From the NCBI GenBank assembly GCA_018715595.1, contig DVLI01000018.1, positions 28,348-92,347 of the forward strand: DNA of 64,000 nucleotides, read 5' to 3'. Origin of the DNA: Candidatus Caccoplasma merdavium (GTDB lineage Bacteria; Bacteroidota; Bacteroidia; Bacteroidales; UBA11471). Every line of letters begins with the position of its first letter. Position 1 is the first letter of the stretch. Position numbers and translations under genes: made by a program. The notes below the pieces were generated by a model. The model did not search any database, was not told where the DNA came from, and was given only the letters and a program-made list of their open reading frames with translations. Positions 1 through 64,000 of this stretch are shown here, one piece after another.

Positions 1-162
1 CTTATAGTGCGAGACGTCGGGCATGAGTTCTTGCAGCACATCGGCACGTCCCATGCGGGCCATATTGCGACGGTTGCGCCACCGGGCATAGAAATAAAGA
101 ATCCACACAGCCGGCAGGAGCAACAGCAGATAAAGATATTCGGGGTTGGCAAATCGGAACAT
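1..162 (-). CDS. batB: VWA-domain aerotolerance protein BatB, first 54 codons only (runs off the window edge)
   Basis: Hand translation of the minus strand from the ATG at 160-162 gives MFRFANPEYLYLLLLLPAVWILYFYARWRNRRNMARMG..., a BatB-type N-terminal membrane anchor. It starts 12 nt after the batA stop. It is absent from the ORF track because it is truncated. Confidence 0.6.
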   Translation of the reverse strand, partial: MFRFANPEYLYLLLLLPAVWILYFYARWRNRRNMARMGRADVLQELMPDVSHYK

Positions 163-174
163 GGCAATCGTTTT

Positions 175-1158
175 TTATGGGATATTGCGCAGCAGGGTGT
201 GCCGCAAAAGCATCTCGGCCAGCAACAGCAGCAGAGCCGCCATACCCCAGGGGAGGAACAGTTCTTCTTTTTTACTGAACTCCTTGACGACAAGTTTGGT
301 TTTTTCGAGCTTGTCGATTTCGGAGAAAATCTGTTTCAAGACGTCCTTGCTGGTCGCCCTGAAATATTCGCCGCCGGTGGTATCGGCGATTTTCTGCAAC
401 GTGACCTCATCGATTTCGACCGGTGCGTTCTGGTAGGTTATGCCATAAGGCGTCTGTACGGGATAGGGAGCTTCTCCCTTGGTGCCCACGCCTATGGTAT
501 AGACCCTGATGCCAAACGTCGCGGCAATCTGTGCCGCGGTCTCGGGGGTTATATCGCCGGCATTGTTGGTACCATCGGTGAGGAGAATGATGGTCTTCGA
601 CTTGGCCGGGCCCTCCTTGATGCGGCTGACGGCCGTAGCCAGAGCATCGCCGATGGCGGTGGGGTCGTCAATCATTCCGCAACGCACCTCTTTAAGCATG
701 TTGAGCAGGACAGCCCGATCGGTGGTCATGGGACAGAGGGTAAAACTCTCCCCGGCAAAGATGACCATACCGATGTTGTCGGTAGTGCGGCCGGAGATGA
801 ATTGTGCGGCCACGTCCTTGGCCGCTTCGATGCGGTCGGGCTGAAAGTCACGGGCCAACATACTGCTCGAAATGTCGAGCGTGACGACAATGTCGATACC
901 CTCGGTCGACTGGTTGCTCCAATAGTCGGTCGATTGCGGACGTGCCAAGGCGACAATAAGGCAGGCTACCGTGGCAAGACGCAGGACAAAGAGCAGATGC
1001 CGCAGATATTTCTTATAGCTGTTGCCCATGCGGTCGAATGCAAAGGTCGAAGAAATCTGCAACGAGGCTTCGGCTTTCTTGTACTTGTAGACATACCACA
1101 CCACGGCCGGGATAAAGAGCAAGAAAAGCCACAGGTATGACGGGTGTGCGAAATTCAT
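175..1158 (-). CDS. batA: VWA-domain aerotolerance protein BatA
   Basis: 327 aa. N-terminal TM segment MNFAHPSYLWLFLLFIPAVVWYV. VWA fold with MIDAS-like VVTLDISSSM. ATGA overlap with the upstream gene. Sits in a MoxR-DUF58-Bat context. Confidence 0.9.
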   Translation of the reverse strand: MNFAHPSYLWLFLLFIPAVVWYVYKYKKAEASLQISSTFAFDRMGNSYKKYLRHLLFVLRLATVACLIVALARPQSTDYWSNQSTEGIDIVVTLDISSSMLARDFQPDRIEAAKDVAAQFISGRTTDNIGMVIFAGESFTLCPMTTDRAVLLNMLKEVRCGMIDDPTAIGDALATAVSRIKEGPAKSKTIILLTDGTNNAGDITPETAAQIAATFGIRVYTIGVGTKGEAPYPVQTPYGITYQNAPVEIDEVTLQKIADTTGGEYFRATSKDVLKQIFSEIDKLEKTKLVVKEFSKKEELFLPWGMAALLLLLAEMLLRHTLLRNIP

Positions 1159-2279
1159 AATCGAGGCTTATTTGAGGGTCCATATTTTTCCCAGTCGCTT
1201 TCCGATTGGGTGTCGGAGACTTCCGGGGTTGTTTCTTTGGCAGCAGGGGCACCCTGAACCGCCGAGTCGGCAGGCGAACCGTCGGCAGGCGTGGCCGGGT
1301 CACCGGCGGGAACCTCCTGCGGTCGCGTCTCCTCGACGAAGGAAACGGCATTGCGCATGGCCGACTCATTGTCGTCGGGAGCCGGTTTGAGCTTGGCAAA
1401 CTTCACGAAGTCGGCCATTTCGAGAATCTCCTTCATCTGCTTGTTGAAAAGGCGGGTTTCCTGGTTCGAACGCAGTGCTTCGACGATTTGAGCCGAAGTC
1501 ATCTCCATGGCCTGAATGCCAAAACGACCCGAGAGATACTCCCGCAAAATATCGGTAAGATGGGTATAATACTCTTTTTCACGCCCCCCCTGCCACAACT
1601 TCTCGTCGCGTAATTGGGAGAGAGCCATGAGGGCTTTTTCGTGCGGGGGAAGGAGTTCCTCGGGCGACACGTCTTCGCGCTTGCGGGCAAACCGCTTCAC
1701 ATAGATTCGGTAAGCGATGTAGGCCAAGGCTGCCAGAAGGATAACCAACAACACTATCCAACCCCACAACGGCATGTTGTCCCACAGGAGAAGCCACCAA
1801 GCCGACGAAGGAGCCCGCACCCCCTTGATGTCGACAATGGACTGCGTGGTATCGACGTCCATGGGAAGAATTTTAAGACTGAGGGCTTCGGTCGTGAGGG
1901 TATCGACTCCCGACAGGTAGCGGAAGGGCGGAATATAGAAAAAGCCCGAGTCGAACGAGGTAACCAACAGGCTGCGGTCGATTTGTATGCGGCCCTGCCC
2001 CAAGTCGGTCGTGTCGGGACGCGACACTTCGAGTATCTCTATTCCCCGGACAAGGGTGTCGGCAAAAGTGGGTAAAAGCCACACCTGGTCGCCGGCATCT
2101 TGGGCCACTTCGAGGCGTATGCGGGTCTGCTCTCCCATCCACAGGGTCAGCGAGTCAATCGACGCATGCACCGACACATCGGCAGCAACCGCCCGAGCCG
2201 GCGTTCCGGTCGCCATGATGGCGACAAGAGCCAGGAGGCTGAGTGCGATGCGTCGTGTGATTTTATTTCTTAGTCGCAT
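1155..2279 (-). CDS. Bat-operon membrane protein: signal peptide, BatD-like N-terminal domain, then a TM and DUF4381-like C-terminal domain
   Basis: 374 aa. Signal peptide ALSLLALVAIMATGTPARA and a central TM WGWIVLLVILLAALAYIAY. The C-terminal PPHEKALMALSQL...KEYYTHLTDILREYL resembles DUF4381. Located between the DUF58 gene and batA. Confidence 0.6.
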   Translation of the reverse strand: MRLRNKITRRIALSLLALVAIMATGTPARAVAADVSVHASIDSLTLWMGEQTRIRLEVAQDAGDQVWLLPTFADTLVRGIEILEVSRPDTTDLGQGRIQIDRSLLVTSFDSGFFYIPPFRYLSGVDTLTTEALSLKILPMDVDTTQSIVDIKGVRAPSSAWWLLLWDNMPLWGWIVLLVILLAALAYIAYRIYVKRFARKREDVSPEELLPPHEKALMALSQLRDEKLWQGGREKEYYTHLTDILREYLSGRFGIQAMEMTSAQIVEALRSNQETRLFNKQMKEILEMADFVKFAKLKPAPDDNESAMRNAVSFVEETRPQEVPAGDPATPADGSPADSAVQGAPAAKETTPEVSDTQSESDWEKYGPSNKPRL

Positions 2280-2300
2280 ATTCTTTTCCTTCTTTCTATT

Positions 2301-3170
2301 CTATAAACGGCGTTTAAAAAGGTTCATCAACGCCACGACGAAATCTTCGTCGGTAGCTACCGAGGTGATGTCGACGCGACTTTTTTTCAGCGATTCGTCC
2401 ATCTGCGCCTGCCGTTCGTTCCACCAAGCGGCATAGTTTTCGCGCACCCGCCGCGAAGAGGTATCGACCCATACATCGCCTCCCCGCTCGGCATCGTGCA
2501 ACTTGACCAGCCCCACGCGAGGCAACTCGGCCTCACGCTTGTCATAGACCTGTATGGCAACGACATCGTGCTTGCGGTTGGCGATGGTCATGGCCCCGGA
2601 AAAATCTTCGGGGGTGATGAAATCGGAAATGAGGAATACCGTGCAACGCTTCTTGATGGCATTGGTAAGGTAACGCAAGACTTGGGAGAGGTCGGTACCG
2701 GTGTGCTCGGGGGTGAAATCGATGAGCTCGCGTATGATGTAGAGGACGTGTTTCTTTCCCTTCTTGGGGGGTATAAATTTCTCGATGCGGTCGGAGAAAA
2801 AGATGACACCTATCTTGTCGTTGTTCTGTATGGTAGAGAAGGCCAACGTGGCGGCAATCTCGGTCATCATCTCTTTTTTCATTTCACCCACGGCGCCGAA
2901 ATTGCGACTGGCCGAGACATCGACCAGCAACATAACGGTCATTTCGCGTTCCTCTTCAAAAACCTTGACATAAGGACGCTGCTGCCGGGCGGTCACATTC
3001 CAATCGATGTCTCTCACATCGTCGCCATACTGGTATTCGCGCACCTCCGAGAAGGCCATACCCCGCCCTTTGAAGGCCGAATGGTATTGCCCGGCAAAAA
3101 TGTTTCGAGAAAGTCCGCGCGTCTTTATCTCGATGCGACGGACCTTTTTCAGCAACTCGGTTGTGTCCAT
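2301..3170 (-). CDS. DUF58 domain protein (MoxR-associated, VWA-like)
   Basis: 289 aa. Carries the characteristic EVREYQYGDDVRDIDWNVTAR motif. Lies immediately downstream of the MoxR ATPase gene. Confidence 0.9.
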   Translation of the reverse strand: MDTTELLKKVRRIEIKTRGLSRNIFAGQYHSAFKGRGMAFSEVREYQYGDDVRDIDWNVTARQQRPYVKVFEEEREMTVMLLVDVSASRNFGAVGEMKKEMMTEIAATLAFSTIQNNDKIGVIFFSDRIEKFIPPKKGKKHVLYIIRELIDFTPEHTGTDLSQVLRYLTNAIKKRCTVFLISDFITPEDFSGAMTIANRKHDVVAIQVYDKREAELPRVGLVKLHDAERGGDVWVDTSSRRVRENYAAWWNERQAQMDESLKKSRVDITSVATDEDFVVALMNLFKRRL

Positions 3171-3200
3171 AATAATACTCCTTTGCGGGTAACGCGGCGA

Positions 3201-4196
3201 TTAAGGCACTTCGACCTTGTTGAGGATTTCGCTGACGATTTCTTCGGTGGTGATGTTGTTGGCCTCGGCTTCATAGGTAAGGCCGATGCGGTGACGCATG
3301 ACGTCGTGGCATACGGCACGCACATCTTCGGGAACGACATATCCGCGTTGTTTGAGGAAGGCATAGGAACGGGCGGCCAAAGCCAAATTGATGGAGGCAC
3401 GGGGGGAGGCCCCGAAGGCGATCATATTTTTGAGGTCGGCCATACCGTGGTCTTGGGGGAAACGCGAGGCAAAGACGATGTCGACGATGTAGCGTTCTAT
3501 TTTCTCATCGATATACACTTGTTGCACCACCTTGCGGGCTTCGATGATGTCTTCGGTTTTCAGCACGGGTTTCACCTCGGCTTTTTCTCCGGCGATATTC
3601 TGGCGTATGATGAGTTTTTCTTCTTCTTTCTTGGGATAGTTGATGATGACTTTGAGCAGGAAACGGTCGACCTGAGCTTCGGGAAGCGGATAGGTACCCT
3701 CTTGCTCGATGGGGTTCTGGGTGGCCATGACGAGGAACGGGTCATCGAGCTTGTAGGTATTCTCCCCGATGGTGACCTGACGCTCCTGCATGGCTTCGAG
3801 CAGCGCACTTTGCACTTTGGCCGGGGCACGGTTTATTTCATCGGCCAGGACGAAGTTGGCAAAAACCGGGCCTTTTTTTACCAAAAACTGCTCTTTGGCC
3901 TGGCTATATACCATGGTTCCCACCACATCGGCCGGGAGCAAGTCGGGCGTGAACTGTATGCGGCTGTACTTGGCATCGATGAGCGACGCCAACGTCTTGA
4001 TGGCAAGGGTCTTGGCCAATCCCGGCACACCTTCGAGCAAGATATGTCCGTTGGACAGGAGACCTATCATCAACGAATCGACGAGATGTTTCTGTCCCAC
4101 GATGACGCGGTCCATGCCCATGGTAATCATGTTTACGAATGAGCTTTTACTGGCAATCAGCTCATTAAGCTCCCTGATATCTACTGTCTGGCTCAT
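3201..4196 (-). CDS. MoxR-family AAA+ ATPase
   Basis: 331 aa. Walker A LLEGVPGLAKT and Walker B FVLADEINRAPAKVQSALLEAMQE. First gene of the Bat operon. Confidence 0.93.
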   Translation of the reverse strand: MSQTVDIRELNELIASKSSFVNMITMGMDRVIVGQKHLVDSLMIGLLSNGHILLEGVPGLAKTLAIKTLASLIDAKYSRIQFTPDLLPADVVGTMVYSQAKEQFLVKKGPVFANFVLADEINRAPAKVQSALLEAMQERQVTIGENTYKLDDPFLVMATQNPIEQEGTYPLPEAQVDRFLLKVIINYPKKEEEKLIIRQNIAGEKAEVKPVLKTEDIIEARKVVQQVYIDEKIERYIVDIVFASRFPQDHGMADLKNMIAFGASPRASINLALAARSYAFLKQRGYVVPEDVRAVCHDVMRHRIGLTYEAEANNITTEEIVSEILNKVEVP

Positions 4197-4244
4197 AATT
4201 TATCGAGTTTTCTATGGATTAGACAATTTTCTTTTTTTCTGATG

Positions 4245-4252
4245 CAAAAATA
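4245..4252 (-). promoter_or_regulatory. Candidate Bacteroidetes -7 promoter box (TATTTTTG) for the MoxR/Bat operon
   Basis: The plus strand reads CAAAAATA, which is TATTTTTG on the minus strand. This matches TAnnTTTG and lies about 50 nt upstream of the moxR ATG. Confidence 0.4.
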
Positions 4253-4309
4253 GAAATGATTATTTCACATTTAACAATTAGAGTGTTAAATCAATAACAA
4301 CTATCTATT

Positions 4310-4348
4310 AAAAAAAACTAAGTCGCCGCTTCGGTACGAAACGGCGAC
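4310..4348 (-). terminator. Intrinsic terminator after the HU-fusion gene
   Basis: On the minus strand: GTCGCCG-13 nt loop-CGGCGAC, followed by TTAGTTTTTTTT. It lies 13 nt downstream of the stop at 4361. Confidence 0.7.
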
Positions 4349-4360
4349 CTGTTGGAGGGG

Positions 4361-5953
4361 CTAATCGAATTTCTCGTTCAGCACATCGGCAAAGGCTTTG
4401 GCTTTGGCCAACGAAGAGGGGCTGTCCGCGTCGATAGCGTATTTACGCGGGTCGGGAATCTTCACTTCGAGACCTATCGAGAGACGGTTGGGATTGGGCA
4501 TTACATCTTTGTTTTCTTCATAGATGTAAACCCAGAAATCTTTGCTGCCATAAAATTCGAGTGCCAACAGCGTGAGGCGGTCGCCACGGCCAAGACGGTG
4601 CACGGCAATCGGGGGTAAAGCCTGCACGTCGACGGGGTCGGCAACAGGGGTCGTTTCTTTTTCAGAAACAACTGTCGGTGCCGGATTGTTCTCGGCCGGG
4701 AGGGTTTCTTCTTCGGTCGAATGGGGCGTCGCTTCGCGTGCCGTCTCTGCCACCGACGGTTGTTCCGTGGGGAAATAATAGTTCCACGCATCGCTCAGGG
4801 TGATGCCGCGACGGTTCAGGTTCCAGAGTGTACCGCCGGCCAAAATCAGAAGCAAAAACAAGATGGCGCAGAGGGTCGTGAGTATGGGGCGACATTGCAT
4901 CTTGTCCCACATCGAGGGCGCATCGTCGTCTTCTTCATCTTCTTCGTAGTCGGTTGCTTCGGGCCCGTTTGCGACACGAGTCGCGGATACCTCCGATGAG
5001 TCAGAGGGGGCTGTTTCGGCAACAGCGGCAGTTTCCATGCCGGCGCCTTCGGGCTCACACGACTCGCTCCGGGATTCGGGCTCACAGGCAGTTTCACCGG
5101 GGAACTCGACTTCTGTTTTTCCGGCAGAGGTCGCAGCATCTTCCCTGTTGTTTTTTGGAGCGACCTCTTCGGCTGCGGCCTGAGCCTCGGCGACAATCTT
5201 TTCGAAAACGAAATCGGCCAAAGCGTCCAACTCTTCTTCGGTAAGTTTTTTCACCTCTTCTTCCTCTTCCTCACCGGGTTGGCCACCGGCCTCCTCATCG
5301 GTTGTCATTCCGGCATTTCCGGCCTCGGATTCGTCGATATTTTCAACCTCGGGCTCGGAGAGAATCTCCTCCCGGCCCGCTTCATCGGTAGCGGCAACGG
5401 GTTCGGGCGTCGGTTCTGCCCCATCGGGTTCTTGCGAAGTCTCTGCGGAGATTTCGGCATCGGGGGCAGCGCTCTCGGGGACGGCCGCGACTGTTTGGCA
5501 AGTGGCGGCCGTCGTCTCTTCCGGCGAAGTCTCTTCGTCGGTCATGATGCCGACCTCGACCATCTCCTCCTCTTCCGTCTCGTCGGCAGAGTCGTTGTCG
5601 TCGCTCGCAGCGATTTCATCGGGGAGGGCATCATCGGGCAACACCTCGGGAATAAAACAAGAGAAGGGGGCATTGACGGCTTCGCGCATGGTCTTGTCGG
5701 GCGCAAACGAGAGTTTGTAATGGCCGGGTATTTCCATGGGCTCTCCCGTGCGGACATTGACGCTGGCACGAGGCTCCACCCACACCGAGCGGAACTGACC
5801 CAGCCCGTTGATTTTCAGATTTTCGCCCTGCGACACGGTATCGGAAGCCAACGAGAAAAACTCTTTCAAGAACTGCTCGGCCTCCTTCTTGGTGCAATTA
5901 CACTTACGGCTCAGCAAGTCTATCAATTCAGGAAGGGATATTTTGGCATTCAT
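4361..5953 (-). CDS. HU-domain fusion protein: N-terminal HU/IHF-like DNA-binding domain, ~250-aa polyacidic linker, one TM helix, C-terminal LysM-like domain
   Basis: 530 aa. Residues 1-95 are an HU fold (INGLGQFRSVWVEPRASVNVRTGEPMEIPGHYKLSFAP). Residues ~100-350 are E/D/T/A-rich. TM segment RPILTTLCAILFLLLILAGGTLW. The C-terminus HRLGRGDRLTLLALEFYGSKDFWVYIYEENKD...LSIGLEVKIPD is LysM-like. ATGA overlap with the upstream HU gene. Confidence 0.8.
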   Translation of the reverse strand: MNAKISLPELIDLLSRKCNCTKKEAEQFLKEFFSLASDTVSQGENLKINGLGQFRSVWVEPRASVNVRTGEPMEIPGHYKLSFAPDKTMREAVNAPFSCFIPEVLPDDALPDEIAASDDNDSADETEEEEMVEVGIMTDEETSPEETTAATCQTVAAVPESAAPDAEISAETSQEPDGAEPTPEPVAATDEAGREEILSEPEVENIDESEAGNAGMTTDEEAGGQPGEEEEEEVKKLTEEELDALADFVFEKIVAEAQAAAEEVAPKNNREDAATSAGKTEVEFPGETACEPESRSESCEPEGAGMETAAVAETAPSDSSEVSATRVANGPEATDYEEDEEDDDAPSMWDKMQCRPILTTLCAILFLLLILAGGTLWNLNRRGITLSDAWNYYFPTEQPSVAETAREATPHSTEEETLPAENNPAPTVVSEKETTPVADPVDVQALPPIAVHRLGRGDRLTLLALEFYGSKDFWVYIYEENKDVMPNPNRLSIGLEVKIPDPRKYAIDADSPSSLAKAKAFADVLNEKFD

Positions 5954-6237
5954 CGGGCAGAATTCTCTTTAATACGATTTTTCAACACGGCTCCGGGCTT
6001 GAAGGTGAGCACAATGCGCGGGGGAATAAGCATGCGTTTTCCTGTCGCGGGGTTGACGGTGATGCGTTCGAGCTTCTTGCGCGGCTCAAAGGTTCCGAAT
6101 CCTTGTATCGAAACCGAATCCATCGAGATGCTGCGCTCCTTGATGATTTGCAACAGCCCCGAATAGAGGGCATCGACGCTCTTCTTGTCTTTTGCAAGCC
6201 GCTCTTGCAAAATCGAAAAAAACTGTTTGTGTTCCAC
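5950..6237 (-). CDS. HU/IHF-family DNA-binding protein
   Basis: 95 aa. IQGFGTFEPRKKLERITVNPATGKRMLIPPRIVLTFKPG is the HU beta-arm. The only in-frame start giving a full domain is the GTG at 6235-6237. Confidence 0.8.
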   Translation of the reverse strand: MEHKQFFSILQERLAKDKKSVDALYSGLLQIIKERSISMDSVSIQGFGTFEPRKKLERITVNPATGKRMLIPPRIVLTFKPGAVLKNRIKENSAR

Positions 6238-6306
6238 GACAGACGATGTTTTTGGTTTTAAACTGCTATATTACTATTTTTTTCTCAAACGGCCAAATAT
6301 CCGCCT

Positions 6307-6342
6307 GAAAATAGGTCGCCCCGACAAGAAATGCCGGGGCGA
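6307..6342 (-). terminator. Probable terminator after rho
   Basis: 8-bp GC-rich stem (TCGCCCCG/CGGGGCGA) with an 11-nt loop, followed on the minus strand by CCTATTTTC. Confidence 0.5.
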
Positions 6343-6369
6343 GCGTGGATATAGCGGGAATGTGCCGAA

Positions 6370-8322
6370 CTAATCGTTCATCGAAAGCAGCAGCTCTTCG
6401 TTGGAAGAGGTCTTCTCCATGCGGTCTTTGATAAAGGTCATCGCCTCGATCGAATTCATGTCGGAGAGATACTTGCGGAGAATCCACATGCGGTTGAGGG
6501 TATCCTGGCTGAGCAACAAGTCATCGCGACGGGTGCTCGACGCGGTAATGTCGACGGCGGGGAAGATGCGCTTGTTCGACAATTTACGATCGAGTTGCAA
6601 CTCCATGTTGCCGGTACCTTTGAACTCTTCGAAAATGACATCGTCCATCTTCGAGCCGGTATCGGTGAGTGCGGTGGCGATAATCGTGAGGCTACCTCCG
6701 TTCTCGATGTTCCGGGCCGCTCCGAAGAAACGCTTGGGCTTGTGCAGGGCATTGGCATCGACACCGCCCGAGAGCACCTTGCCCGAGGCCGGCGACACCG
6801 TATTGTAGGCGCGAGCCAAGCGGGTTATGGAGTCGAGCAGTATGACGACATCGTGACCGCACTCGACCATGCGTTTGGCTTTTTCGAGCACAATGCTGGC
6901 GACCTTGACGTGACGCTCGGCCGGCTCATCGAAGGTCGACGAGATGACTTCGGCCTTGACGCTGCGGGCCATGTCGGTTACCTCTTCGGGGCGTTCGTCG
7001 ATGAGCAATATCATCATATACACCTCGGGGTGGTTGGCGGCAATGGCGTTGGCAATGTCTTTGAGCAGCATCGTTTTACCGGTCTTGGGCTGGGCGACAA
7101 TGAGTCCGCGCTGGCCTTTACCGATGGGGGCGAACATATCGACGACGCGACACGAGATGTCGTTGCCCTGACTTTTACCGGTGAGGTTGAATTTTTCCTC
7201 GGGGAAGAGGGGGGTGAGATGGTCGAAGGGCACGCGGTCGCGCACATACTCGGGCGAGCGGCCGTTGATGCGGTCGACTTTCACGAGGGGGAAATATTTC
7301 TCGCCTTCTTTCGGGGGGCGTATCGGACCTTCTACCACGTCGCCCGTTTTCAGGCCGAAAAGCTTGACTTGGGCGGGCGAGACATAAATGTCGTCGGGCG
7401 AAGCCAAATAGTTATAATCGGACGAGCGAAGGAATCCATACCCGTCGGGCATCATCTCCAACACACCGACACCGGAGAGTATGCCGTCGAAATCGAATAC
7501 TTTCTCGGGGACTTGCGGCCGATATATCGGAGCGGGGACGTTGTCGGTGTTTCCTTGTGCGGCATTGTTTTTTCCACGGGGCACAAAACGCTGGCGTTCA
7601 CTGCGGGGGAAGAACGTCTGCAAGTGCACATTGTTTTCGACGACGGGCCTGGCCTGAACGTCTTCTTCCCTGCGCGGCGTTTCACCCTCTTCGGCCACCG
7701 ATGCGGGGGCAGCCTGCTCGGGTGCGGCGGCTGGAACTTGTTTGGATTCGGCATCGGCCGGTTCTGCGTTGAGTTTCTGTATTTTGGGACGACGTCCACG
7801 AGGTTTCACCTCGGGGGCAATATCGTTTGCCGTTTCGGCGGGAGATTGAGATTGAAGGTTCTCTTTCGGTTCTGTTTCGGTCGCCGGCGATTCTGCGGGA
7901 GTATTTCCGGAATAAGCAATCTCCACCTGCTCGGTGAGGGCCGGGTGTGAGAAACGTACCCGGCGTGTTTTGGGGGCTGAATCGGTTGCCGGGGCTTCGG
8001 CGACTTCGGTTACCGGGAGAGCGGACTGGGACTCTTCGGCCGGTTTGTTTTTCGGCTTGCGACCACGGGCAGGTTTTTCGGGCGCATTTTCTGACGGGGC
8101 GGTCTCGGCAGCCTTGGCAGGGGCTTTTTCGGCACGTTTGGCATTTGCCTTGTTCTCCCTGGCGGCGCTCCGCTTGCCGGCCATATCGATGGCTTGCTGG
8201 TCGAGTATGGCATATACCAACTCGTCTTTGTTGGGGAAATTTACATCGCCGAGGTTCATTTCCCGGGCAATACTTTGCAATTCATCGAGATCTTTGTCTT
8301 TCAGTTCCAGAATGTTATACAT
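6370..8322 (-). CDS. rho: Transcription termination factor Rho with a long N-terminal insertion
   Basis: Walker A AQPKTGKT and conserved RNA-binding and ATPase domains. I prefer the ATG at 8322 ([16 protein letters not shown], a Bacteroides-type N-terminus) over the track start at 8343. A ~225-aa low-complexity insertion follows the N-terminal helix bundle. Confidence 0.93.
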
Positions 8323-8535
8323 AAAATTCAAGGGTATTTTCATTGCAGCCAGTCAAACATACGACAACCTTTCGCACCGAAAGGTCTATCATGCTGCATC
8401 AATAGAATATGATTTTAATAATAAGATGACGGAACAGGTGTAATTTGAAAAAACTGGGTCGATCCCTATTCCGATGCAAATATATTGGATTTTTTCGACA
8501 TAACAGCCGAAATAGGCAAGAAGTTTTTATGTTAA

Positions 8536-9873
8536 TTATTTTTCACATCTGATTTCCCAAATCTGACGGGTCTCGGGCGTGATTTTATACCCGTCGGAAC
8601 TGCGTTCGCCGACAATCCACACGATTTCTTCTCCGGCACAAAGGAGCCAGGTCGACTGTTTCTGCGAAAGGGTGTACTTGTTGTTGTTGAAATAGTCACT
8701 CAACTTTTGACGGCCTTTCATGCCAAAGGGGCGGAACTTGTCGCCTTCCCGCCAGGTGCGCAGGAGAAGGGGGAACGGCAGGAGCCCGGCATCGAAACAG
8801 GCGGTGTCGGGACGGCGCGGAATCTGGTAACCTTCTGCATCATGCAGGGTGAGCGTGAGTTTCACGGGATAATCGACCGACAATGTGCCATACTCGATGA
8901 GACGGACTATCTTCTCGGAACGATGGGGGTAAAGGACAAAATCGGTGCGGTCTTTGAGCAACCGATAGACCGGAGCATCGAAAAATCGCCCCGACGGCGC
9001 ATCGAGCGAGGCCCATATATCATCGAGTTGTGAGGAGTGGAAGCCATATTCCCTGATGATTTCAAACAACAGGGTGCGGGCTCCGGGCAATGCGCGCAAC
9101 TGTTCTATGTCGATGTGCAGCCCGTCATCACAAGAGGTGAGCAGCTGTTGCCTGTAATCATCGACAGCCACGCGGTAAATCGACTCGACTTCGCGCAGAT
9201 AGTCGGCCGTGTGGGCCAGGGATTCGTAGACCGAAGGATTGATCGACTGCATGAGGGGCAGCAACTGCAACCGAATCTTGTTGCGGGTGTAAAGGGGCTC
9301 CCGATTGGTGCTATCGACGATATAAGTGAGATGGGAATCGAAGAGGTAGGTCTCTATTTCGGCCCGACTGAGCGACAATAGGGGGCGAATCACTTTCCCG
9401 CTGAGTGGCTGTATGCCGGTGAGACCGGTAATGCCCGTTCCGCGAATGAGATTGAGCAACATCGTCTCGATGGAGTCGTCGCGATGGTGAGCCACCGCCA
9501 CATAAGCGGCACCGGCCTCCCGACGCTGCTGCTCAAACCACTCATACCTCAACTCCCGACAAGCCATCTCGACCGACACCTTGTTGGCCGAGGCATAGGA
9601 CATCGTGTCGAACGTTATCTCGCGAAAAGGCACCCCCATCTCGGCGGCCACCTCCCGTGCAAACTGCTGGTCGCGCACCGACTCTTCGCCCCGCAACTGG
9701 AAATTGCAGTGACAAGCCTCACAGCGATAGCCCAGCGACGTGAGTATCGAGAGCAGGGCCACGGAGTCGGCCCCGCCGCTCAACCCCACCAAGACGAGTT
9801 GTTGCGGCGTGAGCGGAATGTGCTGCGCGATGTACTGGCGCACGCGGGCGAGAAGCGTTTGTCGATTGTCCAT
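8536..9873 (-). CDS. tilS: tRNA(Ile)-lysidine synthetase
   Basis: 445 aa. PP-loop motif VGLSGGADSVALL. Full TilS length including the C-terminal substrate-binding domain. Confidence 0.9.
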   Translation of the reverse strand: MDNRQTLLARVRQYIAQHIPLTPQQLVLVGLSGGADSVALLSILTSLGYRCEACHCNFQLRGEESVRDQQFAREVAAEMGVPFREITFDTMSYASANKVSVEMACRELRYEWFEQQRREAGAAYVAVAHHRDDSIETMLLNLIRGTGITGLTGIQPLSGKVIRPLLSLSRAEIETYLFDSHLTYIVDSTNREPLYTRNKIRLQLLPLMQSINPSVYESLAHTADYLREVESIYRVAVDDYRQQLLTSCDDGLHIDIEQLRALPGARTLLFEIIREYGFHSSQLDDIWASLDAPSGRFFDAPVYRLLKDRTDFVLYPHRSEKIVRLIEYGTLSVDYPVKLTLTLHDAEGYQIPRRPDTACFDAGLLPFPLLLRTWREGDKFRPFGMKGRQKLSDYFNNNKYTLSQKQSTWLLCAGEEIVWIVGERSSDGYKITPETRQIWEIRCEK

Positions 9874-9990
9874 GCGGTATCGGATATTTTACACAAACAT
9901 ATAAATTTTTTTTCGTTTTTCGTCGCAATCGGGTCATTATCCGCACCAATATTATTAAATTTGCACCTGAAACAGAAATATCATCAAGTC

Positions 9991-11010
9991 ATGATAGAAA
10001 AAATAAACCGACTGAAAGAAGAAATCGAAGCCCTCTCGGCCTCAAAAGCCGAAGAGTTGGAAAATCTTCGCATCAAATATCTGAGTAAAAAAGGGGAAAT
10101 ATCGCAGCTCTTCAACGATTTCAGAAATGTTGCCGCCGAGAACAAACGCGAAATCGGCCAACGGCTGAATGAGTTGAAAGAGATGGCAACAGAAAAAATC
10201 AATGCGTTGCGCGAAAAGCTCAACGAGCAAACCGAAGCCGACAACACCATCGACCTCACCCGCACGGCCTACCCCGTCGCATTGGGTACACGCCACCCCA
10301 TTTCCTTGGTACGCAACGAGATATGCGACATCTTCGGCCGTTTGGGATTTTCTATCGCCGAAGGCCCCGAAGTCGAAGACGACTGGCATGTGTTCTCGGC
10401 GCTGAATTTTGCCGAAGACCACCCCGCCCGCGACATGCAGGACACGTTCTTCATTCAACGTTCGCCCGATGTGCTGCTGCGCACCCACACCTCGTCGGTA
10501 CAGACCCGCGTGATGGAACACGCCCAGCCCCCCATTCGCATCATCTGCCCGGGACGCGTCTACCGCAACGAAGCCATCTCGGCCCGCGCCCACTGCTTCT
10601 TCCACCAGGTTGAGGCACTCTACATCGACAAGAACGTGACATTCGCCGACCTGAAACAGGCGCTGTTGTTCTTTGCCAAAGAGATGTTCGGTCCCGAGAC
10701 CAAGATACGTCTGCGTCCCTCCTACTTCCCGTTTACCGAGCCGAGTGCCGAGATGGACATCTCGTGCGACCTGTGCGGCGGAAAAGGTTGCTCGTTCTGC
10801 AAACACACGGGCTGGGTGGAGATACTGGGTTGCGGCATGGTCGACCCCAACGTGCTCGACGCCTGCGGCATCGACAGCAAGGTATATACCGGTTATGCCC
10901 TCGGCATGGGTATCGAACGCATCACCAACCTCAAATACCGCGTAAAAGACCTGCGGCTCTTCTCCGAGAACGACCAACGTTTCCTCGAAGAGTTTGAGTC
11001 GGCACACTGA
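9991..11010 (+). CDS. pheS: Phenylalanine--tRNA ligase alpha subunit
   Basis: The internal ATG at 9991 (MIEKINRLKEEIE...) gives 339 aa. Class II motifs FRPSYFPFTEPS and GMGIERI are present. The upstream part of track ORF 9484-9990 is antisense to tilS. Confidence 0.93.
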   Translation: MIEKINRLKEEIEALSASKAEELENLRIKYLSKKGEISQLFNDFRNVAAENKREIGQRLNELKEMATEKINALREKLNEQTEADNTIDLTRTAYPVALGTRHPISLVRNEICDIFGRLGFSIAEGPEVEDDWHVFSALNFAEDHPARDMQDTFFIQRSPDVLLRTHTSSVQTRVMEHAQPPIRIICPGRVYRNEAISARAHCFFHQVEALYIDKNVTFADLKQALLFFAKEMFGPETKIRLRPSYFPFTEPSAEMDISCDLCGGKGCSFCKHTGWVEILGCGMVDPNVLDACGIDSKVYTGYALGMGIERITNLKYRVKDLRLFSENDQRFLEEFESAH

Positions 11011-11039
11011 TTTCTTTTCGCACAAGACAGAACACCGCC

Positions 11040-11068
11040 ATACCCCTCCCCTTCCCGGCGAGGGGTAT
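11040..11068 (+). terminator. 9-bp hairpin between pheS and nth (weak terminator or structure)
   Basis: ATACCCCTC-11 nt-GAGGGGTAT with no clear T-run. It overlaps the first in-frame ATG (11067) of the nth ORF. Confidence 0.35.
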
Positions 11069-11087
11069 GTCATATCATAAAGAAGAG

Positions 11088-11738
11088 ATGAAAACAGAAG
11101 AGCGCTACCGGGCCGTCATCGAATGGTTCTCCAAAAACATGCCCGTGGCCGAGACCGAATTGCATTACCAAGACCCCTACCAGTTGATTGTTGCCGTTAT
11201 CCTGTCGGCACAATGCACCGACAAGCGGGTCAATCTGGTTACCCCGGCCCTGTTTGAGAAATATCCCACCGCCGAGGCTCTTGCCGGGGCGACTCCCGAA
11301 GAGGTCTACCCCTACATCAAAAGCGTCTCATACCCCAACAACAAGGCGCGCCACCTGGTGGGTATGGCCCAAAAACTCCTCAGCGACTTCGGGGGCATCA
11401 TGCCCCAGGAGGTCGAAGAGTTGCAAAAATTACCGGGCGTGGGACGCAAGACGGCCAACGTGGTGGCATCTGTGGCCTTCAACAAGGAGGCGATGGCCGT
11501 AGACACCCACGTCTTCCGCGTGTCGAACCGCATCGGTCTTACCCGCCACTCGAAAACGCCGCTCGAAACCGAGCGCACGCTGGTAAAGCACATTCCGAGC
11601 CATCTCCTGCCGATTGCCCATCACTGGCTCATTCTGCACGGCCGCTATGTGTGCACGGCCCGCAATCCCAAATGCGACGACTGCGGCCTGAAAAACGCAT
11701 GCGCCTATTTCATAAAAAAAGAGAAAGAGAATTCTTAA
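11088..11738 (+). CDS. nth: Endonuclease III
   Basis: HhH-GPD fold (LPGVGRKTANVV) and the 4Fe-4S cluster motif CTARNPKCDDCGLKNAC. The start at 11088 (MKTEERYRAV) fits Bacteroides Nth N-termini better than 11067. Confidence 0.9.
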   Translation: MKTEERYRAVIEWFSKNMPVAETELHYQDPYQLIVAVILSAQCTDKRVNLVTPALFEKYPTAEALAGATPEEVYPYIKSVSYPNNKARHLVGMAQKLLSDFGGIMPQEVEELQKLPGVGRKTANVVASVAFNKEAMAVDTHVFRVSNRIGLTRHSKTPLETERTLVKHIPSHLLPIAHHWLILHGRYVCTARNPKCDDCGLKNACAYFIKKEKENS

Positions 11739-12214
11739 CGTGTCGCTATCTCACCCACCTCGGCCGACACGAAATCGATAAGCAGCCGCGGGGCTATCTT
11801 TATCTGCAACCCCCGCACTCCGGCACTCACATAGATAAAGTCATAATCGAGCGCCGTCGCATGGAAATAAGTGGGAAAATGCTTTTTCATGCCTATCGGC
11901 GAGCAGCCGCCCCGTATGTATCCGGTCGTAGGCAACAGTTCTTTCATGGCAATCATCTCGGCACTCTTGTTGCCCGATATCTTGGCGGCGGCTTTGAGGT
12001 CGACCTCCATGTCGCCGGGTATGACGCACACAAATATGCCGTTGCGGTCGCCCCGCAACACCAATGTCTTGAAAACCCGTTCTATCTCTTCGCCCAACTG
12101 CTCGGCCACATGGGTGGCCGCCAGATTCTCGGGGTCGACTTCATAAGGAATCAGTTCGTAGGATACTCCGGCCTTGTCGAGGAGGCGGGCCGCGTTGGTC
12201 TTGTTGATTTTCAT
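11735..12214 (-). CDS. ybaK: Cys-tRNA(Pro)/Cys-tRNA(Cys) deacylase YbaK
   Basis: The internal ATG at 12214 (MKINKTNAARLLDKAGV...) gives 159 aa, a typical YbaK/EbsC length and sequence. Its stop converges on and overlaps the nth stop. Confidence 0.85.
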   Translation of the reverse strand: MKINKTNAARLLDKAGVSYELIPYEVDPENLAATHVAEQLGEEIERVFKTLVLRGDRNGIFVCVIPGDMEVDLKAAAKISGNKSAEMIAMKELLPTTGYIRGGCSPIGMKKHFPTYFHATALDYDFIYVSAGVRGLQIKIAPRLLIDFVSAEVGEIATR

Positions 12215-12254
12215 ACCGACTGCTTTTACGCGACAAAGATACGATGTTTCGGAC

Positions 12255-12295
12255 AAAAAGAATCCGCCCTTCAATAATTTATCGAAGGGCGGATT
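12255..12295 (-). terminator. Intrinsic terminator of the RND efflux operon
   Basis: Perfect 12-bp stem AATCCGCCCTTC/GAAGGGCGGATT with an 11-nt loop, followed on the minus strand by CTTTTT. It lies 23 nt after the PG0541-like stop. Confidence 0.75.
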
Positions 12296-12317
12296 GCAAA
12301 TAAAAGAGGGTGAAAAA

Positions 12318-12611
12318 TCAAATTGCTTTCTCGATGTCCCAGACAAAAGCGCGCAGGCCGAGAGCCGGTTTGGCCTCATCGAGGGTATGCAGGGCTTTGA
12401 GCACGATGCCCAACCGGGTCTCATCGACGATGGAGAGAATCGCCGAGTTCATGCTCGGCCAGGCATGAGACCCGTAATGGGGCTCTCCCGACTTGGAACC
12501 GCGCCCCTGCACATCTTGCCAATAGGTAAATCCCCGGCAGTTATTGTGGGTGAGTACATTGTAGACGTCTTCGTAATGGGCTTGGTCAAAGACTATAAAT
12601 AAGGCTTTCAT
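12318..12611 (-). CDS. PG0541-family transporter-associated small protein (P-II-like fold)
   Basis: 97 aa. GFTYWQDVQGRGSKSGEPHYGSHAWPSMNSA...GLRAFVWDIEKAI matches the family found at the 3' end of Bacteroidetes RND operons. It lies 12 nt downstream of the RND pump gene. Confidence 0.8.
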   Translation of the reverse strand: MKALFIVFDQAHYEDVYNVLTHNNCRGFTYWQDVQGRGSKSGEPHYGSHAWPSMNSAILSIVDETRLGIVLKALHTLDEAKPALGLRAFVWDIEKAI

Positions 12612-12622
12612 CGGAATGTCGT

Positions 12623-15600
12623 TTAGTTGTTATACTTCTTTTGCAGCTTTTTGCGCGTGCGCACAACGCCATTCTTGGCAAAGATGGCATAGACCACGGG
12701 GACTATAAGCAAGGTAATCAAGGTCGATACCGAGAGCCCCCATGCCACGGTCATACCCATGGGGCGCCACATCTCCGAACCCTCGCCCGTTCCCATGGCC
12801 ATAGGTATCATACCGAATACCGTCGTGAGGGTTGTCATCAACACAGGACGCAGACGGGAGCGGCCGGCATGTATGACCGAATAGGTGATGGAATATCCTC
12901 GCTCACGATTGAGATTGGTGTAGTCGATAAGCACGATACCGTTCTTTACGACGATACCGGCCAGCATGACCAGACCTATCAGTGCCATGACGCTCAGGGG
13001 GGTGCCCGTCACGGCCAATCCCAGGAATACGCCGGTCGCCGCAAAAGGCAGCGAAAGCATGATGATAAAGGGATAGGTGAGCGACTCAAACTGGGCAGCC
13101 AACACGATGAAAACGAGCAGGACAATCATGGCGGCCAAAATCAGAAGGTCGCTGAATATGTCTTGCTGGTCTTCGAGCGAACCAGCCAGCGTGACAGAGA
13201 CATCAGAGGGAAGGTCGATTTCGGCAAGGGCGGCCCTTACCTCGTTGGCCAAAGTACCCAGGGCGGCATCGGGAGCCACATATCCGGTAACGGTCACAAC
13301 GCGTTCGCGGTTCTTGCGCTCGATGGTGGGCGGAGTAAGGCGTTCGACAACGGTTCCCAGTTCGCGTATGCGGACGCCGTTTCCCGCCGCGTTGTAAACG
13401 ACGATGTTCTCGATGTCCTCAATCGACTGGCGGTATTCGGGAGCATAACGCACCGTGATGTCATACTCTTCGCCGTCTTCACGGTAATATGAGGCGGTAG
13501 TACCATTGATGCGGCTTCGCAGATAGGCCGACGCCGTAGCCACGTTCAAGCCGTGCAAGGCCAGTTTCTCGCGGTCGAAATCGACATGGTATTCGGGAAT
13601 ATAATCCTCTCGGCTGATGCTTGTTCCCGAGCAGCTCCTCATCTTGTTCATCACCTGTTGCACTTCACGGGCAATGCGGTCGGTGGTCATAAAATCATAG
13701 CCGTAAATCTCGACATCGACCGAAGACTGAGAGGCCATACCTCCGGTTCCTCCACCGGCGAGGACCTCAAACGTTTTTATCTCGACATACTTGCTCAGGT
13801 CGTGACGCATCGACTCACAGATTTCGAGCAAACCGCGTTCACGGTCACCGACACTCAGAAGGTCGATGTTCATCGACACGATGTGCGTACCGTTTTCCTG
13901 TATCGAGCCGTAGGTGTTGTCGGTATCGGCCTGTCCTACGGTGAAGTTGATGGTTTTTATCTCGGGATATTTTTCCCGGAACTCCTTGGTGACACGCAAC
14001 GCCACGTCGCGAGAAATCTCGGTGCGCGTGCCGATGGGCATCTCTATGTTCACGGCCACACGGGCATTATCTTGCGTGGGGAAAAACTCAGAGGGAATCA
14101 CCTTGGTCAACATCATACTGCCCGCGAAAACCAGGATAGCCATCACCACCACCAGCGTGCGGTGACCTACCGCCCAGGTGAGCAGGCGGGCATAGCCCAA
14201 GTCAAGGGCATCGAGTGCCCGTTCGATGGGGGTGAATATCAACTTGTAGATGCGACCTTTCTTGGGATTGAGCCGCAACCACTGCGAGCAGAGCATGGGA
14301 GTAAGCGAGAGAGCGGCTATCGTGGATATAATCATGATGATGCTGACAATCCAGCCCAACTGACGGAAGAGGACACCCGCCATACCGGTAATCAAGGTCA
14401 ATGGCAGGAACACGGCCAACATGGTGAGTGTCGACGCGATAACCGAGATGGCCACCTCGTTGGTACCATGCACGGCGGCCTGTTTGGGTGCACTTCCCCG
14501 TTCGATGTGGTTGGTCACGTTTTCGAGCACCACGATGGCATCATCGACCACCATACCGATGGCAATACTCAACGAACTGAGCGATATGATGTTGAGGGTA
14601 TTTCCCGACACCAACAGGTAACAGAACGAGGCAATGAGCGAAATAGGTATCGTGATGATGATGATGAAGGTGGCGCGCCAGCGGCCGAGGAAGAACAGCA
14701 CGACGAGCATCACAATGACGAAGGTCACCAGCACCGTTTCGACAAGGCTGCTGATGGTATTCTCGATGTTGGTAGAGGTATTGATGATGATACCGAGTTT
14801 GACGTCGGAAGGAAGCGTCGACTGTATGACAGGCAATTTCTCGAGCACCTCGTTGGCAATGTTTACCGAGTTGGCCCCCGACTGCTTCTGTATCACAATC
14901 ATACCGCCCTGCTTGCCGTTGTTGTAGGCTTCTTGCTCACGCTCCTTGACCGAGTCGACCACCCGGGCCACGTCGCGCAGATAGACCGAGCTGCCGTTGT
15001 AGGTGCCCACAACGATGTCGTTGAGCTGGTGAGGGTCGGAGAACTCTCCTTGCACACGCAACGAATAGGTATTGGAACCGATGTCGAAACTACCGCCGGG
15101 CGTATTGAGGTTCTCACTGGCGATAATCGACGAGATGGTCTCGACCGACAGATTATAGGCTTCGAGTTTATTCGGGTCGCAATAGACCTGGATTTCACGC
15201 TCGGGTGCACCCGAGATGGAAACGGCACCGACTCCCGAGATACGTTTCAGCGGATTGGCCACCTTGTCATCGAGAATCTTGTAGAGACCGGGCATGCTCT
15301 CCTCGGCGGTAACAGAGAGTATGACAATAGGAATATCCTCGGTACCGAACTTAAAGAGCACCGGCGTACCGGCATTGTCGGGCAACGTGGAGCGTATCAT
15401 GTCGATTTTGTCACGCACATCGTTGGTAGCCACGTCGATGTCGGTACCATACTCAAATTCGAGCGTGACAATCGAGAGGTTTTCTTTCGATTGCGAAGAG
15501 ATGTCTTTGAGGTCGCTCACGGTGTTGAGCGTGTTCTCCATGATTTTGGTGACGTTGGTCTCAATATCGGCGGCACTGGCACCGGGATATGAGGTAAGCA

Positions 15601-15739
15601 CCATGATCGTGTTGGTCTCGATATTCGGCAACAAGTCGATGGAGAGGCGGGTCAACGAGAAAAGACCTATCACCACGACTGCGACAAAACAGAGGGCCGT
15701 CGTAATGGGTTTCTTGACCGCGGTGGAATAGAGACTCAT
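12623..15739 (-). CDS. RND efflux transporter permease (AcrB/HAE1-like)
   Basis: 1038 aa with the 12-TM RND architecture and conserved AIGMVVDDAIVVLEN and GIVVKNGIVLID motifs. Confidence 0.93.
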   Translation of the reverse strand: MSLYSTAVKKPITTALCFVAVVVIGLFSLTRLSIDLLPNIETNTIMVLTSYPGASAADIETNVTKIMENTLNTVSDLKDISSQSKENLSIVTLEFEYGTDIDVATNDVRDKIDMIRSTLPDNAGTPVLFKFGTEDIPIVILSVTAEESMPGLYKILDDKVANPLKRISGVGAVSISGAPEREIQVYCDPNKLEAYNLSVETISSIIASENLNTPGGSFDIGSNTYSLRVQGEFSDPHQLNDIVVGTYNGSSVYLRDVARVVDSVKEREQEAYNNGKQGGMIVIQKQSGANSVNIANEVLEKLPVIQSTLPSDVKLGIIINTSTNIENTISSLVETVLVTFVIVMLVVLFFLGRWRATFIIIITIPISLIASFCYLLVSGNTLNIISLSSLSIAIGMVVDDAIVVLENVTNHIERGSAPKQAAVHGTNEVAISVIASTLTMLAVFLPLTLITGMAGVLFRQLGWIVSIIMIISTIAALSLTPMLCSQWLRLNPKKGRIYKLIFTPIERALDALDLGYARLLTWAVGHRTLVVVMAILVFAGSMMLTKVIPSEFFPTQDNARVAVNIEMPIGTRTEISRDVALRVTKEFREKYPEIKTINFTVGQADTDNTYGSIQENGTHIVSMNIDLLSVGDRERGLLEICESMRHDLSKYVEIKTFEVLAGGGTGGMASQSSVDVEIYGYDFMTTDRIAREVQQVMNKMRSCSGTSISREDYIPEYHVDFDREKLALHGLNVATASAYLRSRINGTTASYYREDGEEYDITVRYAPEYRQSIEDIENIVVYNAAGNGVRIRELGTVVERLTPPTIERKNRERVVTVTGYVAPDAALGTLANEVRAALAEIDLPSDVSVTLAGSLEDQQDIFSDLLILAAMIVLLVFIVLAAQFESLTYPFIIMLSLPFAATGVFLGLAVTGTPLSVMALIGLVMLAGIVVKNGIVLIDYTNLNRERGYSITYSVIHAGRSRLRPVLMTTLTTVFGMIPMAMGTGEGSEMWRPMGMTVAWGLSVSTLITLLIVPVVYAIFAKNGVVRTRKKLQKKYNN

Positions 15740-15776
15740 ATTGTTGTTTTTTTGAAGAGGTAAGACGACTTGTTAT

Positions 15777-16793
15777 TTACTCTACAACCGTGACCTCTGC
15801 CCCGTTGTAGAGACGCGATTGTCCTGCGACGACAACACGGGCCCCGTCGGGAACTCCCGAAAGGACCTCATAGCGGGAATCGGTGCGACGTCCCAATTCG
15901 ACTTTGACGAAATCGACCTTCCCGTCGTTATAGACGTAGACATAACGGTCGCCCGAGCCGGTCTGCCTCACGACAGCCAAATCGGGTAAAACGACACGGC
16001 GCTCGGTTCCGAAGTTGATGTTCACACGGGCAAACATGCCGGGACGCACCCGCATGTCTTTATTGTCCAGTTGTATCTCTACCGGGAAGGTGCGCGTAGC
16101 GGCATCGATGGTGGGATATACAAGGCTTACTTTCCCGGTAAATTTTTCGTCTTTATAGACATCGAGACGTATCGTCACCGGCATACCTTCTTTGACTTGG
16201 GTATAGAAACCTTCCGAAACGTGTATCATCAGTTTCACGGGGACAATGTTCTGCACGGTAAGGAGGGGGGTTCCCGCGGAATACATGTCGCCGTTGTCGT
16301 AGTTGCGAGCCGTCACAATACCGTCGATGGGGCTGATGAGCTGGGTGTTTTCTTTGAGGTTCTCATAAGCGGTGCGTGCCACATCGAGTTGGGTTTGCTG
16401 GGCATCGAGGAGCTGTTTCGATGTGCCTCCCACCTCATAGAGGGCCAGTTGGCGGTCATATTCGAGCTGGATATTGTCGAGTTGCGTTTTGGACTGCACG
16501 AGGCTCGAACGGTCCATCTCGGCCAGCAACTGCCCGGCTTTTACCTGGTCGCCGACCTCCACCAGAATTTTATCGATGCGTAAAACGACCGACGGAGATA
16601 TGTTATTGACCACATCGGCATCGACCGTGGCGGTAAATTCCTGCGTTTGCTCGACCGGTTGCACATTTACGGTTTCGAGTCGCACCTGAGGCTTTTCTTC
16701 GACAGCCGTCGTCTGTTTCTTTTCTTCGGTACAAGCCGTGAGTACCGAAAGCGCCATGACACAAATCGCGGCATTTCTTCTAAAACATTCCAT
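15777..16793 (-). CDS. RND efflux periplasmic adaptor (membrane fusion protein)
   Basis: 338 aa. Lipoprotein-like signal ALSVLTAC. HlyD/biotinyl-lipoyl-like hairpin and barrel regions. Lies between the TolC and RND genes. Confidence 0.9.
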   Translation of the reverse strand: MECFRRNAAICVMALSVLTACTEEKKQTTAVEEKPQVRLETVNVQPVEQTQEFTATVDADVVNNISPSVVLRIDKILVEVGDQVKAGQLLAEMDRSSLVQSKTQLDNIQLEYDRQLALYEVGGTSKQLLDAQQTQLDVARTAYENLKENTQLISPIDGIVTARNYDNGDMYSAGTPLLTVQNIVPVKLMIHVSEGFYTQVKEGMPVTIRLDVYKDEKFTGKVSLVYPTIDAATRTFPVEIQLDNKDMRVRPGMFARVNINFGTERRVVLPDLAVVRQTGSGDRYVYVYNDGKVDFVKVELGRRTDSRYEVLSGVPDGARVVVAGQSRLYNGAEVTVVE

Positions 16794-16807
16794 ATATAAG
16801 GTATTTT

Positions 16808-18169
16808 TTATTTTTCTTCATCGAGTTTATAACGGTCGAAATCGACATTTCCTGAAATCTGTTCGAGGTCGGACTGTGCCGTGAGATAATCGTGTATGGC
16901 CTGGAAATAAGAGAGCCGCGACGTGGCCAAAGCCAAGTTGGCATCGTCGAGTTCGATGATGGTGGCGGCTCCGACTTCAAACTTCTTTTGCATAATCTCG
17001 TAGGCTTTCTCTGCTTGCCGCACGCCCTCTTTGCTCGATGCGACCTGCTTGATTGACGCCTTGATATTGTCCATGGCCGCTGTCAGCTGCATACGCAGAT
17101 TGCGTTCGAGGTTGATGCGTTGATACTGCATCTCGTTGTAGGCGACACGAGCCTGCTTGCCTTTGTAGTACCGGGTTCCGCCACTGAAAATGGGAATCGA
17201 CAACGAAAGGCCGACGTAAGAATAGGGGGTCCAACGGAAATCATCGAACATGCCGCCATTGCTCATCGAAGACCAGGTATAGGAACCGACAAAGGCCAGT
17301 GTGGGTGCCCACGACATGTGCTGGGTTTTCAGAGCCTGTTTCAGATAAGCGCTCTGCAAGTCGAGTTGGCGCAAACTGGTGTTTGCCGCCAATGACGTAT
17401 CGGGTTGCAACATATCGGCATACATGTCTTCTTCATAATCGGAAAGGCGGGTGGCAAGACCGATGCGCAGCTCGGCATCGATACCCAAAAGCACTTTGAG
17501 ATTGAGTTTGGCGAGACGCAAAGCATTCTCGGCCTGCAACAGCGAAGGTTCGAGGTTGCGGACTGCCACATCGGCTCGCAACACATCGTATTCCGATGCC
17601 GTACCCTGCTCAAATTTGTGCCGATAGGTATCGGCATTGGCACGAGCATTGGCGTAGCTTTGCTGCAAGACATCGTAAGAGTCTTGTGCCATGAGTATGG
17701 CATAATAGGCTTTCTTCACCTGATCGACCATCGAAAGACGCGACGAACGGGCGCTCTCGACCGATTGTTCGAGCTGCACGGCCGACAATTTGAGGCTCTT
17801 CCAAAGAGAGGGTGCTATAATCGGCAATGAAAGAGAGAAACCGGTCGACCAGGAATTATCGAGACCCACTTCGAGACCGTCGTCCATGCCGGGAATATCC
17901 ATATACATAACCTGCTTTTTCAACGTACGGGAATAAGAGCCCGAATAATCGACCGTGGGCAGCAATCCTCCCAAAGTCTCACGACGGGCGTAGTCGGTGC
18001 GTTTTATTTCCATGTCGGAGACGACAATCGTCGGGTTTTCACTGAGGGCGATGGCGATAGACTGGTCGAGCGACAACGTGATGGAGTCGGTCGGCCCGGC
18101 TGCGACTCCCGTAGCGATGCCTAAAAACATCGACACAAAAGCAAACGCCATACAATTCTTCTTTTTCAT
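16808..18169 (-). CDS. TolC-family outer membrane efflux protein
   Basis: 453 aa. Signal peptide followed by two OEP repeats. First structural gene of the efflux operon. Confidence 0.9.
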   Translation of the reverse strand: MKKKNCMAFAFVSMFLGIATGVAAGPTDSITLSLDQSIAIALSENPTIVVSDMEIKRTDYARRETLGGLLPTVDYSGSYSRTLKKQVMYMDIPGMDDGLEVGLDNSWSTGFSLSLPIIAPSLWKSLKLSAVQLEQSVESARSSRLSMVDQVKKAYYAILMAQDSYDVLQQSYANARANADTYRHKFEQGTASEYDVLRADVAVRNLEPSLLQAENALRLAKLNLKVLLGIDAELRIGLATRLSDYEEDMYADMLQPDTSLAANTSLRQLDLQSAYLKQALKTQHMSWAPTLAFVGSYTWSSMSNGGMFDDFRWTPYSYVGLSLSIPIFSGGTRYYKGKQARVAYNEMQYQRINLERNLRMQLTAAMDNIKASIKQVASSKEGVRQAEKAYEIMQKKFEVGAATIIELDDANLALATSRLSYFQAIHDYLTAQSDLEQISGNVDFDRYKLDEEK

Positions 18170-18380
18170 TTCAGAATTCAGGTTTGGTTACTTTATGTAT
18201 GTTTTGCAAGATTATGCGCAGCGACTCTTTTCAAGAGATTCTTCCACCCATATTCTCAGAGGACAGTTTCAATGTATAATCTGTTTTTTATCGCGGGAAC
18301 CATATTCTCCAACAAGGGTCAACCTTCTACGATTGTCATTCTCAAAGGAAAGCCCTTTGGCAAGAGAGTGTGGCATGACA

Positions 18381-18998
18381 TCAATTCATGTCGGCTTCGG
18401 CAAAATAACGATTGATGATTTCCAACCCCTTCTCGGTGGCAATGCCGCGTATAAAGGTTTTGAAAATCATCTCAAACGCTTCCATGAAGGTAAACTCCAC
18501 GGTGCATATCTCGTCGAGGCTGAAAAGAATATCGAATTTTGTCGAGAGGAGTTGTGCCACAATGTCACAACGGCACTCTTTGAGAATGACCCCTTCGGCC
18601 TGGCCTTGTTCGAGAATGTGGCGCATACTTTCGGTTTGGGAAGCCCGCTCATCATCGAACATGCGCGACACCTGGGGGTGATAACGTTTCAGGTCGGAAA
18701 AATAGTTGCGATTTACATTGCGCATGCGTTTCCATTGTATCATAAAGACTTCGAGCAAAAACACCAAGGCATTGTCGACTTTCTGGGCAACCTCCAACGA
18801 CATTTTTTCTATCTCCCTACGATTCCATGTAAGGCATTCGAGCAAAAGTTGGTCTTTGTCTTTAAAGAGTTCATACAAAGTTCGTTTTGAAATACCCACC
18901 TGTGAAGCGATATAATCCATCGTTATGGATTTGATGCCATGGCGGAGGAAGAGGGCAAATGAGGTTTCTATTACTCGTTGTTTCAGATCGCTGGTCAT
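18381..18998 (-). CDS. TetR/AcrR-family transcriptional regulator
   Basis: N-terminal HTH (FLRHGIKSITMDYIASQVGISKRTLYELF). The ATG at 18998 (MTSDLKQ) is preferred over the GTG at 19022. It lies upstream of the efflux operon. Confidence 0.88.
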   Translation of the reverse strand: MTSDLKQRVIETSFALFLRHGIKSITMDYIASQVGISKRTLYELFKDKDQLLLECLTWNRREIEKMSLEVAQKVDNALVFLLEVFMIQWKRMRNVNRNYFSDLKRYHPQVSRMFDDERASQTESMRHILEQGQAEGVILKECRCDIVAQLLSTKFDILFSLDEICTVEFTFMEAFEMIFKTFIRGIATEKGLEIINRYFAEADMN

Positions 18999-19275
18999 TG
19001 TAAAATATAGATATTGGAGCACAAAGATATAAGAAAACTCAATGAAAGGGAAAAGTTTTCTTGGATTTGTGCATATACACTGTTAATTCATGTAAACTCC
19101 GTTGTGGAGGGCTTTCCCGGCAAACCGTGTCGAATCAACAATCGCAAAGCACCCAACCATGACAATGCAACACAAAACAAGCCATAAAACAGACAATTTA
19201 TCGGCATACGCCTTGTTTCAATATAATTTTGTTTAAAAATCACATTTTATGATGCTACTTTTCCATATAAATTCC

Positions 19276-19283
19276 TATATTTG
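19276..19283 (+). promoter_or_regulatory. Candidate -7 promoter box (TATATTTG) for maeB
   Basis: Matches TAnnTTTG and lies 69 nt upstream of the maeB ATG. Confidence 0.4.
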
Positions 19284-19351
19284 TAGAGCTGAAATTTGGC
19301 CTGACTCAAAAGCAGGCCGTTTTTACTGTTTAAATCTTTATATAAACATAT

Positions 19352-21634
19352 ATGGCAAAAGTTACGAAAGAAGCCGCCTTGCGCTACCACAGCGAAGGTC
19401 GCCCGGGGAAAATAGAAGTAATCCCCACCAAACCTTACAGTACCCAAATGGACCTCTCGCTCGCCTATTCTCCGGGTGTAGCCGAGCCGTGTCTCGAAAT
19501 CGAAAAAGATGCCCAGACAGCGTATGAATACACCTCGAAAGGCAACCTTGTTGCGGTCATCTCCAATGGTACGGCCGTGCTGGGACTTGGCGACATAGGA
19601 GCCTTGGCCGGCAAACCCGTAATGGAAGGCAAAGGACTACTGTTCAAGATTTTTGCCGGCATCGACGTGTTCGACATCGAAGTCAACGAGAAAGACCCCG
19701 AGAAATTCATTCAGGCCGTGAAGGCCATCGCCCCCACCTTCGGCGGCATCAACCTCGAAGACATCAAGGCTCCCGAGTGCTTCGAAATCGAAAACCGGCT
19801 GAAAGCCGAGCTCGACATTCCCGTCATGCATGACGACCAGCACGGAACGGCCATCATCTCCGGCGCCGGACTGCTCAACGCCCTCGAAATCCAAGGCAAG
19901 AAAATCGAAGACGTGCGCATCGTCGTGAACGGAGCCGGCGCATCGGCCATCTCCTGCACCAAGCTCTACATCATGCTCGGCGTGAAACCCGAAAACGTGG
20001 TGATGGTCGACAGCAAAGGGGTCATCAACGACAAACGCACCGACCTCAACGAGTCGAAAAAACAATTTGTCACCCACCGCGACATCAGCACACTGGCCGA
20101 GGCCATGAAAGGCGCCGATGTGTTCTTGGGACTCTCCCGTGCCGATGTATTGAGCCCCGAGATGGTGCAGTCGATGAACGACCGCCCCATCGTCTTCGCA
20201 TTGGCCAACCCCAATCCCGAAATCTCGTATGAAAAGGCCAAGGCTTCGCGTCCCGACCTGATTTTTGCTACCGGCCGTTCGGACTATCCCAACCAAATCA
20301 ACAACGTGCTGGGATTCCCCTACATCTTCCGCGGCGCACTCGACGTGCGGGCCACCTGCATCAACGAAGAGATGAAACTGGCCGCCGTCTATGCCATCGC
20401 CTCCTTGGCCAAAAAACGAGTACCCGACGTGGTGAACGCCGCATACGGCGTCGAAAGCATCAGCTTCGGCCCTGAATACATCATACCCAAAGCCCTCGAC
20501 CCGCGCCTGCTCACCACCGTGGCTCCGGCTGTGGCACAAGCCGCCATCAAATCGGGCGTGGCCCGCAAGACCATCGACAACTGGACGGCTTATCAAACCA
20601 AGCTCGAAGCCCTCATGGGCTACGACAACAAGATGTTGCGCAACTTCACCGACATGGCCAAGCAAAACCCCAAACGCGTGGTATTTGCCGAGGCCAACCA
20701 TGTGAACATGCTCACCGCCGCCGTCACGGCATACCAGGAAGGCGTATGCCACCCTATCCTCCTGGGTAACGCCGACTACATCAGGAACCTCGCCAAGGAT
20801 TTGGGACTGAGCCTCGACGGCATCGAAATCGTCAGCCTGCGTAGTGAAGCCGAAGCTCACCGCCGCCGGCACTATGCCAAAATATTGTCGGAAAAACGTC
20901 ACCGTGAAGGCATCACCCCCGACGAAGCCAACGAGAAGATGTATGACCGCAACTACTTCGGCATGATGATGGTCGAATGCGGCGATGCCGACGCCTTCAT
21001 CACCGGTACCTATACCAAATATACCGAAACGATACAGATTGCCAAAGATGTCATCGGCATTCGCGAGGGCCACACCCACTTCGGTGCCATGCACATCATC
21101 ACGACCCCCAAAGGCACCTTCTTCCTGGCCGACACGCTCATCAACCGTCACCCCAATACCGAGACACTCATCGATATTGCCAAGCTCGCCAACGAAACCC
21201 TCAAATTCTTTGCCCAAGAGCCCAAAATCGCCATGCTCTCCTACTCCAACTTCGGTGCCGACAAAGTGGGCAGCCCGGCTCTCGTGCACGAAGCGGTTGC
21301 CGCCATGCAACGCGAATATCCCGACTTGGCCATCGACGGCGAGATGCAGGTGCACTTTGCCCTGAACAAGGAGTTGCGCGACCGCACCTTCCCGTTCAGC
21401 CGACTGGCCGGCAAAGATGTCAACACGCTCATCTTCCCCAACCTCAGCTCGGCCAACTCGGCCTACAAGCTGCTGCTCGAAATGGGCATCGGCAACTCCA
21501 TCGGCCCGATACAGATGGGCTTGAACAAGCCGATTCACTTCACCGACATCGAGAGCTCGCCGCGCGACATCGTCAACCTCACCACCGTTGCCGTGGTCGA
21601 CGCCATCGTACAAGAGAAAATCGAGAAGAAATAA
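19352..21634 (+). CDS. maeB: NADP-dependent malic enzyme (malic enzyme plus phosphotransacetylase-like C-terminal domain)
   Basis: 760 aa. The N-terminal half is a malic enzyme with an NAD(P)-binding domain (VVNGAGASA). The C-terminal ~330 aa is PTA-like. Confidence 0.93.
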
Positions 21635-21655
21635 GTTTTTCAATCTTTCACCGAC

Positions 21656-21692
21656 GGCACCGTCCCGAATGATTTCGGAACGGTGCCGTTTT
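21656..21692 (+). terminator. Intrinsic terminator after maeB
   Basis: GGCACCGT...ACGGTGCC stem with an inner CCGAA/TTCGG extension, followed by GTTTT. It lies 22 nt after the stop. Confidence 0.75.
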
Positions 21693-21711
21693 CCTATCCG
21701 ACTTCGCTGCC

Positions 21712-22314
21712 ATGAAAAAAACGCTTTTACTGCTTTTCCTGTTTGCCACCTCAGTCCTTTCGGCTCAAAACGTGGTCAACATTCAATACTCTGATAGTGA
21801 CGACCCTGTGTGGAAACTATACGCCAAGGCACAAAACTGTCATTATATGCGAGTGACCCTGTCGGGAGATTTCTCCGGGAAAACACGGTACAGGGTTTTT
21901 CAAAACGTCTGCCGGGACGGGCACATCACGACACAAAAAGATGTCCTGCCCGAACGATTCTACTGGTCGTCGATAAACGACTCCATCATAACCATCGACT
22001 TCCTCTCCTATCCTGTAACTCCCGACAGCGTGAAAATAGTCACTGACAACAGTGCCTACGACATCTCCAAAAGCATGGAATTCGCATCTGGTGGCATCTT
22101 CATGGAGACCCTTAGCGAAGAACCTTACACCACTTGGCAAGAGATACCTTTTATCGCCTATACCTCGGGTATCATAGAACCGATAGTCATTGAGGGTAAA
22201 AGTTACGACGCACAGAAATTCTGTAAATTGCGAGACATGAAATTGCACCCGATAAAATGGAAAGACATCGAAGGGGTGAGCGACTACATCTATTTCTCAA
22301 TCATCTTTCAATAA
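21712..22314 (+). CDS. Hypothetical secreted protein, no family recognised
   Basis: 200 aa. Signal peptide MKKTLLLLFLFATSVLSAQN. Visibly more AT-rich than its neighbours. No motif I can name. Confidence 0.6.
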   Translation: MKKTLLLLFLFATSVLSAQNVVNIQYSDSDDPVWKLYAKAQNCHYMRVTLSGDFSGKTRYRVFQNVCRDGHITTQKDVLPERFYWSSINDSIITIDFLSYPVTPDSVKIVTDNSAYDISKSMEFASGGIFMETLSEEPYTTWQEIPFIAYTSGIIEPIVIEGKSYDAQKFCKLRDMKLHPIKWKDIEGVSDYIYFSIIFQ

Positions 22315-22388
22315 ACCGGGCCACAAACAAGCCGAGGCGGTAATGGTTGTTCCATCACCGCCTCGGCTGTATAGTGAATCCGATATTT

Positions 22389-23741
22389 TTACGAACGAGG
22401 AGTGAAACGCAACTCTTTACCCCGGCAGGAAGGCTCGACCTGCCCGTTCTGATAGGCTATGATGCCATTGACAAACGTGGTGTCGATGGTCACCGGGAAC
22501 GTATGGTTCATAAAGGGCGACCAGCAGCACTTGGTCAACACGTTCTCGGGAGTGACGGTATAAGGCTGTTGCGGGTCGACCAGCACCATATCGGCATAAT
22601 ATCCGGGACGGATAAATCCGCGGCGTTCGATTCCGAACAACTTGGCCGGAGCATGGCACATGCGTTCGACAACGGTCTCGACGGGAATCACGCCCTGCAA
22701 CGATTTTTCGAGCATCACTTGCAAGGAGTGTTGCACCAGGGGGCCGCCCGAGGCGGCTTCGAGGCACGACCCCTCCTTCTCGGCCAAGAGGTGCGGAGCG
22801 TGGTCGGTGGCCACGACATCGATGCGCCCCGAGACAGTGGCCTGCATGAGTGCTTCGCGGTCGGCCGCCGTCTTGATGGCCGGGTTCCACTTGATAAGGT
22901 TCCCATACTCGGCATAGTCGCGGTCGTCGAAAAAGAGGTGATGCACGCACACCTCGCCGGTGATGCGTTTTTCCTCAATGGGGCCGTCACTCAGGAGGGT
23001 CAACTCCTTGGCCGTGGAGAGATGGAGCAAATGCAATCGGGCATTGTAACGTTGCGCCAATTCTACGGCCTGCGACGAGGAGGCATAACAGGCTTCGGCA
23101 CTGCGTATCAGCGGGTGAAAGGTCACCGGCAGGTTTTCGCCGAACTCTTCGATGTACTTCTGTTTGTTGGCCTTGATGATTTCTTCTTTTTCGCAATGCA
23201 CGGCAATGAGCGCGGGTGCCTCGGAGAAGATGCGGGACAGCGCGTCGGCATTATCGACCAGCATATTCCCGGTCGACGAGCCCATAAACACTTTCACGCC
23301 GCACACCCGGCGATAGTCGGCACGAAGCACCTCTTCGATGTTTTCGTTGGTCGCACCGATGTAGAACGAATAGTTGGCCAATGAAGTCTGTGCCGCACGG
23401 GCGAACTTCCAGTCGAGCGCGTCACGCGTAATCGTCGGAGGCTTGGTGTTGGGCATCTCCATGAAGGAGGTGACGCCCCCGGCCACAGCGGCCATCGACT
23501 CGGTATTGATGTCGGCCTTGTGGGTAAGGCCGGGCTCCCTGAAATGCACCTGGTCGTCGATAACACCCGGCAGGAGCCACTTGCCGGTGGCATCGATGAC
23601 GCGGTCGACATGGCCTTCGATGTCGGCATAAGAATCGTCGGTATAGACGGTCGAGATGGTATCACCGACCACCAGCACCGAAGCCAACTGGCTTTTGCCC
23701 TCGTTGATGAGCAGGGCATTTTTTATCAAGAGACTTTTCAT
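22389..23741 (-). CDS. pyrC: Dihydroorotase (amidohydrolase superfamily, long Bacteroidetes type)
   Basis: 450 aa. Metal-binding DDQVHFREPG (HxH-type), plus DVVATDHAPH. Confidence 0.85.
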   Translation of the reverse strand: MKSLLIKNALLINEGKSQLASVLVVGDTISTVYTDDSYADIEGHVDRVIDATGKWLLPGVIDDQVHFREPGLTHKADINTESMAAVAGGVTSFMEMPNTKPPTITRDALDWKFARAAQTSLANYSFYIGATNENIEEVLRADYRRVCGVKVFMGSSTGNMLVDNADALSRIFSEAPALIAVHCEKEEIIKANKQKYIEEFGENLPVTFHPLIRSAEACYASSSQAVELAQRYNARLHLLHLSTAKELTLLSDGPIEEKRITGEVCVHHLFFDDRDYAEYGNLIKWNPAIKTAADREALMQATVSGRIDVVATDHAPHLLAEKEGSCLEAASGGPLVQHSLQVMLEKSLQGVIPVETVVERMCHAPAKLFGIERRGFIRPGYYADMVLVDPQQPYTVTPENVLTKCCWSPFMNHTFPVTIDTTFVNGIIAYQNGQVEPSCRGKELRFTPRS

Positions 23742-23756
23742 GGGTGCCTCAACGGG

Positions 23757-24521
23757 TTATTGTTTGCTTTTCTGGGGATATTTCCTGAACCAGCTCCAAA
23801 ATTTGAGCCGCAGGACACCGAAGACCGCTTCGCCGAAGATGCCGCCGCTCATCTTGCTCACGCCGAGTTCGCGGTTGATGAAGATGATGGGCACTTCGGT
23901 TATCTTGAATCCGCACTTGTAGGCGGTAAACTTCATCTCGATCTGGAAGGCATATCCTTTGAAGTGGATACGGTCGAGTTCTATCGTTTCGAGCACCTCG
24001 CGACGGTAGCAGACAAAACCGGCCGTGGTGTCGGCGATTTTGAGTCCGGTGACGATGCGCACATATTTCGAGGCGTAGTATGACATGATGACGCGCCCCA
24101 TGGGCCAGTTGACCACGTTGACGCCAGTAATGTAACGCGAACCGATGGACATGTCGGCTCCCCCGTTGGCACAGGCGTCGTAGAGACGCAACAGGTCGTT
24201 GGGGTTGTGGGAGAAATCGGCGTCCATCTCGAAGATGTAGTCATACTTCTGCTCGATGGTCCATTTGAAGCCGGTGATGTAGGCCGTGCCGAGGCCGAGT
24301 TTTCCCCGCCGCTCGATCATGTGCAGACGGCCGGCAAACTCGTCGGCCTGCAACCGCTTGACGATGTCGGCGGTACCGTCGGGCGAACCGTCGTCGATAA
24401 TCAACACATCGAACACATGCGGCAACGTCATCACCGCGCGTATGATATTCTCTACATTTTCTTTTTCGTTATAGGTCGGAATGATAACCACCCCGTCGGC
24501 TTTTTTCTGGACTTCACTCAT
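23757..24521 (-). CDS. Polyprenol/dolichyl-phosphate mannose synthase-like family 2 glycosyltransferase
   Basis: 254 aa. GT2 motifs VVIIPTYNE and LIIDDGSPDGT, and DxD in MDADFSH. Confidence 0.88.
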   Translation of the reverse strand: MSEVQKKADGVVIIPTYNEKENVENIIRAVMTLPHVFDVLIIDDGSPDGTADIVKRLQADEFAGRLHMIERRGKLGLGTAYITGFKWTIEQKYDYIFEMDADFSHNPNDLLRLYDACANGGADMSIGSRYITGVNVVNWPMGRVIMSYYASKYVRIVTGLKIADTTAGFVCYRREVLETIELDRIHFKGYAFQIEMKFTAYKCGFKITEVPIIFINRELGVSKMSGGIFGEAVFGVLRLKFWSWFRKYPQKSKQ

Positions 24522-24761
24522 AAATTTGAGGCGTTGGTAAGTGGCTACAAAGTTAAACGAAATAGGGAGATTGCAAAACTTCCTCGGTATAAAATATCGG
24601 AATGCGACCCGGTTTTGGGGACGAAACGTTCATTTTTGCCAACCGCGGAGGCTCCGAAGGCGTGCGAGCAGGAGGATAGGGGAACGGCAAAACGGACGCG
24701 GGAATTTCCGTCGGAATTTTGTTTTTACATTCCAGTCTCCTGCATTTTGAGGTAAAAAATG

Positions 24762-24769
24762 TATTTTTG
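24762..24769 (+). promoter_or_regulatory. Candidate -7 promoter box (TATTTTTG) for mfd
   Basis: Matches TAnnTTTG and lies 19 nt upstream of the mfd ATG. Confidence 0.35.
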
Positions 24770-24787
24770 CGACAACATTTCAGAATC

Positions 24788-27700
24788 ATGGTCGAACTCC
24801 ATTCGTTACAAAATCTGTTCTTGACAACGGCTCGCGGCGAAGCCTTGAAGCGTTTTGTCAAGGACGGCACTCTCTCCCGGCTGCATGTCTCGGGGCTGCA
24901 AGGCTCGGCGGCGGCGTTGCTGCTTTCGGGGCTTCCCGAGTGCGGCGTCACGACGCTTTTCATCGCCAACGACGCCGAAGAGGCCGGTTATCTCTACAAC
25001 GACTTCACCCAGATACGGGGCGACGAGCGGGTGCTGTTTTTCCCCTCGGGCTACAAGCGGGCGTTGAAATACGGGCAGGTCGACCCGGCCGCCGACATTC
25101 TCCGCACCGACACCATCAACCGCCTGCAACAGGCCGCCGAACCGCTCATCGTGGTGACCTACCCCGATGCGCTTTGCGAAAAGGTGGCCTCGAACGAAGA
25201 GCTGCACCGCAACACCCTGCGGCTGGCCAAGGGCGAGAAGTGCAACCTGACCGATGTGGCCGACATTCTCTCGGGCTACGGATTCGAACGCGTCGACTAT
25301 GTCTACGAGCCGGGGCAGTTTGCCGTCAGAGGCAGCATTGTCGACGTCTATTCGTTCTCCTCCGACCTGCCCTTCCGCATCGACACTTTCGGCGATGAAA
25401 TAGAGAGCATACGGGCGTTCAACATCGACACGCAACTTTCGCAAGAGCCCGTCGAGGAGATTTCCATCATTCCCGACCTGCAAAAGGGTTCCGAGTCGGG
25501 CATCTCGCTGCTGCAATTCATCGACCCGCATACGATGCTCGCGGTGAAAGACCTGGCCTGGGTGCTCGAACGCATGCACAGCATCGCCACCGACACCATC
25601 TCGCAGCAGCTGCTCATCACCGAGGAGGGCGACCTGCATGCCCGCGAGAAACTTATCGACGTCGACGAGTTTGCCCGCGGCGTGCTCGACTTCAAACGCA
25701 TCGACTACGGCAACAAGCCGTTCCACGGAGAGACGGGTGCGACCCTGGCGCTGAACTGCTCGCCGCAACCCATCTACCACAAGAATTTCGACCTCGTGAG
25801 CGAATCGTTCTCTTCGCTGCTGCACGAGGGCTACTCGCTCTATATCCTGAGCGACAGCGAGAAACAGACACAACGCATCGCCAACATTTTCGAGGACAAA
25901 GGCGAAGACATCGCCTTCACCGCCGTCAACAAAACCCTGCACGAGGGATTCATCGACAACGAATTGCACCTCTGCTTCTTTACCGACCACCAGCTCTTCG
26001 ATCGATTCCACAAATACCGGCTGCGCAGCGAGAAGGCCCGCTCGGGCAAACTGGCGCTGTCGCTCAAAGAGCTGCGCCAGTTCGAGGTAGGCGACTACAT
26101 CGTGCACATCGACCACGGCGTGGGCAAGTTCGGCGGGCTGTTCCGTGCCGAGCTCAACGGCACCATGCAAGAGGTCATCAAGCTCATCTATCAGAACGAC
26201 GACATTCTCTTCGTCAACATACACGCCCTGCACAAACTGGCCAAATACCGGGCCAAGGAGGGTGAACCGCCCCGCATCAGCAAACTGGGGTCGGGCGCCT
26301 GGGAGCGCATGAAGGAGAAGACCAAGAGCAAGATGAAAGACATCGCCCGCGACCTCATCAAGCTCTATGCCCAACGATGCAACGAAAAGGGCTTTGCTTT
26401 CTCGCCCGACACCTTCATGCAACACGAGCTCGAAGCCTCGTTTATCTATGAAGACACGCCCGACCAACTGAAATCGACGGCCGAAGTGAAAGCCGACATG
26501 GAACGCGACCGCCCCATGGACCGCCTCATCTGCGGCGACGTGGGCTTCGGCAAGACCGAAATCGCCATACGCGCCGCCTTCAAGGCCGCCTGCGACAACA
26601 AGCAGGTGGCAGTGCTGGTACCCACGACGGTGCTGGCCTTCCAGCATTTCAAGACATTCAGCGAGCGGCTCAAAGATTTCCCCGTGAAAGTGTCGTACCT
26701 GAGCCGCGCCCGCACCTCGGCACAAATCAAAGAGACCATCAAAGGCATCGCCGACGGCAGCATCAACATCGTCATCGGCACGCACCGCCTCATCGGGAAA
26801 GACGTGAAATTCAAAGACCTCGGGCTGCTCATCATCGACGAGGAACAGAAATTCGGCGTCGCCGTGAAAGAGAAACTCAAACAGATGCGCGTCAATGTCG
26901 ACACCCTCACCATGTCGGCCACCCCTATCCCCCGCACGCTGCAATTCTCGCTCATGGGAGCCCGAGACCTCTCGGCCATCACCACGCCGCCCCCCAACCG
27001 CTACCCGATACAGACCGAGGTGCACGCCTTCAACGAAGACATCATACGCGAAGCGGTCAACTTCGAGTTGAGCCGCGGCGGACAGGTTTTCGTCGTGAAC
27101 AACCGCATACCGCAACTCTACGACCTCGAACGGCTCATTCACAAACTCGCACCGGGTGCCCGCACCGTCATCGGCCACGGGCAGATGAACCCCGAGGAGC
27201 TCGAACGGGCCATCTTGGGCTTTGCCGACTACGAGTATGACGTGCTCATCGCCACGACCATCATCGAGTCGGGCATCGACATGCCCAACACCAACACCAT
27301 CATCATCAACAACGCCCAGAACTTCGGCCTGAGCGAGCTGCACCAGTTGCGCGGCCGCGTGGGTCGCAGCAACAAAAAGGCTTTCTGCTACCTGCTCACC
27401 CCTCCCCTGCGCGAACTTACGGTCGACGCGCGACGCCGCTTGCAGGCCATCGAGAGTTTCTCGGAACTGGGCAGCGGCATACACATCGCCATGCAAGACC
27501 TCGACATACGCGGAGCGGGCAACCTGCTGGGCGCCGAACAGAGCGGATTCATCGCCGACCTCGGCTACGAAACCTACCAGAAAATCCTGCGCGAAGCGGT
27601 GCAGGAACTGAAAGAAGACGAGTTTGGCGACCTCTATGCCTCGACCGACGACGAACCGGAGAGCTACTCGGCCGACTGCCAAATCGAGTCGGATCTCGAA

Positions 27701-28132
27701 CTGCTCTTCCCCAACGACTACATTCCCGGCGCCTCGGAACGCATCTCGCTCTACCAGGAACTCGACAACATGGAGAAGGAGAGCGACATTCAGGCGTTTG
27801 CCGAACGGCTGCGCGACCGCTTCGGCCGCATACCGCACGAGGGCGAAGAACTGATACGCGTGGTGAGCCTGCGCCGCATGGCCAAGCAACTGGGCATGGA
27901 AAAGGTGGTGCTGAAACAGGGCAAGATGATTCTGCATTTCGTCTCGGACGAGCACACACGGTATTTCCAGTCGCCGGCCTTCGGCAAGATACTGACCTAC
28001 CTGCAAAAGTATCCCCGCCGCTGCCAGCTGCGCGAGATAAAGGGAAAACGGTCGATGGTCGTGGCTCAGGTCGACTCGGTAAAATGCGGCATGGAGATTC
28101 TCCAAGAGATTCTCAACCTCGACGCGGCATAA
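24788..28132 (+). CDS. mfd: Transcription-repair coupling factor
   Basis: The internal ATG at 24788 gives 1114 aa. Contains a UvrB-homology region, a CarD/RNAP-interacting domain, SF2 helicase motifs (GDVGFGKTE, IIDEEQKFGV) and a TRCF C-terminal domain. Confidence 0.93.
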   Translation: MVELHSLQNLFLTTARGEALKRFVKDGTLSRLHVSGLQGSAAALLLSGLPECGVTTLFIANDAEEAGYLYNDFTQIRGDERVLFFPSGYKRALKYGQVDPAADILRTDTINRLQQAAEPLIVVTYPDALCEKVASNEELHRNTLRLAKGEKCNLTDVADILSGYGFERVDYVYEPGQFAVRGSIVDVYSFSSDLPFRIDTFGDEIESIRAFNIDTQLSQEPVEEISIIPDLQKGSESGISLLQFIDPHTMLAVKDLAWVLERMHSIATDTISQQLLITEEGDLHAREKLIDVDEFARGVLDFKRIDYGNKPFHGETGATLALNCSPQPIYHKNFDLVSESFSSLLHEGYSLYILSDSEKQTQRIANIFEDKGEDIAFTAVNKTLHEGFIDNELHLCFFTDHQLFDRFHKYRLRSEKARSGKLALSLKELRQFEVGDYIVHIDHGVGKFGGLFRAELNGTMQEVIKLIYQNDDILFVNIHALHKLAKYRAKEGEPPRISKLGSGAWERMKEKTKSKMKDIARDLIKLYAQRCNEKGFAFSPDTFMQHELEASFIYEDTPDQLKSTAEVKADMERDRPMDRLICGDVGFGKTEIAIRAAFKAACDNKQVAVLVPTTVLAFQHFKTFSERLKDFPVKVSYLSRARTSAQIKETIKGIADGSINIVIGTHRLIGKDVKFKDLGLLIIDEEQKFGVAVKEKLKQMRVNVDTLTMSATPIPRTLQFSLMGARDLSAITTPPPNRYPIQTEVHAFNEDIIREAVNFELSRGGQVFVVNNRIPQLYDLERLIHKLAPGARTVIGHGQMNPEELERAILGFADYEYDVLIATTIIESGIDMPNTNTIIINNAQNFGLSELHQLRGRVGRSNKKAFCYLLTPPLRELTVDARRRLQAIESFSELGSGIHIAMQDLDIRGAGNLLGAEQSGFIADLGYETYQKILREAVQELKEDEFGDLYASTDDEPESYSADCQIESDLELLFPNDYIPGASERISLYQELDNMEKESDIQAFAERLRDRFGRIPHEGEELIRVVSLRRMAKQLGMEKVVLKQGKMILHFVSDEHTRYFQSPAFGKILTYLQKYPRRCQLREIKGKRSMVVAQVDSVKCGMEILQEILNLDAA

Positions 28133-28261
28133 ACACACGAAAATTTTTTCCGGGATTCCCGTCCGGAGACAGGGGCGACGATTCACGCCGGATTCCGAGC
28201 CGACACCCGAAACGACGGGGAGGTTACGGTCTTTTGCTTTTGCTCGCTGCTCCACCACTCC

Positions 28262-28326
28262 CCCGCTGTTCTTTGCATTTTCCCGCTGTCCTTGTCATTC
28301 CCCGCTTGACGGGGAATCCTCCCGCA
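28262..28326 (+). repeat. Four phased CCCGC(T/A) direct repeats at 19-20 bp spacing
   Basis: CCCGCT at 28262, 28282 and 28301, and CCCGCA at 28321. The third copy sits inside the hairpin ATTCCCCG-CTTGA-CGGGGAAT. The array lies 76-140 nt upstream of the candidate promoter of the TlpA-like gene. Confidence 0.5.
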
Positions 28327-28401
28327 TGGCAAAAAGCCGGGAAATGACAAAAACTCCAAACCAACGCAAAAAATAAAGCGGGGAAACTGTAACCTTTTCC
28401 T

Positions 28402-28409
28402 TACTTTTG
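28402..28409 (+). promoter_or_regulatory. Candidate -7 promoter box (TACTTTTG) for the TlpA-like gene
   Basis: Matches TAnnTTTG and lies 37 nt upstream of the ATG at 28446. Confidence 0.4.
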
Positions 28410-28445
28410 CGACTAAGAGAGAAAAAACCTCTACTTACAAACCCC

Positions 28446-30053
28446 ATGAAAAAGACCTGTCTGCTTCTATTACTGTGTTTGCTGGCAACAGCCTGCAACC
28501 GCTGTCTGACCCTCGAACAGCCCGAGATAACCCACAATCTCTCCACAAATAATCTGGTCCTCGAACGCATCGTGTGCACCCCCGAGGCAACGCGCCTCGA
28601 CCTAACCGTATGCTGCCTGCCGGGAGGTCGATTCTCCCTATCGCCCGAGACGCATTTGCAAAGCTCGAAAGGGGAACGGAAATATGCCCTCACCCGAACC
28701 GAAGGCGTCGAGACAGGGAAGAAAATCCAATCCGATTCGACAGGACTCACCGCCGTCTCCCTGTTTTTCGAACCATTGGCCGACGACGAAGAACAAATCG
28801 ACTTCATCGAAAGCGAAGAGTGGCAACTCCTCGGCATCAGCCTCTCTCCTCGAAAGAAACCGGCCAAAATCGAATGCCTCATCGAAGGGACGGTCACCGG
28901 CCGCCCCCAAAGCACGGCCATCTTGCTCAATAGCCCCGAAGAGGTGTTCAACCGATACGCATCAAAAGGAAACATCGTCATTCCCGTGCGCAACGGGAAG
29001 TTCTCCTATCGGTTACGAACCGACACCTGCACGGCCTACGGGCTCTGTTTCAACGACGAGTGGATAAACGGCCGCGCATACATCAAAGATTTCTTCGCCG
29101 AGCCGGGGCGTCTCGTGCTCACTATCAAAGGTGATGACACATTTCGTGTCGAAGGGGGCAAACTCAACGATGAGTACCAACGGCTCCGCTCCTATGGCCA
29201 TGAACGCATGCAACCCATTTTTGACAGGCGCGACTCACTCGATAAAGCCCGAAAATTCTACACGCCGGAAGTCTATGCCCTCTTCGACGAGATGGACTCC
29301 TGCTCCGACCGTACCAAACTGAACTTGCTGAGCGAGAAATTCCAAAACCTGCGGGTCGACGGGAAAGCATACAGCCGGGAAGGCGATGCCTGGGACAAAA
29401 CAGCACAAAAGACCATTACCGAAATCGGAGAATGGGAGTTTGCCCAAATCAAGGGACACCCCTCACTGGCCACCTATTACCTGCTACACGAGAAACTGAA
29501 AGCGTGCATCGTCTATGACAAACAGCCGGCACCCGATTCTCTGGTCGATGTTTACCGTACCCTATACCTCCCCTCCTATCCCGAACACCCTTTCACCCGG
29601 GAAATCGGGACATACCTCCAATCACAACAGACATTTGTCGGAGGGAAATACATCGACCTCGTTCTGCCCGATACCACAGGCACGCCGCACCGGCTCTCTG
29701 AACTGCTACGGGGCAGCAAGATTGCCCTCATCGACTTCTGGTCGATTCACTGCGGGCCCTGCCGCCGCACCTCAAAGGCAATGATTCCCGTGTATGAAAA
29801 GTACAAGGACAAGGGGTTCTGCATCGTCGGCATCAGCCGCGACGGCAGACAACAGATGATACGGGGCATACGCCATGACGGTTACCCGTGGATAAACCTC
29901 ATCGACGAATACAACAGAAACCAGATATTCAAAAGCTACGGTATCGACAATTCCGCCGGCTACACGTTCCTGGTCGACAGCTGCGGCACCGTCATCGCCG
30001 CCGGCGCTTCGGCCGAAGAGATGACGGCCATCGTCGAGAGATATTGCCAGTGA
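28446..30053 (+). CDS. TlpA-family thiol-disulfide oxidoreductase lipoprotein with a long N-terminal extension
   Basis: The ATG at 28446 gives MKKTCLLLLLCLLATAC (lipobox). The C-terminal thioredoxin fold carries the active site WSIHCGPCRR. The ~380 aa N-terminal region has no recognised family. Confidence 0.85.
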   Translation: MKKTCLLLLLCLLATACNRCLTLEQPEITHNLSTNNLVLERIVCTPEATRLDLTVCCLPGGRFSLSPETHLQSSKGERKYALTRTEGVETGKKIQSDSTGLTAVSLFFEPLADDEEQIDFIESEEWQLLGISLSPRKKPAKIECLIEGTVTGRPQSTAILLNSPEEVFNRYASKGNIVIPVRNGKFSYRLRTDTCTAYGLCFNDEWINGRAYIKDFFAEPGRLVLTIKGDDTFRVEGGKLNDEYQRLRSYGHERMQPIFDRRDSLDKARKFYTPEVYALFDEMDSCSDRTKLNLLSEKFQNLRVDGKAYSREGDAWDKTAQKTITEIGEWEFAQIKGHPSLATYYLLHEKLKACIVYDKQPAPDSLVDVYRTLYLPSYPEHPFTREIGTYLQSQQTFVGGKYIDLVLPDTTGTPHRLSELLRGSKIALIDFWSIHCGPCRRTSKAMIPVYEKYKDKGFCIVGISRDGRQQMIRGIRHDGYPWINLIDEYNRNQIFKSYGIDNSAGYTFLVDSCGTVIAAGASAEEMTAIVERYCQ

Positions 30054-30203
30054 CGACTTCCCGTCTTTCCCGCCTGGCAGGGAAACAGCGGCGCAAAGGG
30101 GTTCCGGGCAACCCTTCCTTTTGAGCCCTCCTTCGCACGAGAAGGGAGTGGACATGGTCTTTGCGAGATTTCCCGGCACAAATCGGGATTTCCTGAAAAC
30201 GGC

Positions 30204-30233
30204 GAGCCCCGCGCAGTCGACTGCGCGGGGCTC
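30204..30233. terminator. Perfect 13-bp GC-rich hairpin between the convergent TlpA-like and yigZ genes
   Basis: GAGCCCCGCGCAG-TCGA-CTGCGCGGGGCTC. On the minus strand it is followed by GCCGTTTTC, so it most plausibly terminates yigZ. Confidence 0.6.
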
Positions 30234-30249
30234 GTCATCTCATCGGCCC

Positions 30250-30849
30250 TTACTCGGGGAATCGCAACGACTCGACCTTGGAAAGACGCTCACGCAAACG
30301 GGGAAGCATGGTGCGGCGCTGGCGCAGGGTCATGTCGCAATCGAGGTCGAAATACTGGGAGATGATGGTGGCATTCTCTTCCTTGACAATGCGCATCACA
30401 TCATTCATAAAGGGATATTCAAAAAATATGCGCACATCTTCCTCGACGAGACACTCGACGATTTCGTTGGCGCGTATGGCGTCGGCGGCCGCTGCCCGGT
30501 AAGCCTCGATGAGACCGCTGGTCCCGAGCTTGATGCCCCCGAAATAGCGCACCACGACGATGAGCACGTTGGTAAGCCCGAAGGAGTTGATTTGCCCCAA
30601 GATGGGCTTGCCGGCCGTTCCCGACGGCTCCCCGTTGTCGTTGACCCGATATTCGGTGCGGGCCGCGCCCAACATATAGGCCCAACAGACGTGCCGGGCA
30701 TCGTAATACTCTTTTTGGTAACGGGCTATGGCCTCTTTGGCCTCATCGAGCGTCGACACAGGCACGACAAAAGAGATGAACTTGCTCATCTTCTCCTTGT
30801 AGAGCCCCTCGGAAAGGCGGGCTACGGTGAGGTAGGTGTCGTCGGCCAT
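30250..30849 (-). CDS. yigZ: IMPACT-family protein YigZ
   Basis: ATG at 30849 (MADDTYLTV...; the track start is a TTG). Carries HVCWAY...NDNGEPSGTAGKPIL and VVVVRYFGGIKLG, which are UPF0029/IMPACT hallmarks. Confidence 0.88.
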   Translation of the reverse strand: MADDTYLTVARLSEGLYKEKMSKFISFVVPVSTLDEAKEAIARYQKEYYDARHVCWAYMLGAARTEYRVNDNGEPSGTAGKPILGQINSFGLTNVLIVVVRYFGGIKLGTSGLIEAYRAAAADAIRANEIVECLVEEDVRIFFEYPFMNDVMRIVKEENATIISQYFDLDCDMTLRQRRTMLPRLRERLSKVESLRFPE

Positions 30850-30876
30850 CGGCAAAAGAGGGAAAATGTGTTTTTA

Positions 30877-31725
30877 TCAGCAAGCCTTGAAACTCATGTC
30901 GAGCCCCTTGACCGAATGGGTGAGCGCACCCACCGAGACGAAATCGACTCCGCACTCGGCATAGTCGCGAATGGTGTCGAGCGTGATGCCGCCCGACGAC
31001 TCGGTCTCGTAACGGCCGGCAATGCGACGCACGGCCTCGCGGGTAAGCTCGGGGGTGAAATTGTCGAGCATGATGCGGTCGACACCGCCCACACGCAGCA
31101 CTTGCTCCAACTCGTCGAGGTTGCGCACCTCGATTTCGATTTTGAGGTTCTTGCCTTTCTCTTCGAGGTACTTGTGGCAACGGGTGATGGCAGCTTCGAT
31201 GCCACCGGCAAAATCGACATGGTTGTCTTTGAGCAGTATCATGTCGAACAGGCCGATACGGTGATTCACCCCACCTCCGATGCGCACGGCCTCTTTTTCG
31301 AGCATACGCATGCCGGGCGTGGTCTTGCGGGTATCGAGCACGCGGGTGTGCAACCCTTTGAGTCGCTCCATATAGCGGTGGGTAATGGTGGCGATGCCAC
31401 TCATGCGCTGCATGATGTTGAGCATGAGACGCTCGGTCTGCAAGAGCGACTGCACCTTGCCGCTCACGATAAAGGCGACGTCGCCGGGCTTCACGGGCGC
31501 ACCGTCTTTGATAAAGACTTCCATCGTGAGTGTCGGGTCGAATGCGGCAAAAACCCGACGGGCTATGTCGACACCGGCCAAGATGCCTTCTTCTTTGACC
31601 AGGAGTTTGGAACGTCCCATCTCGTCGGCGGGAATGCAACAAAGCGTGGTATGGTCGCCATCGCCGATGTCTTCGGCAAAGGCCAGGGTTATCAGGTCGT
31701 CAATCAGTTGGTCGGGAGTTTTCAT
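30877..31725 (-). CDS. nadC: Nicotinate-nucleotide diphosphorylase (carboxylating)
   Basis: The internal ATG at 31725 (MKTPDQLIDDLITLAFAEDIGDGDHTT) gives 282 aa, a typical NadC. The upstream part of the track ORF runs into the tandem repeat and is non-coding. Confidence 0.92.
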   Translation of the reverse strand: MKTPDQLIDDLITLAFAEDIGDGDHTTLCCIPADEMGRSKLLVKEEGILAGVDIARRVFAAFDPTLTMEVFIKDGAPVKPGDVAFIVSGKVQSLLQTERLMLNIMQRMSGIATITHRYMERLKGLHTRVLDTRKTTPGMRMLEKEAVRIGGGVNHRIGLFDMILLKDNHVDFAGGIEAAITRCHKYLEEKGKNLKIEIEVRNLDELEQVLRVGGVDRIMLDNFTPELTREAVRRIAGRYETESSGGITLDTIRDYAECGVDFVSVGALTHSVKGLDMSFKAC

Positions 31726-31814
31726 AAGTTTCTCTTTATTTTGGCATATTTCCATAATAGCGTCTCGTGCAGTTGTTTCTTGCCAGCGACAGAGGGGTAA
31801 TAACAAATAATGGC

Positions 31815-32078
31815 TACCTTTGTGCAAGATAAGAGGCGGCTCAGCATCATCAAACTCGAAAACTTCGTTTCCCTGTTTGCTTCTGCTCCCGCCTTTCACT
31901 ATCTTTTCAGAAGACAGGACGCGGCTCGGCATTATCAAACTTGAAAACCTCGTTTCCCCGTTTGCTTCTGCTCTCGCATTTCACTATCTTTCCAGAAGAC
32001 AGGAGGCGGCTCGGCATTATCAAACTTGAAAACTTCGTTTTCCCGTTTGCTTCTGCTCTCGCCTTTCACTATCTTTGC
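31815..32078 (+). repeat. 85-bp tandem repeat, about 2.9 copies plus a partial leading copy
   Basis: Unit starts (GCGGCTC...) are at 31836, 31921 and 32006, with roughly 90 percent identity by eye. Each unit contains GAAAAC-YTC-GTTT(T/C)C, a TTTG and a TATCTTTn box. The preceding 31815-31835 resembles the unit tail. Confidence 0.85.
32046..32077 (+). promoter_or_regulatory. Candidate Bacteroidetes promoter for rlmH (-33 TTTG, 20 nt spacer, -7 TATCTTTG) inside the last repeat copy
   Basis: TTTG at 32046-32049 and TATCTTTG at 32070-32077. The two upstream repeat copies carry degenerate boxes TATCTTTT and TATCTTTC. A further TACCTTTG is at 31815-31822. Confidence 0.45.
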
Positions 32079-32150
32079 GGCTTCGCCGGCACCGAACATC
32101 TTCGATGCAGAAGGCCGACAAATGTACGCAAAAAAGCTGTAAACGCAGAT

Positions 32151-32624
32151 ATGAAAATCGATTTTTTAGTCGTCGGCAAAACCGTACAATCGGGTTTCTC
32201 CGAGGGTATCACCGAGTATTGCAACCGCATCAAGCGTTATATCCCGTTTGAGATGGAGGTGATACCCGAGTTGAAAAACGCCAAGAGTCTGAGCATCGAG
32301 CAACAGAAAGAGCGCGAAGGCGAGCTCATTCTCAAAGCCCTACGCGATGGCGACGTGCTGGTGCTGCTCGACGAGCACGGGAAAGAGTTTTCCTCGATGC
32401 AATTTGCCGACTATCTCGACAAGAAGATGCACACGGTGCCGCGGCGCCTGGTGTTTGTGGTCGGCGGACCTTATGGCTTTTCACAACGCGTCTACGAAGT
32501 GGCCCACGAAAAGATTTCACTTTCCAAGATGACCTTTTCGCACCAAATGATACGACTGCTTTTCACAGAACAGCTCTACCGGGCTTTTACGATTCTGAAT
32601 CACGAACCCTATCATCACGAATAA
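32151..32624 (+). CDS. rlmH: 23S rRNA (pseudouridine1915-N3)-methyltransferase
   Basis: The internal ATG at 32151 (MKIDFLVVGKT) gives 157 aa. SPOUT fold with C-terminal FVVGGPYGF...LSKMTFSHQMIRLLFTEQLYRAFTI. Confidence 0.92.
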   Translation: MKIDFLVVGKTVQSGFSEGITEYCNRIKRYIPFEMEVIPELKNAKSLSIEQQKEREGELILKALRDGDVLVLLDEHGKEFSSMQFADYLDKKMHTVPRRLVFVVGGPYGFSQRVYEVAHEKISLSKMTFSHQMIRLLFTEQLYRAFTILNHEPYHHE

Positions 32625-32639
32625 CCAAACACACTACAC

Positions 32640-33329
32640 ATGAAAAAACTGTTTCGTCTCCCGCTTATGGTCCTCACGGGACTACTGCTCTCCCTGCCGG
32701 CAGGAGCCAAAGAATATCTCTATGACTTCGACTACGGTGCCATCATCTATGCCGGCATCAGCAAAAACATCTGTCCCGACCTCAATGTGCAGGTGCAGGC
32801 CGACCTGTGGCTCAACGACAACTTTTGCGGCTATGAACGTTTCATGCCGTCGGTAACCCTCACCTACACCCTCGTGCCCAAATACCTCAAAGCCATGGTC
32901 TACTACGCCTACTTCAACCAAGAGAGCCAATCGGGCAAGAAAGATGTGCACCAACACCGTTACCAGGTAGGACTTACCGGCAGCTACGCCACTCCTCACC
33001 TCAACTTCTCGCTCTCTTCCAAATTTGAGCAGACCCACAAAGCCGGCGTACCCAACAACAAATGGCGCAACCAGATAAAAGTGGTGGGCACGATTGCCAA
33101 AGGAAACCCTTGGAAACCTTTTGCCTCGATGGAGATTTTTGAAGGCATGAACAGCATGAACGACACCAAGACCGTGGGCATCGAACGCATACGCTACGAG
33201 GCCGGCACCACATACGACATCGGCAAACTCATCACGCTCGAAATGAAACTGCGCGCCGAACGTCTCACGGCAAAAAATCCCAAGCAACTCTATTCTTCGA
33301 TAGGCGTAGGCGTGAAGTTCAACCTTTGA
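32640..33329 (+). CDS. Outer-membrane beta-barrel-like protein (DUF2490-like)
   Basis: 229 aa. Signal peptide LLLSLPAGA, alternating aromatic beta-strand pattern, C-terminal GVGVKFNL. Confidence 0.6.
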   Translation: MKKLFRLPLMVLTGLLLSLPAGAKEYLYDFDYGAIIYAGISKNICPDLNVQVQADLWLNDNFCGYERFMPSVTLTYTLVPKYLKAMVYYAYFNQESQSGKKDVHQHRYQVGLTGSYATPHLNFSLSSKFEQTHKAGVPNNKWRNQIKVVGTIAKGNPWKPFASMEIFEGMNSMNDTKTVGIERIRYEAGTTYDIGKLITLEMKLRAERLTAKNPKQLYSSIGVGVKFNL

Positions 33330-33363
33330 AGCTAAAAAAAAGGATAAAGCCCTCTGCTGGGCG

Positions 33364-34500
33364 CTACTCGTCGCCGACAAACAGGAGATCGGCCATCACG
33401 CCATCGGAAACGAAAAGCCCCCGACGGGTCAATTTCAAACGGCCGCTTGATGTTTCGAGCAGGCCGTTTGTCATGTGCGGCCGTGCCATACGCAGGCAAT
33501 ACCGGCGACGTTCCTCGCCGAAATCGGCTGCCACGGCGTCGAGGTCGAGCCCCCACATCGTGCGCAGGGAGGTAATCACACGGTCGTTGTAACGGGTATC
33601 GGCATCGAGGGGCTCGGTTTCATAAAAAGGTTTCCCCCGCCTCATGCTCTCGATATACCGTTTCAGGTCGGGCGGATTGCTGCGCCGGCAAGCGCCGTCG
33701 TAACTGTGGGCCGAAGGGCCGAGCCCGAGATAAGGAATACCCTGCCAATAGGCGGTGTTGTGACGGGCATACTCACCGGGACGGGCAAAATTGGAAATCT
33801 CATACTGCTCATACCCTGCCGCCGCCAACTCATCGAGGGTCGTCTCGAAAAGCTGCAACGAAAGCATCTCGTCGCACTCCTGCACCCGGCCCTCGCATCG
33901 CAACCGGTCGAGAGGGGTCCCCTCTTCATATATCAAGTTATAGGCCGAGAGATGGGGCAGGTCGAGCGCAACGGCCTGTCGCAAATCGTTCTGCCACGTC
34001 CCGACCGACTGTCCCGGCAGGCCATAAATGAGGTCGATGCTGAGTCGCTCGAACCCCGCCCGGCGCAAACAGCCGATGGCGGCAAGGGCTTGTGCCGCGG
34101 TATGGCGGCGACGCAGGAAGCGCAAATTCTCGTCGGAGAAGCTCTGCACGCCCATGCTCACGCGGTCGACGGGAAGCGCGGCCAATGCCGTGGCATAGTC
34201 GGGCGTGATGTCGTCGGGGTTGGCCTCGAAGGTTATCTCGCGGCAACGTCCGAAATCGATGTCGCGCCCCAATGCCTCGAAAAGCCGCCCCCACAACCGC
34301 GGGGCGAGTTGCGAAGGGGTACCGCCCCCGACGTAAAGAGTCTCAACCGGTTCGCCACGCAACTCGCCGCGCCGCAACTGCCACTCGGCGAGCAACGCAT
34401 CGACATAACGGGACTGCACCTCCTCCCCCACGGTGGAGTAGAAATCGCAATAGATGCAACGGGTGCGACAAAAGGGAATATGCAAATAAAGTCCGGCCAT
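33364..34500 (-). CDS. hemW: Radical SAM heme chaperone HemW (HemN-like, oxygen-independent coproporphyrinogen oxidase family)
   Basis: The internal ATG at 34500 (MAGLYLHIPFCRTRCIYCDFYS) carries the CxxxCxxC motif. 378 aa. Confidence 0.9.
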   Translation of the reverse strand: MAGLYLHIPFCRTRCIYCDFYSTVGEEVQSRYVDALLAEWQLRRGELRGEPVETLYVGGGTPSQLAPRLWGRLFEALGRDIDFGRCREITFEANPDDITPDYATALAALPVDRVSMGVQSFSDENLRFLRRRHTAAQALAAIGCLRRAGFERLSIDLIYGLPGQSVGTWQNDLRQAVALDLPHLSAYNLIYEEGTPLDRLRCEGRVQECDEMLSLQLFETTLDELAAAGYEQYEISNFARPGEYARHNTAYWQGIPYLGLGPSAHSYDGACRRSNPPDLKRYIESMRRGKPFYETEPLDADTRYNDRVITSLRTMWGLDLDAVAADFGEERRRYCLRMARPHMTNGLLETSSGRLKLTRRGLFVSDGVMADLLFVGDE

Positions 34501-34695
34501 GATGAAACGGGGATAAAAATAAGGAAAATCACCGACATATCGACCTCCGAGAAGACAGGAGTGACCAAAAAACTGTTTTGTAACACATTTTACAAATTGC
34601 TTATTCGGATTATTTTCTCTATTTTGCGCTTCGTTATCGCGAAAAAAACGCGATACCCGAAAGAACACATTTTTTACCTTTAAATCTGATATTCT

Positions 34696-36852
34696 ATGAA
34701 AGTGTATCAATCCAACGAAATCAAAAACATTGCCCTCTTGGGTAGCAAAGGTTCGGGAAAGACCACGCTCGCAGAAGCCATGCTCTACGAGTGTGGGGTT
34801 ATAAAACGCAGAGGTTCTGTCGAAGCGCAGAACACGGTCACCGACTATTTCCCGGTAGAGAAAGAGTATGGATACTCGGTTTTCTCTACCGTTTTTTATG
34901 CCGAATTCCTGAATAAGAAACTCAACGTTATCGACTGCCCGGGTGCCGACGACTTCATAGGTGGAGCTCTCACGGCCATGAACGTAACCGACACGGGCGT
35001 CATTGTCATCGACTCACAATATGGCGTGGAAGTAGGAACGCAAAACATCTTCCGCTACACCGAAGAGATGGGCAAGCCCGTCATCTTCGCCATGAACCAG
35101 CTCGACGGCGAAAAAGCCGATTACGACGCGGTCATCGAACAACTCAAAGAAGACTTCGGCAGCAAAGTGGTGCCGATTCAATACCCCATCGCTTGTGGCC
35201 CCGACTTCAACGCCATGATCGATGTGCTCCTGATGAAAATGTATAGCTGGGGCCCCGAAGGCGGAGTACCCACCATATCGGATATACCGGCCGACCAAAA
35301 AGAAAAAGCCCTCGAACTGCATAAACAACTGGTCGAAGCCGCCGCAGAAAACGACGAGGCACTGATGGAAAAATTCTTCGACAAAGGCTCGCTCACCGAA
35401 GACGAGATGCGTGAAGGCATTCGCAAGGGACTCATCACCCGCGACATCTTCCCGGTATTCTGCGTCAGCGCCCTGCGCGACATGGGCGTGCGCCGCATGA
35501 TGGAGTTCCTCGGCAACGTGGTGCCCTTTGTGACCGACATGCCCAAACCCGTCTCGCACGACGGCACCGAAGTGGCCCCCGACGCCGACGGCCCCACCAG
35601 CCTCTACTTCTTCAAGACAACGGTCGAGCCCCACATCGGCGAGGTATCCTACTTCAAAGTCATGTCGGGCAAAGTACACGAAGGCGACGACCTGCAAAAC
35701 ATGAACCGCGGCAGCAAAGAGCGCATCGCCCAACTCAACTGCGTATGCGGACAGATACGCACCAAGGTCGATGAGCTCGTGGCCGGCGACATCGGCGCGA
35801 CGGTGAAACTGAAAGATGTGCGCACCGGCAACACGCTGAACGAGAAAGGCTGCGAATACACGTTCGATCTGATGAAGTTCCCCAACTCGAAGATACAACG
35901 CGCCATCAAACCCGTGAACGAGGCCGACGCCGAGAAACTGAACGAAATCCTGGTGCGCATGCACGAAGAAGACCCGACATGGATTGTGGAACAGTCGAAA
36001 GAGCTGCGACAGACCATCGTCTCGGGACAAGGAGAGTTCCACCTGCGCACCCTCAAATGGCGCATCGAGAACAATGAGAAACTCATGGTCGAATTTCAGG
36101 AACCGCGCATTCCCTACCGCGAAACCATCACCAAGGCCGCCCGTGCCGATTACCGCCACAAGAAACAATCGGGTGGTGCCGGACAATTCGGTGAAGTACA
36201 CCTCATCATCGAGCCCTACTACGACGGCATGCCGGCACCCGAAAGTTACAAATTCGGCAACCAGGAATTCAAGATGAACGTGCGCGACACGCAGACCATC
36301 GACCTCGACTGGGGAGGGAAACTGGTATTTGTAAACTGCATCGTGGGTGGTGCCATCGACGCACGCTTCCTGCCCGCCATTCTCAAAGGTCTCATGGACC
36401 GCATGGAGCAAGGCCCCCTCACCGGCTCGTATGCCCGCGACGTGCGCGTGTGTGTATATGACGGAAAGATGCACCCCGTAGACTCGAACGAAATCTCCTT
36501 CCGCCTCGCCGGCCGCAACGCATTCAGCGAAGCTTTCAAGAACGCCGGACCGAAGATTCTCGAACCGGTTTACGACGTTGAAGTACTCGTGCCGTCGGAC
36601 AAGATGGGCGACGTCATGAGCGACCTGCAAGGCCGCCGCGCCATCATCATGGGAATGGAAAGCGTGAAAGGACTTGAGAAAATCATGGCGAAAGTTCCCC
36701 TGAAAGAGATGTCGACCTACTCGACCGCCCTCAGCTCGATTACCGGCGGACGTTCCTCGTTCAGCATGAAGTTTGCCTCTTACGAACTCGTACCCGGCGA
36801 TATTCAAGATAAGCTGCTGAAAGAATACGAGGCTACCCAGACCGACGAATAA
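34696..36852 (+). CDS. Elongation factor G paralog (EF-G2-like) lacking the catalytic histidine
   Basis: 718 aa with all five EF-G domains. The G1 motif GSKGSGKT is present. G3 reads DCPGADDF where canonical EF-G has DTPGHVDF (Ala84 codon at 34945-34947). Confidence 0.88.
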   Translation: MKVYQSNEIKNIALLGSKGSGKTTLAEAMLYECGVIKRRGSVEAQNTVTDYFPVEKEYGYSVFSTVFYAEFLNKKLNVIDCPGADDFIGGALTAMNVTDTGVIVIDSQYGVEVGTQNIFRYTEEMGKPVIFAMNQLDGEKADYDAVIEQLKEDFGSKVVPIQYPIACGPDFNAMIDVLLMKMYSWGPEGGVPTISDIPADQKEKALELHKQLVEAAAENDEALMEKFFDKGSLTEDEMREGIRKGLITRDIFPVFCVSALRDMGVRRMMEFLGNVVPFVTDMPKPVSHDGTEVAPDADGPTSLYFFKTTVEPHIGEVSYFKVMSGKVHEGDDLQNMNRGSKERIAQLNCVCGQIRTKVDELVAGDIGATVKLKDVRTGNTLNEKGCEYTFDLMKFPNSKIQRAIKPVNEADAEKLNEILVRMHEEDPTWIVEQSKELRQTIVSGQGEFHLRTLKWRIENNEKLMVEFQEPRIPYRETITKAARADYRHKKQSGGAGQFGEVHLIIEPYYDGMPAPESYKFGNQEFKMNVRDTQTIDLDWGGKLVFVNCIVGGAIDARFLPAILKGLMDRMEQGPLTGSYARDVRVCVYDGKMHPVDSNEISFRLAGRNAFSEAFKNAGPKILEPVYDVEVLVPSDKMGDVMSDLQGRRAIIMGMESVKGLEKIMAKVPLKEMSTYSTALSSITGGRSSFSMKFASYELVPGDIQDKLLKEYEATQTDE

Positions 36853-36909
36853 CCCCATCGACAAGAAGGTGGCTTGAGACCGCCTTTCCGATATTAGTTA
36901 AATTAATAC

Positions 36910-36939
36910 AAAAAACCGTCTTTTACGAGACGGTTTTTT
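36910..36939 (+). terminator. Intrinsic terminator after the EF-G paralog
   Basis: AAAAAACCGTCT-6 nt loop-AGACGGTTTTTT, symmetric A/T flanks. It lies 58 nt after the stop. Confidence 0.8.
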
Positions 36940-37141
36940 GTTATTAAAGGATTGTTTGTTAATTTAGCACCAAATTGTTAAACAAGGGCGATTCTAAAAA
37001 AGTTATTTGAATTTGTTAAACAAAACGGGGTTCCCGACTGTTTATCAAAAAAATAATGAAAAAAGAGACTTTTCCTCGGAATTATCCCGGCGATAGACGA
37101 AAGGAAAGCGACACAACGCTCCGAAAGGCAAGCATTAACGT

Positions 37142-38668
37142 ATGAAAAAATCCACGATTTGGCTATTGGCAATCATCATGGCTCTGACGTTTTGTAGTCT
37201 TCTCTTCATGCAGATTACATATATAGAGAACATGGTGAAAATGCGCAACGAACAGTTTTCGGAGGCGGTGAAACGCAGCCTCTATGCCGTATCGTCGCAA
37301 CTCGAACAAGATGAGACCAAGCGTTACCTAGCCGAAGACATCGAGGAAAACCAGAAACGGCTGCTCTCGATAGAGCGAGGCGGCCGCTCGGTTACCCAAC
37401 AGTGGTCGTTTGTCTCACCCGACGGCTCCATCAGCACCCTCAACGTGCAGGAGTTCACGTTTTCTCTCCCCGAAAAGGTCACCATGCCCAAGGCCAACAG
37501 CGGAAGCTCCATCACCAATACCTACAAGGACATGCAGGAGGTCCTGAAAAACCAGTACCTCTACCAGAAAGGACTGCTCGAAAACGTCATTCTCAACATT
37601 CTTGCCACAGCCAGCAACCGCCCCATACTGGAACGCGTCGATACCGAACTGCTGTCGAATTACCTGAAAGCCGAACTGCGAAACAACGGCCTGAACATTC
37701 CTTTCCAGTATGCCATATACAACCCCAAGAACCGTATCGTTTACAAGAGCTCGGAATACAATCCCGAGGAGAAAAGCACAAAATACTCCATCACGCTTTT
37801 CCCCAACGACCCCTCGAAACGGCAAAACCAGTTGCGCGTCTACTTCCCGACCAAGAAAGACTACATCTTCTCGTCGGTACGGTTCAGCATACCATCGTTT
37901 ACTTTCACACTGGTCCTGCTGATAACGTTCATCTTCACCATCGCCAAACTTTTCCGACAGAAAAAGCTCACCGAGATGAAGAACGACTTCATCAACAACA
38001 TGACCCACGAATTCAAGACACCCATATCGACCATATCGCTTGCCGCACAAATGCTGAAAGACCCGGCGGTATCGAAGAGCCCGGAGATGTTCAACCACAT
38101 ATCGACCGTCATCAACGACGAGACCAAGCGTTTGCGTTTCCAAGTCGAGAAAGTTTTGCAGATGTCGATGTTTGAACGGCAGAAGACGATGATGAAACTT
38201 TCGATTATCGACATAAATGACTTGGTTGCCAATGTACTAAGCACATTCAAGCTGAAAGTCGAACAGTTTGGCGGCAGCATCGACGCCGAACTCGATGCCG
38301 AAGACGGCTTGGTGGAAGTCGATGAAATGCACTTCACCAACGTCATCTTCAACCTGCTCGACAATGCCGTAAAATATGCCCGCGAAGGGGTTTCCCTCGA
38401 ACTGATGGTAAAAACCGCCACCGAAGGCAACAAAGTCGTCATCTCGATACAAGACAACGGCATCGGCATCAAGAAAGAAGACCTGAAAAAGATTTTCGAA
38501 AAATTCTATCGTGTATCGACCGGCAATGTGCACAATGTCAAAGGGTTCGGCCTCGGCCTCGCCTATGTGCACAAAATCGTCACCGACCTGAAAGGCACAA
38601 TTCGTGCCGAAAGCGAACTGAATCATGGAACAACATTTATAATAACATTACCCCTTAAAAACAAATGA
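37142..38668 (+). CDS. Two-component sensor histidine kinase (RprX-like)
   Basis: 508 aa. Two TM segments, H-box MTHEFKTPIS, N-box NLLDNAVKYA, G-boxes QDNGIGI and GFGLGLAYV. Confidence 0.9.
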   Translation: MKKSTIWLLAIIMALTFCSLLFMQITYIENMVKMRNEQFSEAVKRSLYAVSSQLEQDETKRYLAEDIEENQKRLLSIERGGRSVTQQWSFVSPDGSISTLNVQEFTFSLPEKVTMPKANSGSSITNTYKDMQEVLKNQYLYQKGLLENVILNILATASNRPILERVDTELLSNYLKAELRNNGLNIPFQYAIYNPKNRIVYKSSEYNPEEKSTKYSITLFPNDPSKRQNQLRVYFPTKKDYIFSSVRFSIPSFTFTLVLLITFIFTIAKLFRQKKLTEMKNDFINNMTHEFKTPISTISLAAQMLKDPAVSKSPEMFNHISTVINDETKRLRFQVEKVLQMSMFERQKTMMKLSIIDINDLVANVLSTFKLKVEQFGGSIDAELDAEDGLVEVDEMHFTNVIFNLLDNAVKYAREGVSLELMVKTATEGNKVVISIQDNGIGIKKEDLKKIFEKFYRVSTGNVHNVKGFGLGLAYVHKIVTDLKGTIRAESELNHGTTFIITLPLKNK

Positions 38669-39381
38669 TTATGGAAGAAAAGTTGCGTATCTTACTTTGC
38701 GAAGATGATGAAAACCTCGGTATGCTGCTGAGAGAGTTTTTGCAGGCCAAAGGCTATGCTGCCGACCTTTTCTCTGACGGAGAGAGCGGCTACAAAGCAT
38801 TTTTGAAAGGGAAATACGACTTATGCGTGCTCGACGTAATGATGCCCAAAAAAGATGGTTTCACGCTGGCACAAGAAATACGGACCGTCAACAGCGAAGT
38901 GCCTATCATCTTCCTGACGGCCAAATCGCTGAAAGAGGATATTCTCGAAGGTTTCAAAATCGGAGCCGACGACTACATTACCAAACCGTTCAGCATGGAA
39001 GAACTGGTGTTCCGCATCGAAGCCATTCTGCGTCGCGTCAAAGGCAAACGGGGCAAGGAGGTGACGATGTATAAAATCGGGCAATTCACTTTCGATACCC
39101 AGAAACAGGTTCTTTCCATCGGAGAGAAAAACACCAAGCTCACCACCAAGGAGTCGGAGTTGCTGAGCCTGCTCTGTGCCCATGTGAACGAAATCCTGGA
39201 ACGGAATTTCGCCCTGAAAACCATCTGGATCGACGACAACTACTTCAACGCCCGTAGCATGGACGTCTACATCACCAAACTGCGCAAGCACCTCAAAGAC
39301 GACCCCTCCATCGAGATTATCAACATCCACGGCAAAGGCTACAAGCTCATCGCCCCCGAGATAGAGATGAAAACAAAATAA
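38665..39381 (+). CDS. OmpR-family response regulator (RprY-like)
   Basis: Receiver domain (LLCEDDENLG...LCVLDVMMPKKDG) plus a winged-helix C-terminal domain. ATGA overlap with the kinase stop. The start could also be the ATG at 38671. Confidence 0.9.
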   Translation: MIMEEKLRILLCEDDENLGMLLREFLQAKGYAADLFSDGESGYKAFLKGKYDLCVLDVMMPKKDGFTLAQEIRTVNSEVPIIFLTAKSLKEDILEGFKIGADDYITKPFSMEELVFRIEAILRRVKGKRGKEVTMYKIGQFTFDTQKQVLSIGEKNTKLTTKESELLSLLCAHVNEILERNFALKTIWIDDNYFNARSMDVYITKLRKHLKDDPSIEIINIHGKGYKLIAPEIEMKTK

Positions 39382-39403
39382 GAGATTCCACCGTCTCTTA
39401 ACG

Positions 39404-39446
39404 GGCAAAGCGGGGCCGCTATGATAGCGGCCCCGCTTTGCCTTTT
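39404..39446 (+). terminator. Intrinsic terminator after the response regulator
   Basis: Perfect 17-bp stem GGCAAAGCGGGGCCGCT/AGCGGCCCCGCTTTGCC with a 5-nt loop, followed by TTTT. Confidence 0.85.
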
Positions 39447-39457
39447 GCCACCCGCCG

Positions 39458-40360
39458 TCAATGCCGGGTCTTGTAGTCGCGATAGAGTTCGCGCACGATA
39501 CCGTCGACAAGCCCCAACTTGGGAACAATCACAGAACCTGCTCCCGTTATGCGCAAGGCCGTGGTGAAGATTGAGAGCGCCGGCACAATGACATCGGCAC
39601 GGTTGGCATTGAGTTCCATCTCCTCCATGCGCTGGCCGACAGACATCTTTTGAAGCCGCTCATAAAGGGCATTGAGCTCCTTGGCCTTGATGGCATCTTT
39701 GGGTTTCTTGTCGAGCAGGCGATGAGCCTTGTTGATGTTACCGCCCGACCCGATGAGAGCCGACGGCCGGTAACGACTGGCTTTCTCACCCAGCCACGCG
39801 GCGAACGCCTCTTCCTCGCTGGCCGAAACGGCCCCGCTGATGTAACGCACGGTTCCCAAGCGGAAAGAGCGGGCCTCTACTTGACGGTTCTCGGCATAGA
39901 CGACAACTTCGGTGGAGCCTCCTCCCACGTCGATATAGAAATAGGATTTCTCCTTGTCGAGCACTTTTTCGAGGCCGCCGGCCTCATATATCGTGCGGGC
40001 TTCGGTATTGCCATCGACGATGGTGATGTCGATACCGCAAGTGCGGGCTATCGTCCCGGCCACCTCGGCCCCGTTTTCCGCCTCGCGCATGGCACTGGTG
40101 GCGCAGGCTTTGTAAGCATCGATGTCGAACGTCTTGAACAAGGCGGCAAAGGCCGACATGGCTTGCGTAAGCGCCGCCACCTTCGCGGGCGTGACATGCC
40201 CGAGCGAGAAAACATCTTCGCCCAGACGTATGGGCACCCGCACAAAGGCGGCTTTTTTAAACTCGGGAGCATCATACTCCTCGACATAGTCAATAAGAAG
40301 GCGTATGGCGTTTGAGCCGATGTCGATGGCTCCAAACGTGTATCTCTTCGGTTCCTGCAT
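39458..40360 (-). CDS. ppx: Exopolyphosphatase (Ppx/GppA family)
   Basis: 300 aa. ASKHA fold with N-terminal FGAIDIGSNAIRLL and DVGGGSTE. Confidence 0.88.
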   Translation of the reverse strand: MQEPKRYTFGAIDIGSNAIRLLIDYVEEYDAPEFKKAAFVRVPIRLGEDVFSLGHVTPAKVAALTQAMSAFAALFKTFDIDAYKACATSAMREAENGAEVAGTIARTCGIDITIVDGNTEARTIYEAGGLEKVLDKEKSYFYIDVGGGSTEVVVYAENRQVEARSFRLGTVRYISGAVSASEEEAFAAWLGEKASRYRPSALIGSGGNINKAHRLLDKKPKDAIKAKELNALYERLQKMSVGQRMEEMELNANRADVIVPALSIFTTALRITGAGSVIVPKLGLVDGIVRELYRDYKTRH

Positions 40361-40411
40361 ATCTGCCTTTCGTTAGTAGTGTGTATTCGATTCCGGGAAC
40401 GTCCCTGACAA

Positions 40412-42478
40412 TTATTTCTCGTAATTCGACAAGCGGCCGTAATACTCATATAGGGCCGCCTGGCTGCGCAAAGGTTCTTCGCCCGGAGTGGGCTGCACAT
40501 AGGTATTTTGGTGCCCCTCGTCGAGCAGACGCGCCTTGACCGTGTCGTGCCATTGTATGTCGAATACCTCCCGGGCCTTTTTGCGTATGACCTCGTCGTA
40601 GAGCGGCACACACACTTCGACGCGGCGGTCGAGGTTGCGTGCCATCCAGTCGGCGCTTCCCGTGTAGATAGTCTCATGGCCTCCGTTGCAGAAGATATAG
40701 AGACGGGCATGTTCGAGGTATTTGTCGACGATGCTTATTGCCCGAATGTTCGGGCTCAACCCTTTGACCTGCGGCAAGAGGCAACAGGCGCCGCGCACGA
40801 TAAGGCGCACTTCGACCCCGGCACGTCCGGCCTCGTAGAGTTTCTCGATAATCCCCACATCGGTGAGCGAATTGCACTTGGCATAGATATAGGCTCTTTC
40901 GCCCTTACGCGCATGATGTATCTCGTTATCGATTTTATCATAAAACTCTTGCCGCATGTAATAAGGCGAAACCATCAGGTGCTTGAAGGTAAACTGCTTG
41001 TGGCTGTTCGACAAGAAAAGAAACACATTGAGGACATCTTGCGTAATCTCGGCATGGGAAGTGAAAAGCCCGAAATCGGAATAGATGAGCGCCGTGTTTT
41101 CATTGAAATTTCCGGTTCCGATATAGGCATAACGTTTCAACCCGCGATGCTCCCGGCGTTCGACGAGGACCACTTTGCTGTGCACTTTGAGGTCTTCCAT
41201 GGTGTGGAGTATCTTCACGCCCTCGCGTTGCAGGAGGTCGGTATTTTCCATGTTCTGTTCCTCGTCAAAGCGGGCTTTGAGTTCGAGCATGGCATAGACC
41301 TTCTTGCCGTTTTTCACCGCATTGACCAGGGCGTTTATCACTTTGGAATGTTCGGCCGTGCGATACAGGGTGATGTAGATGCTCTCGACACGGGGGTCGA
41401 TGGCGGCTTCGCGCAGGAAATCGATAAAGTGCTGGAAAGTGTGGTAGGGATAATTCAGGAATATATCGCGCCGGGCAATGACGTCGAGGATACTCGAAAA
41501 GAGGGAAATCGAGGGGTGTTGTATGGGTTTCTGCTGGGTATAGAGGAGGTCGGGACGCACCTTGGGAAACTTCATGAGGTCTTTCATCATGTGATAGCGT
41601 TCGCCGGGAGCCAACATTTCGACATTGTCGAGGCCGAGTTTCCCGGCCAGGATTTCGACCATGTCGGCCGGCATGTCCCTGTCGTAAATCATGCGTATGG
41701 GAAGGCCATAACGACGATTCGATACCCCCTCGGAAATACGCTCAAAAAGGCTCTTCGACACATCTTCATCATAGGTGAGCTCCGCGTCACGCATGATTTT
41801 GAACGTATAGACGCCTATATCATCGTAAGAAAACATAAAGAATATGTGGTCGATCATCAGGCGTATGATGTCGTCGATAAAGATAATGTCATGACGACCC
41901 GGCTCCGAAGGCAGGACGACAAAACGGGGACAGGCCGAGCTGGTGGGTATGCGCACGATGGCATAACGCGGCGATGCCTTGGCATTATGCGACATCTTCA
42001 CGCCGAGGTAACTGTTGCCGTCGGGGAGGAATGGCAACTTGACCGACTTACGGATTATGAGCGGCACCAGTCTCGGGGAGATAATCTGTGCATAATAACT
42101 GCGGCAGAACTCTTTTTGCTCTTCGTTCAGATTCTTTTCATTGACGACAAAGATGTTTTCACGCTCCATCTGCGCCAATATCGAACGATAGGTCTCGGAA
42201 AAATGCTCTTGCAAGATGGCTATCTTGTCGTTGAGCTCATCGAGGAGCGACTCGGGTGTATAATCGCCGGTAAGCAGTTTGTTTGCGCTTTTACGGGAAC
42301 GGCATAAGCGCATGATGTTGGCGACCCGCACCTTAAAGAATTCATCTTGGTTATTCGAAAATATCCCCAGGAACTGCAAGCGTTGCATAAGGGGGACATT
42401 CGGGTCTCGGGCTTCTTGCAAAACCCGTTCGTTGAATTGCAACCAACTTACTTCCCGATTTATAAATCTATACTCCAT
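40412..42478 (-). CDS. ppk1: Polyphosphate kinase 1
   Basis: 688 aa. N-terminal FINREVSWLQFNERVLQEA and two PLD-like C-terminal domains. Confidence 0.93.
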   Translation of the reverse strand: MEYRFINREVSWLQFNERVLQEARDPNVPLMQRLQFLGIFSNNQDEFFKVRVANIMRLCRSRKSANKLLTGDYTPESLLDELNDKIAILQEHFSETYRSILAQMERENIFVVNEKNLNEEQKEFCRSYYAQIISPRLVPLIIRKSVKLPFLPDGNSYLGVKMSHNAKASPRYAIVRIPTSSACPRFVVLPSEPGRHDIIFIDDIIRLMIDHIFFMFSYDDIGVYTFKIMRDAELTYDEDVSKSLFERISEGVSNRRYGLPIRMIYDRDMPADMVEILAGKLGLDNVEMLAPGERYHMMKDLMKFPKVRPDLLYTQQKPIQHPSISLFSSILDVIARRDIFLNYPYHTFQHFIDFLREAAIDPRVESIYITLYRTAEHSKVINALVNAVKNGKKVYAMLELKARFDEEQNMENTDLLQREGVKILHTMEDLKVHSKVVLVERREHRGLKRYAYIGTGNFNENTALIYSDFGLFTSHAEITQDVLNVFLFLSNSHKQFTFKHLMVSPYYMRQEFYDKIDNEIHHARKGERAYIYAKCNSLTDVGIIEKLYEAGRAGVEVRLIVRGACCLLPQVKGLSPNIRAISIVDKYLEHARLYIFCNGGHETIYTGSADWMARNLDRRVEVCVPLYDEVIRKKAREVFDIQWHDTVKARLLDEGHQNTYVQPTPGEEPLRSQAALYEYYGRLSNYEK

Positions 42479-43565
42479 AATGTCTGTGTATTAGCTGGTC
42501 TACAAATACGGTCTCACTCATACCCAACCACTTGCGATAAAGGAAAGTCTCGTCGGCATGAGGACGGCCCATGTGTTCGACAAATCGGTTCAGGTCGAAT
42601 CGGTCAGAAACAATGGCAATGTCGGAAGCCGCTGCGTCGGCGGCATTGATTTGCTGCTCGATGTGAGCCGGGATAAGCATCATGGGCTTATCGTAGAAAA
42701 GGGCTTCGCACACCGACTCAAATCCCGCCGTCGTGACATAGCCGTTGCATCGACGCATTAAAGATAAGAAAAGTTTATCATTTACACGATGGAAGGTGAG
42801 ATTTCTTTCGGCCTTCCAGCTTTCGGGATACTCTTTGTTGTCCCAGAAAACATGCAATTCACACTCGGGGTGCTCGCGGCTCCACGCCCGTATCTGGGAG
42901 GCAAAAGCGTTGTTGACGATGTAACCGAGTATAAAATTCTCGCGGTGGCAGTCGTTGTTCTGCAACACCTCACGGCGCAACAGGGGCGGGACAATCGTTA
43001 TGTGGCGGTCTTCATCGCCGGCCATCGGATAAAACGAGAGAGCCAACAAACGGCTGCACCCCATCGCGCTCAGGCGCACATGTTGCCTGAGCAGCCAGGC
43101 ACCCCACCCGCGACGCGCGGCCTGCCGGTAACTGCGATGCAGCATGAGATACTGATGCCCGACGCCGACCATCTCGACCGGAAGCCGGAAGCACTTGACC
43201 GCCAGCCCCGAGAGCATCTCATAGAAGTTGACCACCTCATCGGGGCGGTATTGGAGTATCTGGGCTCGTATGAAACAGACACTCCGCACATAGGCTTCAA
43301 GCCGCCGGGGAGCGAGATTCGCCATGACGGTATGTGCAAGGCTCACGCGGGTATCGCCGGCCTTGAAACTGAACTGCGGGGCTTCGAACGTGTCGACCGG
43401 GGCTCCGATTCCACGCAAGAAAAACTCCGGTATCTGGCGATGCCGGGTGCGCCCCACCAAAACTTTGACGACCTCGTGCCCCTGACGGCGCAGAATCGAG
43501 GCCAACGAGAGGGCCTGGGTGAGATGTCCCCTACCCTCGCCCTGTACGATAAAGAGATAACGCAT
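42468..43565 (-). CDS. GT-B fold glycosyltransferase (MurG/UDP-glycosyltransferase-like)
   Basis: The internal ATG at 43565 gives MRYLFIVQGEGRGHLTQALSLA (glycine-rich N-terminal loop). The C-terminal GYVTTAGFESVCEALFYDKPMMLIP is a nucleotide-sugar binding motif. It overlaps the ppk1 start by 11 nt. Confidence 0.8.
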   Translation of the reverse strand: MRYLFIVQGEGRGHLTQALSLASILRRQGHEVVKVLVGRTRHRQIPEFFLRGIGAPVDTFEAPQFSFKAGDTRVSLAHTVMANLAPRRLEAYVRSVCFIRAQILQYRPDEVVNFYEMLSGLAVKCFRLPVEMVGVGHQYLMLHRSYRQAARRGWGAWLLRQHVRLSAMGCSRLLALSFYPMAGDEDRHITIVPPLLRREVLQNNDCHRENFILGYIVNNAFASQIRAWSREHPECELHVFWDNKEYPESWKAERNLTFHRVNDKLFLSLMRRCNGYVTTAGFESVCEALFYDKPMMLIPAHIEQQINAADAAASDIAIVSDRFDLNRFVEHMGRPHADETFLYRKWLGMSETVFVDQLIHRHYGV

Positions 43566-44311
43566 CACGCTTTTTCCTTTTGATATTCCACGACCGACCA
43601 GTTCCCGTCGAAATCTTCGACCAAAGCGGTCATCGACTCGACCCAGTCGCCCGAATTGAGGTAATGTATGTCGCCTATCATGCGATCGTCGGCATGATGG
43701 ATATGGCCGCAAATGACACCGGCACAATTTTTCCGCCGGGCAATGTCACACAACGAGTCTTCGAAGTCGCTGATGTAGGAGACCGATGCCTTGACCGACT
43801 GTTTCACCTGTTGCGAAATAGACTTGTAGGGCAGCCCTTTCTTGCGGCGACGGCGGTTGTAGATGCGATTGAGCCCCATGAGCAGGCTGTACCCCACATC
43901 TCCCACCTTGGCCAACCAGCTGAACCGCGTCGTAATCGTGTCGAAAACATCGCCGTGCAGGACATAGTAACGACGCGCGCCGCTCTCATGGACATAGTCG
44001 CGGCAGATGGTGAAATTGGGAATTTCGAGCGGGAGGATACGGTCAAGAAAATCGTCGTGGTTACCCCGCAGGTAAATGATGCGCGTGTGGGGCAATATCG
44101 ACAACAACCGCTTGATAAAATAGGTGTGCCGCTTCTTCCATTTCGGTTTCTTGCCCCGGACAATCTCCCAGCCGTCGATGATGTCGCCGCAGAGTATCAG
44201 CGTTTCACAGGTGTGTGCCTTCAAGAAAAGATTGGCCTCTTTGGCCTTGGACCATTTCGAACCGAGGTGTATGTCCGACATGACGATGGTCCGGTACTCT
44301 TTGTTCTTCAT
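43565..44311 (-). CDS. lpxH: UDP-2,3-diacylglucosamine diphosphatase
   Basis: The ATG at 44311 (MKNKEYRTIVMSDIHLG) gives 248 aa. Calcineurin-like motifs DIHLG, GDIIDGW, GNHD and GHIH. ATGA overlap with the downstream glycosyltransferase gene. Confidence 0.9.
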   Translation of the reverse strand: MKNKEYRTIVMSDIHLGSKWSKAKEANLFLKAHTCETLILCGDIIDGWEIVRGKKPKWKKRHTYFIKRLLSILPHTRIIYLRGNHDDFLDRILPLEIPNFTICRDYVHESGARRYYVLHGDVFDTITTRFSWLAKVGDVGYSLLMGLNRIYNRRRRKKGLPYKSISQQVKQSVKASVSYISDFEDSLCDIARRKNCAGVICGHIHHADDRMIGDIHYLNSGDWVESMTALVEDFDGNWSVVEYQKEKA

Positions 44312-44537
44312 TCTTTCTGTTTTGCTCTGCAAAAGAACGACATGTATATTTCTGGAAGAATACAATCGTGTGACAATTCCATAACAACTTCACAGAGCAG
44401 CGAGTTTATGCTGCCGGCCGATTATTCGCAGGAACGACAGGCGGTGAGAAAGCGCCTTCCCGCGACAAACGTTCGGGCATGATGCAGATCGGAGAGAGGG
44501 GGAAACATAAGGCACCGCCCACGCAAGGAGGCGGGAG

Positions 44538-44574
44538 AAAAAACCGGGCACACCCCGTATTGGGGCGTGCCCGG
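44538..44574 (-). terminator. Strong intrinsic terminator after the giant gene
   Basis: On the minus strand: CCGGGCACGCCCC-AATAC-GGGGTGTGCCCGG followed by TTTTTT. It lies 37 nt after the stop at 44611. Confidence 0.85.
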
Positions 44575-44610
44575 TGGCTAATGGGCTGTTTCCCGACAAG
44601 GCGCGACGCG

Positions 44611-47600
44611 TCAATCGGCAATGACCTTGAACGAACGGCGAGCCTTTGAGGAGACTATATCGACGATGTAAAGACCCGAGCCATCGACCGGCGTGGCAAA
44701 TTGCGGAGCGGTTCCGGTCGTGTCGAGCAGGCAATGGCCCGACATGTCATAGAGGTAGATGCGCTCCCCGCCTTCGAGACCGAGGACATAGAGCACATGG
44801 TCGTGGAGGTAGACTTTCCACGGCGTTTCGGTCGTCTCGCTCAGGCGGAATGCCAAAGAGAAACGCTGCGGGTCGTCTTCGGCCGACGAGGCGAAGAAGG
44901 TATAGGCCGACTCTTTGAGATCGGTGGCCTGCCCCGTGCGGTTGTCGATGAGCACAATGACATCATAATTCTCGGCCAACGTCTCCTCGGGAAGGTCGAT
45001 GGTATAGAATCCGCTGTCGGCCACCGAAACACCTACCGAGGTATAGGCCGCCTCATCGACGGCGGCAGCCAACGAGAAGCGGGTGCCCGTCGAAGGATTG
45101 TCGATATAAATCTGCGGAACGGCAGGATTCATGCTCATAAACTTGATACCATCACGACCCACCTCATAGGTCAACGCCTCGGACGAACGTGTGGTGCGGA
45201 ACAAGACCTTGTCGGCACCGGCCTCACCCTTGATGCGGAGCGAGAGGTTCATGCCCGTATTATCGGCAGCAAAAAGGCTTGTCGACTGAGGTTGCGGGAA
45301 GAGGAGCGACTCTTTCTCGTCGTGTCCGATGATAGCGGTTTGGGTAAAGTACCCGTCGCCCAACTTGGCCTGGCCACCCGTCCATGATTCAATGGTGTTG
45401 TAGGTAGAACCGTCGTAGTCGTAAAGGAGGTGGGGCAAATCCATATCGGCAAAGTCGTAAGAGGCGACCAGATAGGGAATGCCGAAGAGGTTCCAACCCA
45501 TATTCTCCTTGTGGGTAAACCGCGGCGTTCCGTCACTCTCGACCTCGGTGAGGTTGTGCTGGGTGAGCGAAACGGTCTTGTCGGTATTCGTCTCGGTATA
45601 TATGGCCGCATTGGCATCACGTCCCGTGAAGCGGTAGGTCCCGGCCTGCGTGAGGCAAAGGCCAAATCCCTCTCCGGCGTCGAAAACGGTCTCCTCTACC
45701 CAATAGGGTGAGTTGGAGGCATGATAGCGAGTAAGCGACTCGGCACGGCCGCGGCCGTCGTAAATGGCTATGGTATCGCCGGCCCCCCAAGCCAAGCGTG
45801 CGGGTGCGTAGGTGGTACCGTCATAGGCCACCCGACTGATGCTGTCGCGCTGCAAAGCATAGGGGAAGGCGGCTAATTGCCACCCGGCGCCAAAAGTCCG
45901 CTCGACAGCCACATAAGCGAGACTCACGGTATTACCGTTGCCATAAAGCGAGGTTCCTTCTTTGAGGAGGAGGTATCCGGGAGCAAAGGTCGTCGAGAGA
46001 TTTTCGAGCACAAGGTTCCCGTCGTGCACATACACGACCGAACCGGCGGCCGGAGCCTGTGTGGCTTTATATCCGCCCTTGATGTTCCACGTCTCGAAAC
46101 AACCGTAATCGACGGCTGCGCCAAAGATGCGTGCATTGCCCAAAATGTCGCGATCGGAAGCGAAATCGACATACCCTGCATATTTTTGCGGAATGGCCGG
46201 GTCGGCATCACCGGCATCGATGGCTTTGCCCATCTCTTTGAGCTGGAAAGAAAGTTCATCGGCAAGGTAGGTATTATAGGGATTGCCGTCGCCCGGCATG
46301 GGCGATGTCACATCATAGAGCGGGTCATAAAGGGCGCGTTGCGAGGTAGCCAGCGTATTGAACATGGCCCCGTTGTTTGCATGCGTCACGGGCACGACGT
46401 TCTCGGGGGCATCGACGGTGACATTCACGAGCGTACCGCCGTTGTTGGCCATGACCGGTTCTCCGGCAGCAGGGATATTTGCAGCGACAAGCACGTTATA
46501 GAGCAGGCCTCCGTCGTTGCGCACCACGGGATCGTTACCGGCCACGGTGAACCCATGCACATAACTGTTGCGCATCACGACACCGTCGGCGAGACTTACC
46601 GGAGCCGCGTCGCTCCCCGATGCCGAGGTGATTTCAAAGCCGTCGAGCAGGGCCATGCCGTCGAAGGATTCACTTCCCGAAGCCACACCTCCGATAACGG
46701 TGCGCGGCGCAGACGATGCCAGCAAGCCGGGACGGGCGGCAGCTACATCGGCAACGGTCACTTGGGGCGACACGTCGGGAGCGGTCACCGTATCGGTGTA
46801 ATTCGTCTGCACGCTGCCATAAACCGACACACCGTCATGCAAAGTGATCTCCTCGTTGGTGCGACCGCTCTTGACAAAGACGGTAGCCGTCTCACCGGGA
46901 ACGTTGCGGGTGGCCACATACACGGCACCCAAGTCGATGGCTTCCTGCAAACGGCCTTGTCCAAAAGCCCGCTCCCACGTCGTTCCATCGCCATCGACGG
47001 TTTTTCCCGGCTGCACATAGAGTACCGAATAGAGACGCTGGTTGTTCTCGTATGCGCCCCGGTCGATGTTTTCGTCATAGACACGGAGGTCATTCAACGT
47101 AATGTCATAACCCGACGGATCATCTGCGGGCAAACCCAAGGCGGTGCGGTAAAGCACGGAGTCGCCCTTGTTGAGCAAAACGGCCGACGCCCCTATGTCG
47201 AAATTGCGCAACGTCACATCGCCATCAAAGGGATTCTCAAAATTGGGACCCGAAATGACGTCGGTGTTCTCTTGCAAGAGGTCGTCGTTGTTCTTGCCGG
47301 CTTGCGCAAGTGTCGTGGCGGCGAGGTTCTGTATGGCATTGTATGCGATATTTTCGGTCTTGACAGGCGCATAGCCTCCCGTTTCCACGGACAATAATTG
47401 CGGGGCGGTTATGCCTTGCGACTCTTCTTCGGAAGTACCGGCACCGCCGTTGCGCCACAATAGCGAATTATAGAGGGAGCTTTCATACACGCTGTCAGAG
47501 AGCACCGGCGATTGGGTATTGAGGGCAAAGGTGGCATTGAGCACTTCGGTATCGACCGCATCGAGGGGAATGCCTTTGTTTGAATGGAATATAGTGTTGT

Positions 47601-50600
47601 ATATCAATGTTTTGCCGCCACGACCGGAAATTTTCACCACCGGCTCGCCGGGTTGGTCGGCGGCCAACCTGTTCCCGCCCCTGAACTCACAACCGCCCAA
47701 GATGAGTTTCGTCACGTCGTCTTGTGCCGTCCCGGCCTTGGTCTCATACCTGAATGCCGCTCCGTAGGGGTTGTCAAAGGTGATGTTTTCGATGGTGACG
47801 GGCACGACGGGCCGATCCGAAGCGGCTTCGGTATCATCGTCCTCGCGGTTGGCGGCATCGACAATGTTGAAGAGGCTTTTCACCTCGGGATTGATACTCG
47901 TGATGACAGTCTTGTAATTCTCACCGCGGTAGAGGGGGCTGTTCTCGGGTATCGGTTGCCGCTGGTTGTCGGCATTGAAACCGCCGGCAATGCGCAACGA
48001 ACGCACGTTGAGTTCGCCCGTCGGATTGTCGCCCTGCGTGCCATACTGGGTGTTGATGACGAAACCGCCGTTGCGGTTGATGGTATAGATGGGTGCGAAC
48101 TCGCCTTCGGTGATGTATATGACTTTGTCGTTGCCGTTGCGGTTGAGCACGAGACGTTCAATGGCTCGTTGCAGGTTACTGGTGGCGGTAGCCCATGACG
48201 AGCCGTCGTTCACATTGCCGGGAATCTCCTCGGCGCATACATAGAGGACATCGCCCACGGGGTTGAGAGGAGTATGCTCATACTCATACACGCCTATGTC
48301 GATATACGTGTTTTTCGAGAGGTCGCTCTCCGACTTGTTGGGGTCGAGGCACACGCGGCTCAACACCCGGTTCCCGGTGGCCATGTAGGTATCATGTATG
48401 CCGGGCAGCAAAGGGTTGATAGCGGTAATATCGCCGGCAGCCACATATTTGGGAATCGAGAAGTAAAGGCCTCCCGATGCTTCGGGGTCGGCCCACGACC
48501 ATTCGCCGGCGGCGGCGTCATACGTCTGCCGGGCCCAACCCCAACCGGCATCGACCATGGGATTGATGCGGCTCAGCGACCAGTCGGCATCCTGTTGGTA
48601 GCCGGCTACACCGGCGAGGGTCGACGGATTGGCGAAGTTCGGCCCGTAGAGCGAACGGTTGTCGGGGGTGAGCACCACGTTGTTGTTTTTGAAATCGGGC
48701 AGGTTCTCATTTACATCGGCATCGGAGTCGCTCTGCCCGTCACCTATCACCGAGGTTTTGTCCCACCCCTCTTCATAGGCGCAGAAATGGAGTATGTCGG
48801 GAGCCGCCTCGGACGACGGGTCGTCGAAAGGAACGCCTTCGGACTGCCATTTGTTGATGGTATAGCGATTCTTCCCGGCCTCATTGCCCCAGAAAGCGGT
48901 ATTGAAGATGAGGTTCGACGTGAGGTTGGTGGCCACCGACCCGGCCGAATTGGCATTCAACGAGTAAATGCACGGATACTCGGCGGCCTTGTTGCGCACG
49001 ACGTTGCAGTTGACCATCCAGATGCGGGAGTTGCTTTCGTTGAAAATCGCGCCGCCGCGGGAATAGGCTTCATTGTTGGCGAAGAGGGTGTTGACCGCAT
49101 ACACGACACCGTCGACAAACAACGCGCCGCCCGAGCCGACGTATCCGGCATCGGCACCCGAGACAGAGGCATCGCCGATGGCTTCGTTACCCGAAACCTG
49201 CGAGCCCGAAATCGAGCAGATGCCCGTGTTGTAAATCGCGCCGCCCAGCACACCTTCGTTGCCGTAGATGAGGCTGCGGCGTATCGTAAGCGGAATGCGG
49301 CGTATTTCGGCAGCGCCGTCATTGTCGGTGCCGTCGACGCATATCGCGCCCCCCTTGTAATAGTTGCCGGCGTAGGTGGCATCGCCCGGCAGGAGGTCGG
49401 CCGCATGGCCGCCGGTCACGGTGATGCCGTCGAAGACGATGGGCTTACCCACCGTGAGTCCCGTATGCGTATCTTCGAGATCGGGCAGCGTACCCACCTT
49501 GGCGGGGTCGGCACAGGCATAGATGACATGATAGACACCCAAGGCATCGAGCTCGCTGTTGGAACGGCCCGAGAAAATCGTCTGGTGAGCAAATTCCCAC
49601 GGCTCGATAATCGAATTGCCGTTGAGGTCGGCACGGGTACGGTCCAAAAGCAGGTCATCGGTGGGCGTGCCCGTAAAGGTTATCGAGAAACCGTTGCTGC
49701 CGGTCACGGCGTGGTCACCCCCGTCGCTGTCCTGGCAATACATCTCGCTGCCCGAGAACCCGCCGTAGATGGCCACTCCTTCGGGCACAGTGAAAGTCGA
49801 CGTGCGGGCATTCTCTACCGTAGTGCCGTCGCCGGCCTCGCGGGGAATGTAACTACCGCCGGACAGGAAAATCTCGAATGTGATGTTCTTGTTGTCCACA
49901 CCGGGAAGGTAGGTGTGGGTGGTATTGTCGCGCACCGACTTGATGTAGCGCAAGGCGTCGTGCAGCTCATACATGGGGTAGACAAACGACGAGCCGCGTG
50001 TCTGGTATATGGCGTCGTCGCCCGAGAGACCGGCCGCAAGCAGGCGGTTGAGGTCGGGGTGCAACAACGAACCGTCGGTGACGAAGATGCGTTGCAGGAG
50101 GACACCTTCGGGCGGCAGTATTTCCCGACCCAGGGAGCGCGCCCCCACATCGATGTTGTCGCCGGACACACGATACATGTCGGCAAAGTCGCGCAGGTGG
50201 AGGTCATGCTCGCTGACCCACCGGTAATAGTCGGTCTGGGGCATACCGGCACCGGCCAGTACCGAAGTTTCTTCTATCATGTAACAGGGGTCGGCGGGAT
50301 TGTCCATCACGAAACGCACGCCGCTGCTGTTGTCGGCCGATACCGACCGGTTATTGAGGCCGGGTACCTGCAGGTTCTCGACAAAGGCATAAGAGAAGAG
50401 GTAATGCCCCTCCTCGTCGCTGCCGTAGTTGCCATACACGTCCTTGGCATAATTGGCCGTGTTGCCCCACAAGACCGTGGAGTTGACAATCAGTTTGCGG
50501 CCGAGGAAATAGAGGCCGCCCCCCTCGTCCGTGGCATCGTTGCCGGCAATGGTCGTGGCGATGAGGCAGGCCTCGTCTTCGCCGTCGCCTTCGGAGGCGA

Positions 50601-53600
50601 GATAGATGCCGGCTCCGCGGGCGGCCGTGTTGCCGGTCACCAGCGTACCCGACACGACGGCACCGGGCTTGAGGTATATGCCGCCGCCCTCGCCGCTCGC
50701 CGCATTGTCCTCCACGATGCAGTTACGCACATGCACATACGATTCGGCCAAGATACCGCCGCCGCGGCTGTCGTCTTCGCGCAGCGAGCCGTCGGCGTTG
50801 CCGCCCGAGATGTAAAGGCCGTCAAGCACGGCATATCCGGCCTCGGCGGGTATGGTGCGGTAAGTACCGTCGGGGTTCTCGACAAGGTTGCCCTCTTCGT
50901 CATAGAGGTAGTCGGTAAACACCACGGCATGATAGGTATTGATGAGCGACGTGTCGGCCGCCGACACATATTGGGCTTTGAAGAGGGTCTTGTTGACAAG
51001 GATCTCGCGTGTCTGTGTCTCGAAATTTTCGTCATAACCGCCCCATACCTCGACACCGCGGGGCACGATGAGGGCAAAACTGCGGGGGTCGGTCTCCTCC
51101 TCCTGGAGTTGGTCTTCACCGGGCACGACAGCGGTGCGGCGCGGGGCATAGGGAGTCGCACCGCCGGCCACCTTCACGACATAGTGGCCGGCGGGGTCAT
51201 CGGCTTTGGCACGACCGGCGGCATCGAGCACCTGTTGCAACTTCATCCAGCAGGCGGCGTTTTCGGGGCTGTCGGCCGAGGCGTTACCGCCATCGGCACC
51301 ACTGTATGTCACATAGTAGACATGGGCCTCCACACTTTCACCGCCAATAAAAAGGTTATCGGTACCGGGGGTGATGCCGTAGGCACCGTTGTATTCATAG
51401 GCGCCGATGTCGATGGTACAGTCTTGTATGCGGTCGGCAAAATCGACATCGGTCACGGGCAGGGAGACGGGATCGCCTGTGACAGGATGGGTAGGCTCGT
51501 TGAGGCCGGCATTGATGCACAACGACGAGCCCAAGAGCCGGTAGTTGTTGTTCGTCTTGGCATCGGGGTCGGCAAAAGGATTTGCCAAATCCGTACCCAG
51601 GCGGTTATTATTTGCTGTCGTTATCTTATTCGAAATATTCGAGGGGAGTGACGACTCCGTCTGCACATAACAGTTGCGGAAAGGTTCCAATTTTTCGGGT
51701 TTTTCCGCCCCGACAGCCGCCCCGGAGTTCTTGTAGATAAGGGTATTGAACACGTTCAATGCTACATCCAGGTTATACTCTCCTGTAAATTGGTGCATGC
51801 CGCCGGTTCCCCGCGAGCCGTTATAAGCCACGGTGTTGTTGAAGAACGTGGCATCCTCGATGTAGATACCGCCCCCTTGTGTTTGGGCATAATTGCGGCT
51901 CACCAGAATATTATAACCCGTACCCAGAATCATATACATGCCACCGCCATAAGCTTCACTGCTTACCGTGACATTATCAAAAATGAAACAGTTCTCGATA
52001 GAGCCATCGGACGATTCACAATAGACACCGCCCCCGCGGTTGCGATTTGCACCCGAATTTGTATAATTGTAATTATTCCGCACGACGCAGTTTTTCAACG
52101 AAACACCTTGGAACATGCGCACGCCGGCGCCGCCGTCGCGGTTGGCGGCAATGCCGTTGATGAAACCGTGGCGAATGGTGAAACCGTCCCATGTCGCGCC
52201 GTTGTATTTCAAATAATCATTCCGCTGCGTATTCGACTGGTTATCACCCGAGGCCGTACCCGAGCCTCCATGGTAATGGCTGTTGCTTACCGGCGTATTG
52301 GTGGGGAGGCACACATCGGGCTGGTAAAGCACGTGCTTGCGGACATTCGACGGCAGGCCGGATACGGTATAACGGCCTGCAACGGCATCTTCGACCGTGA
52401 CAGGAGCCGTGGATTGTATCTGCAAGATGGTCTCGTAATCGGCAATGCGGTCGGCATACGCGCTGTTTTCGTCGCTGAGGGGTATGCCCTCGGCAATCAA
52501 GGGGTGCCGCTCGTTATCGCCGGGGGTTCCGCTGTTGGGGAATCCCCCTTTCACGGTGACCGAATCGCGAATGACAAAGCCCTTGTAGTCGGTGTAGGTA
52601 CCGCCGGCCACCCACACTTCGAGCCGCCGCGACGATGCGCGGGCCGCCGCCGAGGCTTTCTCCACGGCATATTGCAGGCCGCCTACATAATCTTCTTCGC
52701 GGGTATTGGTGATGCGGTATGTACGTCGGGGAGCACTGGGAGCAGAAATATCTGATGCAGTGACATTAGGTGGGTCGGAGTCAAAAAGGCTTGTTGTCTC
52801 AGTATGGGTACCCGTTCCTGCCGGCAACTCATAACCATTTGCACCATCATTCCAAGTATAAACATACGTATATGTATAATAATGAGTATAATAAGCCCAC
52901 TCTCTTTCCGTTCTGACATACCGGATATCAGATATAGTACATGTAGGAGAAGTTCCCCAGAACGGTTTGCTGGCGTTGGATATTTCGCCGTAAGGGTGCG
53001 AGGCATCGTAATAGGCGGTGTAGCGGGCATCGGTGGTGGCCACTTTGCTACCGTTCTCGACAACGGCTCCGTTCTCGATGTGGTATATGGCATTGCCGTT
53101 GATGGCCGTCTCCCACGACAATCCGTCGCCGCCGGCGGTGAGGTCGACGGTACCGTCGTCGTTGCGGTAGTCGCGCACATAGAATACCGAACCTTTGAGG
53201 GGGAGGCGCGAGTTCTCATATGCACCCAGGTCGGGAGCGCCGCCCGCCTGCCGCGAATTGACGGTGGTGATGTCGGTATCGGCGGGGTCGGGGTCGTCGC
53301 TGGCGCAGTTCACGACAGGATTCATGTTGGTGGGCATGTAGCTGGTGAGGCCGCCGTTGTAGGTATTGAAAGCGTCGGGTGTGCGGCCTATGTTGCGGGT
53401 GGGGTTCACGCAAGCGGGATAGGAGGCATCGTTGCGCCCGTAGGTAAGGGTGGAGGTATTGTTGTCGGCCGAGTAGCCTGCACCGTCATCAAAAGCGCAA
53501 TACCGGGGCGCGACGCCGTGCAGGGTGAGGACATCGGCCGGGGCAAGGGCCGTGCCGTCGGGATATTCGCGGGCGGCATTGCTCCACGCCCAAGAGTCTT

Positions 53601-56067
53601 CGAGGGTTACCGAGCCGTCGCGCGTGGCATATATGGCATAGCCCACATTCTTGACAATGGTCTGGTGTTCCATGGCGACGCTCACGGTACCGGCATCGCC
53701 GGGAATGTCGAAATAGACGGCGGCAGCCGGACGGTCGGCGGAGTGGAGGGCGGTGTTGTTGTTGATGATGCAGTTGCCCATGGCCAACGAGAAGTCCGCA
53801 CCCGTGGCAGGAGCGGCATAGAGGGCACCGCCCAGTTCACCGGCACAGTTCTCGATGATGCAGTTGCGTATGGCGTTGCCGGTCATCGCGCCGCCGGCCA
53901 CCGCTCCTGTCGAGGGGTCGACGGCCATGACAATGCCGCCTCCGCTCTTGATAAGAGCCGAACCGTCGCCGGTGGGGGTGGCATCGCCGTTGATGATGTG
54001 GAAGCCGTCGAGCACGGCATCGGAAGTCTCCTTGAACACGACACAGTGGTAGACATACTCGTCGTCGCCCACCTTGCCGTCGATGACCGAGCGGTACTCG
54101 ACGGGGTTACGCAGCGAGAGGTCGGTGCCGGTGAGCGAAGCGGCATACCCGCCGCGCACTTCGACGCCGGAGACCATCTGTATGCCGGCCGAGCGGAAAC
54201 GCTCATTGGTATAGGCACAGAGGGGCGACACCGTGCCCTCCTTGACGTAGATGACGCGTTTCATGCCGGGGTAGGCATCGGGATTGTCGCGGAAATGCGA
54301 GAGGGCCACGTTGAGGTAGGCCAGCGGGGTTTCCCAGCTGTTGCCGAGCCCGTCGGGGTTGGTGCTGTTGGTCTCGGGGTCGACGAAGAGTGCAACCGTG
54401 CTTCCCGACTGGTAGGTCAGGATGGTAGGGCTGGCGATGCGGTAGGCACCGAGCGAGGGACAGATGCTGTAATCGTTGCCGCAGATGTCGGTGGGGGTAA
54501 CGGCACGCGTAAGGCGGTCGGAATAGGCCGAGAGCGCCGAAAGGTCGGATATGCGGCGGCCATATTCGCGCAGGGGCGACACCGAAGCGGGCAGCCAGTC
54601 GCAGCGGGCTGGGTCGTCGTAGGCAAAGGCGTCATCGCCGATGACTCCCACCCTGAGATTGCCGTTGCCGTCCCGGGCAGGACGGGTGAAAATGGGATAG
54701 TTCCCGATATTGGAATCGTCGCTGAAATTGTCACGTTCGAGCGACAAGACCGACGAGCGGTAGGTATAGGTCCACTCGGTAATGGCCTGGTCGGAGAAAG
54801 CCGAATGGAATACCAGCGAGGTGAGGTCGCCCGTCTGTCTGGCATCGGGCCGGTGATAGTATTGCACATAGCCGTCGGTGCCGATGGTACCGCCCCAAAA
54901 CACCGAGTTGAGTATGCAACCGTAGTTGGCGACATACACGCCGGCGCTCTTGCCGTTCTGCACATTGTTCACGGTAATGCCGGTGCCGTTGCAGCGGTTG
55001 GCGGTGACGGTCATGAGGTTGAGTATGCCGCCGTTGCGCAGGTAAACACCGCCGGCCTCGTTCGAGGCGGTATTGTTGGCCACGACCGAAGCGACGGCCG
55101 ACATGCAGAGCGACTCCTCAATCGTCCCGCCGTCGTCGGGGTTATAGAGGGCAAGTCCTCCGCCGTTTGCGGCGAAGTTGTTGACAATCATCGAGTGACG
55201 CACGTCGCCGCCGCCCACCAGGGCGATACCGCCGCCATAGCCCTCGGCAATGGTCGAGGCACCGGGAGCGGTGTTGCGGTGTATGAAACTCGACTCGACG
55301 CGGCCGCCGCCGTCGAGGTAGATGCCGCCGCCGCGTTCGACGGCCGCATTCTCGGTAACGATGCAGTTGCGCACGACGCCGCCATCGACGAGGTAGACAC
55401 CGCCGCCACGGCTGTAATGGCGACCGGAAAGGGTGGCATCGGCCGCATGACCGTGCTTGATGGTGAAGCCGTCGAGCACGGCTTCACGGGAGAGGGCAAC
55501 GGGCTTGCCTCCGGCATCGAAGCCGGCGGTGGCAAACCACACGACATGGTAGACGTTCGAGGGAAAAGCCGTGGTATAGGTCTGGTCTTCATCGCTCCAT
55601 GCAAAGGTGGCGGGGCTGCTTGCGAGCAGGTCGCCCGAGAGCACGGTCTCGTGCAGGAATTGCCAGCCGTAGCGGCTGCCGTCTTTCATGGGCCGGTCGG
55701 CAGGGTCTTCGATGCCCCCGCCTCCGGCGGGGAACCCGCCGTAAACGGCGATACCGGGCGACATCTTGAACGAGGCAAAGAGGGTGCTGCCCTCCTCGGT
55801 GCCTTCGGTAGGCGAATAGGTGCCTTCGGCCACGAAAACCTCACCGCCCTCGGTGAGGCCGCGGGCGGCCATGTAGGCGGCCAGGTCGTTGATGGCCTCT
55901 TGTATGTTGTTTTTAGCCTGAGCCCAAGAGAGTCCGTCGTTGGCATAAGCGCCGTTGGCGGCATCGACATACCGGCGCAGCGACGCAGCCTGCTGTGCCA
56001 CGGCTGTTGCCGAGCCCGACAGGAACGCGACAAAGAATGCCAATATAAACTTATTCCATCGTATCAT
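44611..56067 (-). CDS. Giant (3,818 aa) secreted multi-module right-handed beta-helix / Pmp-like repeat protein with a T9SS type-A C-terminal sorting domain
   Basis: ATG at 56067 (MIRWNKFILAFFVAFLSGSATAVAQQ is a signal peptide; the track start at 56073 is a TTG). About 18 GG[AG][ILV][YF] motifs and FxxN-like motifs are visible by eye. Seven modules are each closed by a D-x-G-A/V-Y-E-like motif. The C-terminus ends ...RIYLYDMSGHCLLD...GLYIVDIVSSKARRSFKVIAD. Confidence 0.9.
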   Translation of the reverse strand: MIRWNKFILAFFVAFLSGSATAVAQQAASLRRYVDAANGAYANDGLSWAQAKNNIQEAINDLAAYMAARGLTEGGEVFVAEGTYSPTEGTEEGSTLFASFKMSPGIAVYGGFPAGGGGIEDPADRPMKDGSRYGWQFLHETVLSGDLLASSPATFAWSDEDQTYTTAFPSNVYHVVWFATAGFDAGGKPVALSREAVLDGFTIKHGHAADATLSGRHYSRGGGVYLVDGGVVRNCIVTENAAVERGGGIYLDGGGRVESSFIHRNTAPGASTIAEGYGGGIALVGGGDVRHSMIVNNFAANGGGLALYNPDDGGTIEESLCMSAVASVVANNTASNEAGGVYLRNGGILNLMTVTANRCNGTGITVNNVQNGKSAGVYVANYGCILNSVFWGGTIGTDGYVQYYHRPDARQTGDLTSLVFHSAFSDQAITEWTYTYRSSVLSLERDNFSDDSNIGNYPIFTRPARDGNGNLRVGVIGDDAFAYDDPARCDWLPASVSPLREYGRRISDLSALSAYSDRLTRAVTPTDICGNDYSICPSLGAYRIASPTILTYQSGSTVALFVDPETNSTNPDGLGNSWETPLAYLNVALSHFRDNPDAYPGMKRVIYVKEGTVSPLCAYTNERFRSAGIQMVSGVEVRGGYAASLTGTDLSLRNPVEYRSVIDGKVGDDEYVYHCVVFKETSDAVLDGFHIINGDATPTGDGSALIKSGGGIVMAVDPSTGAVAGGAMTGNAIRNCIIENCAGELGGALYAAPATGADFSLAMGNCIINNNTALHSADRPAAAVYFDIPGDAGTVSVAMEHQTIVKNVGYAIYATRDGSVTLEDSWAWSNAAREYPDGTALAPADVLTLHGVAPRYCAFDDGAGYSADNNTSTLTYGRNDASYPACVNPTRNIGRTPDAFNTYNGGLTSYMPTNMNPVVNCASDDPDPADTDITTVNSRQAGGAPDLGAYENSRLPLKGSVFYVRDYRNDDGTVDLTAGGDGLSWETAINGNAIYHIENGAVVENGSKVATTDARYTAYYDASHPYGEISNASKPFWGTSPTCTISDIRYVRTEREWAYYTHYYTYTYVYTWNDGANGYELPAGTGTHTETTSLFDSDPPNVTASDISAPSAPRRTYRITNTREEDYVGGLQYAVEKASAAARASSRRLEVWVAGGTYTDYKGFVIRDSVTVKGGFPNSGTPGDNERHPLIAEGIPLSDENSAYADRIADYETILQIQSTAPVTVEDAVAGRYTVSGLPSNVRKHVLYQPDVCLPTNTPVSNSHYHGGSGTASGDNQSNTQRNDYLKYNGATWDGFTIRHGFINGIAANRDGGAGVRMFQGVSLKNCVVRNNYNYTNSGANRNRGGGVYCESSDGSIENCFIFDNVTVSSEAYGGGMYMILGTGYNILVSRNYAQTQGGGIYIEDATFFNNTVAYNGSRGTGGMHQFTGEYNLDVALNVFNTLIYKNSGAAVGAEKPEKLEPFRNCYVQTESSLPSNISNKITTANNNRLGTDLANPFADPDAKTNNNYRLLGSSLCINAGLNEPTHPVTGDPVSLPVTDVDFADRIQDCTIDIGAYEYNGAYGITPGTDNLFIGGESVEAHVYYVTYSGADGGNASADSPENAACWMKLQQVLDAAGRAKADDPAGHYVVKVAGGATPYAPRRTAVVPGEDQLQEEETDPRSFALIVPRGVEVWGGYDENFETQTREILVNKTLFKAQYVSAADTSLINTYHAVVFTDYLYDEEGNLVENPDGTYRTIPAEAGYAVLDGLYISGGNADGSLREDDSRGGGILAESYVHVRNCIVEDNAASGEGGGIYLKPGAVVSGTLVTGNTAARGAGIYLASEGDGEDEACLIATTIAGNDATDEGGGLYFLGRKLIVNSTVLWGNTANYAKDVYGNYGSDEEGHYLFSYAFVENLQVPGLNNRSVSADNSSGVRFVMDNPADPCYMIEETSVLAGAGMPQTDYYRWVSEHDLHLRDFADMYRVSGDNIDVGARSLGREILPPEGVLLQRIFVTDGSLLHPDLNRLLAAGLSGDDAIYQTRGSSFVYPMYELHDALRYIKSVRDNTTHTYLPGVDNKNITFEIFLSGGSYIPREAGDGTTVENARTSTFTVPEGVAIYGGFSGSEMYCQDSDGGDHAVTGSNGFSITFTGTPTDDLLLDRTRADLNGNSIIEPWEFAHQTIFSGRSNSELDALGVYHVIYACADPAKVGTLPDLEDTHTGLTVGKPIVFDGITVTGGHAADLLPGDATYAGNYYKGGAICVDGTDNDGAAEIRRIPLTIRRSLIYGNEGVLGGAIYNTGICSISGSQVSGNEAIGDASVSGADAGYVGSGGALFVDGVVYAVNTLFANNEAYSRGGAIFNESNSRIWMVNCNVVRNKAAEYPCIYSLNANSAGSVATNLTSNLIFNTAFWGNEAGKNRYTINKWQSEGVPFDDPSSEAAPDILHFCAYEEGWDKTSVIGDGQSDSDADVNENLPDFKNNNVVLTPDNRSLYGPNFANPSTLAGVAGYQQDADWSLSRINPMVDAGWGWARQTYDAAAGEWSWADPEASGGLYFSIPKYVAAGDITAINPLLPGIHDTYMATGNRVLSRVCLDPNKSESDLSKNTYIDIGVYEYEHTPLNPVGDVLYVCAEEIPGNVNDGSSWATATSNLQRAIERLVLNRNGNDKVIYITEGEFAPIYTINRNGGFVINTQYGTQGDNPTGELNVRSLRIAGGFNADNQRQPIPENSPLYRGENYKTVITSINPEVKSLFNIVDAANREDDDTEAASDRPVVPVTIENITFDNPYGAAFRYETKAGTAQDDVTKLILGGCEFRGGNRLAADQPGEPVVKISGRGGKTLIYNTIFHSNKGIPLDAVDTEVLNATFALNTQSPVLSDSVYESSLYNSLLWRNGGAGTSEEESQGITAPQLLSVETGGYAPVKTENIAYNAIQNLAATTLAQAGKNNDDLLQENTDVISGPNFENPFDGDVTLRNFDIGASAVLLNKGDSVLYRTALGLPADDPSGYDITLNDLRVYDENIDRGAYENNQRLYSVLYVQPGKTVDGDGTTWERAFGQGRLQEAIDLGAVYVATRNVPGETATVFVKSGRTNEEITLHDGVSVYGSVQTNYTDTVTAPDVSPQVTVADVAAARPGLLASSAPRTVIGGVASGSESFDGMALLDGFEITSASGSDAAPVSLADGVVMRNSYVHGFTVAGNDPVVRNDGGLLYNVLVAANIPAAGEPVMANNGGTLVNVTVDAPENVVPVTHANNGAMFNTLATSQRALYDPLYDVTSPMPGDGNPYNTYLADELSFQLKEMGKAIDAGDADPAIPQKYAGYVDFASDRDILGNARIFGAAVDYGCFETWNIKGGYKATQAPAAGSVVYVHDGNLVLENLSTTFAPGYLLLKEGTSLYGNGNTVSLAYVAVERTFGAGWQLAAFPYALQRDSISRVAYDGTTYAPARLAWGAGDTIAIYDGRGRAESLTRYHASNSPYWVEETVFDAGEGFGLCLTQAGTYRFTGRDANAAIYTETNTDKTVSLTQHNLTEVESDGTPRFTHKENMGWNLFGIPYLVASYDFADMDLPHLLYDYDGSTYNTIESWTGGQAKLGDGYFTQTAIIGHDEKESLLFPQPQSTSLFAADNTGMNLSLRIKGEAGADKVLFRTTRSSEALTYEVGRDGIKFMSMNPAVPQIYIDNPSTGTRFSLAAAVDEAAYTSVGVSVADSGFYTIDLPEETLAENYDVIVLIDNRTGQATDLKESAYTFFASSAEDDPQRFSLAFRLSETTETPWKVYLHDHVLYVLGLEGGERIYLYDMSGHCLLDTTGTAPQFATPVDGSGLYIVDIVSSKARRSFKVIAD
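44614..44841 (-). other. T9SS type-A (Por) C-terminal sorting domain of the giant protein (last ~76 aa)
   Basis: WKVYLHDHVLYVLGLEGGERIYLYDMSGHCLLDTTGTAPQFATPVDGSGLYIVDIVSSKARRSFKVIAD shows the typical iYd..G..v and G.Yiv.v....k.kv pattern at the extreme C-terminus. Confidence 0.75.
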
Positions 56068-56086
56068 AGTCAAAACGCCTTTTCAA

Positions 56087-57085
56087 TCAATTGCCGGAAC
56101 CGTCACCGATACCGTTTATCGTCAAATCCAAACGAAAATAAGCCGCACCGTCGGCCGAGACCTTCTCGGCCGTCGACACGGAAGGGAGGGTGCGGGTCTC
56201 ATCGCCACGCACAAGCACCACTTCCCAAGGCAGGCTGATATTGCCGCCGGCATCGGGAGCGGGCTGGAAGAGGTAGGTGTCGAAACGCCCGTAAAAATTA
56301 TTGGCAGGGGTCATGCCGTCGAAAACACATTGGCCGGTGGCCGACGCAGATGTGTTGGCACCGGGGGAGAAATAGGAGCCTTCGGTGAGGAGGTCTTTCA
56401 GGGTGAAGCTGTGCACGCGCCACCCCTCATAGGGCCCGCCGGTACGGAAATCGTCGGAGAGGTTGTAGACGACATCGAACTTGGCGGCCACATGGTAGCA
56501 CACGATTGTCTCGTTGACGGCATTTTCGTCGGTAAGGAGCGTGCCGCTGCCGGCATACACGTCGGCGATGCTCACCGTGGAGCCGTCAGTCTGCGCGGGG
56601 TTGAGCCGCAACCCGGCGACCTCCTGCCCGGAGATGGGCGTCGCACCCGAGCGCACGCCGTCGACCGTCGTTTGCAGGTCGGGAATGGGCGTGTAAGAAG
56701 CGATGGCATAGAGCGTCACTTCATCGGTCTCGGGCAACGGCAGTTGCACGGTGCGCTGGTAGGCCAGCACGGTGCCGTGGCTGTCGGAGACAGCCGTCCA
56801 CGAATCGGGTGTCAAATCGTTGAGCGATATGGCCGAGACGAGGGGACGGGTATTTCCGTCGGCCAAGTATTCGATAAAGAAATAAAGGTGGCGGGGCATC
56901 TGCAACGAGGAGCCGTTTCCGGGGTCGCCGGGCGTGCGTTGCACGACAGCCACATCGGAGGGGACCCGCAGTACCACGGAGCGGTAACGCGAGATGTCGA
57001 GCACCTCTTCGCGACTGCAACCGGCGGCTCCCAACAAAGCCACCAGGCACAATACAACACCTGTTTTTACTAAATATCTTGTCAT
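56087..57085 (-). CDS. Type V pilus accessory pilin-like lipoprotein (Mfa3/Mfa4 position)
   Basis: 332 aa. Lipobox LLGAAGC. Pilin-like strands (PRHLYFFIEY, IVCYHVAAKFDVVYNL). ATGA overlap with the Mfa2-like gene. Ends 19 nt upstream of the giant gene. Confidence 0.6.
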   Translation of the reverse strand: MTRYLVKTGVVLCLVALLGAAGCSREEVLDISRYRSVVLRVPSDVAVVQRTPGDPGNGSSLQMPRHLYFFIEYLADGNTRPLVSAISLNDLTPDSWTAVSDSHGTVLAYQRTVQLPLPETDEVTLYAIASYTPIPDLQTTVDGVRSGATPISGQEVAGLRLNPAQTDGSTVSIADVYAGSGTLLTDENAVNETIVCYHVAAKFDVVYNLSDDFRTGGPYEGWRVHSFTLKDLLTEGSYFSPGANTSASATGQCVFDGMTPANNFYGRFDTYLFQPAPDAGGNISLPWEVVLVRGDETRTLPSVSTAEKVSADGAAYFRLDLTINGIGDGSGN

Positions 57086-58095
57086 ATTTCTATGTTGTGG
57101 TCGCCGCCGGGTTTCCAGTCGAGGGTGACAGAGACCGTCACGTCGGCGCCGTGATATATAATCTCTCCACTGTCGGAGATGGTTGCTCTCAAAATTTTGG
57201 GTTCACCGGCAGCGAGGGGTTCGCGCACCGAGAGTACGTTGCGGGTGGTCTTCCCGTTGCGGGTGACATAAACGTGCATCTGCCAATATTCGGCATCGCG
57301 CGTCGTGGCGCGCGCCACGGTTTCCCCGCCACGTGAAGGGAAGCATACGCCATACGAGGCCACCAAGTCGCGGGTGAGCACTTTCGAGGTGCGCACAAGG
57401 GCCGGCGAGGAGAAATCGTAACTGCTGTCGGCAAAAGAGTAGCCGTTGGCGGTATTGGCAATATAAGATACGACACTGTCGACGGCCGGCGAAAGCACGA
57501 GCGCGACAGCCGTATTGGCCATACCCAGAGGTATGTGCAGGTTCTTGTCGGTACCGTCGCTCTCGACATCGAGACCGGCATGGTAAATGCCGCAGGTGAA
57601 GGAGTCGATGGTGTCGGCATCGATATAAGAGAGAGTAAAATGGTCGAGATGGTCCCGGCCGGAGATGCGGCACACGGGATCGGTCGCGGCATTGGCCACC
57701 GGGTGGTGGTGATAGGTGCCTTGTTCCAAATAGAGCGAATAGGCGACTTCGTCGGCACCGCCGGCCGCCACGGTCTCATAGTGTGAGATGGTGCGGCTTC
57801 CGCTGTCGAAGAAAGGCACTTCGAGGTGGTGTATGTTGCCCGAGAACACGGGCGAGAGCTTGTCGATGAGCAACTGCGCCATCTCCTGCTCGGCTGCACC
57901 GGTCGAGAGATGGGCGGTCACGGACTGCTCCAAATCCATCTCGGTGGTAATGCGGAAAGTGAAATCGCAATAGGAACCGCACTCCGAGAGGTCTTCGTTG
58001 ATACACGAGGCCATCGAAAAGAGCAGGGCCAACCCCATGGCGAGGGGCTGCCATTTTTTGCGAGAGGGTCGATATGTCGGTGTGTTATCGGACAT
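57082..58095 (-). CDS. FimB/Mfa2-family fimbrial anchor/terminator subunit
   Basis: 337 aa. Lipobox LFSMASC followed by INEDLSEC, which is typical of Mfa2-like proteins. Lies directly after the major pilin gene. Confidence 0.7.
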   Translation of the reverse strand: MSDNTPTYRPSRKKWQPLAMGLALLFSMASCINEDLSECGSYCDFTFRITTEMDLEQSVTAHLSTGAAEQEMAQLLIDKLSPVFSGNIHHLEVPFFDSGSRTISHYETVAAGGADEVAYSLYLEQGTYHHHPVANAATDPVCRISGRDHLDHFTLSYIDADTIDSFTCGIYHAGLDVESDGTDKNLHIPLGMANTAVALVLSPAVDSVVSYIANTANGYSFADSSYDFSSPALVRTSKVLTRDLVASYGVCFPSRGGETVARATTRDAEYWQMHVYVTRNGKTTRNVLSVREPLAAGEPKILRATISDSGEIIYHGADVTVSVTLDWKPGGDHNIEI

Positions 58096-58115
58096 CGGTG
58101 CGGATTGTTGGTGTT

Positions 58116-58163
58116 ATAAAAAGAAGGGACGGGAATGCGGGAACGCCCACGCTCCCGCCCCTT
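58116..58163 (-). terminator. Intercistronic hairpin plus U-run between the major pilin and anchor genes (possible partial terminator)
   Basis: 10-bp stem with 9 of 10 pairs (AAGGGACGGG/CCCGCCCCTT) and an alternative inner GCGGGA/TCCCGC stem, followed on the minus strand by CTTTTTA. It lies 52 nt after the Mfa1-like stop and 21 nt before the Mfa2-like ATG. Confidence 0.5.
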
Positions 58164-58214
58164 CGATGGGTTGATATTTTCCGAATTTAACAGCAAATAT
58201 GCCATTTTCCGGCA

Positions 58215-59840
58215 TTAGTCGCCAATTTCTGCATCCATGCTGATGCCTTGTTTCCAAGCAAGATCGACTTTCAATGCAAATTCAAGTTGAGGATTCGTCA
58301 AGTCGGGCAAAGTTGCATAAGCGCTTTTGAGATCTTTAATCGTAATGTTGGCAGTGGTATAGTAGTCCGATGCGAATACCTGTTTGGGGCCGCTCGGCGT
58401 TCCCGAAACATTCGGGTTAGGCGAGCCCACAAGGTAGAAAGTGGCACCGGTGGGAATGACTCCGTTGTTTATGCCATAAATGGCAGCGCCGTTGTTGACA
58501 AATTCGAGGGCGATTCTCACGGTGGCAGCCGTAGAACCATCATTTACATATACCTGCGAAGGCAACCCCAAGACATAGGTCTTCAATGCCGAAGTCGTAG
58601 AAAGGGTTGCGTCAACGACCTCATTGTCGTAAATCATGTGATTCCAATCGGAGGTGTTATTGACGAAATCATATCCGACCGAACCGGGCTGACTACCCAC
58701 AATGACACCGGTCAAGGTGAGACTGTTGACATTTATAGCAGGTGCGTCGGCATCGTTGTTGTTGTCGTCAAGCGTAGCAGCAGAAGCTTTAACGTTCACA
58801 TCGAGACGGCCTACGGCATAGTTCACGCTGTTTTTCAATGCTACGCTTGTAGTCGTGGCATCGATGGCGATAGCACTACCATCGAAGCTGTCACCACTGT
58901 AATCGACAGGGAAGGAGTTGGTGCTATAATAGAGCGAAGGGGGATAGCTCAACGTAGAGCCGTTATTTACAACTTGCTCATCCATGGTAATGTCAGTAGC
59001 TCCGCCTTGCGACCAGTCGAATACATACACAGCCGTGGGGAGTTTATAATTTGACCCGTAAACAGATTCCATGGCCGTACGCACAGCCCCGATTTGGATA
59101 TCTGCATTATGCTTATCGGCTTCGAGATCAAGTGCACTCTCCAAATTGTTGAGCATCGTGGTGAGCTGAACCTCGGCCACGGAAAATTTACCGGTAAGTT
59201 TCGCAACATTTTCTTTCATCGCACTTTGAGCGGCAGACGTCCCCCAGTTTGTGTGCAATGTACTGCGGAGCTCCTTCAATGCCGTGGCAAGAGTGGAAAG
59301 ATCGGGAGTCTCGATGTCGGTAAGGGTAAACGATATGTCGTTCGGAGTGTATGAAGCATCGAGCGGACTTTTCGTGGTATAGCTCGGGGTAAGCTTGCCG
59401 TTGCCGGTTGCCTGAGTCTCTCCATAGAGGAGGAAAGAGACATTACCATAAGGCAAGGATACCTGCGAATAGGTTTTTACCCCATTGGTTGAGGCAATCT
59501 CGTCCGAAGCAATGTTGCCAAGATTGACCATCGTGCCCAAGAAAGTATCACCTGCATCAACAGTTTCACCGACGGCACCTACCTTAAACGGAAGGAGATA
59601 GATGTTGGTCATACCATTGAAATTTTGGGTTTCTTGCACATAATCGGCTGTGGAACGTTGTACTTTGGCATGAGGAATGGCAAAGGTGATTTGGGTCTTC
59701 ACTTCGCCGGTCTCGCCGACGACAGGAGCAGTCGTCTCGTTGCCGCCCAGGATTTCTTCGTCATCGCTGCTGCATGCAGTGAATGCTACGCCCGAAACAA
59801 GTGCTACACTTGCAAGGGCCAGTTTCCATGTTTTTTTCAT
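58215..59840 (-). CDS. Mfa1-family major fimbrial subunit (type V pilin) lipoprotein
   Basis: The ATG at 59840 gives MKKTWKLALASVALVSGVAFTAC (lipobox). 541 aa, beta-rich and S/T/N/V-rich. Its position after the DUF3575/DUF3868 pair and before the Mfa2-like gene supports the call. Noticeably more AT-rich than its neighbours. Confidence 0.7.
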   Translation of the reverse strand: MKKTWKLALASVALVSGVAFTACSSDDEEILGGNETTAPVVGETGEVKTQITFAIPHAKVQRSTADYVQETQNFNGMTNIYLLPFKVGAVGETVDAGDTFLGTMVNLGNIASDEIASTNGVKTYSQVSLPYGNVSFLLYGETQATGNGKLTPSYTTKSPLDASYTPNDISFTLTDIETPDLSTLATALKELRSTLHTNWGTSAAQSAMKENVAKLTGKFSVAEVQLTTMLNNLESALDLEADKHNADIQIGAVRTAMESVYGSNYKLPTAVYVFDWSQGGATDITMDEQVVNNGSTLSYPPSLYYSTNSFPVDYSGDSFDGSAIAIDATTTSVALKNSVNYAVGRLDVNVKASAATLDDNNNDADAPAINVNSLTLTGVIVGSQPGSVGYDFVNNTSDWNHMIYDNEVVDATLSTTSALKTYVLGLPSQVYVNDGSTAATVRIALEFVNNGAAIYGINNGVIPTGATFYLVGSPNPNVSGTPSGPKQVFASDYYTTANITIKDLKSAYATLPDLTNPQLEFALKVDLAWKQGISMDAEIGD

Positions 59841-59942
59841 GTTATTGCAAATTGGTGAATAAATATTTGTTGTTTCTTTTATTAGTGCATATATGGTATC
59901 AATAAAACCTGTCTTCAACGCGCCTCACATCTTACCGACAAG

Positions 59943-61511
59943 CTACATGGCCGGGTCGCCGACTATGCGCCTGATGAGGAAAAGATTGCGGGCGGCAGCT
60001 TCATCGCCGGCATCGGCTGCCCGTTGCAGGTAGTCGATGGCACGAGCCGGGTCGCCATTGACATAGCAGGCATTGCCCAACGCATTGTAACTGCGGCTGT
60101 CGTGAGCCACGGTTTCGAGCATGGCAAGAGCCTCGGCCGAATAACCGCTGTTGAGCAACCCGATGGCCCGATTGATGATGATGGCCACACGGTCGGGGGC
60201 ATTGTCGTAATAGATGCGCACATATCCGGCATTACGCAACTCGGGCAAGGCTTCACGCCCCAGTTCGCGGTAGGCACGCCCGCCGGCCATGCTGCGCAGG
60301 GCACGTTCCCGGGCCACGGGGTCGGCAACGGAGTCGATGAGTTGCAAGAGGTCGGCACGGTGGCTCCACGATGAATCGGCGTCGGCGACAATATCGCGCA
60401 ACTCCGTCCAGGCGGGACCTCCGGAGATGAGGCGGAAGAGCGAGTCGGGATAACCGGTGCGCTCCTGTATGTACCGGGCCAACGACTCAGCACGCCGCTG
60501 TGCCAGACGAATGTTGAAATCGAGAGGCCCCTCGGGCGAAGCCAAACCGATGACCTCGATAAAGCGCACATCGGCAGCCGTGTCGGCAGCGACGCGCGAA
60601 GTGAGCTCGACAATCTTGTCAAGGGTCTCGTTGTTGGAACGGTAGAGCGTATCGAGGAGATGCCGGTTCACCGGATAGTAGACATACAATGCTCCGGGCT
60701 CCTTGCGCAATACCTGCGTACCGTCGTAGGGACGGTAATCGGACAGGAGATGCAACACGGGATTTTCCTGCGCCAAAGGATAAACCTGCGGCTGCACATA
60801 CGGCAACTCGGGGCGATAGGGTGGCCGGTAACGGAACGGTTCCCGGCACACGGGGTCGAGGGTGTCGACCGTGCAACAGCCCTCTTTTTCGCGATTCAGG
60901 CAAAGGGTAAGGCGGCCATAGCGCATCCACGGTTCCACCCCGATGCGCATTTCATACCAAAGCGTATCGCCGGGCGTTCCCTTGGGAACGGCGGGATACC
61001 ACTCTTGGCGCCCGTCGAGCCACGCTTTGCGCACATTGTATTTGCGGTGACGCTTGCCCTGGAAAACGACCGCGGGCAAATCCATGGTGTCTTCGGCGCC
61101 ACACAAGGCGGGCGAAAACCACAGGCAGTAATCTTTCTTGACCTCTTTTTTTGAAACCGTGAGCGGGAATTGCAGGGTGAGGGCAAGGCTGTCGGTCCAT
61201 TCGACAAGACAGGTGTCGGGCAACCCGAGCCCCGAAACAAGGCGCACCGAAAGGCTGTCGGAAACGGCCGGCATTTCTGTCGGAGCCAAGCCCCCTGCCG
61301 ACGGGGTGACAACATAGGTCGTCGACACCATGAGCGTGGTGTCGACCACGAGCGTATCGGCCGACAACCGGGTGCTGACGACATGCGCCGTGTCATTGAC
61401 AAAGGCCGTGTCGGCCACGGCAAAATAACCGGGTCGCGACAAAAATGCCTCACTCTTGCAGGGAAGAGCCATCAAAGCCAAGAGGCTCAGGAGGGGGATT
61501 ATCTTGTTCAT
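59943..61511 (-). CDS. DUF3868-like protein with an OmpA-like segment and a C-terminal TPR-like region
   Basis: ATG at 61511 (MNKIIPLLSLLALMALPCKSEA; the track start is a TTG). OmpA-like IEVIGLASPEGPLDFNIRLAQRRAESLARYI. TPR-like SYNALGNACYVNGDPARAIDYLQRAAD. Confidence 0.65.
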   Translation of the reverse strand: MNKIIPLLSLLALMALPCKSEAFLSRPGYFAVADTAFVNDTAHVVSTRLSADTLVVDTTLMVSTTYVVTPSAGGLAPTEMPAVSDSLSVRLVSGLGLPDTCLVEWTDSLALTLQFPLTVSKKEVKKDYCLWFSPALCGAEDTMDLPAVVFQGKRHRKYNVRKAWLDGRQEWYPAVPKGTPGDTLWYEMRIGVEPWMRYGRLTLCLNREKEGCCTVDTLDPVCREPFRYRPPYRPELPYVQPQVYPLAQENPVLHLLSDYRPYDGTQVLRKEPGALYVYYPVNRHLLDTLYRSNNETLDKIVELTSRVAADTAADVRFIEVIGLASPEGPLDFNIRLAQRRAESLARYIQERTGYPDSLFRLISGGPAWTELRDIVADADSSWSHRADLLQLIDSVADPVARERALRSMAGGRAYRELGREALPELRNAGYVRIYYDNAPDRVAIIINRAIGLLNSGYSAEALAMLETVAHDSRSYNALGNACYVNGDPARAIDYLQRAADAGDEAAARNLFLIRRIVGDPAM

Positions 61512-61519
61512 GGCATCAA

Positions 61520-62155
61520 TCAATCAATTACATAAACCACCGAAAGCGAAAGTTTCGTTGGCATAAAAACATTCTTTTTGGCTATGCCGATATAACGGCC
61601 GCAGTTGCGACAACGGTAATACTTGGAACAGGTGTGGGCAAACCCCAGACCGATGGCGCCCTCGATGCTCCACCGCTTGTTGATGATGTGGTGGTAACCA
61701 TACACAAGGCCACCTCCATAAAGGTTGCCCTGGAAACGATAATTACGCAACTGGTCCCAAATGCCGAAAGGCAATCGTATGTTACCGGCATTGTAGTGCA
61801 TATACAACAAATGTGCCCCGACGAAATGTCCGCCGAAAGGGGCACAAATCCAATAACGGGCTTCGGGTTGCACCGAAATGTGTCGCCACTTCTTGTTGTC
61901 CTTGAAGGTAAAGGGGTTGTAACTGAGCGAGAGGTCGAGCGTCCACTTGGGCGCGACACGATACTCAAAAGCGAGATTGGGAGAAAGAGTCCCCCACCCC
62001 AACGCATTTGTTTTCACGGCCATATCTTGGGCCTCGGCCACCGAAGGGAGAAAAAGAAACCCGAACAGGCACCACACAGCTATTCGGTACCACGGTTTAG
62101 ACAAGGCCGGAGAAACACATAAAAATAGTTTATTTGTTCTTACGGTCACTTTCAT
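61520..62155 (-). CDS. DUF3575-like outer membrane beta-barrel protein
   Basis: 211 aa. Signal peptide followed by AVKTNALGWGTLSPNLAFEYRVAPKWTLDLSLSYNPF...WRHISVQPEARYW, characteristic of DUF3575. First gene of the pilus operon. Confidence 0.75.
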   Translation of the reverse strand: MKVTVRTNKLFLCVSPALSKPWYRIAVWCLFGFLFLPSVAEAQDMAVKTNALGWGTLSPNLAFEYRVAPKWTLDLSLSYNPFTFKDNKKWRHISVQPEARYWICAPFGGHFVGAHLLYMHYNAGNIRLPFGIWDQLRNYRFQGNLYGGGLVYGYHHIINKRWSIEGAIGLGFAHTCSKYYRCRNCGRYIGIAKKNVFMPTKLSLSVVYVID

Positions 62156-62275
62156 GACGGAGCGTAATGTATATTTATACCTTTTTCATTCTATCGAAAA
62201 TGTCTCTTCCACCCCACAATCACAACACAAAATCCGAGAAAGTATTCACACCAAAAAACAATCCATTAAGAACTG

Positions 62276-62291
62276 ATCGTACGCGTACGAT
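62276..62291. promoter_or_regulatory. Perfect 16-bp palindrome ATCGTACGCGTACGAT in the pilus operon leader (candidate operator)
   Basis: Self-complementary over all 16 nt. It lies 121 nt upstream of the DUF3575 ATG, downstream of the candidate -7 box at 62366-62373. Confidence 0.45.
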
Positions 62292-62365
62292 TCGCTACTA
62301 AAATTCTTCAACCAACTCGGATATTTTAAGACTCTTTCGATTTTATATCCACAATTTTGTTAGTG

Positions 62366-62373
62366 CAAAAATA
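62366..62373 (-). promoter_or_regulatory. Candidate -7 promoter box (TATTTTTG) for the pilus operon
   Basis: The plus strand reads CAAAAATA. It lies in the most AT-rich part of the leader, about 210 nt upstream of the DUF3575 ATG. No good -33 TTTG was found. Confidence 0.3.
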
Positions 62374-62563
62374 ATATCTGATTTGATTTAAAAAAATAGT
62401 TTTTCGTTTTTTTGCAAAATTTAATATATAATCTTGCAGCGAAAAAACTTTGAAAACAATTTTTCTATTCTTTCGCAACATGACGTCACCCGCATAATCT
62501 CCTCCTTGCACAATGGAAACAAGCCCTGTCGCCGGAAAGTTCATCGACGCATTGACTCTGCAT

Positions 62564-62598
62564 AAAAAAAAGATTGATTATCTCACGATAACCAATCT
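62564..62598 (-). terminator. Orphan intrinsic terminator-like element on the minus strand
   Basis: On the minus strand: AGATTGGTTATC-GTGA-GATAATCAATCT (11 of 12 pairs) followed by T8. No annotated minus-strand gene lies upstream of it. Confidence 0.55.
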
Positions 62599-62972
62599 CC
62601 GTAACCTAAATTTAATACCATGAAAAACACTGTTCTCAAATGTACATCATTATAACAAATGAAACAAGATATGTTTGCCGCCGAGAGGACGATTTTAGAT
62701 TGTTTAACTTATTGACACTCAAAGCCTGTCGCCCCAGGCGAGAGTGCAATGTCCGCGGCAGTCGAGGCCGCCGGCAAGGGCTGAGGCAAAAAAAAGATAC
62801 GAAATTGTTACTTCGGCGAAAACGATTGGCATGCCGTGTTCACGGCCACCGCCCCCCTCACCCGAAAACGACGAGCCACAAAAACCGTCGGGAAAAGCGG
62901 CTTGATTCCTGCGAAAAAGAAGCAACAAGCCACTTTTTCTGACAAAAAGGCGTTTATATCCCGATAAAAAAG

Positions 62973-62980
62973 TATTTTTG
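62973..62980 (+). promoter_or_regulatory. Candidate -7 promoter box (TATTTTTG) for metF
   Basis: Matches TAnnTTTG and lies 21 nt upstream of the metF ATG. Confidence 0.4.
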
Positions 62981-63000
62981 CAGCAAATGAAAATTGACCC

Positions 63001-63951
63001 ATGAACGTCGCCGAAATAATCAAGAACAGCACCCGCACCGCATTTTCCTTCGAAGTACTCCCCCCGCTGAAAGGGAACAGCATCGACAAGGTTTTCGACA
63101 CCATCGACGCCCTGCGCGAGTTCGACCCAAAATACATCAACATTACCTCGCACCGCAGCGAGCTGGTCTACAAGGCAGCCGACAACGGCCTCTACCAACG
63201 CGTGTCGGAGAAGAGCCGGCCCGGCTCGGTAGCCGTGGCGGCCGCCATACAATACAAGTACCGCATTCCCGCCGTACCGCACCTGATATGCAGCGGATTC
63301 ACCAAAAGCGAGACCGAATATGCGCTCATCGACCTCAACTTCCTGGGCATTACCGACCTGCTCATTCTGCGCGGCGACAAGGCCAAGCACGAAGCCCGTT
63401 TTACCCCGTCGCCCGACGGGCACGCCCATGCCATAGAGTTGCAACAACAGGTCAACCGCTTCAACGAGGGGTACTTTCTCGACGGGTCGCACATGACCCT
63501 TGCCACCCCCTTCTCCTACGGAGTGGCCGGCTATCCCGAGAAGCACGACGAAGCCCCCAACCTCGAAACCGACCTGCGCCATCTCAAAGCCAAAGTCGAT
63601 GCCGGAGCCTCGTATGTGGTGACACAAATGTTCTTCGACAACCAAAAATACTTCGACTTTGTCAAGCGCTGCCGGGCCGAAGGCATCACGGTACCCATCG
63701 TCCCGGGATTGAAACCGATTACCTCGGCCAACCAACTGACGGTACTGCCCAAAGTATTCCACGTCGACCTGCCCGAGCCTCTGGCAAAAGAGCTGGCCGC
63801 TTGCCGCGACGACGCGGCAGCCCGCGAAGTCGGCGTCGAATGGTGCACGGCACAAGCTCAGGAATTGAAGGACAGCGGCGTGCCGAGCATTCACTTCTAC
63901 TCACTCATGGCCACCGAGAGCGTGCGTCGCGTGGCTCGCGCCGTGTATTAA
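63001..63951 (+). CDS. metF: Methylenetetrahydrofolate reductase [NAD(P)H]
   Basis: 316 aa. FSFEVLPP...INITSH at the N-terminus, DLLILRGD, and the TIM-barrel MTHFR pattern through GVPSIHFYSL. Confidence 0.92.
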   Translation: MNVAEIIKNSTRTAFSFEVLPPLKGNSIDKVFDTIDALREFDPKYINITSHRSELVYKAADNGLYQRVSEKSRPGSVAVAAAIQYKYRIPAVPHLICSGFTKSETEYALIDLNFLGITDLLILRGDKAKHEARFTPSPDGHAHAIELQQQVNRFNEGYFLDGSHMTLATPFSYGVAGYPEKHDEAPNLETDLRHLKAKVDAGASYVVTQMFFDNQKYFDFVKRCRAEGITVPIVPGLKPITSANQLTVLPKVFHVDLPEPLAKELAACRDDAAAREVGVEWCTAQAQELKDSGVPSIHFYSLMATESVRRVARAVY

Positions 63952-63979
63952 CCGTCCCGAAAACAATTCAACGCCAATC

Positions 63980-64000
63980 ATGTTTTTCAAAGACATTATC
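63980..64000 (+). CDS. Possible start of the next gene (7 codons, MFFKDII), unassignable
   Basis: ATG at 63980, 28 nt after the metF stop. The N-terminus resembles some Bacteroides DNA polymerase III delta-prime/ATPase starts, but 7 residues are not diagnostic. Confidence 0.2.

Follow-up and report, generated by a model that had tools for sequence, protein, structure and literature searches.

A giant beta-helix protein in the Mfa5 position of a probable Mfa-type pilus operon of gut Bacteroidales

Six genes in a 64,000-nucleotide stretch of Candidatus Caccoplasma merdavium (the window) probably form an Mfa-type type V pilus operon with a tip cassette resembling Mfa4/Mfa5, its Mfa5-class partner having grown giant. 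All six lie in one direction on the minus strand, in the order g1-g2-g3-g4-g5-giant (ORF scan; Table 1). The cluster is real and is widely conserved in gut and rumen Bacteroidales; its arrangement is left unannotated in public databases. A preliminary description of this DNA proposed a type V (Mfa-like) pilus operon in which a T9SS beta-helix giant fills the mfa5 position and shares at least the regulation of the pilins, and this is supported by pilin folds, Mfa2 and Mfa4 homology and synteny. Presumably the giant is also physically incorporated in the pilus or presented on it.

Table 1. Genes, protein domains and candidate regulatory elements of the operon, in window coordinates.
Feature	Position	Strand	Basis
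g1, DUF3575 outer-membrane beta-barrel protein, 211 aa, first gene of the operon	61520..62155	-	Pfam PF12099, E 3.6e-67
g2, DUF3868 / OmpA-like / TPR protein, 522 aa, ATG start	59943..61511	-	Sub-threshold Pfam matches and BLAST homology
g3, stalk (Mfa1-position) type V pilin, lipoprotein, 541 aa, ATG start	58215..59840	-	Fold and sequence features
g4, predicted FimB/Mfa2-family anchor pilin, lipoprotein, 337 aa	57082..58095	-	Mfa2 matches of homologues
g5, Mfa4-like tip pilin, lipoprotein, 332 aa, apparently without C-terminal donor strand	56087..57085	-	Fold and profile comparison
Giant gene, 3818 aa, ATG start	44611..56067	-	Sec signal, seven beta-helix modules, conserved C-terminal region
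Giant, pre-CTD domain, aa 3618-3741	44845..45216	-	Common to Mfa5-class proteins (hhalign)
Giant, predicted divergent T9SS type-A C-terminal sorting domain (CTD), aa 3742-3818	44614..44844	-	TIGR04183 sub-threshold; homologues
Candidate operon promoter, Bacteroidetes -7 box TATTTTTG	62366..62373	-	About 210 nt 5' of the g1 ATG; consensus match only
GC-rich hairpin with U-run between g3 and g4	58123..58164	-	Stem of about 18 bp
Intrinsic terminator closing the operon	44543..44575	-	14-bp stem, 11 G-C pairs, T-run

Coordinates and gaps of the six genes were reproduced exactly on recomputation. From g1 to the giant, the junctions are 8 nt, 102 nt, 119 nt, an ATGA overlap of 4 nt and 19 nt. In a motif scan of the minus strand over 44611-62636, TAnnTTTG was found in the TATTTTTG box and in the box of an sRNA only, and none was found inside the operon. 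The block was first described as closed by one strong terminator. This terminator is present (96-nt fold, z = -3.6), but a second strong hairpin follows g3 (136-nt fold of -47.7 kcal/mol, z = -3.3). A strong hairpin occupies the same place after the stalk gene in loci L002, L003, L006, L011, L025 and L068. The element between g3 and g4 is a candidate attenuator or partial terminator. It could also be a full terminator, in which case g4, g5 and the giant would need another, unseen promoter.

Judged by homology, g1 and g2 are strongly supported as the conserved head genes of Mfa operons. The assignment of g1 as a DUF3575 barrel is confirmed by its Pfam match, and the protein is BLAST-homologous (1e-38 to 2e-47) to the DUF3575 head genes of Porphyromonas macacae and Dysgonomonas Mfa operons. 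For g2, the suggested DUF3868, OmpA-like and TPR domains all score under the Pfam thresholds (DUF3868 18.9 bits, OmpA 18.7, TPR_2 22.9), but the protein is BLAST-homologous (3e-14 to 4e-27) to the DUF3868/OmpA/TPR gene standing next after DUF3575 in canonical Mfa operons. The Mfa1 locus of P. macacae and the Mfa1-Mfa5 loci of Dysgonomonas share this DUF3575-DUF3868 head.

The lipoboxes noted previously, VAFTAC in g3, FSMASC..EDLSEC in g4 and LLGAAGC in g5, are all present, and the lipobox Cys is invariant or nearly so in the three family alignments. The window copies of g3, g4 and g5 have no Pfam match even at E <= 10 and therefore stand outside the curated pilin families: they are remote relatives of the Fimbrillin_C, P_gingi_FimA, Mfa2 and MfA4_C families, not members as now defined. 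The pilin assignments of the preliminary description drew a blank in plain searches of Pfam, NCBIfam and PDB sequences, but were recovered by Foldseek (g3 and g5) and by Mfa2 matches among g4 homologues.

For g3, neither Pfam, NCBIfam nor PDB sequence searches gave a match, and 0/40 members of its family match a pilin Pfam model. The AF2 model (pLDDT 74.9) has type V pilins as its best 29 Foldseek matches, including FimA, Mfa1 and Mfa3 (E 2e-8 to 1e-3); for the g3 and g5 models alike, the Foldseek probability against type V pilins is 1.00. The A1 strand VKTQITFAIP (strand 47-55) is followed by a nearly invariant Arg in a disordered, low-pLDDT loop. The C-terminal ALKVDLAWKQGISMDAEI resembles the Mfa1 donor strand MSVEVTVLPWKVHSYEVDL, in sequence only. 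g3 is strongly supported as the stalk pilin; this lipoprotein has an A1 strand, a conserved Arg as putative cleavage site and a putative C-terminal donor strand. The homologues of g4 carry its identification: 20/43 match PF08842 Mfa2 (best 3.3e-8), and UniRef names one of them FimB/Mfa2 family fimbrial subunit. Its C-terminal motif VSVTLDWKPGG is common to g3 and Mfa1. The shared, Mfa1-like pattern at the C-terminal ends of g3 and g4 is V.L.WK....E, a resemblance in sequence only; in hhalign, the match between g3 and g4 is confined to the last 26 residues (Prob 45). Predicted from its relatives, g4 as a lipidated Mfa2-family anchor is strongly supported.

The g5 model (pLDDT 76.1) is closest to 4rdb (E 1.5e-10, TM 0.53/0.57), whose sequence is that of Mfa4, and to 5dhm, Mfa4; the best ten Foldseek matches are type V pilins throughout, and some Gram-positive pilins come next. 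By hhalign, the g5 family aligns with the Mfa4 family over 215 columns (Prob 96.7, E 4e-10); against the Mfa1-3 profiles the alignment covers the signal-peptide region only. Strand 32-42 (A1) precedes a nearly invariant Arg50 in a low-pLDDT loop. The C-terminus stops straight after the last strand, as in Mfa4 (a sequence resemblance only). These features strongly support g5 as an Mfa4-like tip pilin, apparently without donor strand. The giant had been supposed to replace a normal tip pilin; it stands beside one, g5 being its invariant partner.

The giant begins with a Sec-type signal, as described earlier (aa 1-24, MIRWNKFILAFFVAFLSGSATAVA, followed by QQ). Seven divergent right-handed beta-helix modules (aa ~27-3330) and a conserved C-terminal region (aa 3331-3818) follow. 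Six module ends are D.GAYE-like and one, read off the translation, is of the SLGAYR type. Models matched above cutoff are choice_anch_Q (42.6 bits, cutoff 25), Beta_helix on module 4 (26.5 bits, cutoff 25.9) and Chlam_PMP on module 5 (22.7 bits, cutoff 20.6); Beta_helix also matches modules 1 and 2. This bears out the beta-helix/Pmp-like character first ascribed to the protein; the exact count of GG[AG][ILV][YF] motifs is 10, not about 18. The families matched are the generic Beta_helix, NosD, Chlam_PMP and choice_anch_Q, and also POMP_repeat. Complete orthologues have 3790-4083 aa and are organised alike at the C-terminus. A VWA domain was not found in Pfam or NCBIfam searches of the whole protein and of eight pieces at E <= 1. 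Alternatively, the modules might be catalytic, as polysaccharide lyases or hydrolases with a pectate-lyase fold, and the protein an array of several enzymes tethered to the surface and directed at plant or host glycans; the right-handed beta-helix fold occurs in many PL and GH28 enzymes, and the carriers live in gut and rumen. This is improbable: pectate-lyase, GH28 and other CAZy-type Pfam families are unmatched in the giant even at E <= 1, and the Beta_helix, NosD, Chlam_PMP and choice_anch_Q matches fit an adhesin or passenger-like protein.

The T9SS type-A domain claimed for the giant is sub-threshold in the window copy (TIGR04183, 21.0-21.4 bits, E 2e-4; cutoff 23), but 6/31 homologues match it with E <= 0.01 (best 1.5e-6), and NCBI annotates a homologue as T9SS type A sorting domain-containing protein. 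In hhalign, the CTD aligns with the Mfa5-like CTD at 2.2e-7. Pre-CTD and CTD together align with the terminal proteins of Dysgonomonas Mfa operons over 190 columns (Prob 96, E 4e-9), and the pre-CTD alone over 114 columns (P 1.7e-5, Prob 78.7), with cross-controls at P 0.03-0.9. These Dysgonomonas terminal (Mfa5-class) proteins are 47-53% identical to the Porphyromonas gulae genes directly 3' of mfa4. A 260-residue 'mid' region of the giant, upstream of the pre-CTD, has no significant similarity to Mfa5-class proteins (hhalign). Taken together, signal, domain matches and profile comparisons strongly support a Sec-exported protein that carries seven beta-helix modules and whose pre-CTD and predicted T9SS type-A CTD have homologous counterparts in the Mfa5 class. 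The cargo had been called architecturally unrelated to Mfa5. It is not wholly so: its pre-CTD and CTD are profile-homologous to those of Mfa5-class proteins. The passenger differs and has no detected VWA domain. The homology between the giant and the Mfa5 class extends over about 200 residues only and is partly that of a generic CTD. T9SS core genes were not found among ten large neighbouring ORFs scanned in the window; Prevotella and Segatella in general carry a T9SS.

The locus is not a one-off. Such a giant is carried by at least 156 species-level genomes, and the order g1-g2-g3-g4-g5-giant is repeated in dozens of them. Carriers belong to Prevotellaceae, Paludibacteraceae and relatives from gut and rumen, and include Segatella copri, Prevotella lacticifex and Xylanibacter rarus. 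The giant remains linked to pilin genes in these relatives. With g3 as the anchor, 42 loci have both g5 and the giant, 18 have neither and 0 have one without the other, a concordance in 60/60 informative loci; among loci anchored on the giant, a g5-family gene lies directly upstream in 72/72. The g5-giant gap, 19 nt in the window, is mostly -145 to +600 nt across loci. Where an operon of the same pilin family has no giant, it has no g5 either, and g3 paralogues are used in their place. The two genes, g5 and giant, form an obligate pair.

In about 20 of 66 loci this pair is preceded by other lipoprotein genes and not by detectable g3 or g4 homologues: 15 loci extending 10 kb upstream of the pair, and 5 shorter ones, have no detected g3- or g4-family gene there. 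These loci, together with the missing donor strand of g5, would suit a self-contained two-partner module, a lipoprotein dock or chaperone plus a T9SS adhesin, often inserted beside pilin genes, with g5 being no tip. Such a module is quite unlikely here. The genes upstream still run in the same direction and encode lipoproteins of 400-780 aa whose N-termini are fimbrillin-like, suggesting other pilin families; g5 retains the pilin hallmarks of A1 strand and conserved Arg; and Mfa4, its nearest structural relative, is a fimbrial component.

For the Mfa-type operon favoured here, the following assembly is proposed. Transcription would start from the Bacteroidetes promoter about 210 nt 5' of g1, and the hairpin after g3 would attenuate read-through, so that the stalk pilin would be produced in excess over anchor, tip and giant. 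The pilins would be surface-delivered as lipoproteins and clipped after the conserved Arg; strand exchange would polymerise them on g4 as the anchor, and g5 would form the distal end. The giant would cross the outer membrane via the T9SS and have its CTD removed by PorU. It would then be captured by g5, by analogy with Mfa5 on the Mfa3/Mfa4 tip of Porphyromonas gingivalis, and a beta-helix adhesin of about 50 nm (own estimate from generic beta-helix geometry) would be placed at or beside the pilus tip. The groove of g5 is expected to hold the g3 donor strand, so the g5-giant contact is without known structural basis.

The giant could instead be co-regulated but separate, an ordinary T9SS type-A cargo A-LPS-anchored on the cell or vesicle after PorU cleavage, with g5 merely the pilus tip. 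Anchoring to A-LPS is usually signalled by a type-A CTD; in addition, no donor-strand or groove logic joins the giant to g5, and no Mfa3-like adaptor is present in the operon. This alternative is rather unlikely. The absolute co-occurrence of g5 and the giant is not predicted by mere co-regulation, the joint absence of both from other operons of the same pilin family also speaks against it, and Mfa5 provides a precedent, its export and incorporation requiring its CTD and PorU (PMC8512630).

Possibly, although this is put forward with some doubt, g5 together with the giant makes up a portable 'tip cassette', in which PorU would hand the CTD-cleaved giant to Arg-processed surface g5 and a seven-module fibre of about 50 nm would extend from the pilus tip. 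If so, the handover would be either non-covalent or a transpeptidation onto a protein amine instead of A-LPS; two export routes would be united in one organelle; and the cassette would plug into differing pilin operons of Prevotellaceae, Paludibacteraceae, Bacteroidaceae and Barnesiella relatives.

Among known systems, Flavobacterium johnsoniae sprC-sprD-sprB encodes a giant T9SS adhesin, SprB, with upstream accessory genes. The likeness is that of a multi-thousand-residue T9SS surface adhesin placed last in an operon after accessory envelope genes; unlike the giant, SprB carries a CTD of type B, travels along with the gliding machinery and has partners that are not pilins. Chlamydial Pmp and choice-of-anchor Q proteins share the GGA[ILV]-type repeats and the Chlam_PMP, POMP_repeat and choice_anch_Q matches, but Pmps belong to the type V autotransporters and have a C-terminal barrel, whereas the giant has a predicted T9SS CTD and belongs to a pilus operon.

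Dysgonomonas Mfa operons (L073-L077) have the full layout of DUF3575, DUF3868, Mfa1, Mfa2, Mfa3, Mfa4 and T9SS cargo. Head genes like those of this operon occur in them and in P. macacae, and the C-terminal ~200 residues of their cargo are homologous to those of the giant. They differ in having Pfam-recognised pilins, an Mfa3 gene and Ig- or cadherin-like passengers that are two to three times shorter. Their terminal genes encode DUF11, Big_9 or cadherin domains with Por_Secre_tail (1151-1592 aa); the cargo of Mfa operons thus already varies in passenger architecture.

The Mfa1 fimbria of P. gingivalis has the same order of stalk, anchor, tip pilin and T9SS-CTD protein, and g5 is Mfa4-like by structure model and profile. 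It differs from the operon described here, which is without an Mfa3-like adaptor and has g3-g5 too divergent for Pfam Fimbrillin_C, P_gingi_FimA and MfA4_C. In Mfa5 genotypes the N-terminal half is variable, with the VWA domain missing from some, and the C-terminal half with the CTD is conserved (PMC8512630); it is in pre-CTD and CTD that the giant matches the Mfa5 class. Mfa5 itself (PGN_0291) has 1228 aa in total versus 3818 aa, and a VWA plus Ig-like half versus a passenger of ~3,300 residues in seven beta-helix modules. The operon would represent the Mfa4/Mfa5 system in a new form, its Mfa5-class partner being a beta-helix protein of ~3,800 residues.

The six-gene block is a conserved Mfa-type pilus operon with an Mfa4-like/Mfa5-class tip cassette, in which the T9SS cargo is a seven-module beta-helix giant. 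The six minus-strand genes, designated in operon order g1 to g5 and the giant, were recovered as first described by ORF scan and translation. Gene starts are the first ATG yielding a signal peptide. Junctions from g1 to the giant are 8 nt, 102 nt, 119 nt, an ATGA overlap and 19 nt. The lipoboxes quoted earlier and the Sec signal of the giant are present in the translations. The block is flanked by housekeeping genes: divergent MTHFR upstream; metallophosphoesterase, glycosyltransferase and polyphosphate kinase downstream. G+C content is uneven in the operon, 0.56-0.63 in the giant with the peak at 54-56 kb (44001-58000) and 0.49 in the stalk pilin region (58001-60000); in the remaining window it is about 0.47 to 0.59.

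Features of the pilus operon and its upstream region (window positions)
Feature	Position	Strand	Size or score	Assignment
g1	61520-62155	-	211 aa	DUF3575 barrel
g2	59943-61511	-	522 aa	DUF3868/OmpA-like/TPR protein
g3	58215-59840	-	541 aa	stalk pilin
g4	57082-58095	-	337 aa	Mfa2-family anchor
g5	56087-57085	-	332 aa	Mfa4-like tip pilin
giant	44611-56067	-	3818 aa	beta-helix protein with T9SS C-terminal sorting domain (CTD)
g3-g4 hairpin	58123-58164	-		GC-rich hairpin + U-run
operon terminator	44575-44543		14-bp stem, fold z = -3.6	terminal hairpin
operon -7 box	62366-62373	-		about 210 nt upstream of g1
sRNA gene	62564-62630	-	57.6 bits (GA 56)	FopS family, Rfam RF04319; just upstream of operon promoter
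sRNA -7 box	62637-62644	-		TACATTTG
sRNA terminator	62600-62569			hairpin

The operon frame is Mfa-type, since g1 and g2 are homologous to the head genes of canonical Mfa operons (BLAST 2e-47 and 4e-27, respectively). Comparison loci of P. macacae, P. gulae (fragments) and Dysgonomonas were retrieved with P. gingivalis Mfa1 and Mfa4 sequences verified against PDB chains. Canonical order is DUF3575, DUF3868/OmpA/TPR gene, Mfa1 (Fimbrillin_C), Mfa2, Mfa3, Mfa4 (MfA4_C). Dysgonomonas operons end in an additional gene for a T9SS-CTD protein. The g1 product is a solid DUF3575 protein (E 3.6e-67). The initial reading of g2 as a DUF3868/OmpA-like and TPR protein is borne out by BLAST homology to the canonical gene, although all its Pfam matches are sub-threshold. 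In many relatives the two head proteins are fused in a single ORF of 512-602 aa (related loci L009, L013, L032, L033, L036, L038, L039, L048, L053-L055, L057-L059, L063, L064), which argues that both act together.

The pilin assignments of g3, g4 and g5 rest on fold and profile evidence, because sequence searches were empty. Zero matches were obtained for the three proteins against Pfam, NCBIfam and PDB (phmmer), even at E <= 10. Family profiles of g4 and g5 gave a single weak match in the PDB (hmmsearch; 4jg5, E 0.04). Homologues were therefore gathered, 69 related loci retrieved, and folds and profiles compared. The AF2 model of g3 (pLDDT 74.9) carries an extra helical insert; its top 29 PDB matches are all type V pilins (E 2e-8 to 1e-3), including FimA, Mfa1, Mfa3 and JCSG Bacteroides pilins. 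Pfam Mfa2 is matched by 20/43 members of the g4 family (best 3.3e-8), the window g4 itself being unmatched. The g5 model (pLDDT 76.1) has as best PDB matches 4rdb and 5dhm (E 1.5e-10, TM 0.53/0.57), the chains of which are both Mfa4 by sequence check. In profile-profile comparison the g5 family matches the Mfa4 family over 215 columns (Prob 96.7, E 4e-10); its match to Mfa1, Mfa2 and Mfa3 profiles is confined to the signal-peptide region. In both g3 and g5 an N-terminal strand leads into a disordered loop that contains a nearly invariant Arg. The C-termini of g3 and g4 bear a motif that resembles the Mfa1 donor strand and may correspond to it; g5 is without a donor-strand-like motif at its C-terminus, as is Mfa4. 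Fold, profile and operon evidence all speak for a type V pilus system. The HMM check proposed in the preliminary description gave nothing with curated models for the three window pilins, whose support comes from the fold models of g3 and g5, the g5 family profile and the Pfam Mfa2 matches in the g4 family; the window pilins fall below current Pfam thresholds and are remote relatives of those families. Among 1.84 billion proteins clustered at 50% identity, 236 clusters belong to the g5 family. In about a dozen proteins, 575-643 aa long, an N-terminal extension of ~330 residues precedes the g5/Mfa4-like region, which makes up the C-terminal half at residues ~330-600 (search matches P0412, P0413, P0417, P0436, P0437, P0442-P0444, P0446, P0454, P0460).

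The order g1-g2-g3-g4-g5-giant recurs in Prevotella, Segatella, Paraprevotella, Mediterranea, Paludibacteraceae and unnamed Bacteroidales (69 g3-anchored species-level loci). In the 60 informative g3-anchored loci, scored for g5 with an iterated g5 HMM, g5 and the giant are both present in 42 and both absent in 18, where g3 paralogues occur instead; neither occurs alone (0/60). The reciprocal anchor was the N-terminal module of the giant, with 156 relatives and the best 80 retained; the initial alignment of the giant N-terminus was too diverse for a locus scan, and a narrower one was used. Giants unlinked to pilin genes, which the preliminary description had named as counter-evidence, were not found among these best 80 of 156: wherever the upstream DNA amounts to at least 1.3 kb (72 loci), a g5-family gene lies directly upstream of the giant. 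Within the same best 80 of 156, upstream DNA is long enough to look for a g4-family gene in 66 loci, and 45 of them have one; where it extends to the g3 position in these 45, a g3-family gene is missing from just one locus; the remaining giant-anchored loci have other co-directional lipoprotein genes upstream. Co-occurrence in both anchorings identifies the Mfa4-like gene plus the giant as the invariant unit.

Sister operons of the same g3/g4 pilin family without g5 and giant possess between two and five g3 paralogues, some of which lie downstream of the anchor gene (L018, L019, L021, L023, L031, L032, L034-L036, L038, L048, L050, L053-L055, L060, L062, L064). They are presumably the 'conventional' version, with paralogous pilins as tips. 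Elsewhere the genes ahead of the g5-giant pair are co-directional and encode other lipoproteins, 400-780 aa long and with N-termini of the type '...GCANDDY', on which the g3 and g4 HMMs are silent (L097-L099, L106, L114-L116, L118, L126, L127, L131, L138, L145, L148, L156). The cassette may occur together with pilins of different families.

The giant has zero sequence relatives in the PDB. Undivided, it is matched in NCBIfam by choice_anch_Q (42.6 bits) and weakly by Por_Secre_tail. It was cut at D.GAYE-like module ends, six found by motif search and an SLGAYR-type end near residue 540 from the translation. Beta_helix matches modules 1, 2 and 4 (above cutoff for module 4), Chlam_PMP modules 4 and 5 (above cutoff for module 5), and choice_anch_Q modules 2, 3 and 7. 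The beta-helix/Pmp-like nature first proposed is thereby upheld; the exact GG[AG][ILV][YF] motifs, put at about 18, number 10. No internal repeats were detected in the giant by self-BLAST. The seven modules are therefore old and divergent, and origin as a recent tandem array is ruled out. The CTD scores 21.0-21.4 bits against TIGR04183, below the cutoff of 23; the model is matched at E <= 0.01 in 6/31 giant homologues (best 1.5e-6), and one homologue is named T9SS type A sorting domain protein by NCBI. Complete orthologues are 3790-4083 aa in length and share the C-terminal organisation of the window giant. Homologues were sought in a set of 5.8 billion proteins with the C-terminal 559 aa as query. 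Matches of 470-950 aa were rejected as short paralogues, being fragments of frameshifted giants. In locus L070 (GCA_009741595.1, contig VOFC01001068.1) the giant homologue is broken into five gene calls of 960+, 519, 1815, 360 and 839 aa, and adjoining SusC and SusD genes are fragmented too; many database 'homologues' of 470-950 aa are accordingly frameshift fragments.

Bacteroidetes -7 boxes near the operon on the minus strand are limited to the two in the table, and none lies within the operon on that strand. Since the -7 box of Bacteroidetes is TAnnTTTG, matches to E. coli-type sigma-70 promoters were set aside. Control by an invertible promoter was considered; the sole inverted repeat, 19 nt long with 79% complementarity, consists of two divergent promoter boxes. 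This possibility was rejected, since the neighbours are MTHFR and metallophosphoesterase and no recombinase is present among the neighbouring genes. The block had been taken to be closed by a single strong terminator. The terminal hairpin holds (11 G-C pairs, T-run); it is not single, the g3-g4 hairpin having been missed by a simple terminator scan. A strong hairpin occurs likewise in the g3-g4 spacers of L002, L003, L006, L011, L025 and L068, its position kept and its sequence not; a U-run follows in the window, L002 and L003. Its constant position in six relatives suggests that transcription is attenuated downstream of the gene for the major pilin, a feature of other fimbrial operons too. 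The probable role of the hairpin, as attenuator or 3' stabiliser, is to set how much stalk protein is made relative to accessory proteins.

The FopS-family sRNA gene has its own -7 box and terminator. The two closest relatives carry it at the corresponding site and in the corresponding orientation (L002, 7240-7306, +; L003, 7211-7277, +), with tmRNA as upstream neighbour in place of the MTHFR of the window; it is absent from four more distant loci. FopS sRNAs of B. thetaiotaomicron repress translation of outer-membrane protein mRNAs (PMC11697453). For the 5' 25 nt of the sRNA, pairing that spans the g2 start codon is predicted at -17.2 kcal/mol, a value reached by 0.45% of random windows. The g2 start region alone stands out, and is marginal after six tests.

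The pairing of Mfa4-like protein and T9SS cargo is a conserved modular design, not a Porphyromonas peculiarity. With the giant as cargo it occurs in gut and rumen Bacteroidales, in at least 156 genomes at species level. Carriers include the cultivable and ecologically important Segatella copri, Prevotella lacticifex, Xylanibacter rarus, Hallella and Mediterranea. Homologues of g3-g5 are labelled 'hypothetical protein' by RefSeq/UniRef in S. copri, P. lacticifex, M. massiliensis and X. rarus; the lone named pilin homologue among checked carriers is 'FimB/Mfa2 family'. A full-text literature search, outside which most subscription journals lie, returned no paper describing a type V pilus operon with a beta-helix giant. 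The giants are probably among the largest Prevotellaceae surface adhesins, which bears on colonisation and on attachment to glycans or host tissue. Strict g5-giant linkage predicts that fibres without g5 would lose the giant, which by its large size should show readily by microscopy.

Proteins of the Mfa5 class are T9SS-exported fimbrial accessory proteins encoded directly 3' of an mfa4-like gene. Export and incorporation of Mfa5 require the CTD and PorU (PMC8512630). Even in P. gingivalis, the step that joins this cargo to a type V pilus derived from lipoproteins has yet to be explained (PMC8512630; PMC13655056). From the strict g5-giant linkage and the Mfa5 precedent, the giant would most likely be physically presented on the pilus. 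The terminal proteins of Dysgonomonas are 47-53% identical to P. gulae genes directly 3' of mfa4 and are therefore of the Mfa5 class; these Dysgonomonas proteins served as references in profile comparison. The last ~190 columns of the giant match them with Prob 96, E 4e-9 (hhalign). Taken separately, the pre-CTD domain reaches P 1.7e-5 and the CTD 2.2e-7, against 0.03-0.9 for mismatched controls. The 260-residue 'mid' region just ahead of these columns gives P 0.04-0.16 against the class (hhalign), not significant despite suggestive motifs. Of the earlier view of the giant as architecturally unrelated cargo, the difference in passenger remains; the homologous C-terminal columns, with the Mfa5 precedent (PMC8512630), indicate that it is not wholly unrelated. 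Passengers of the Dysgonomonas proteins are DUF11, Big_9 or cadherin-like, not VWA. By sequence, the giant is best read as an Mfa5-class protein with its passenger replaced and hugely expanded.
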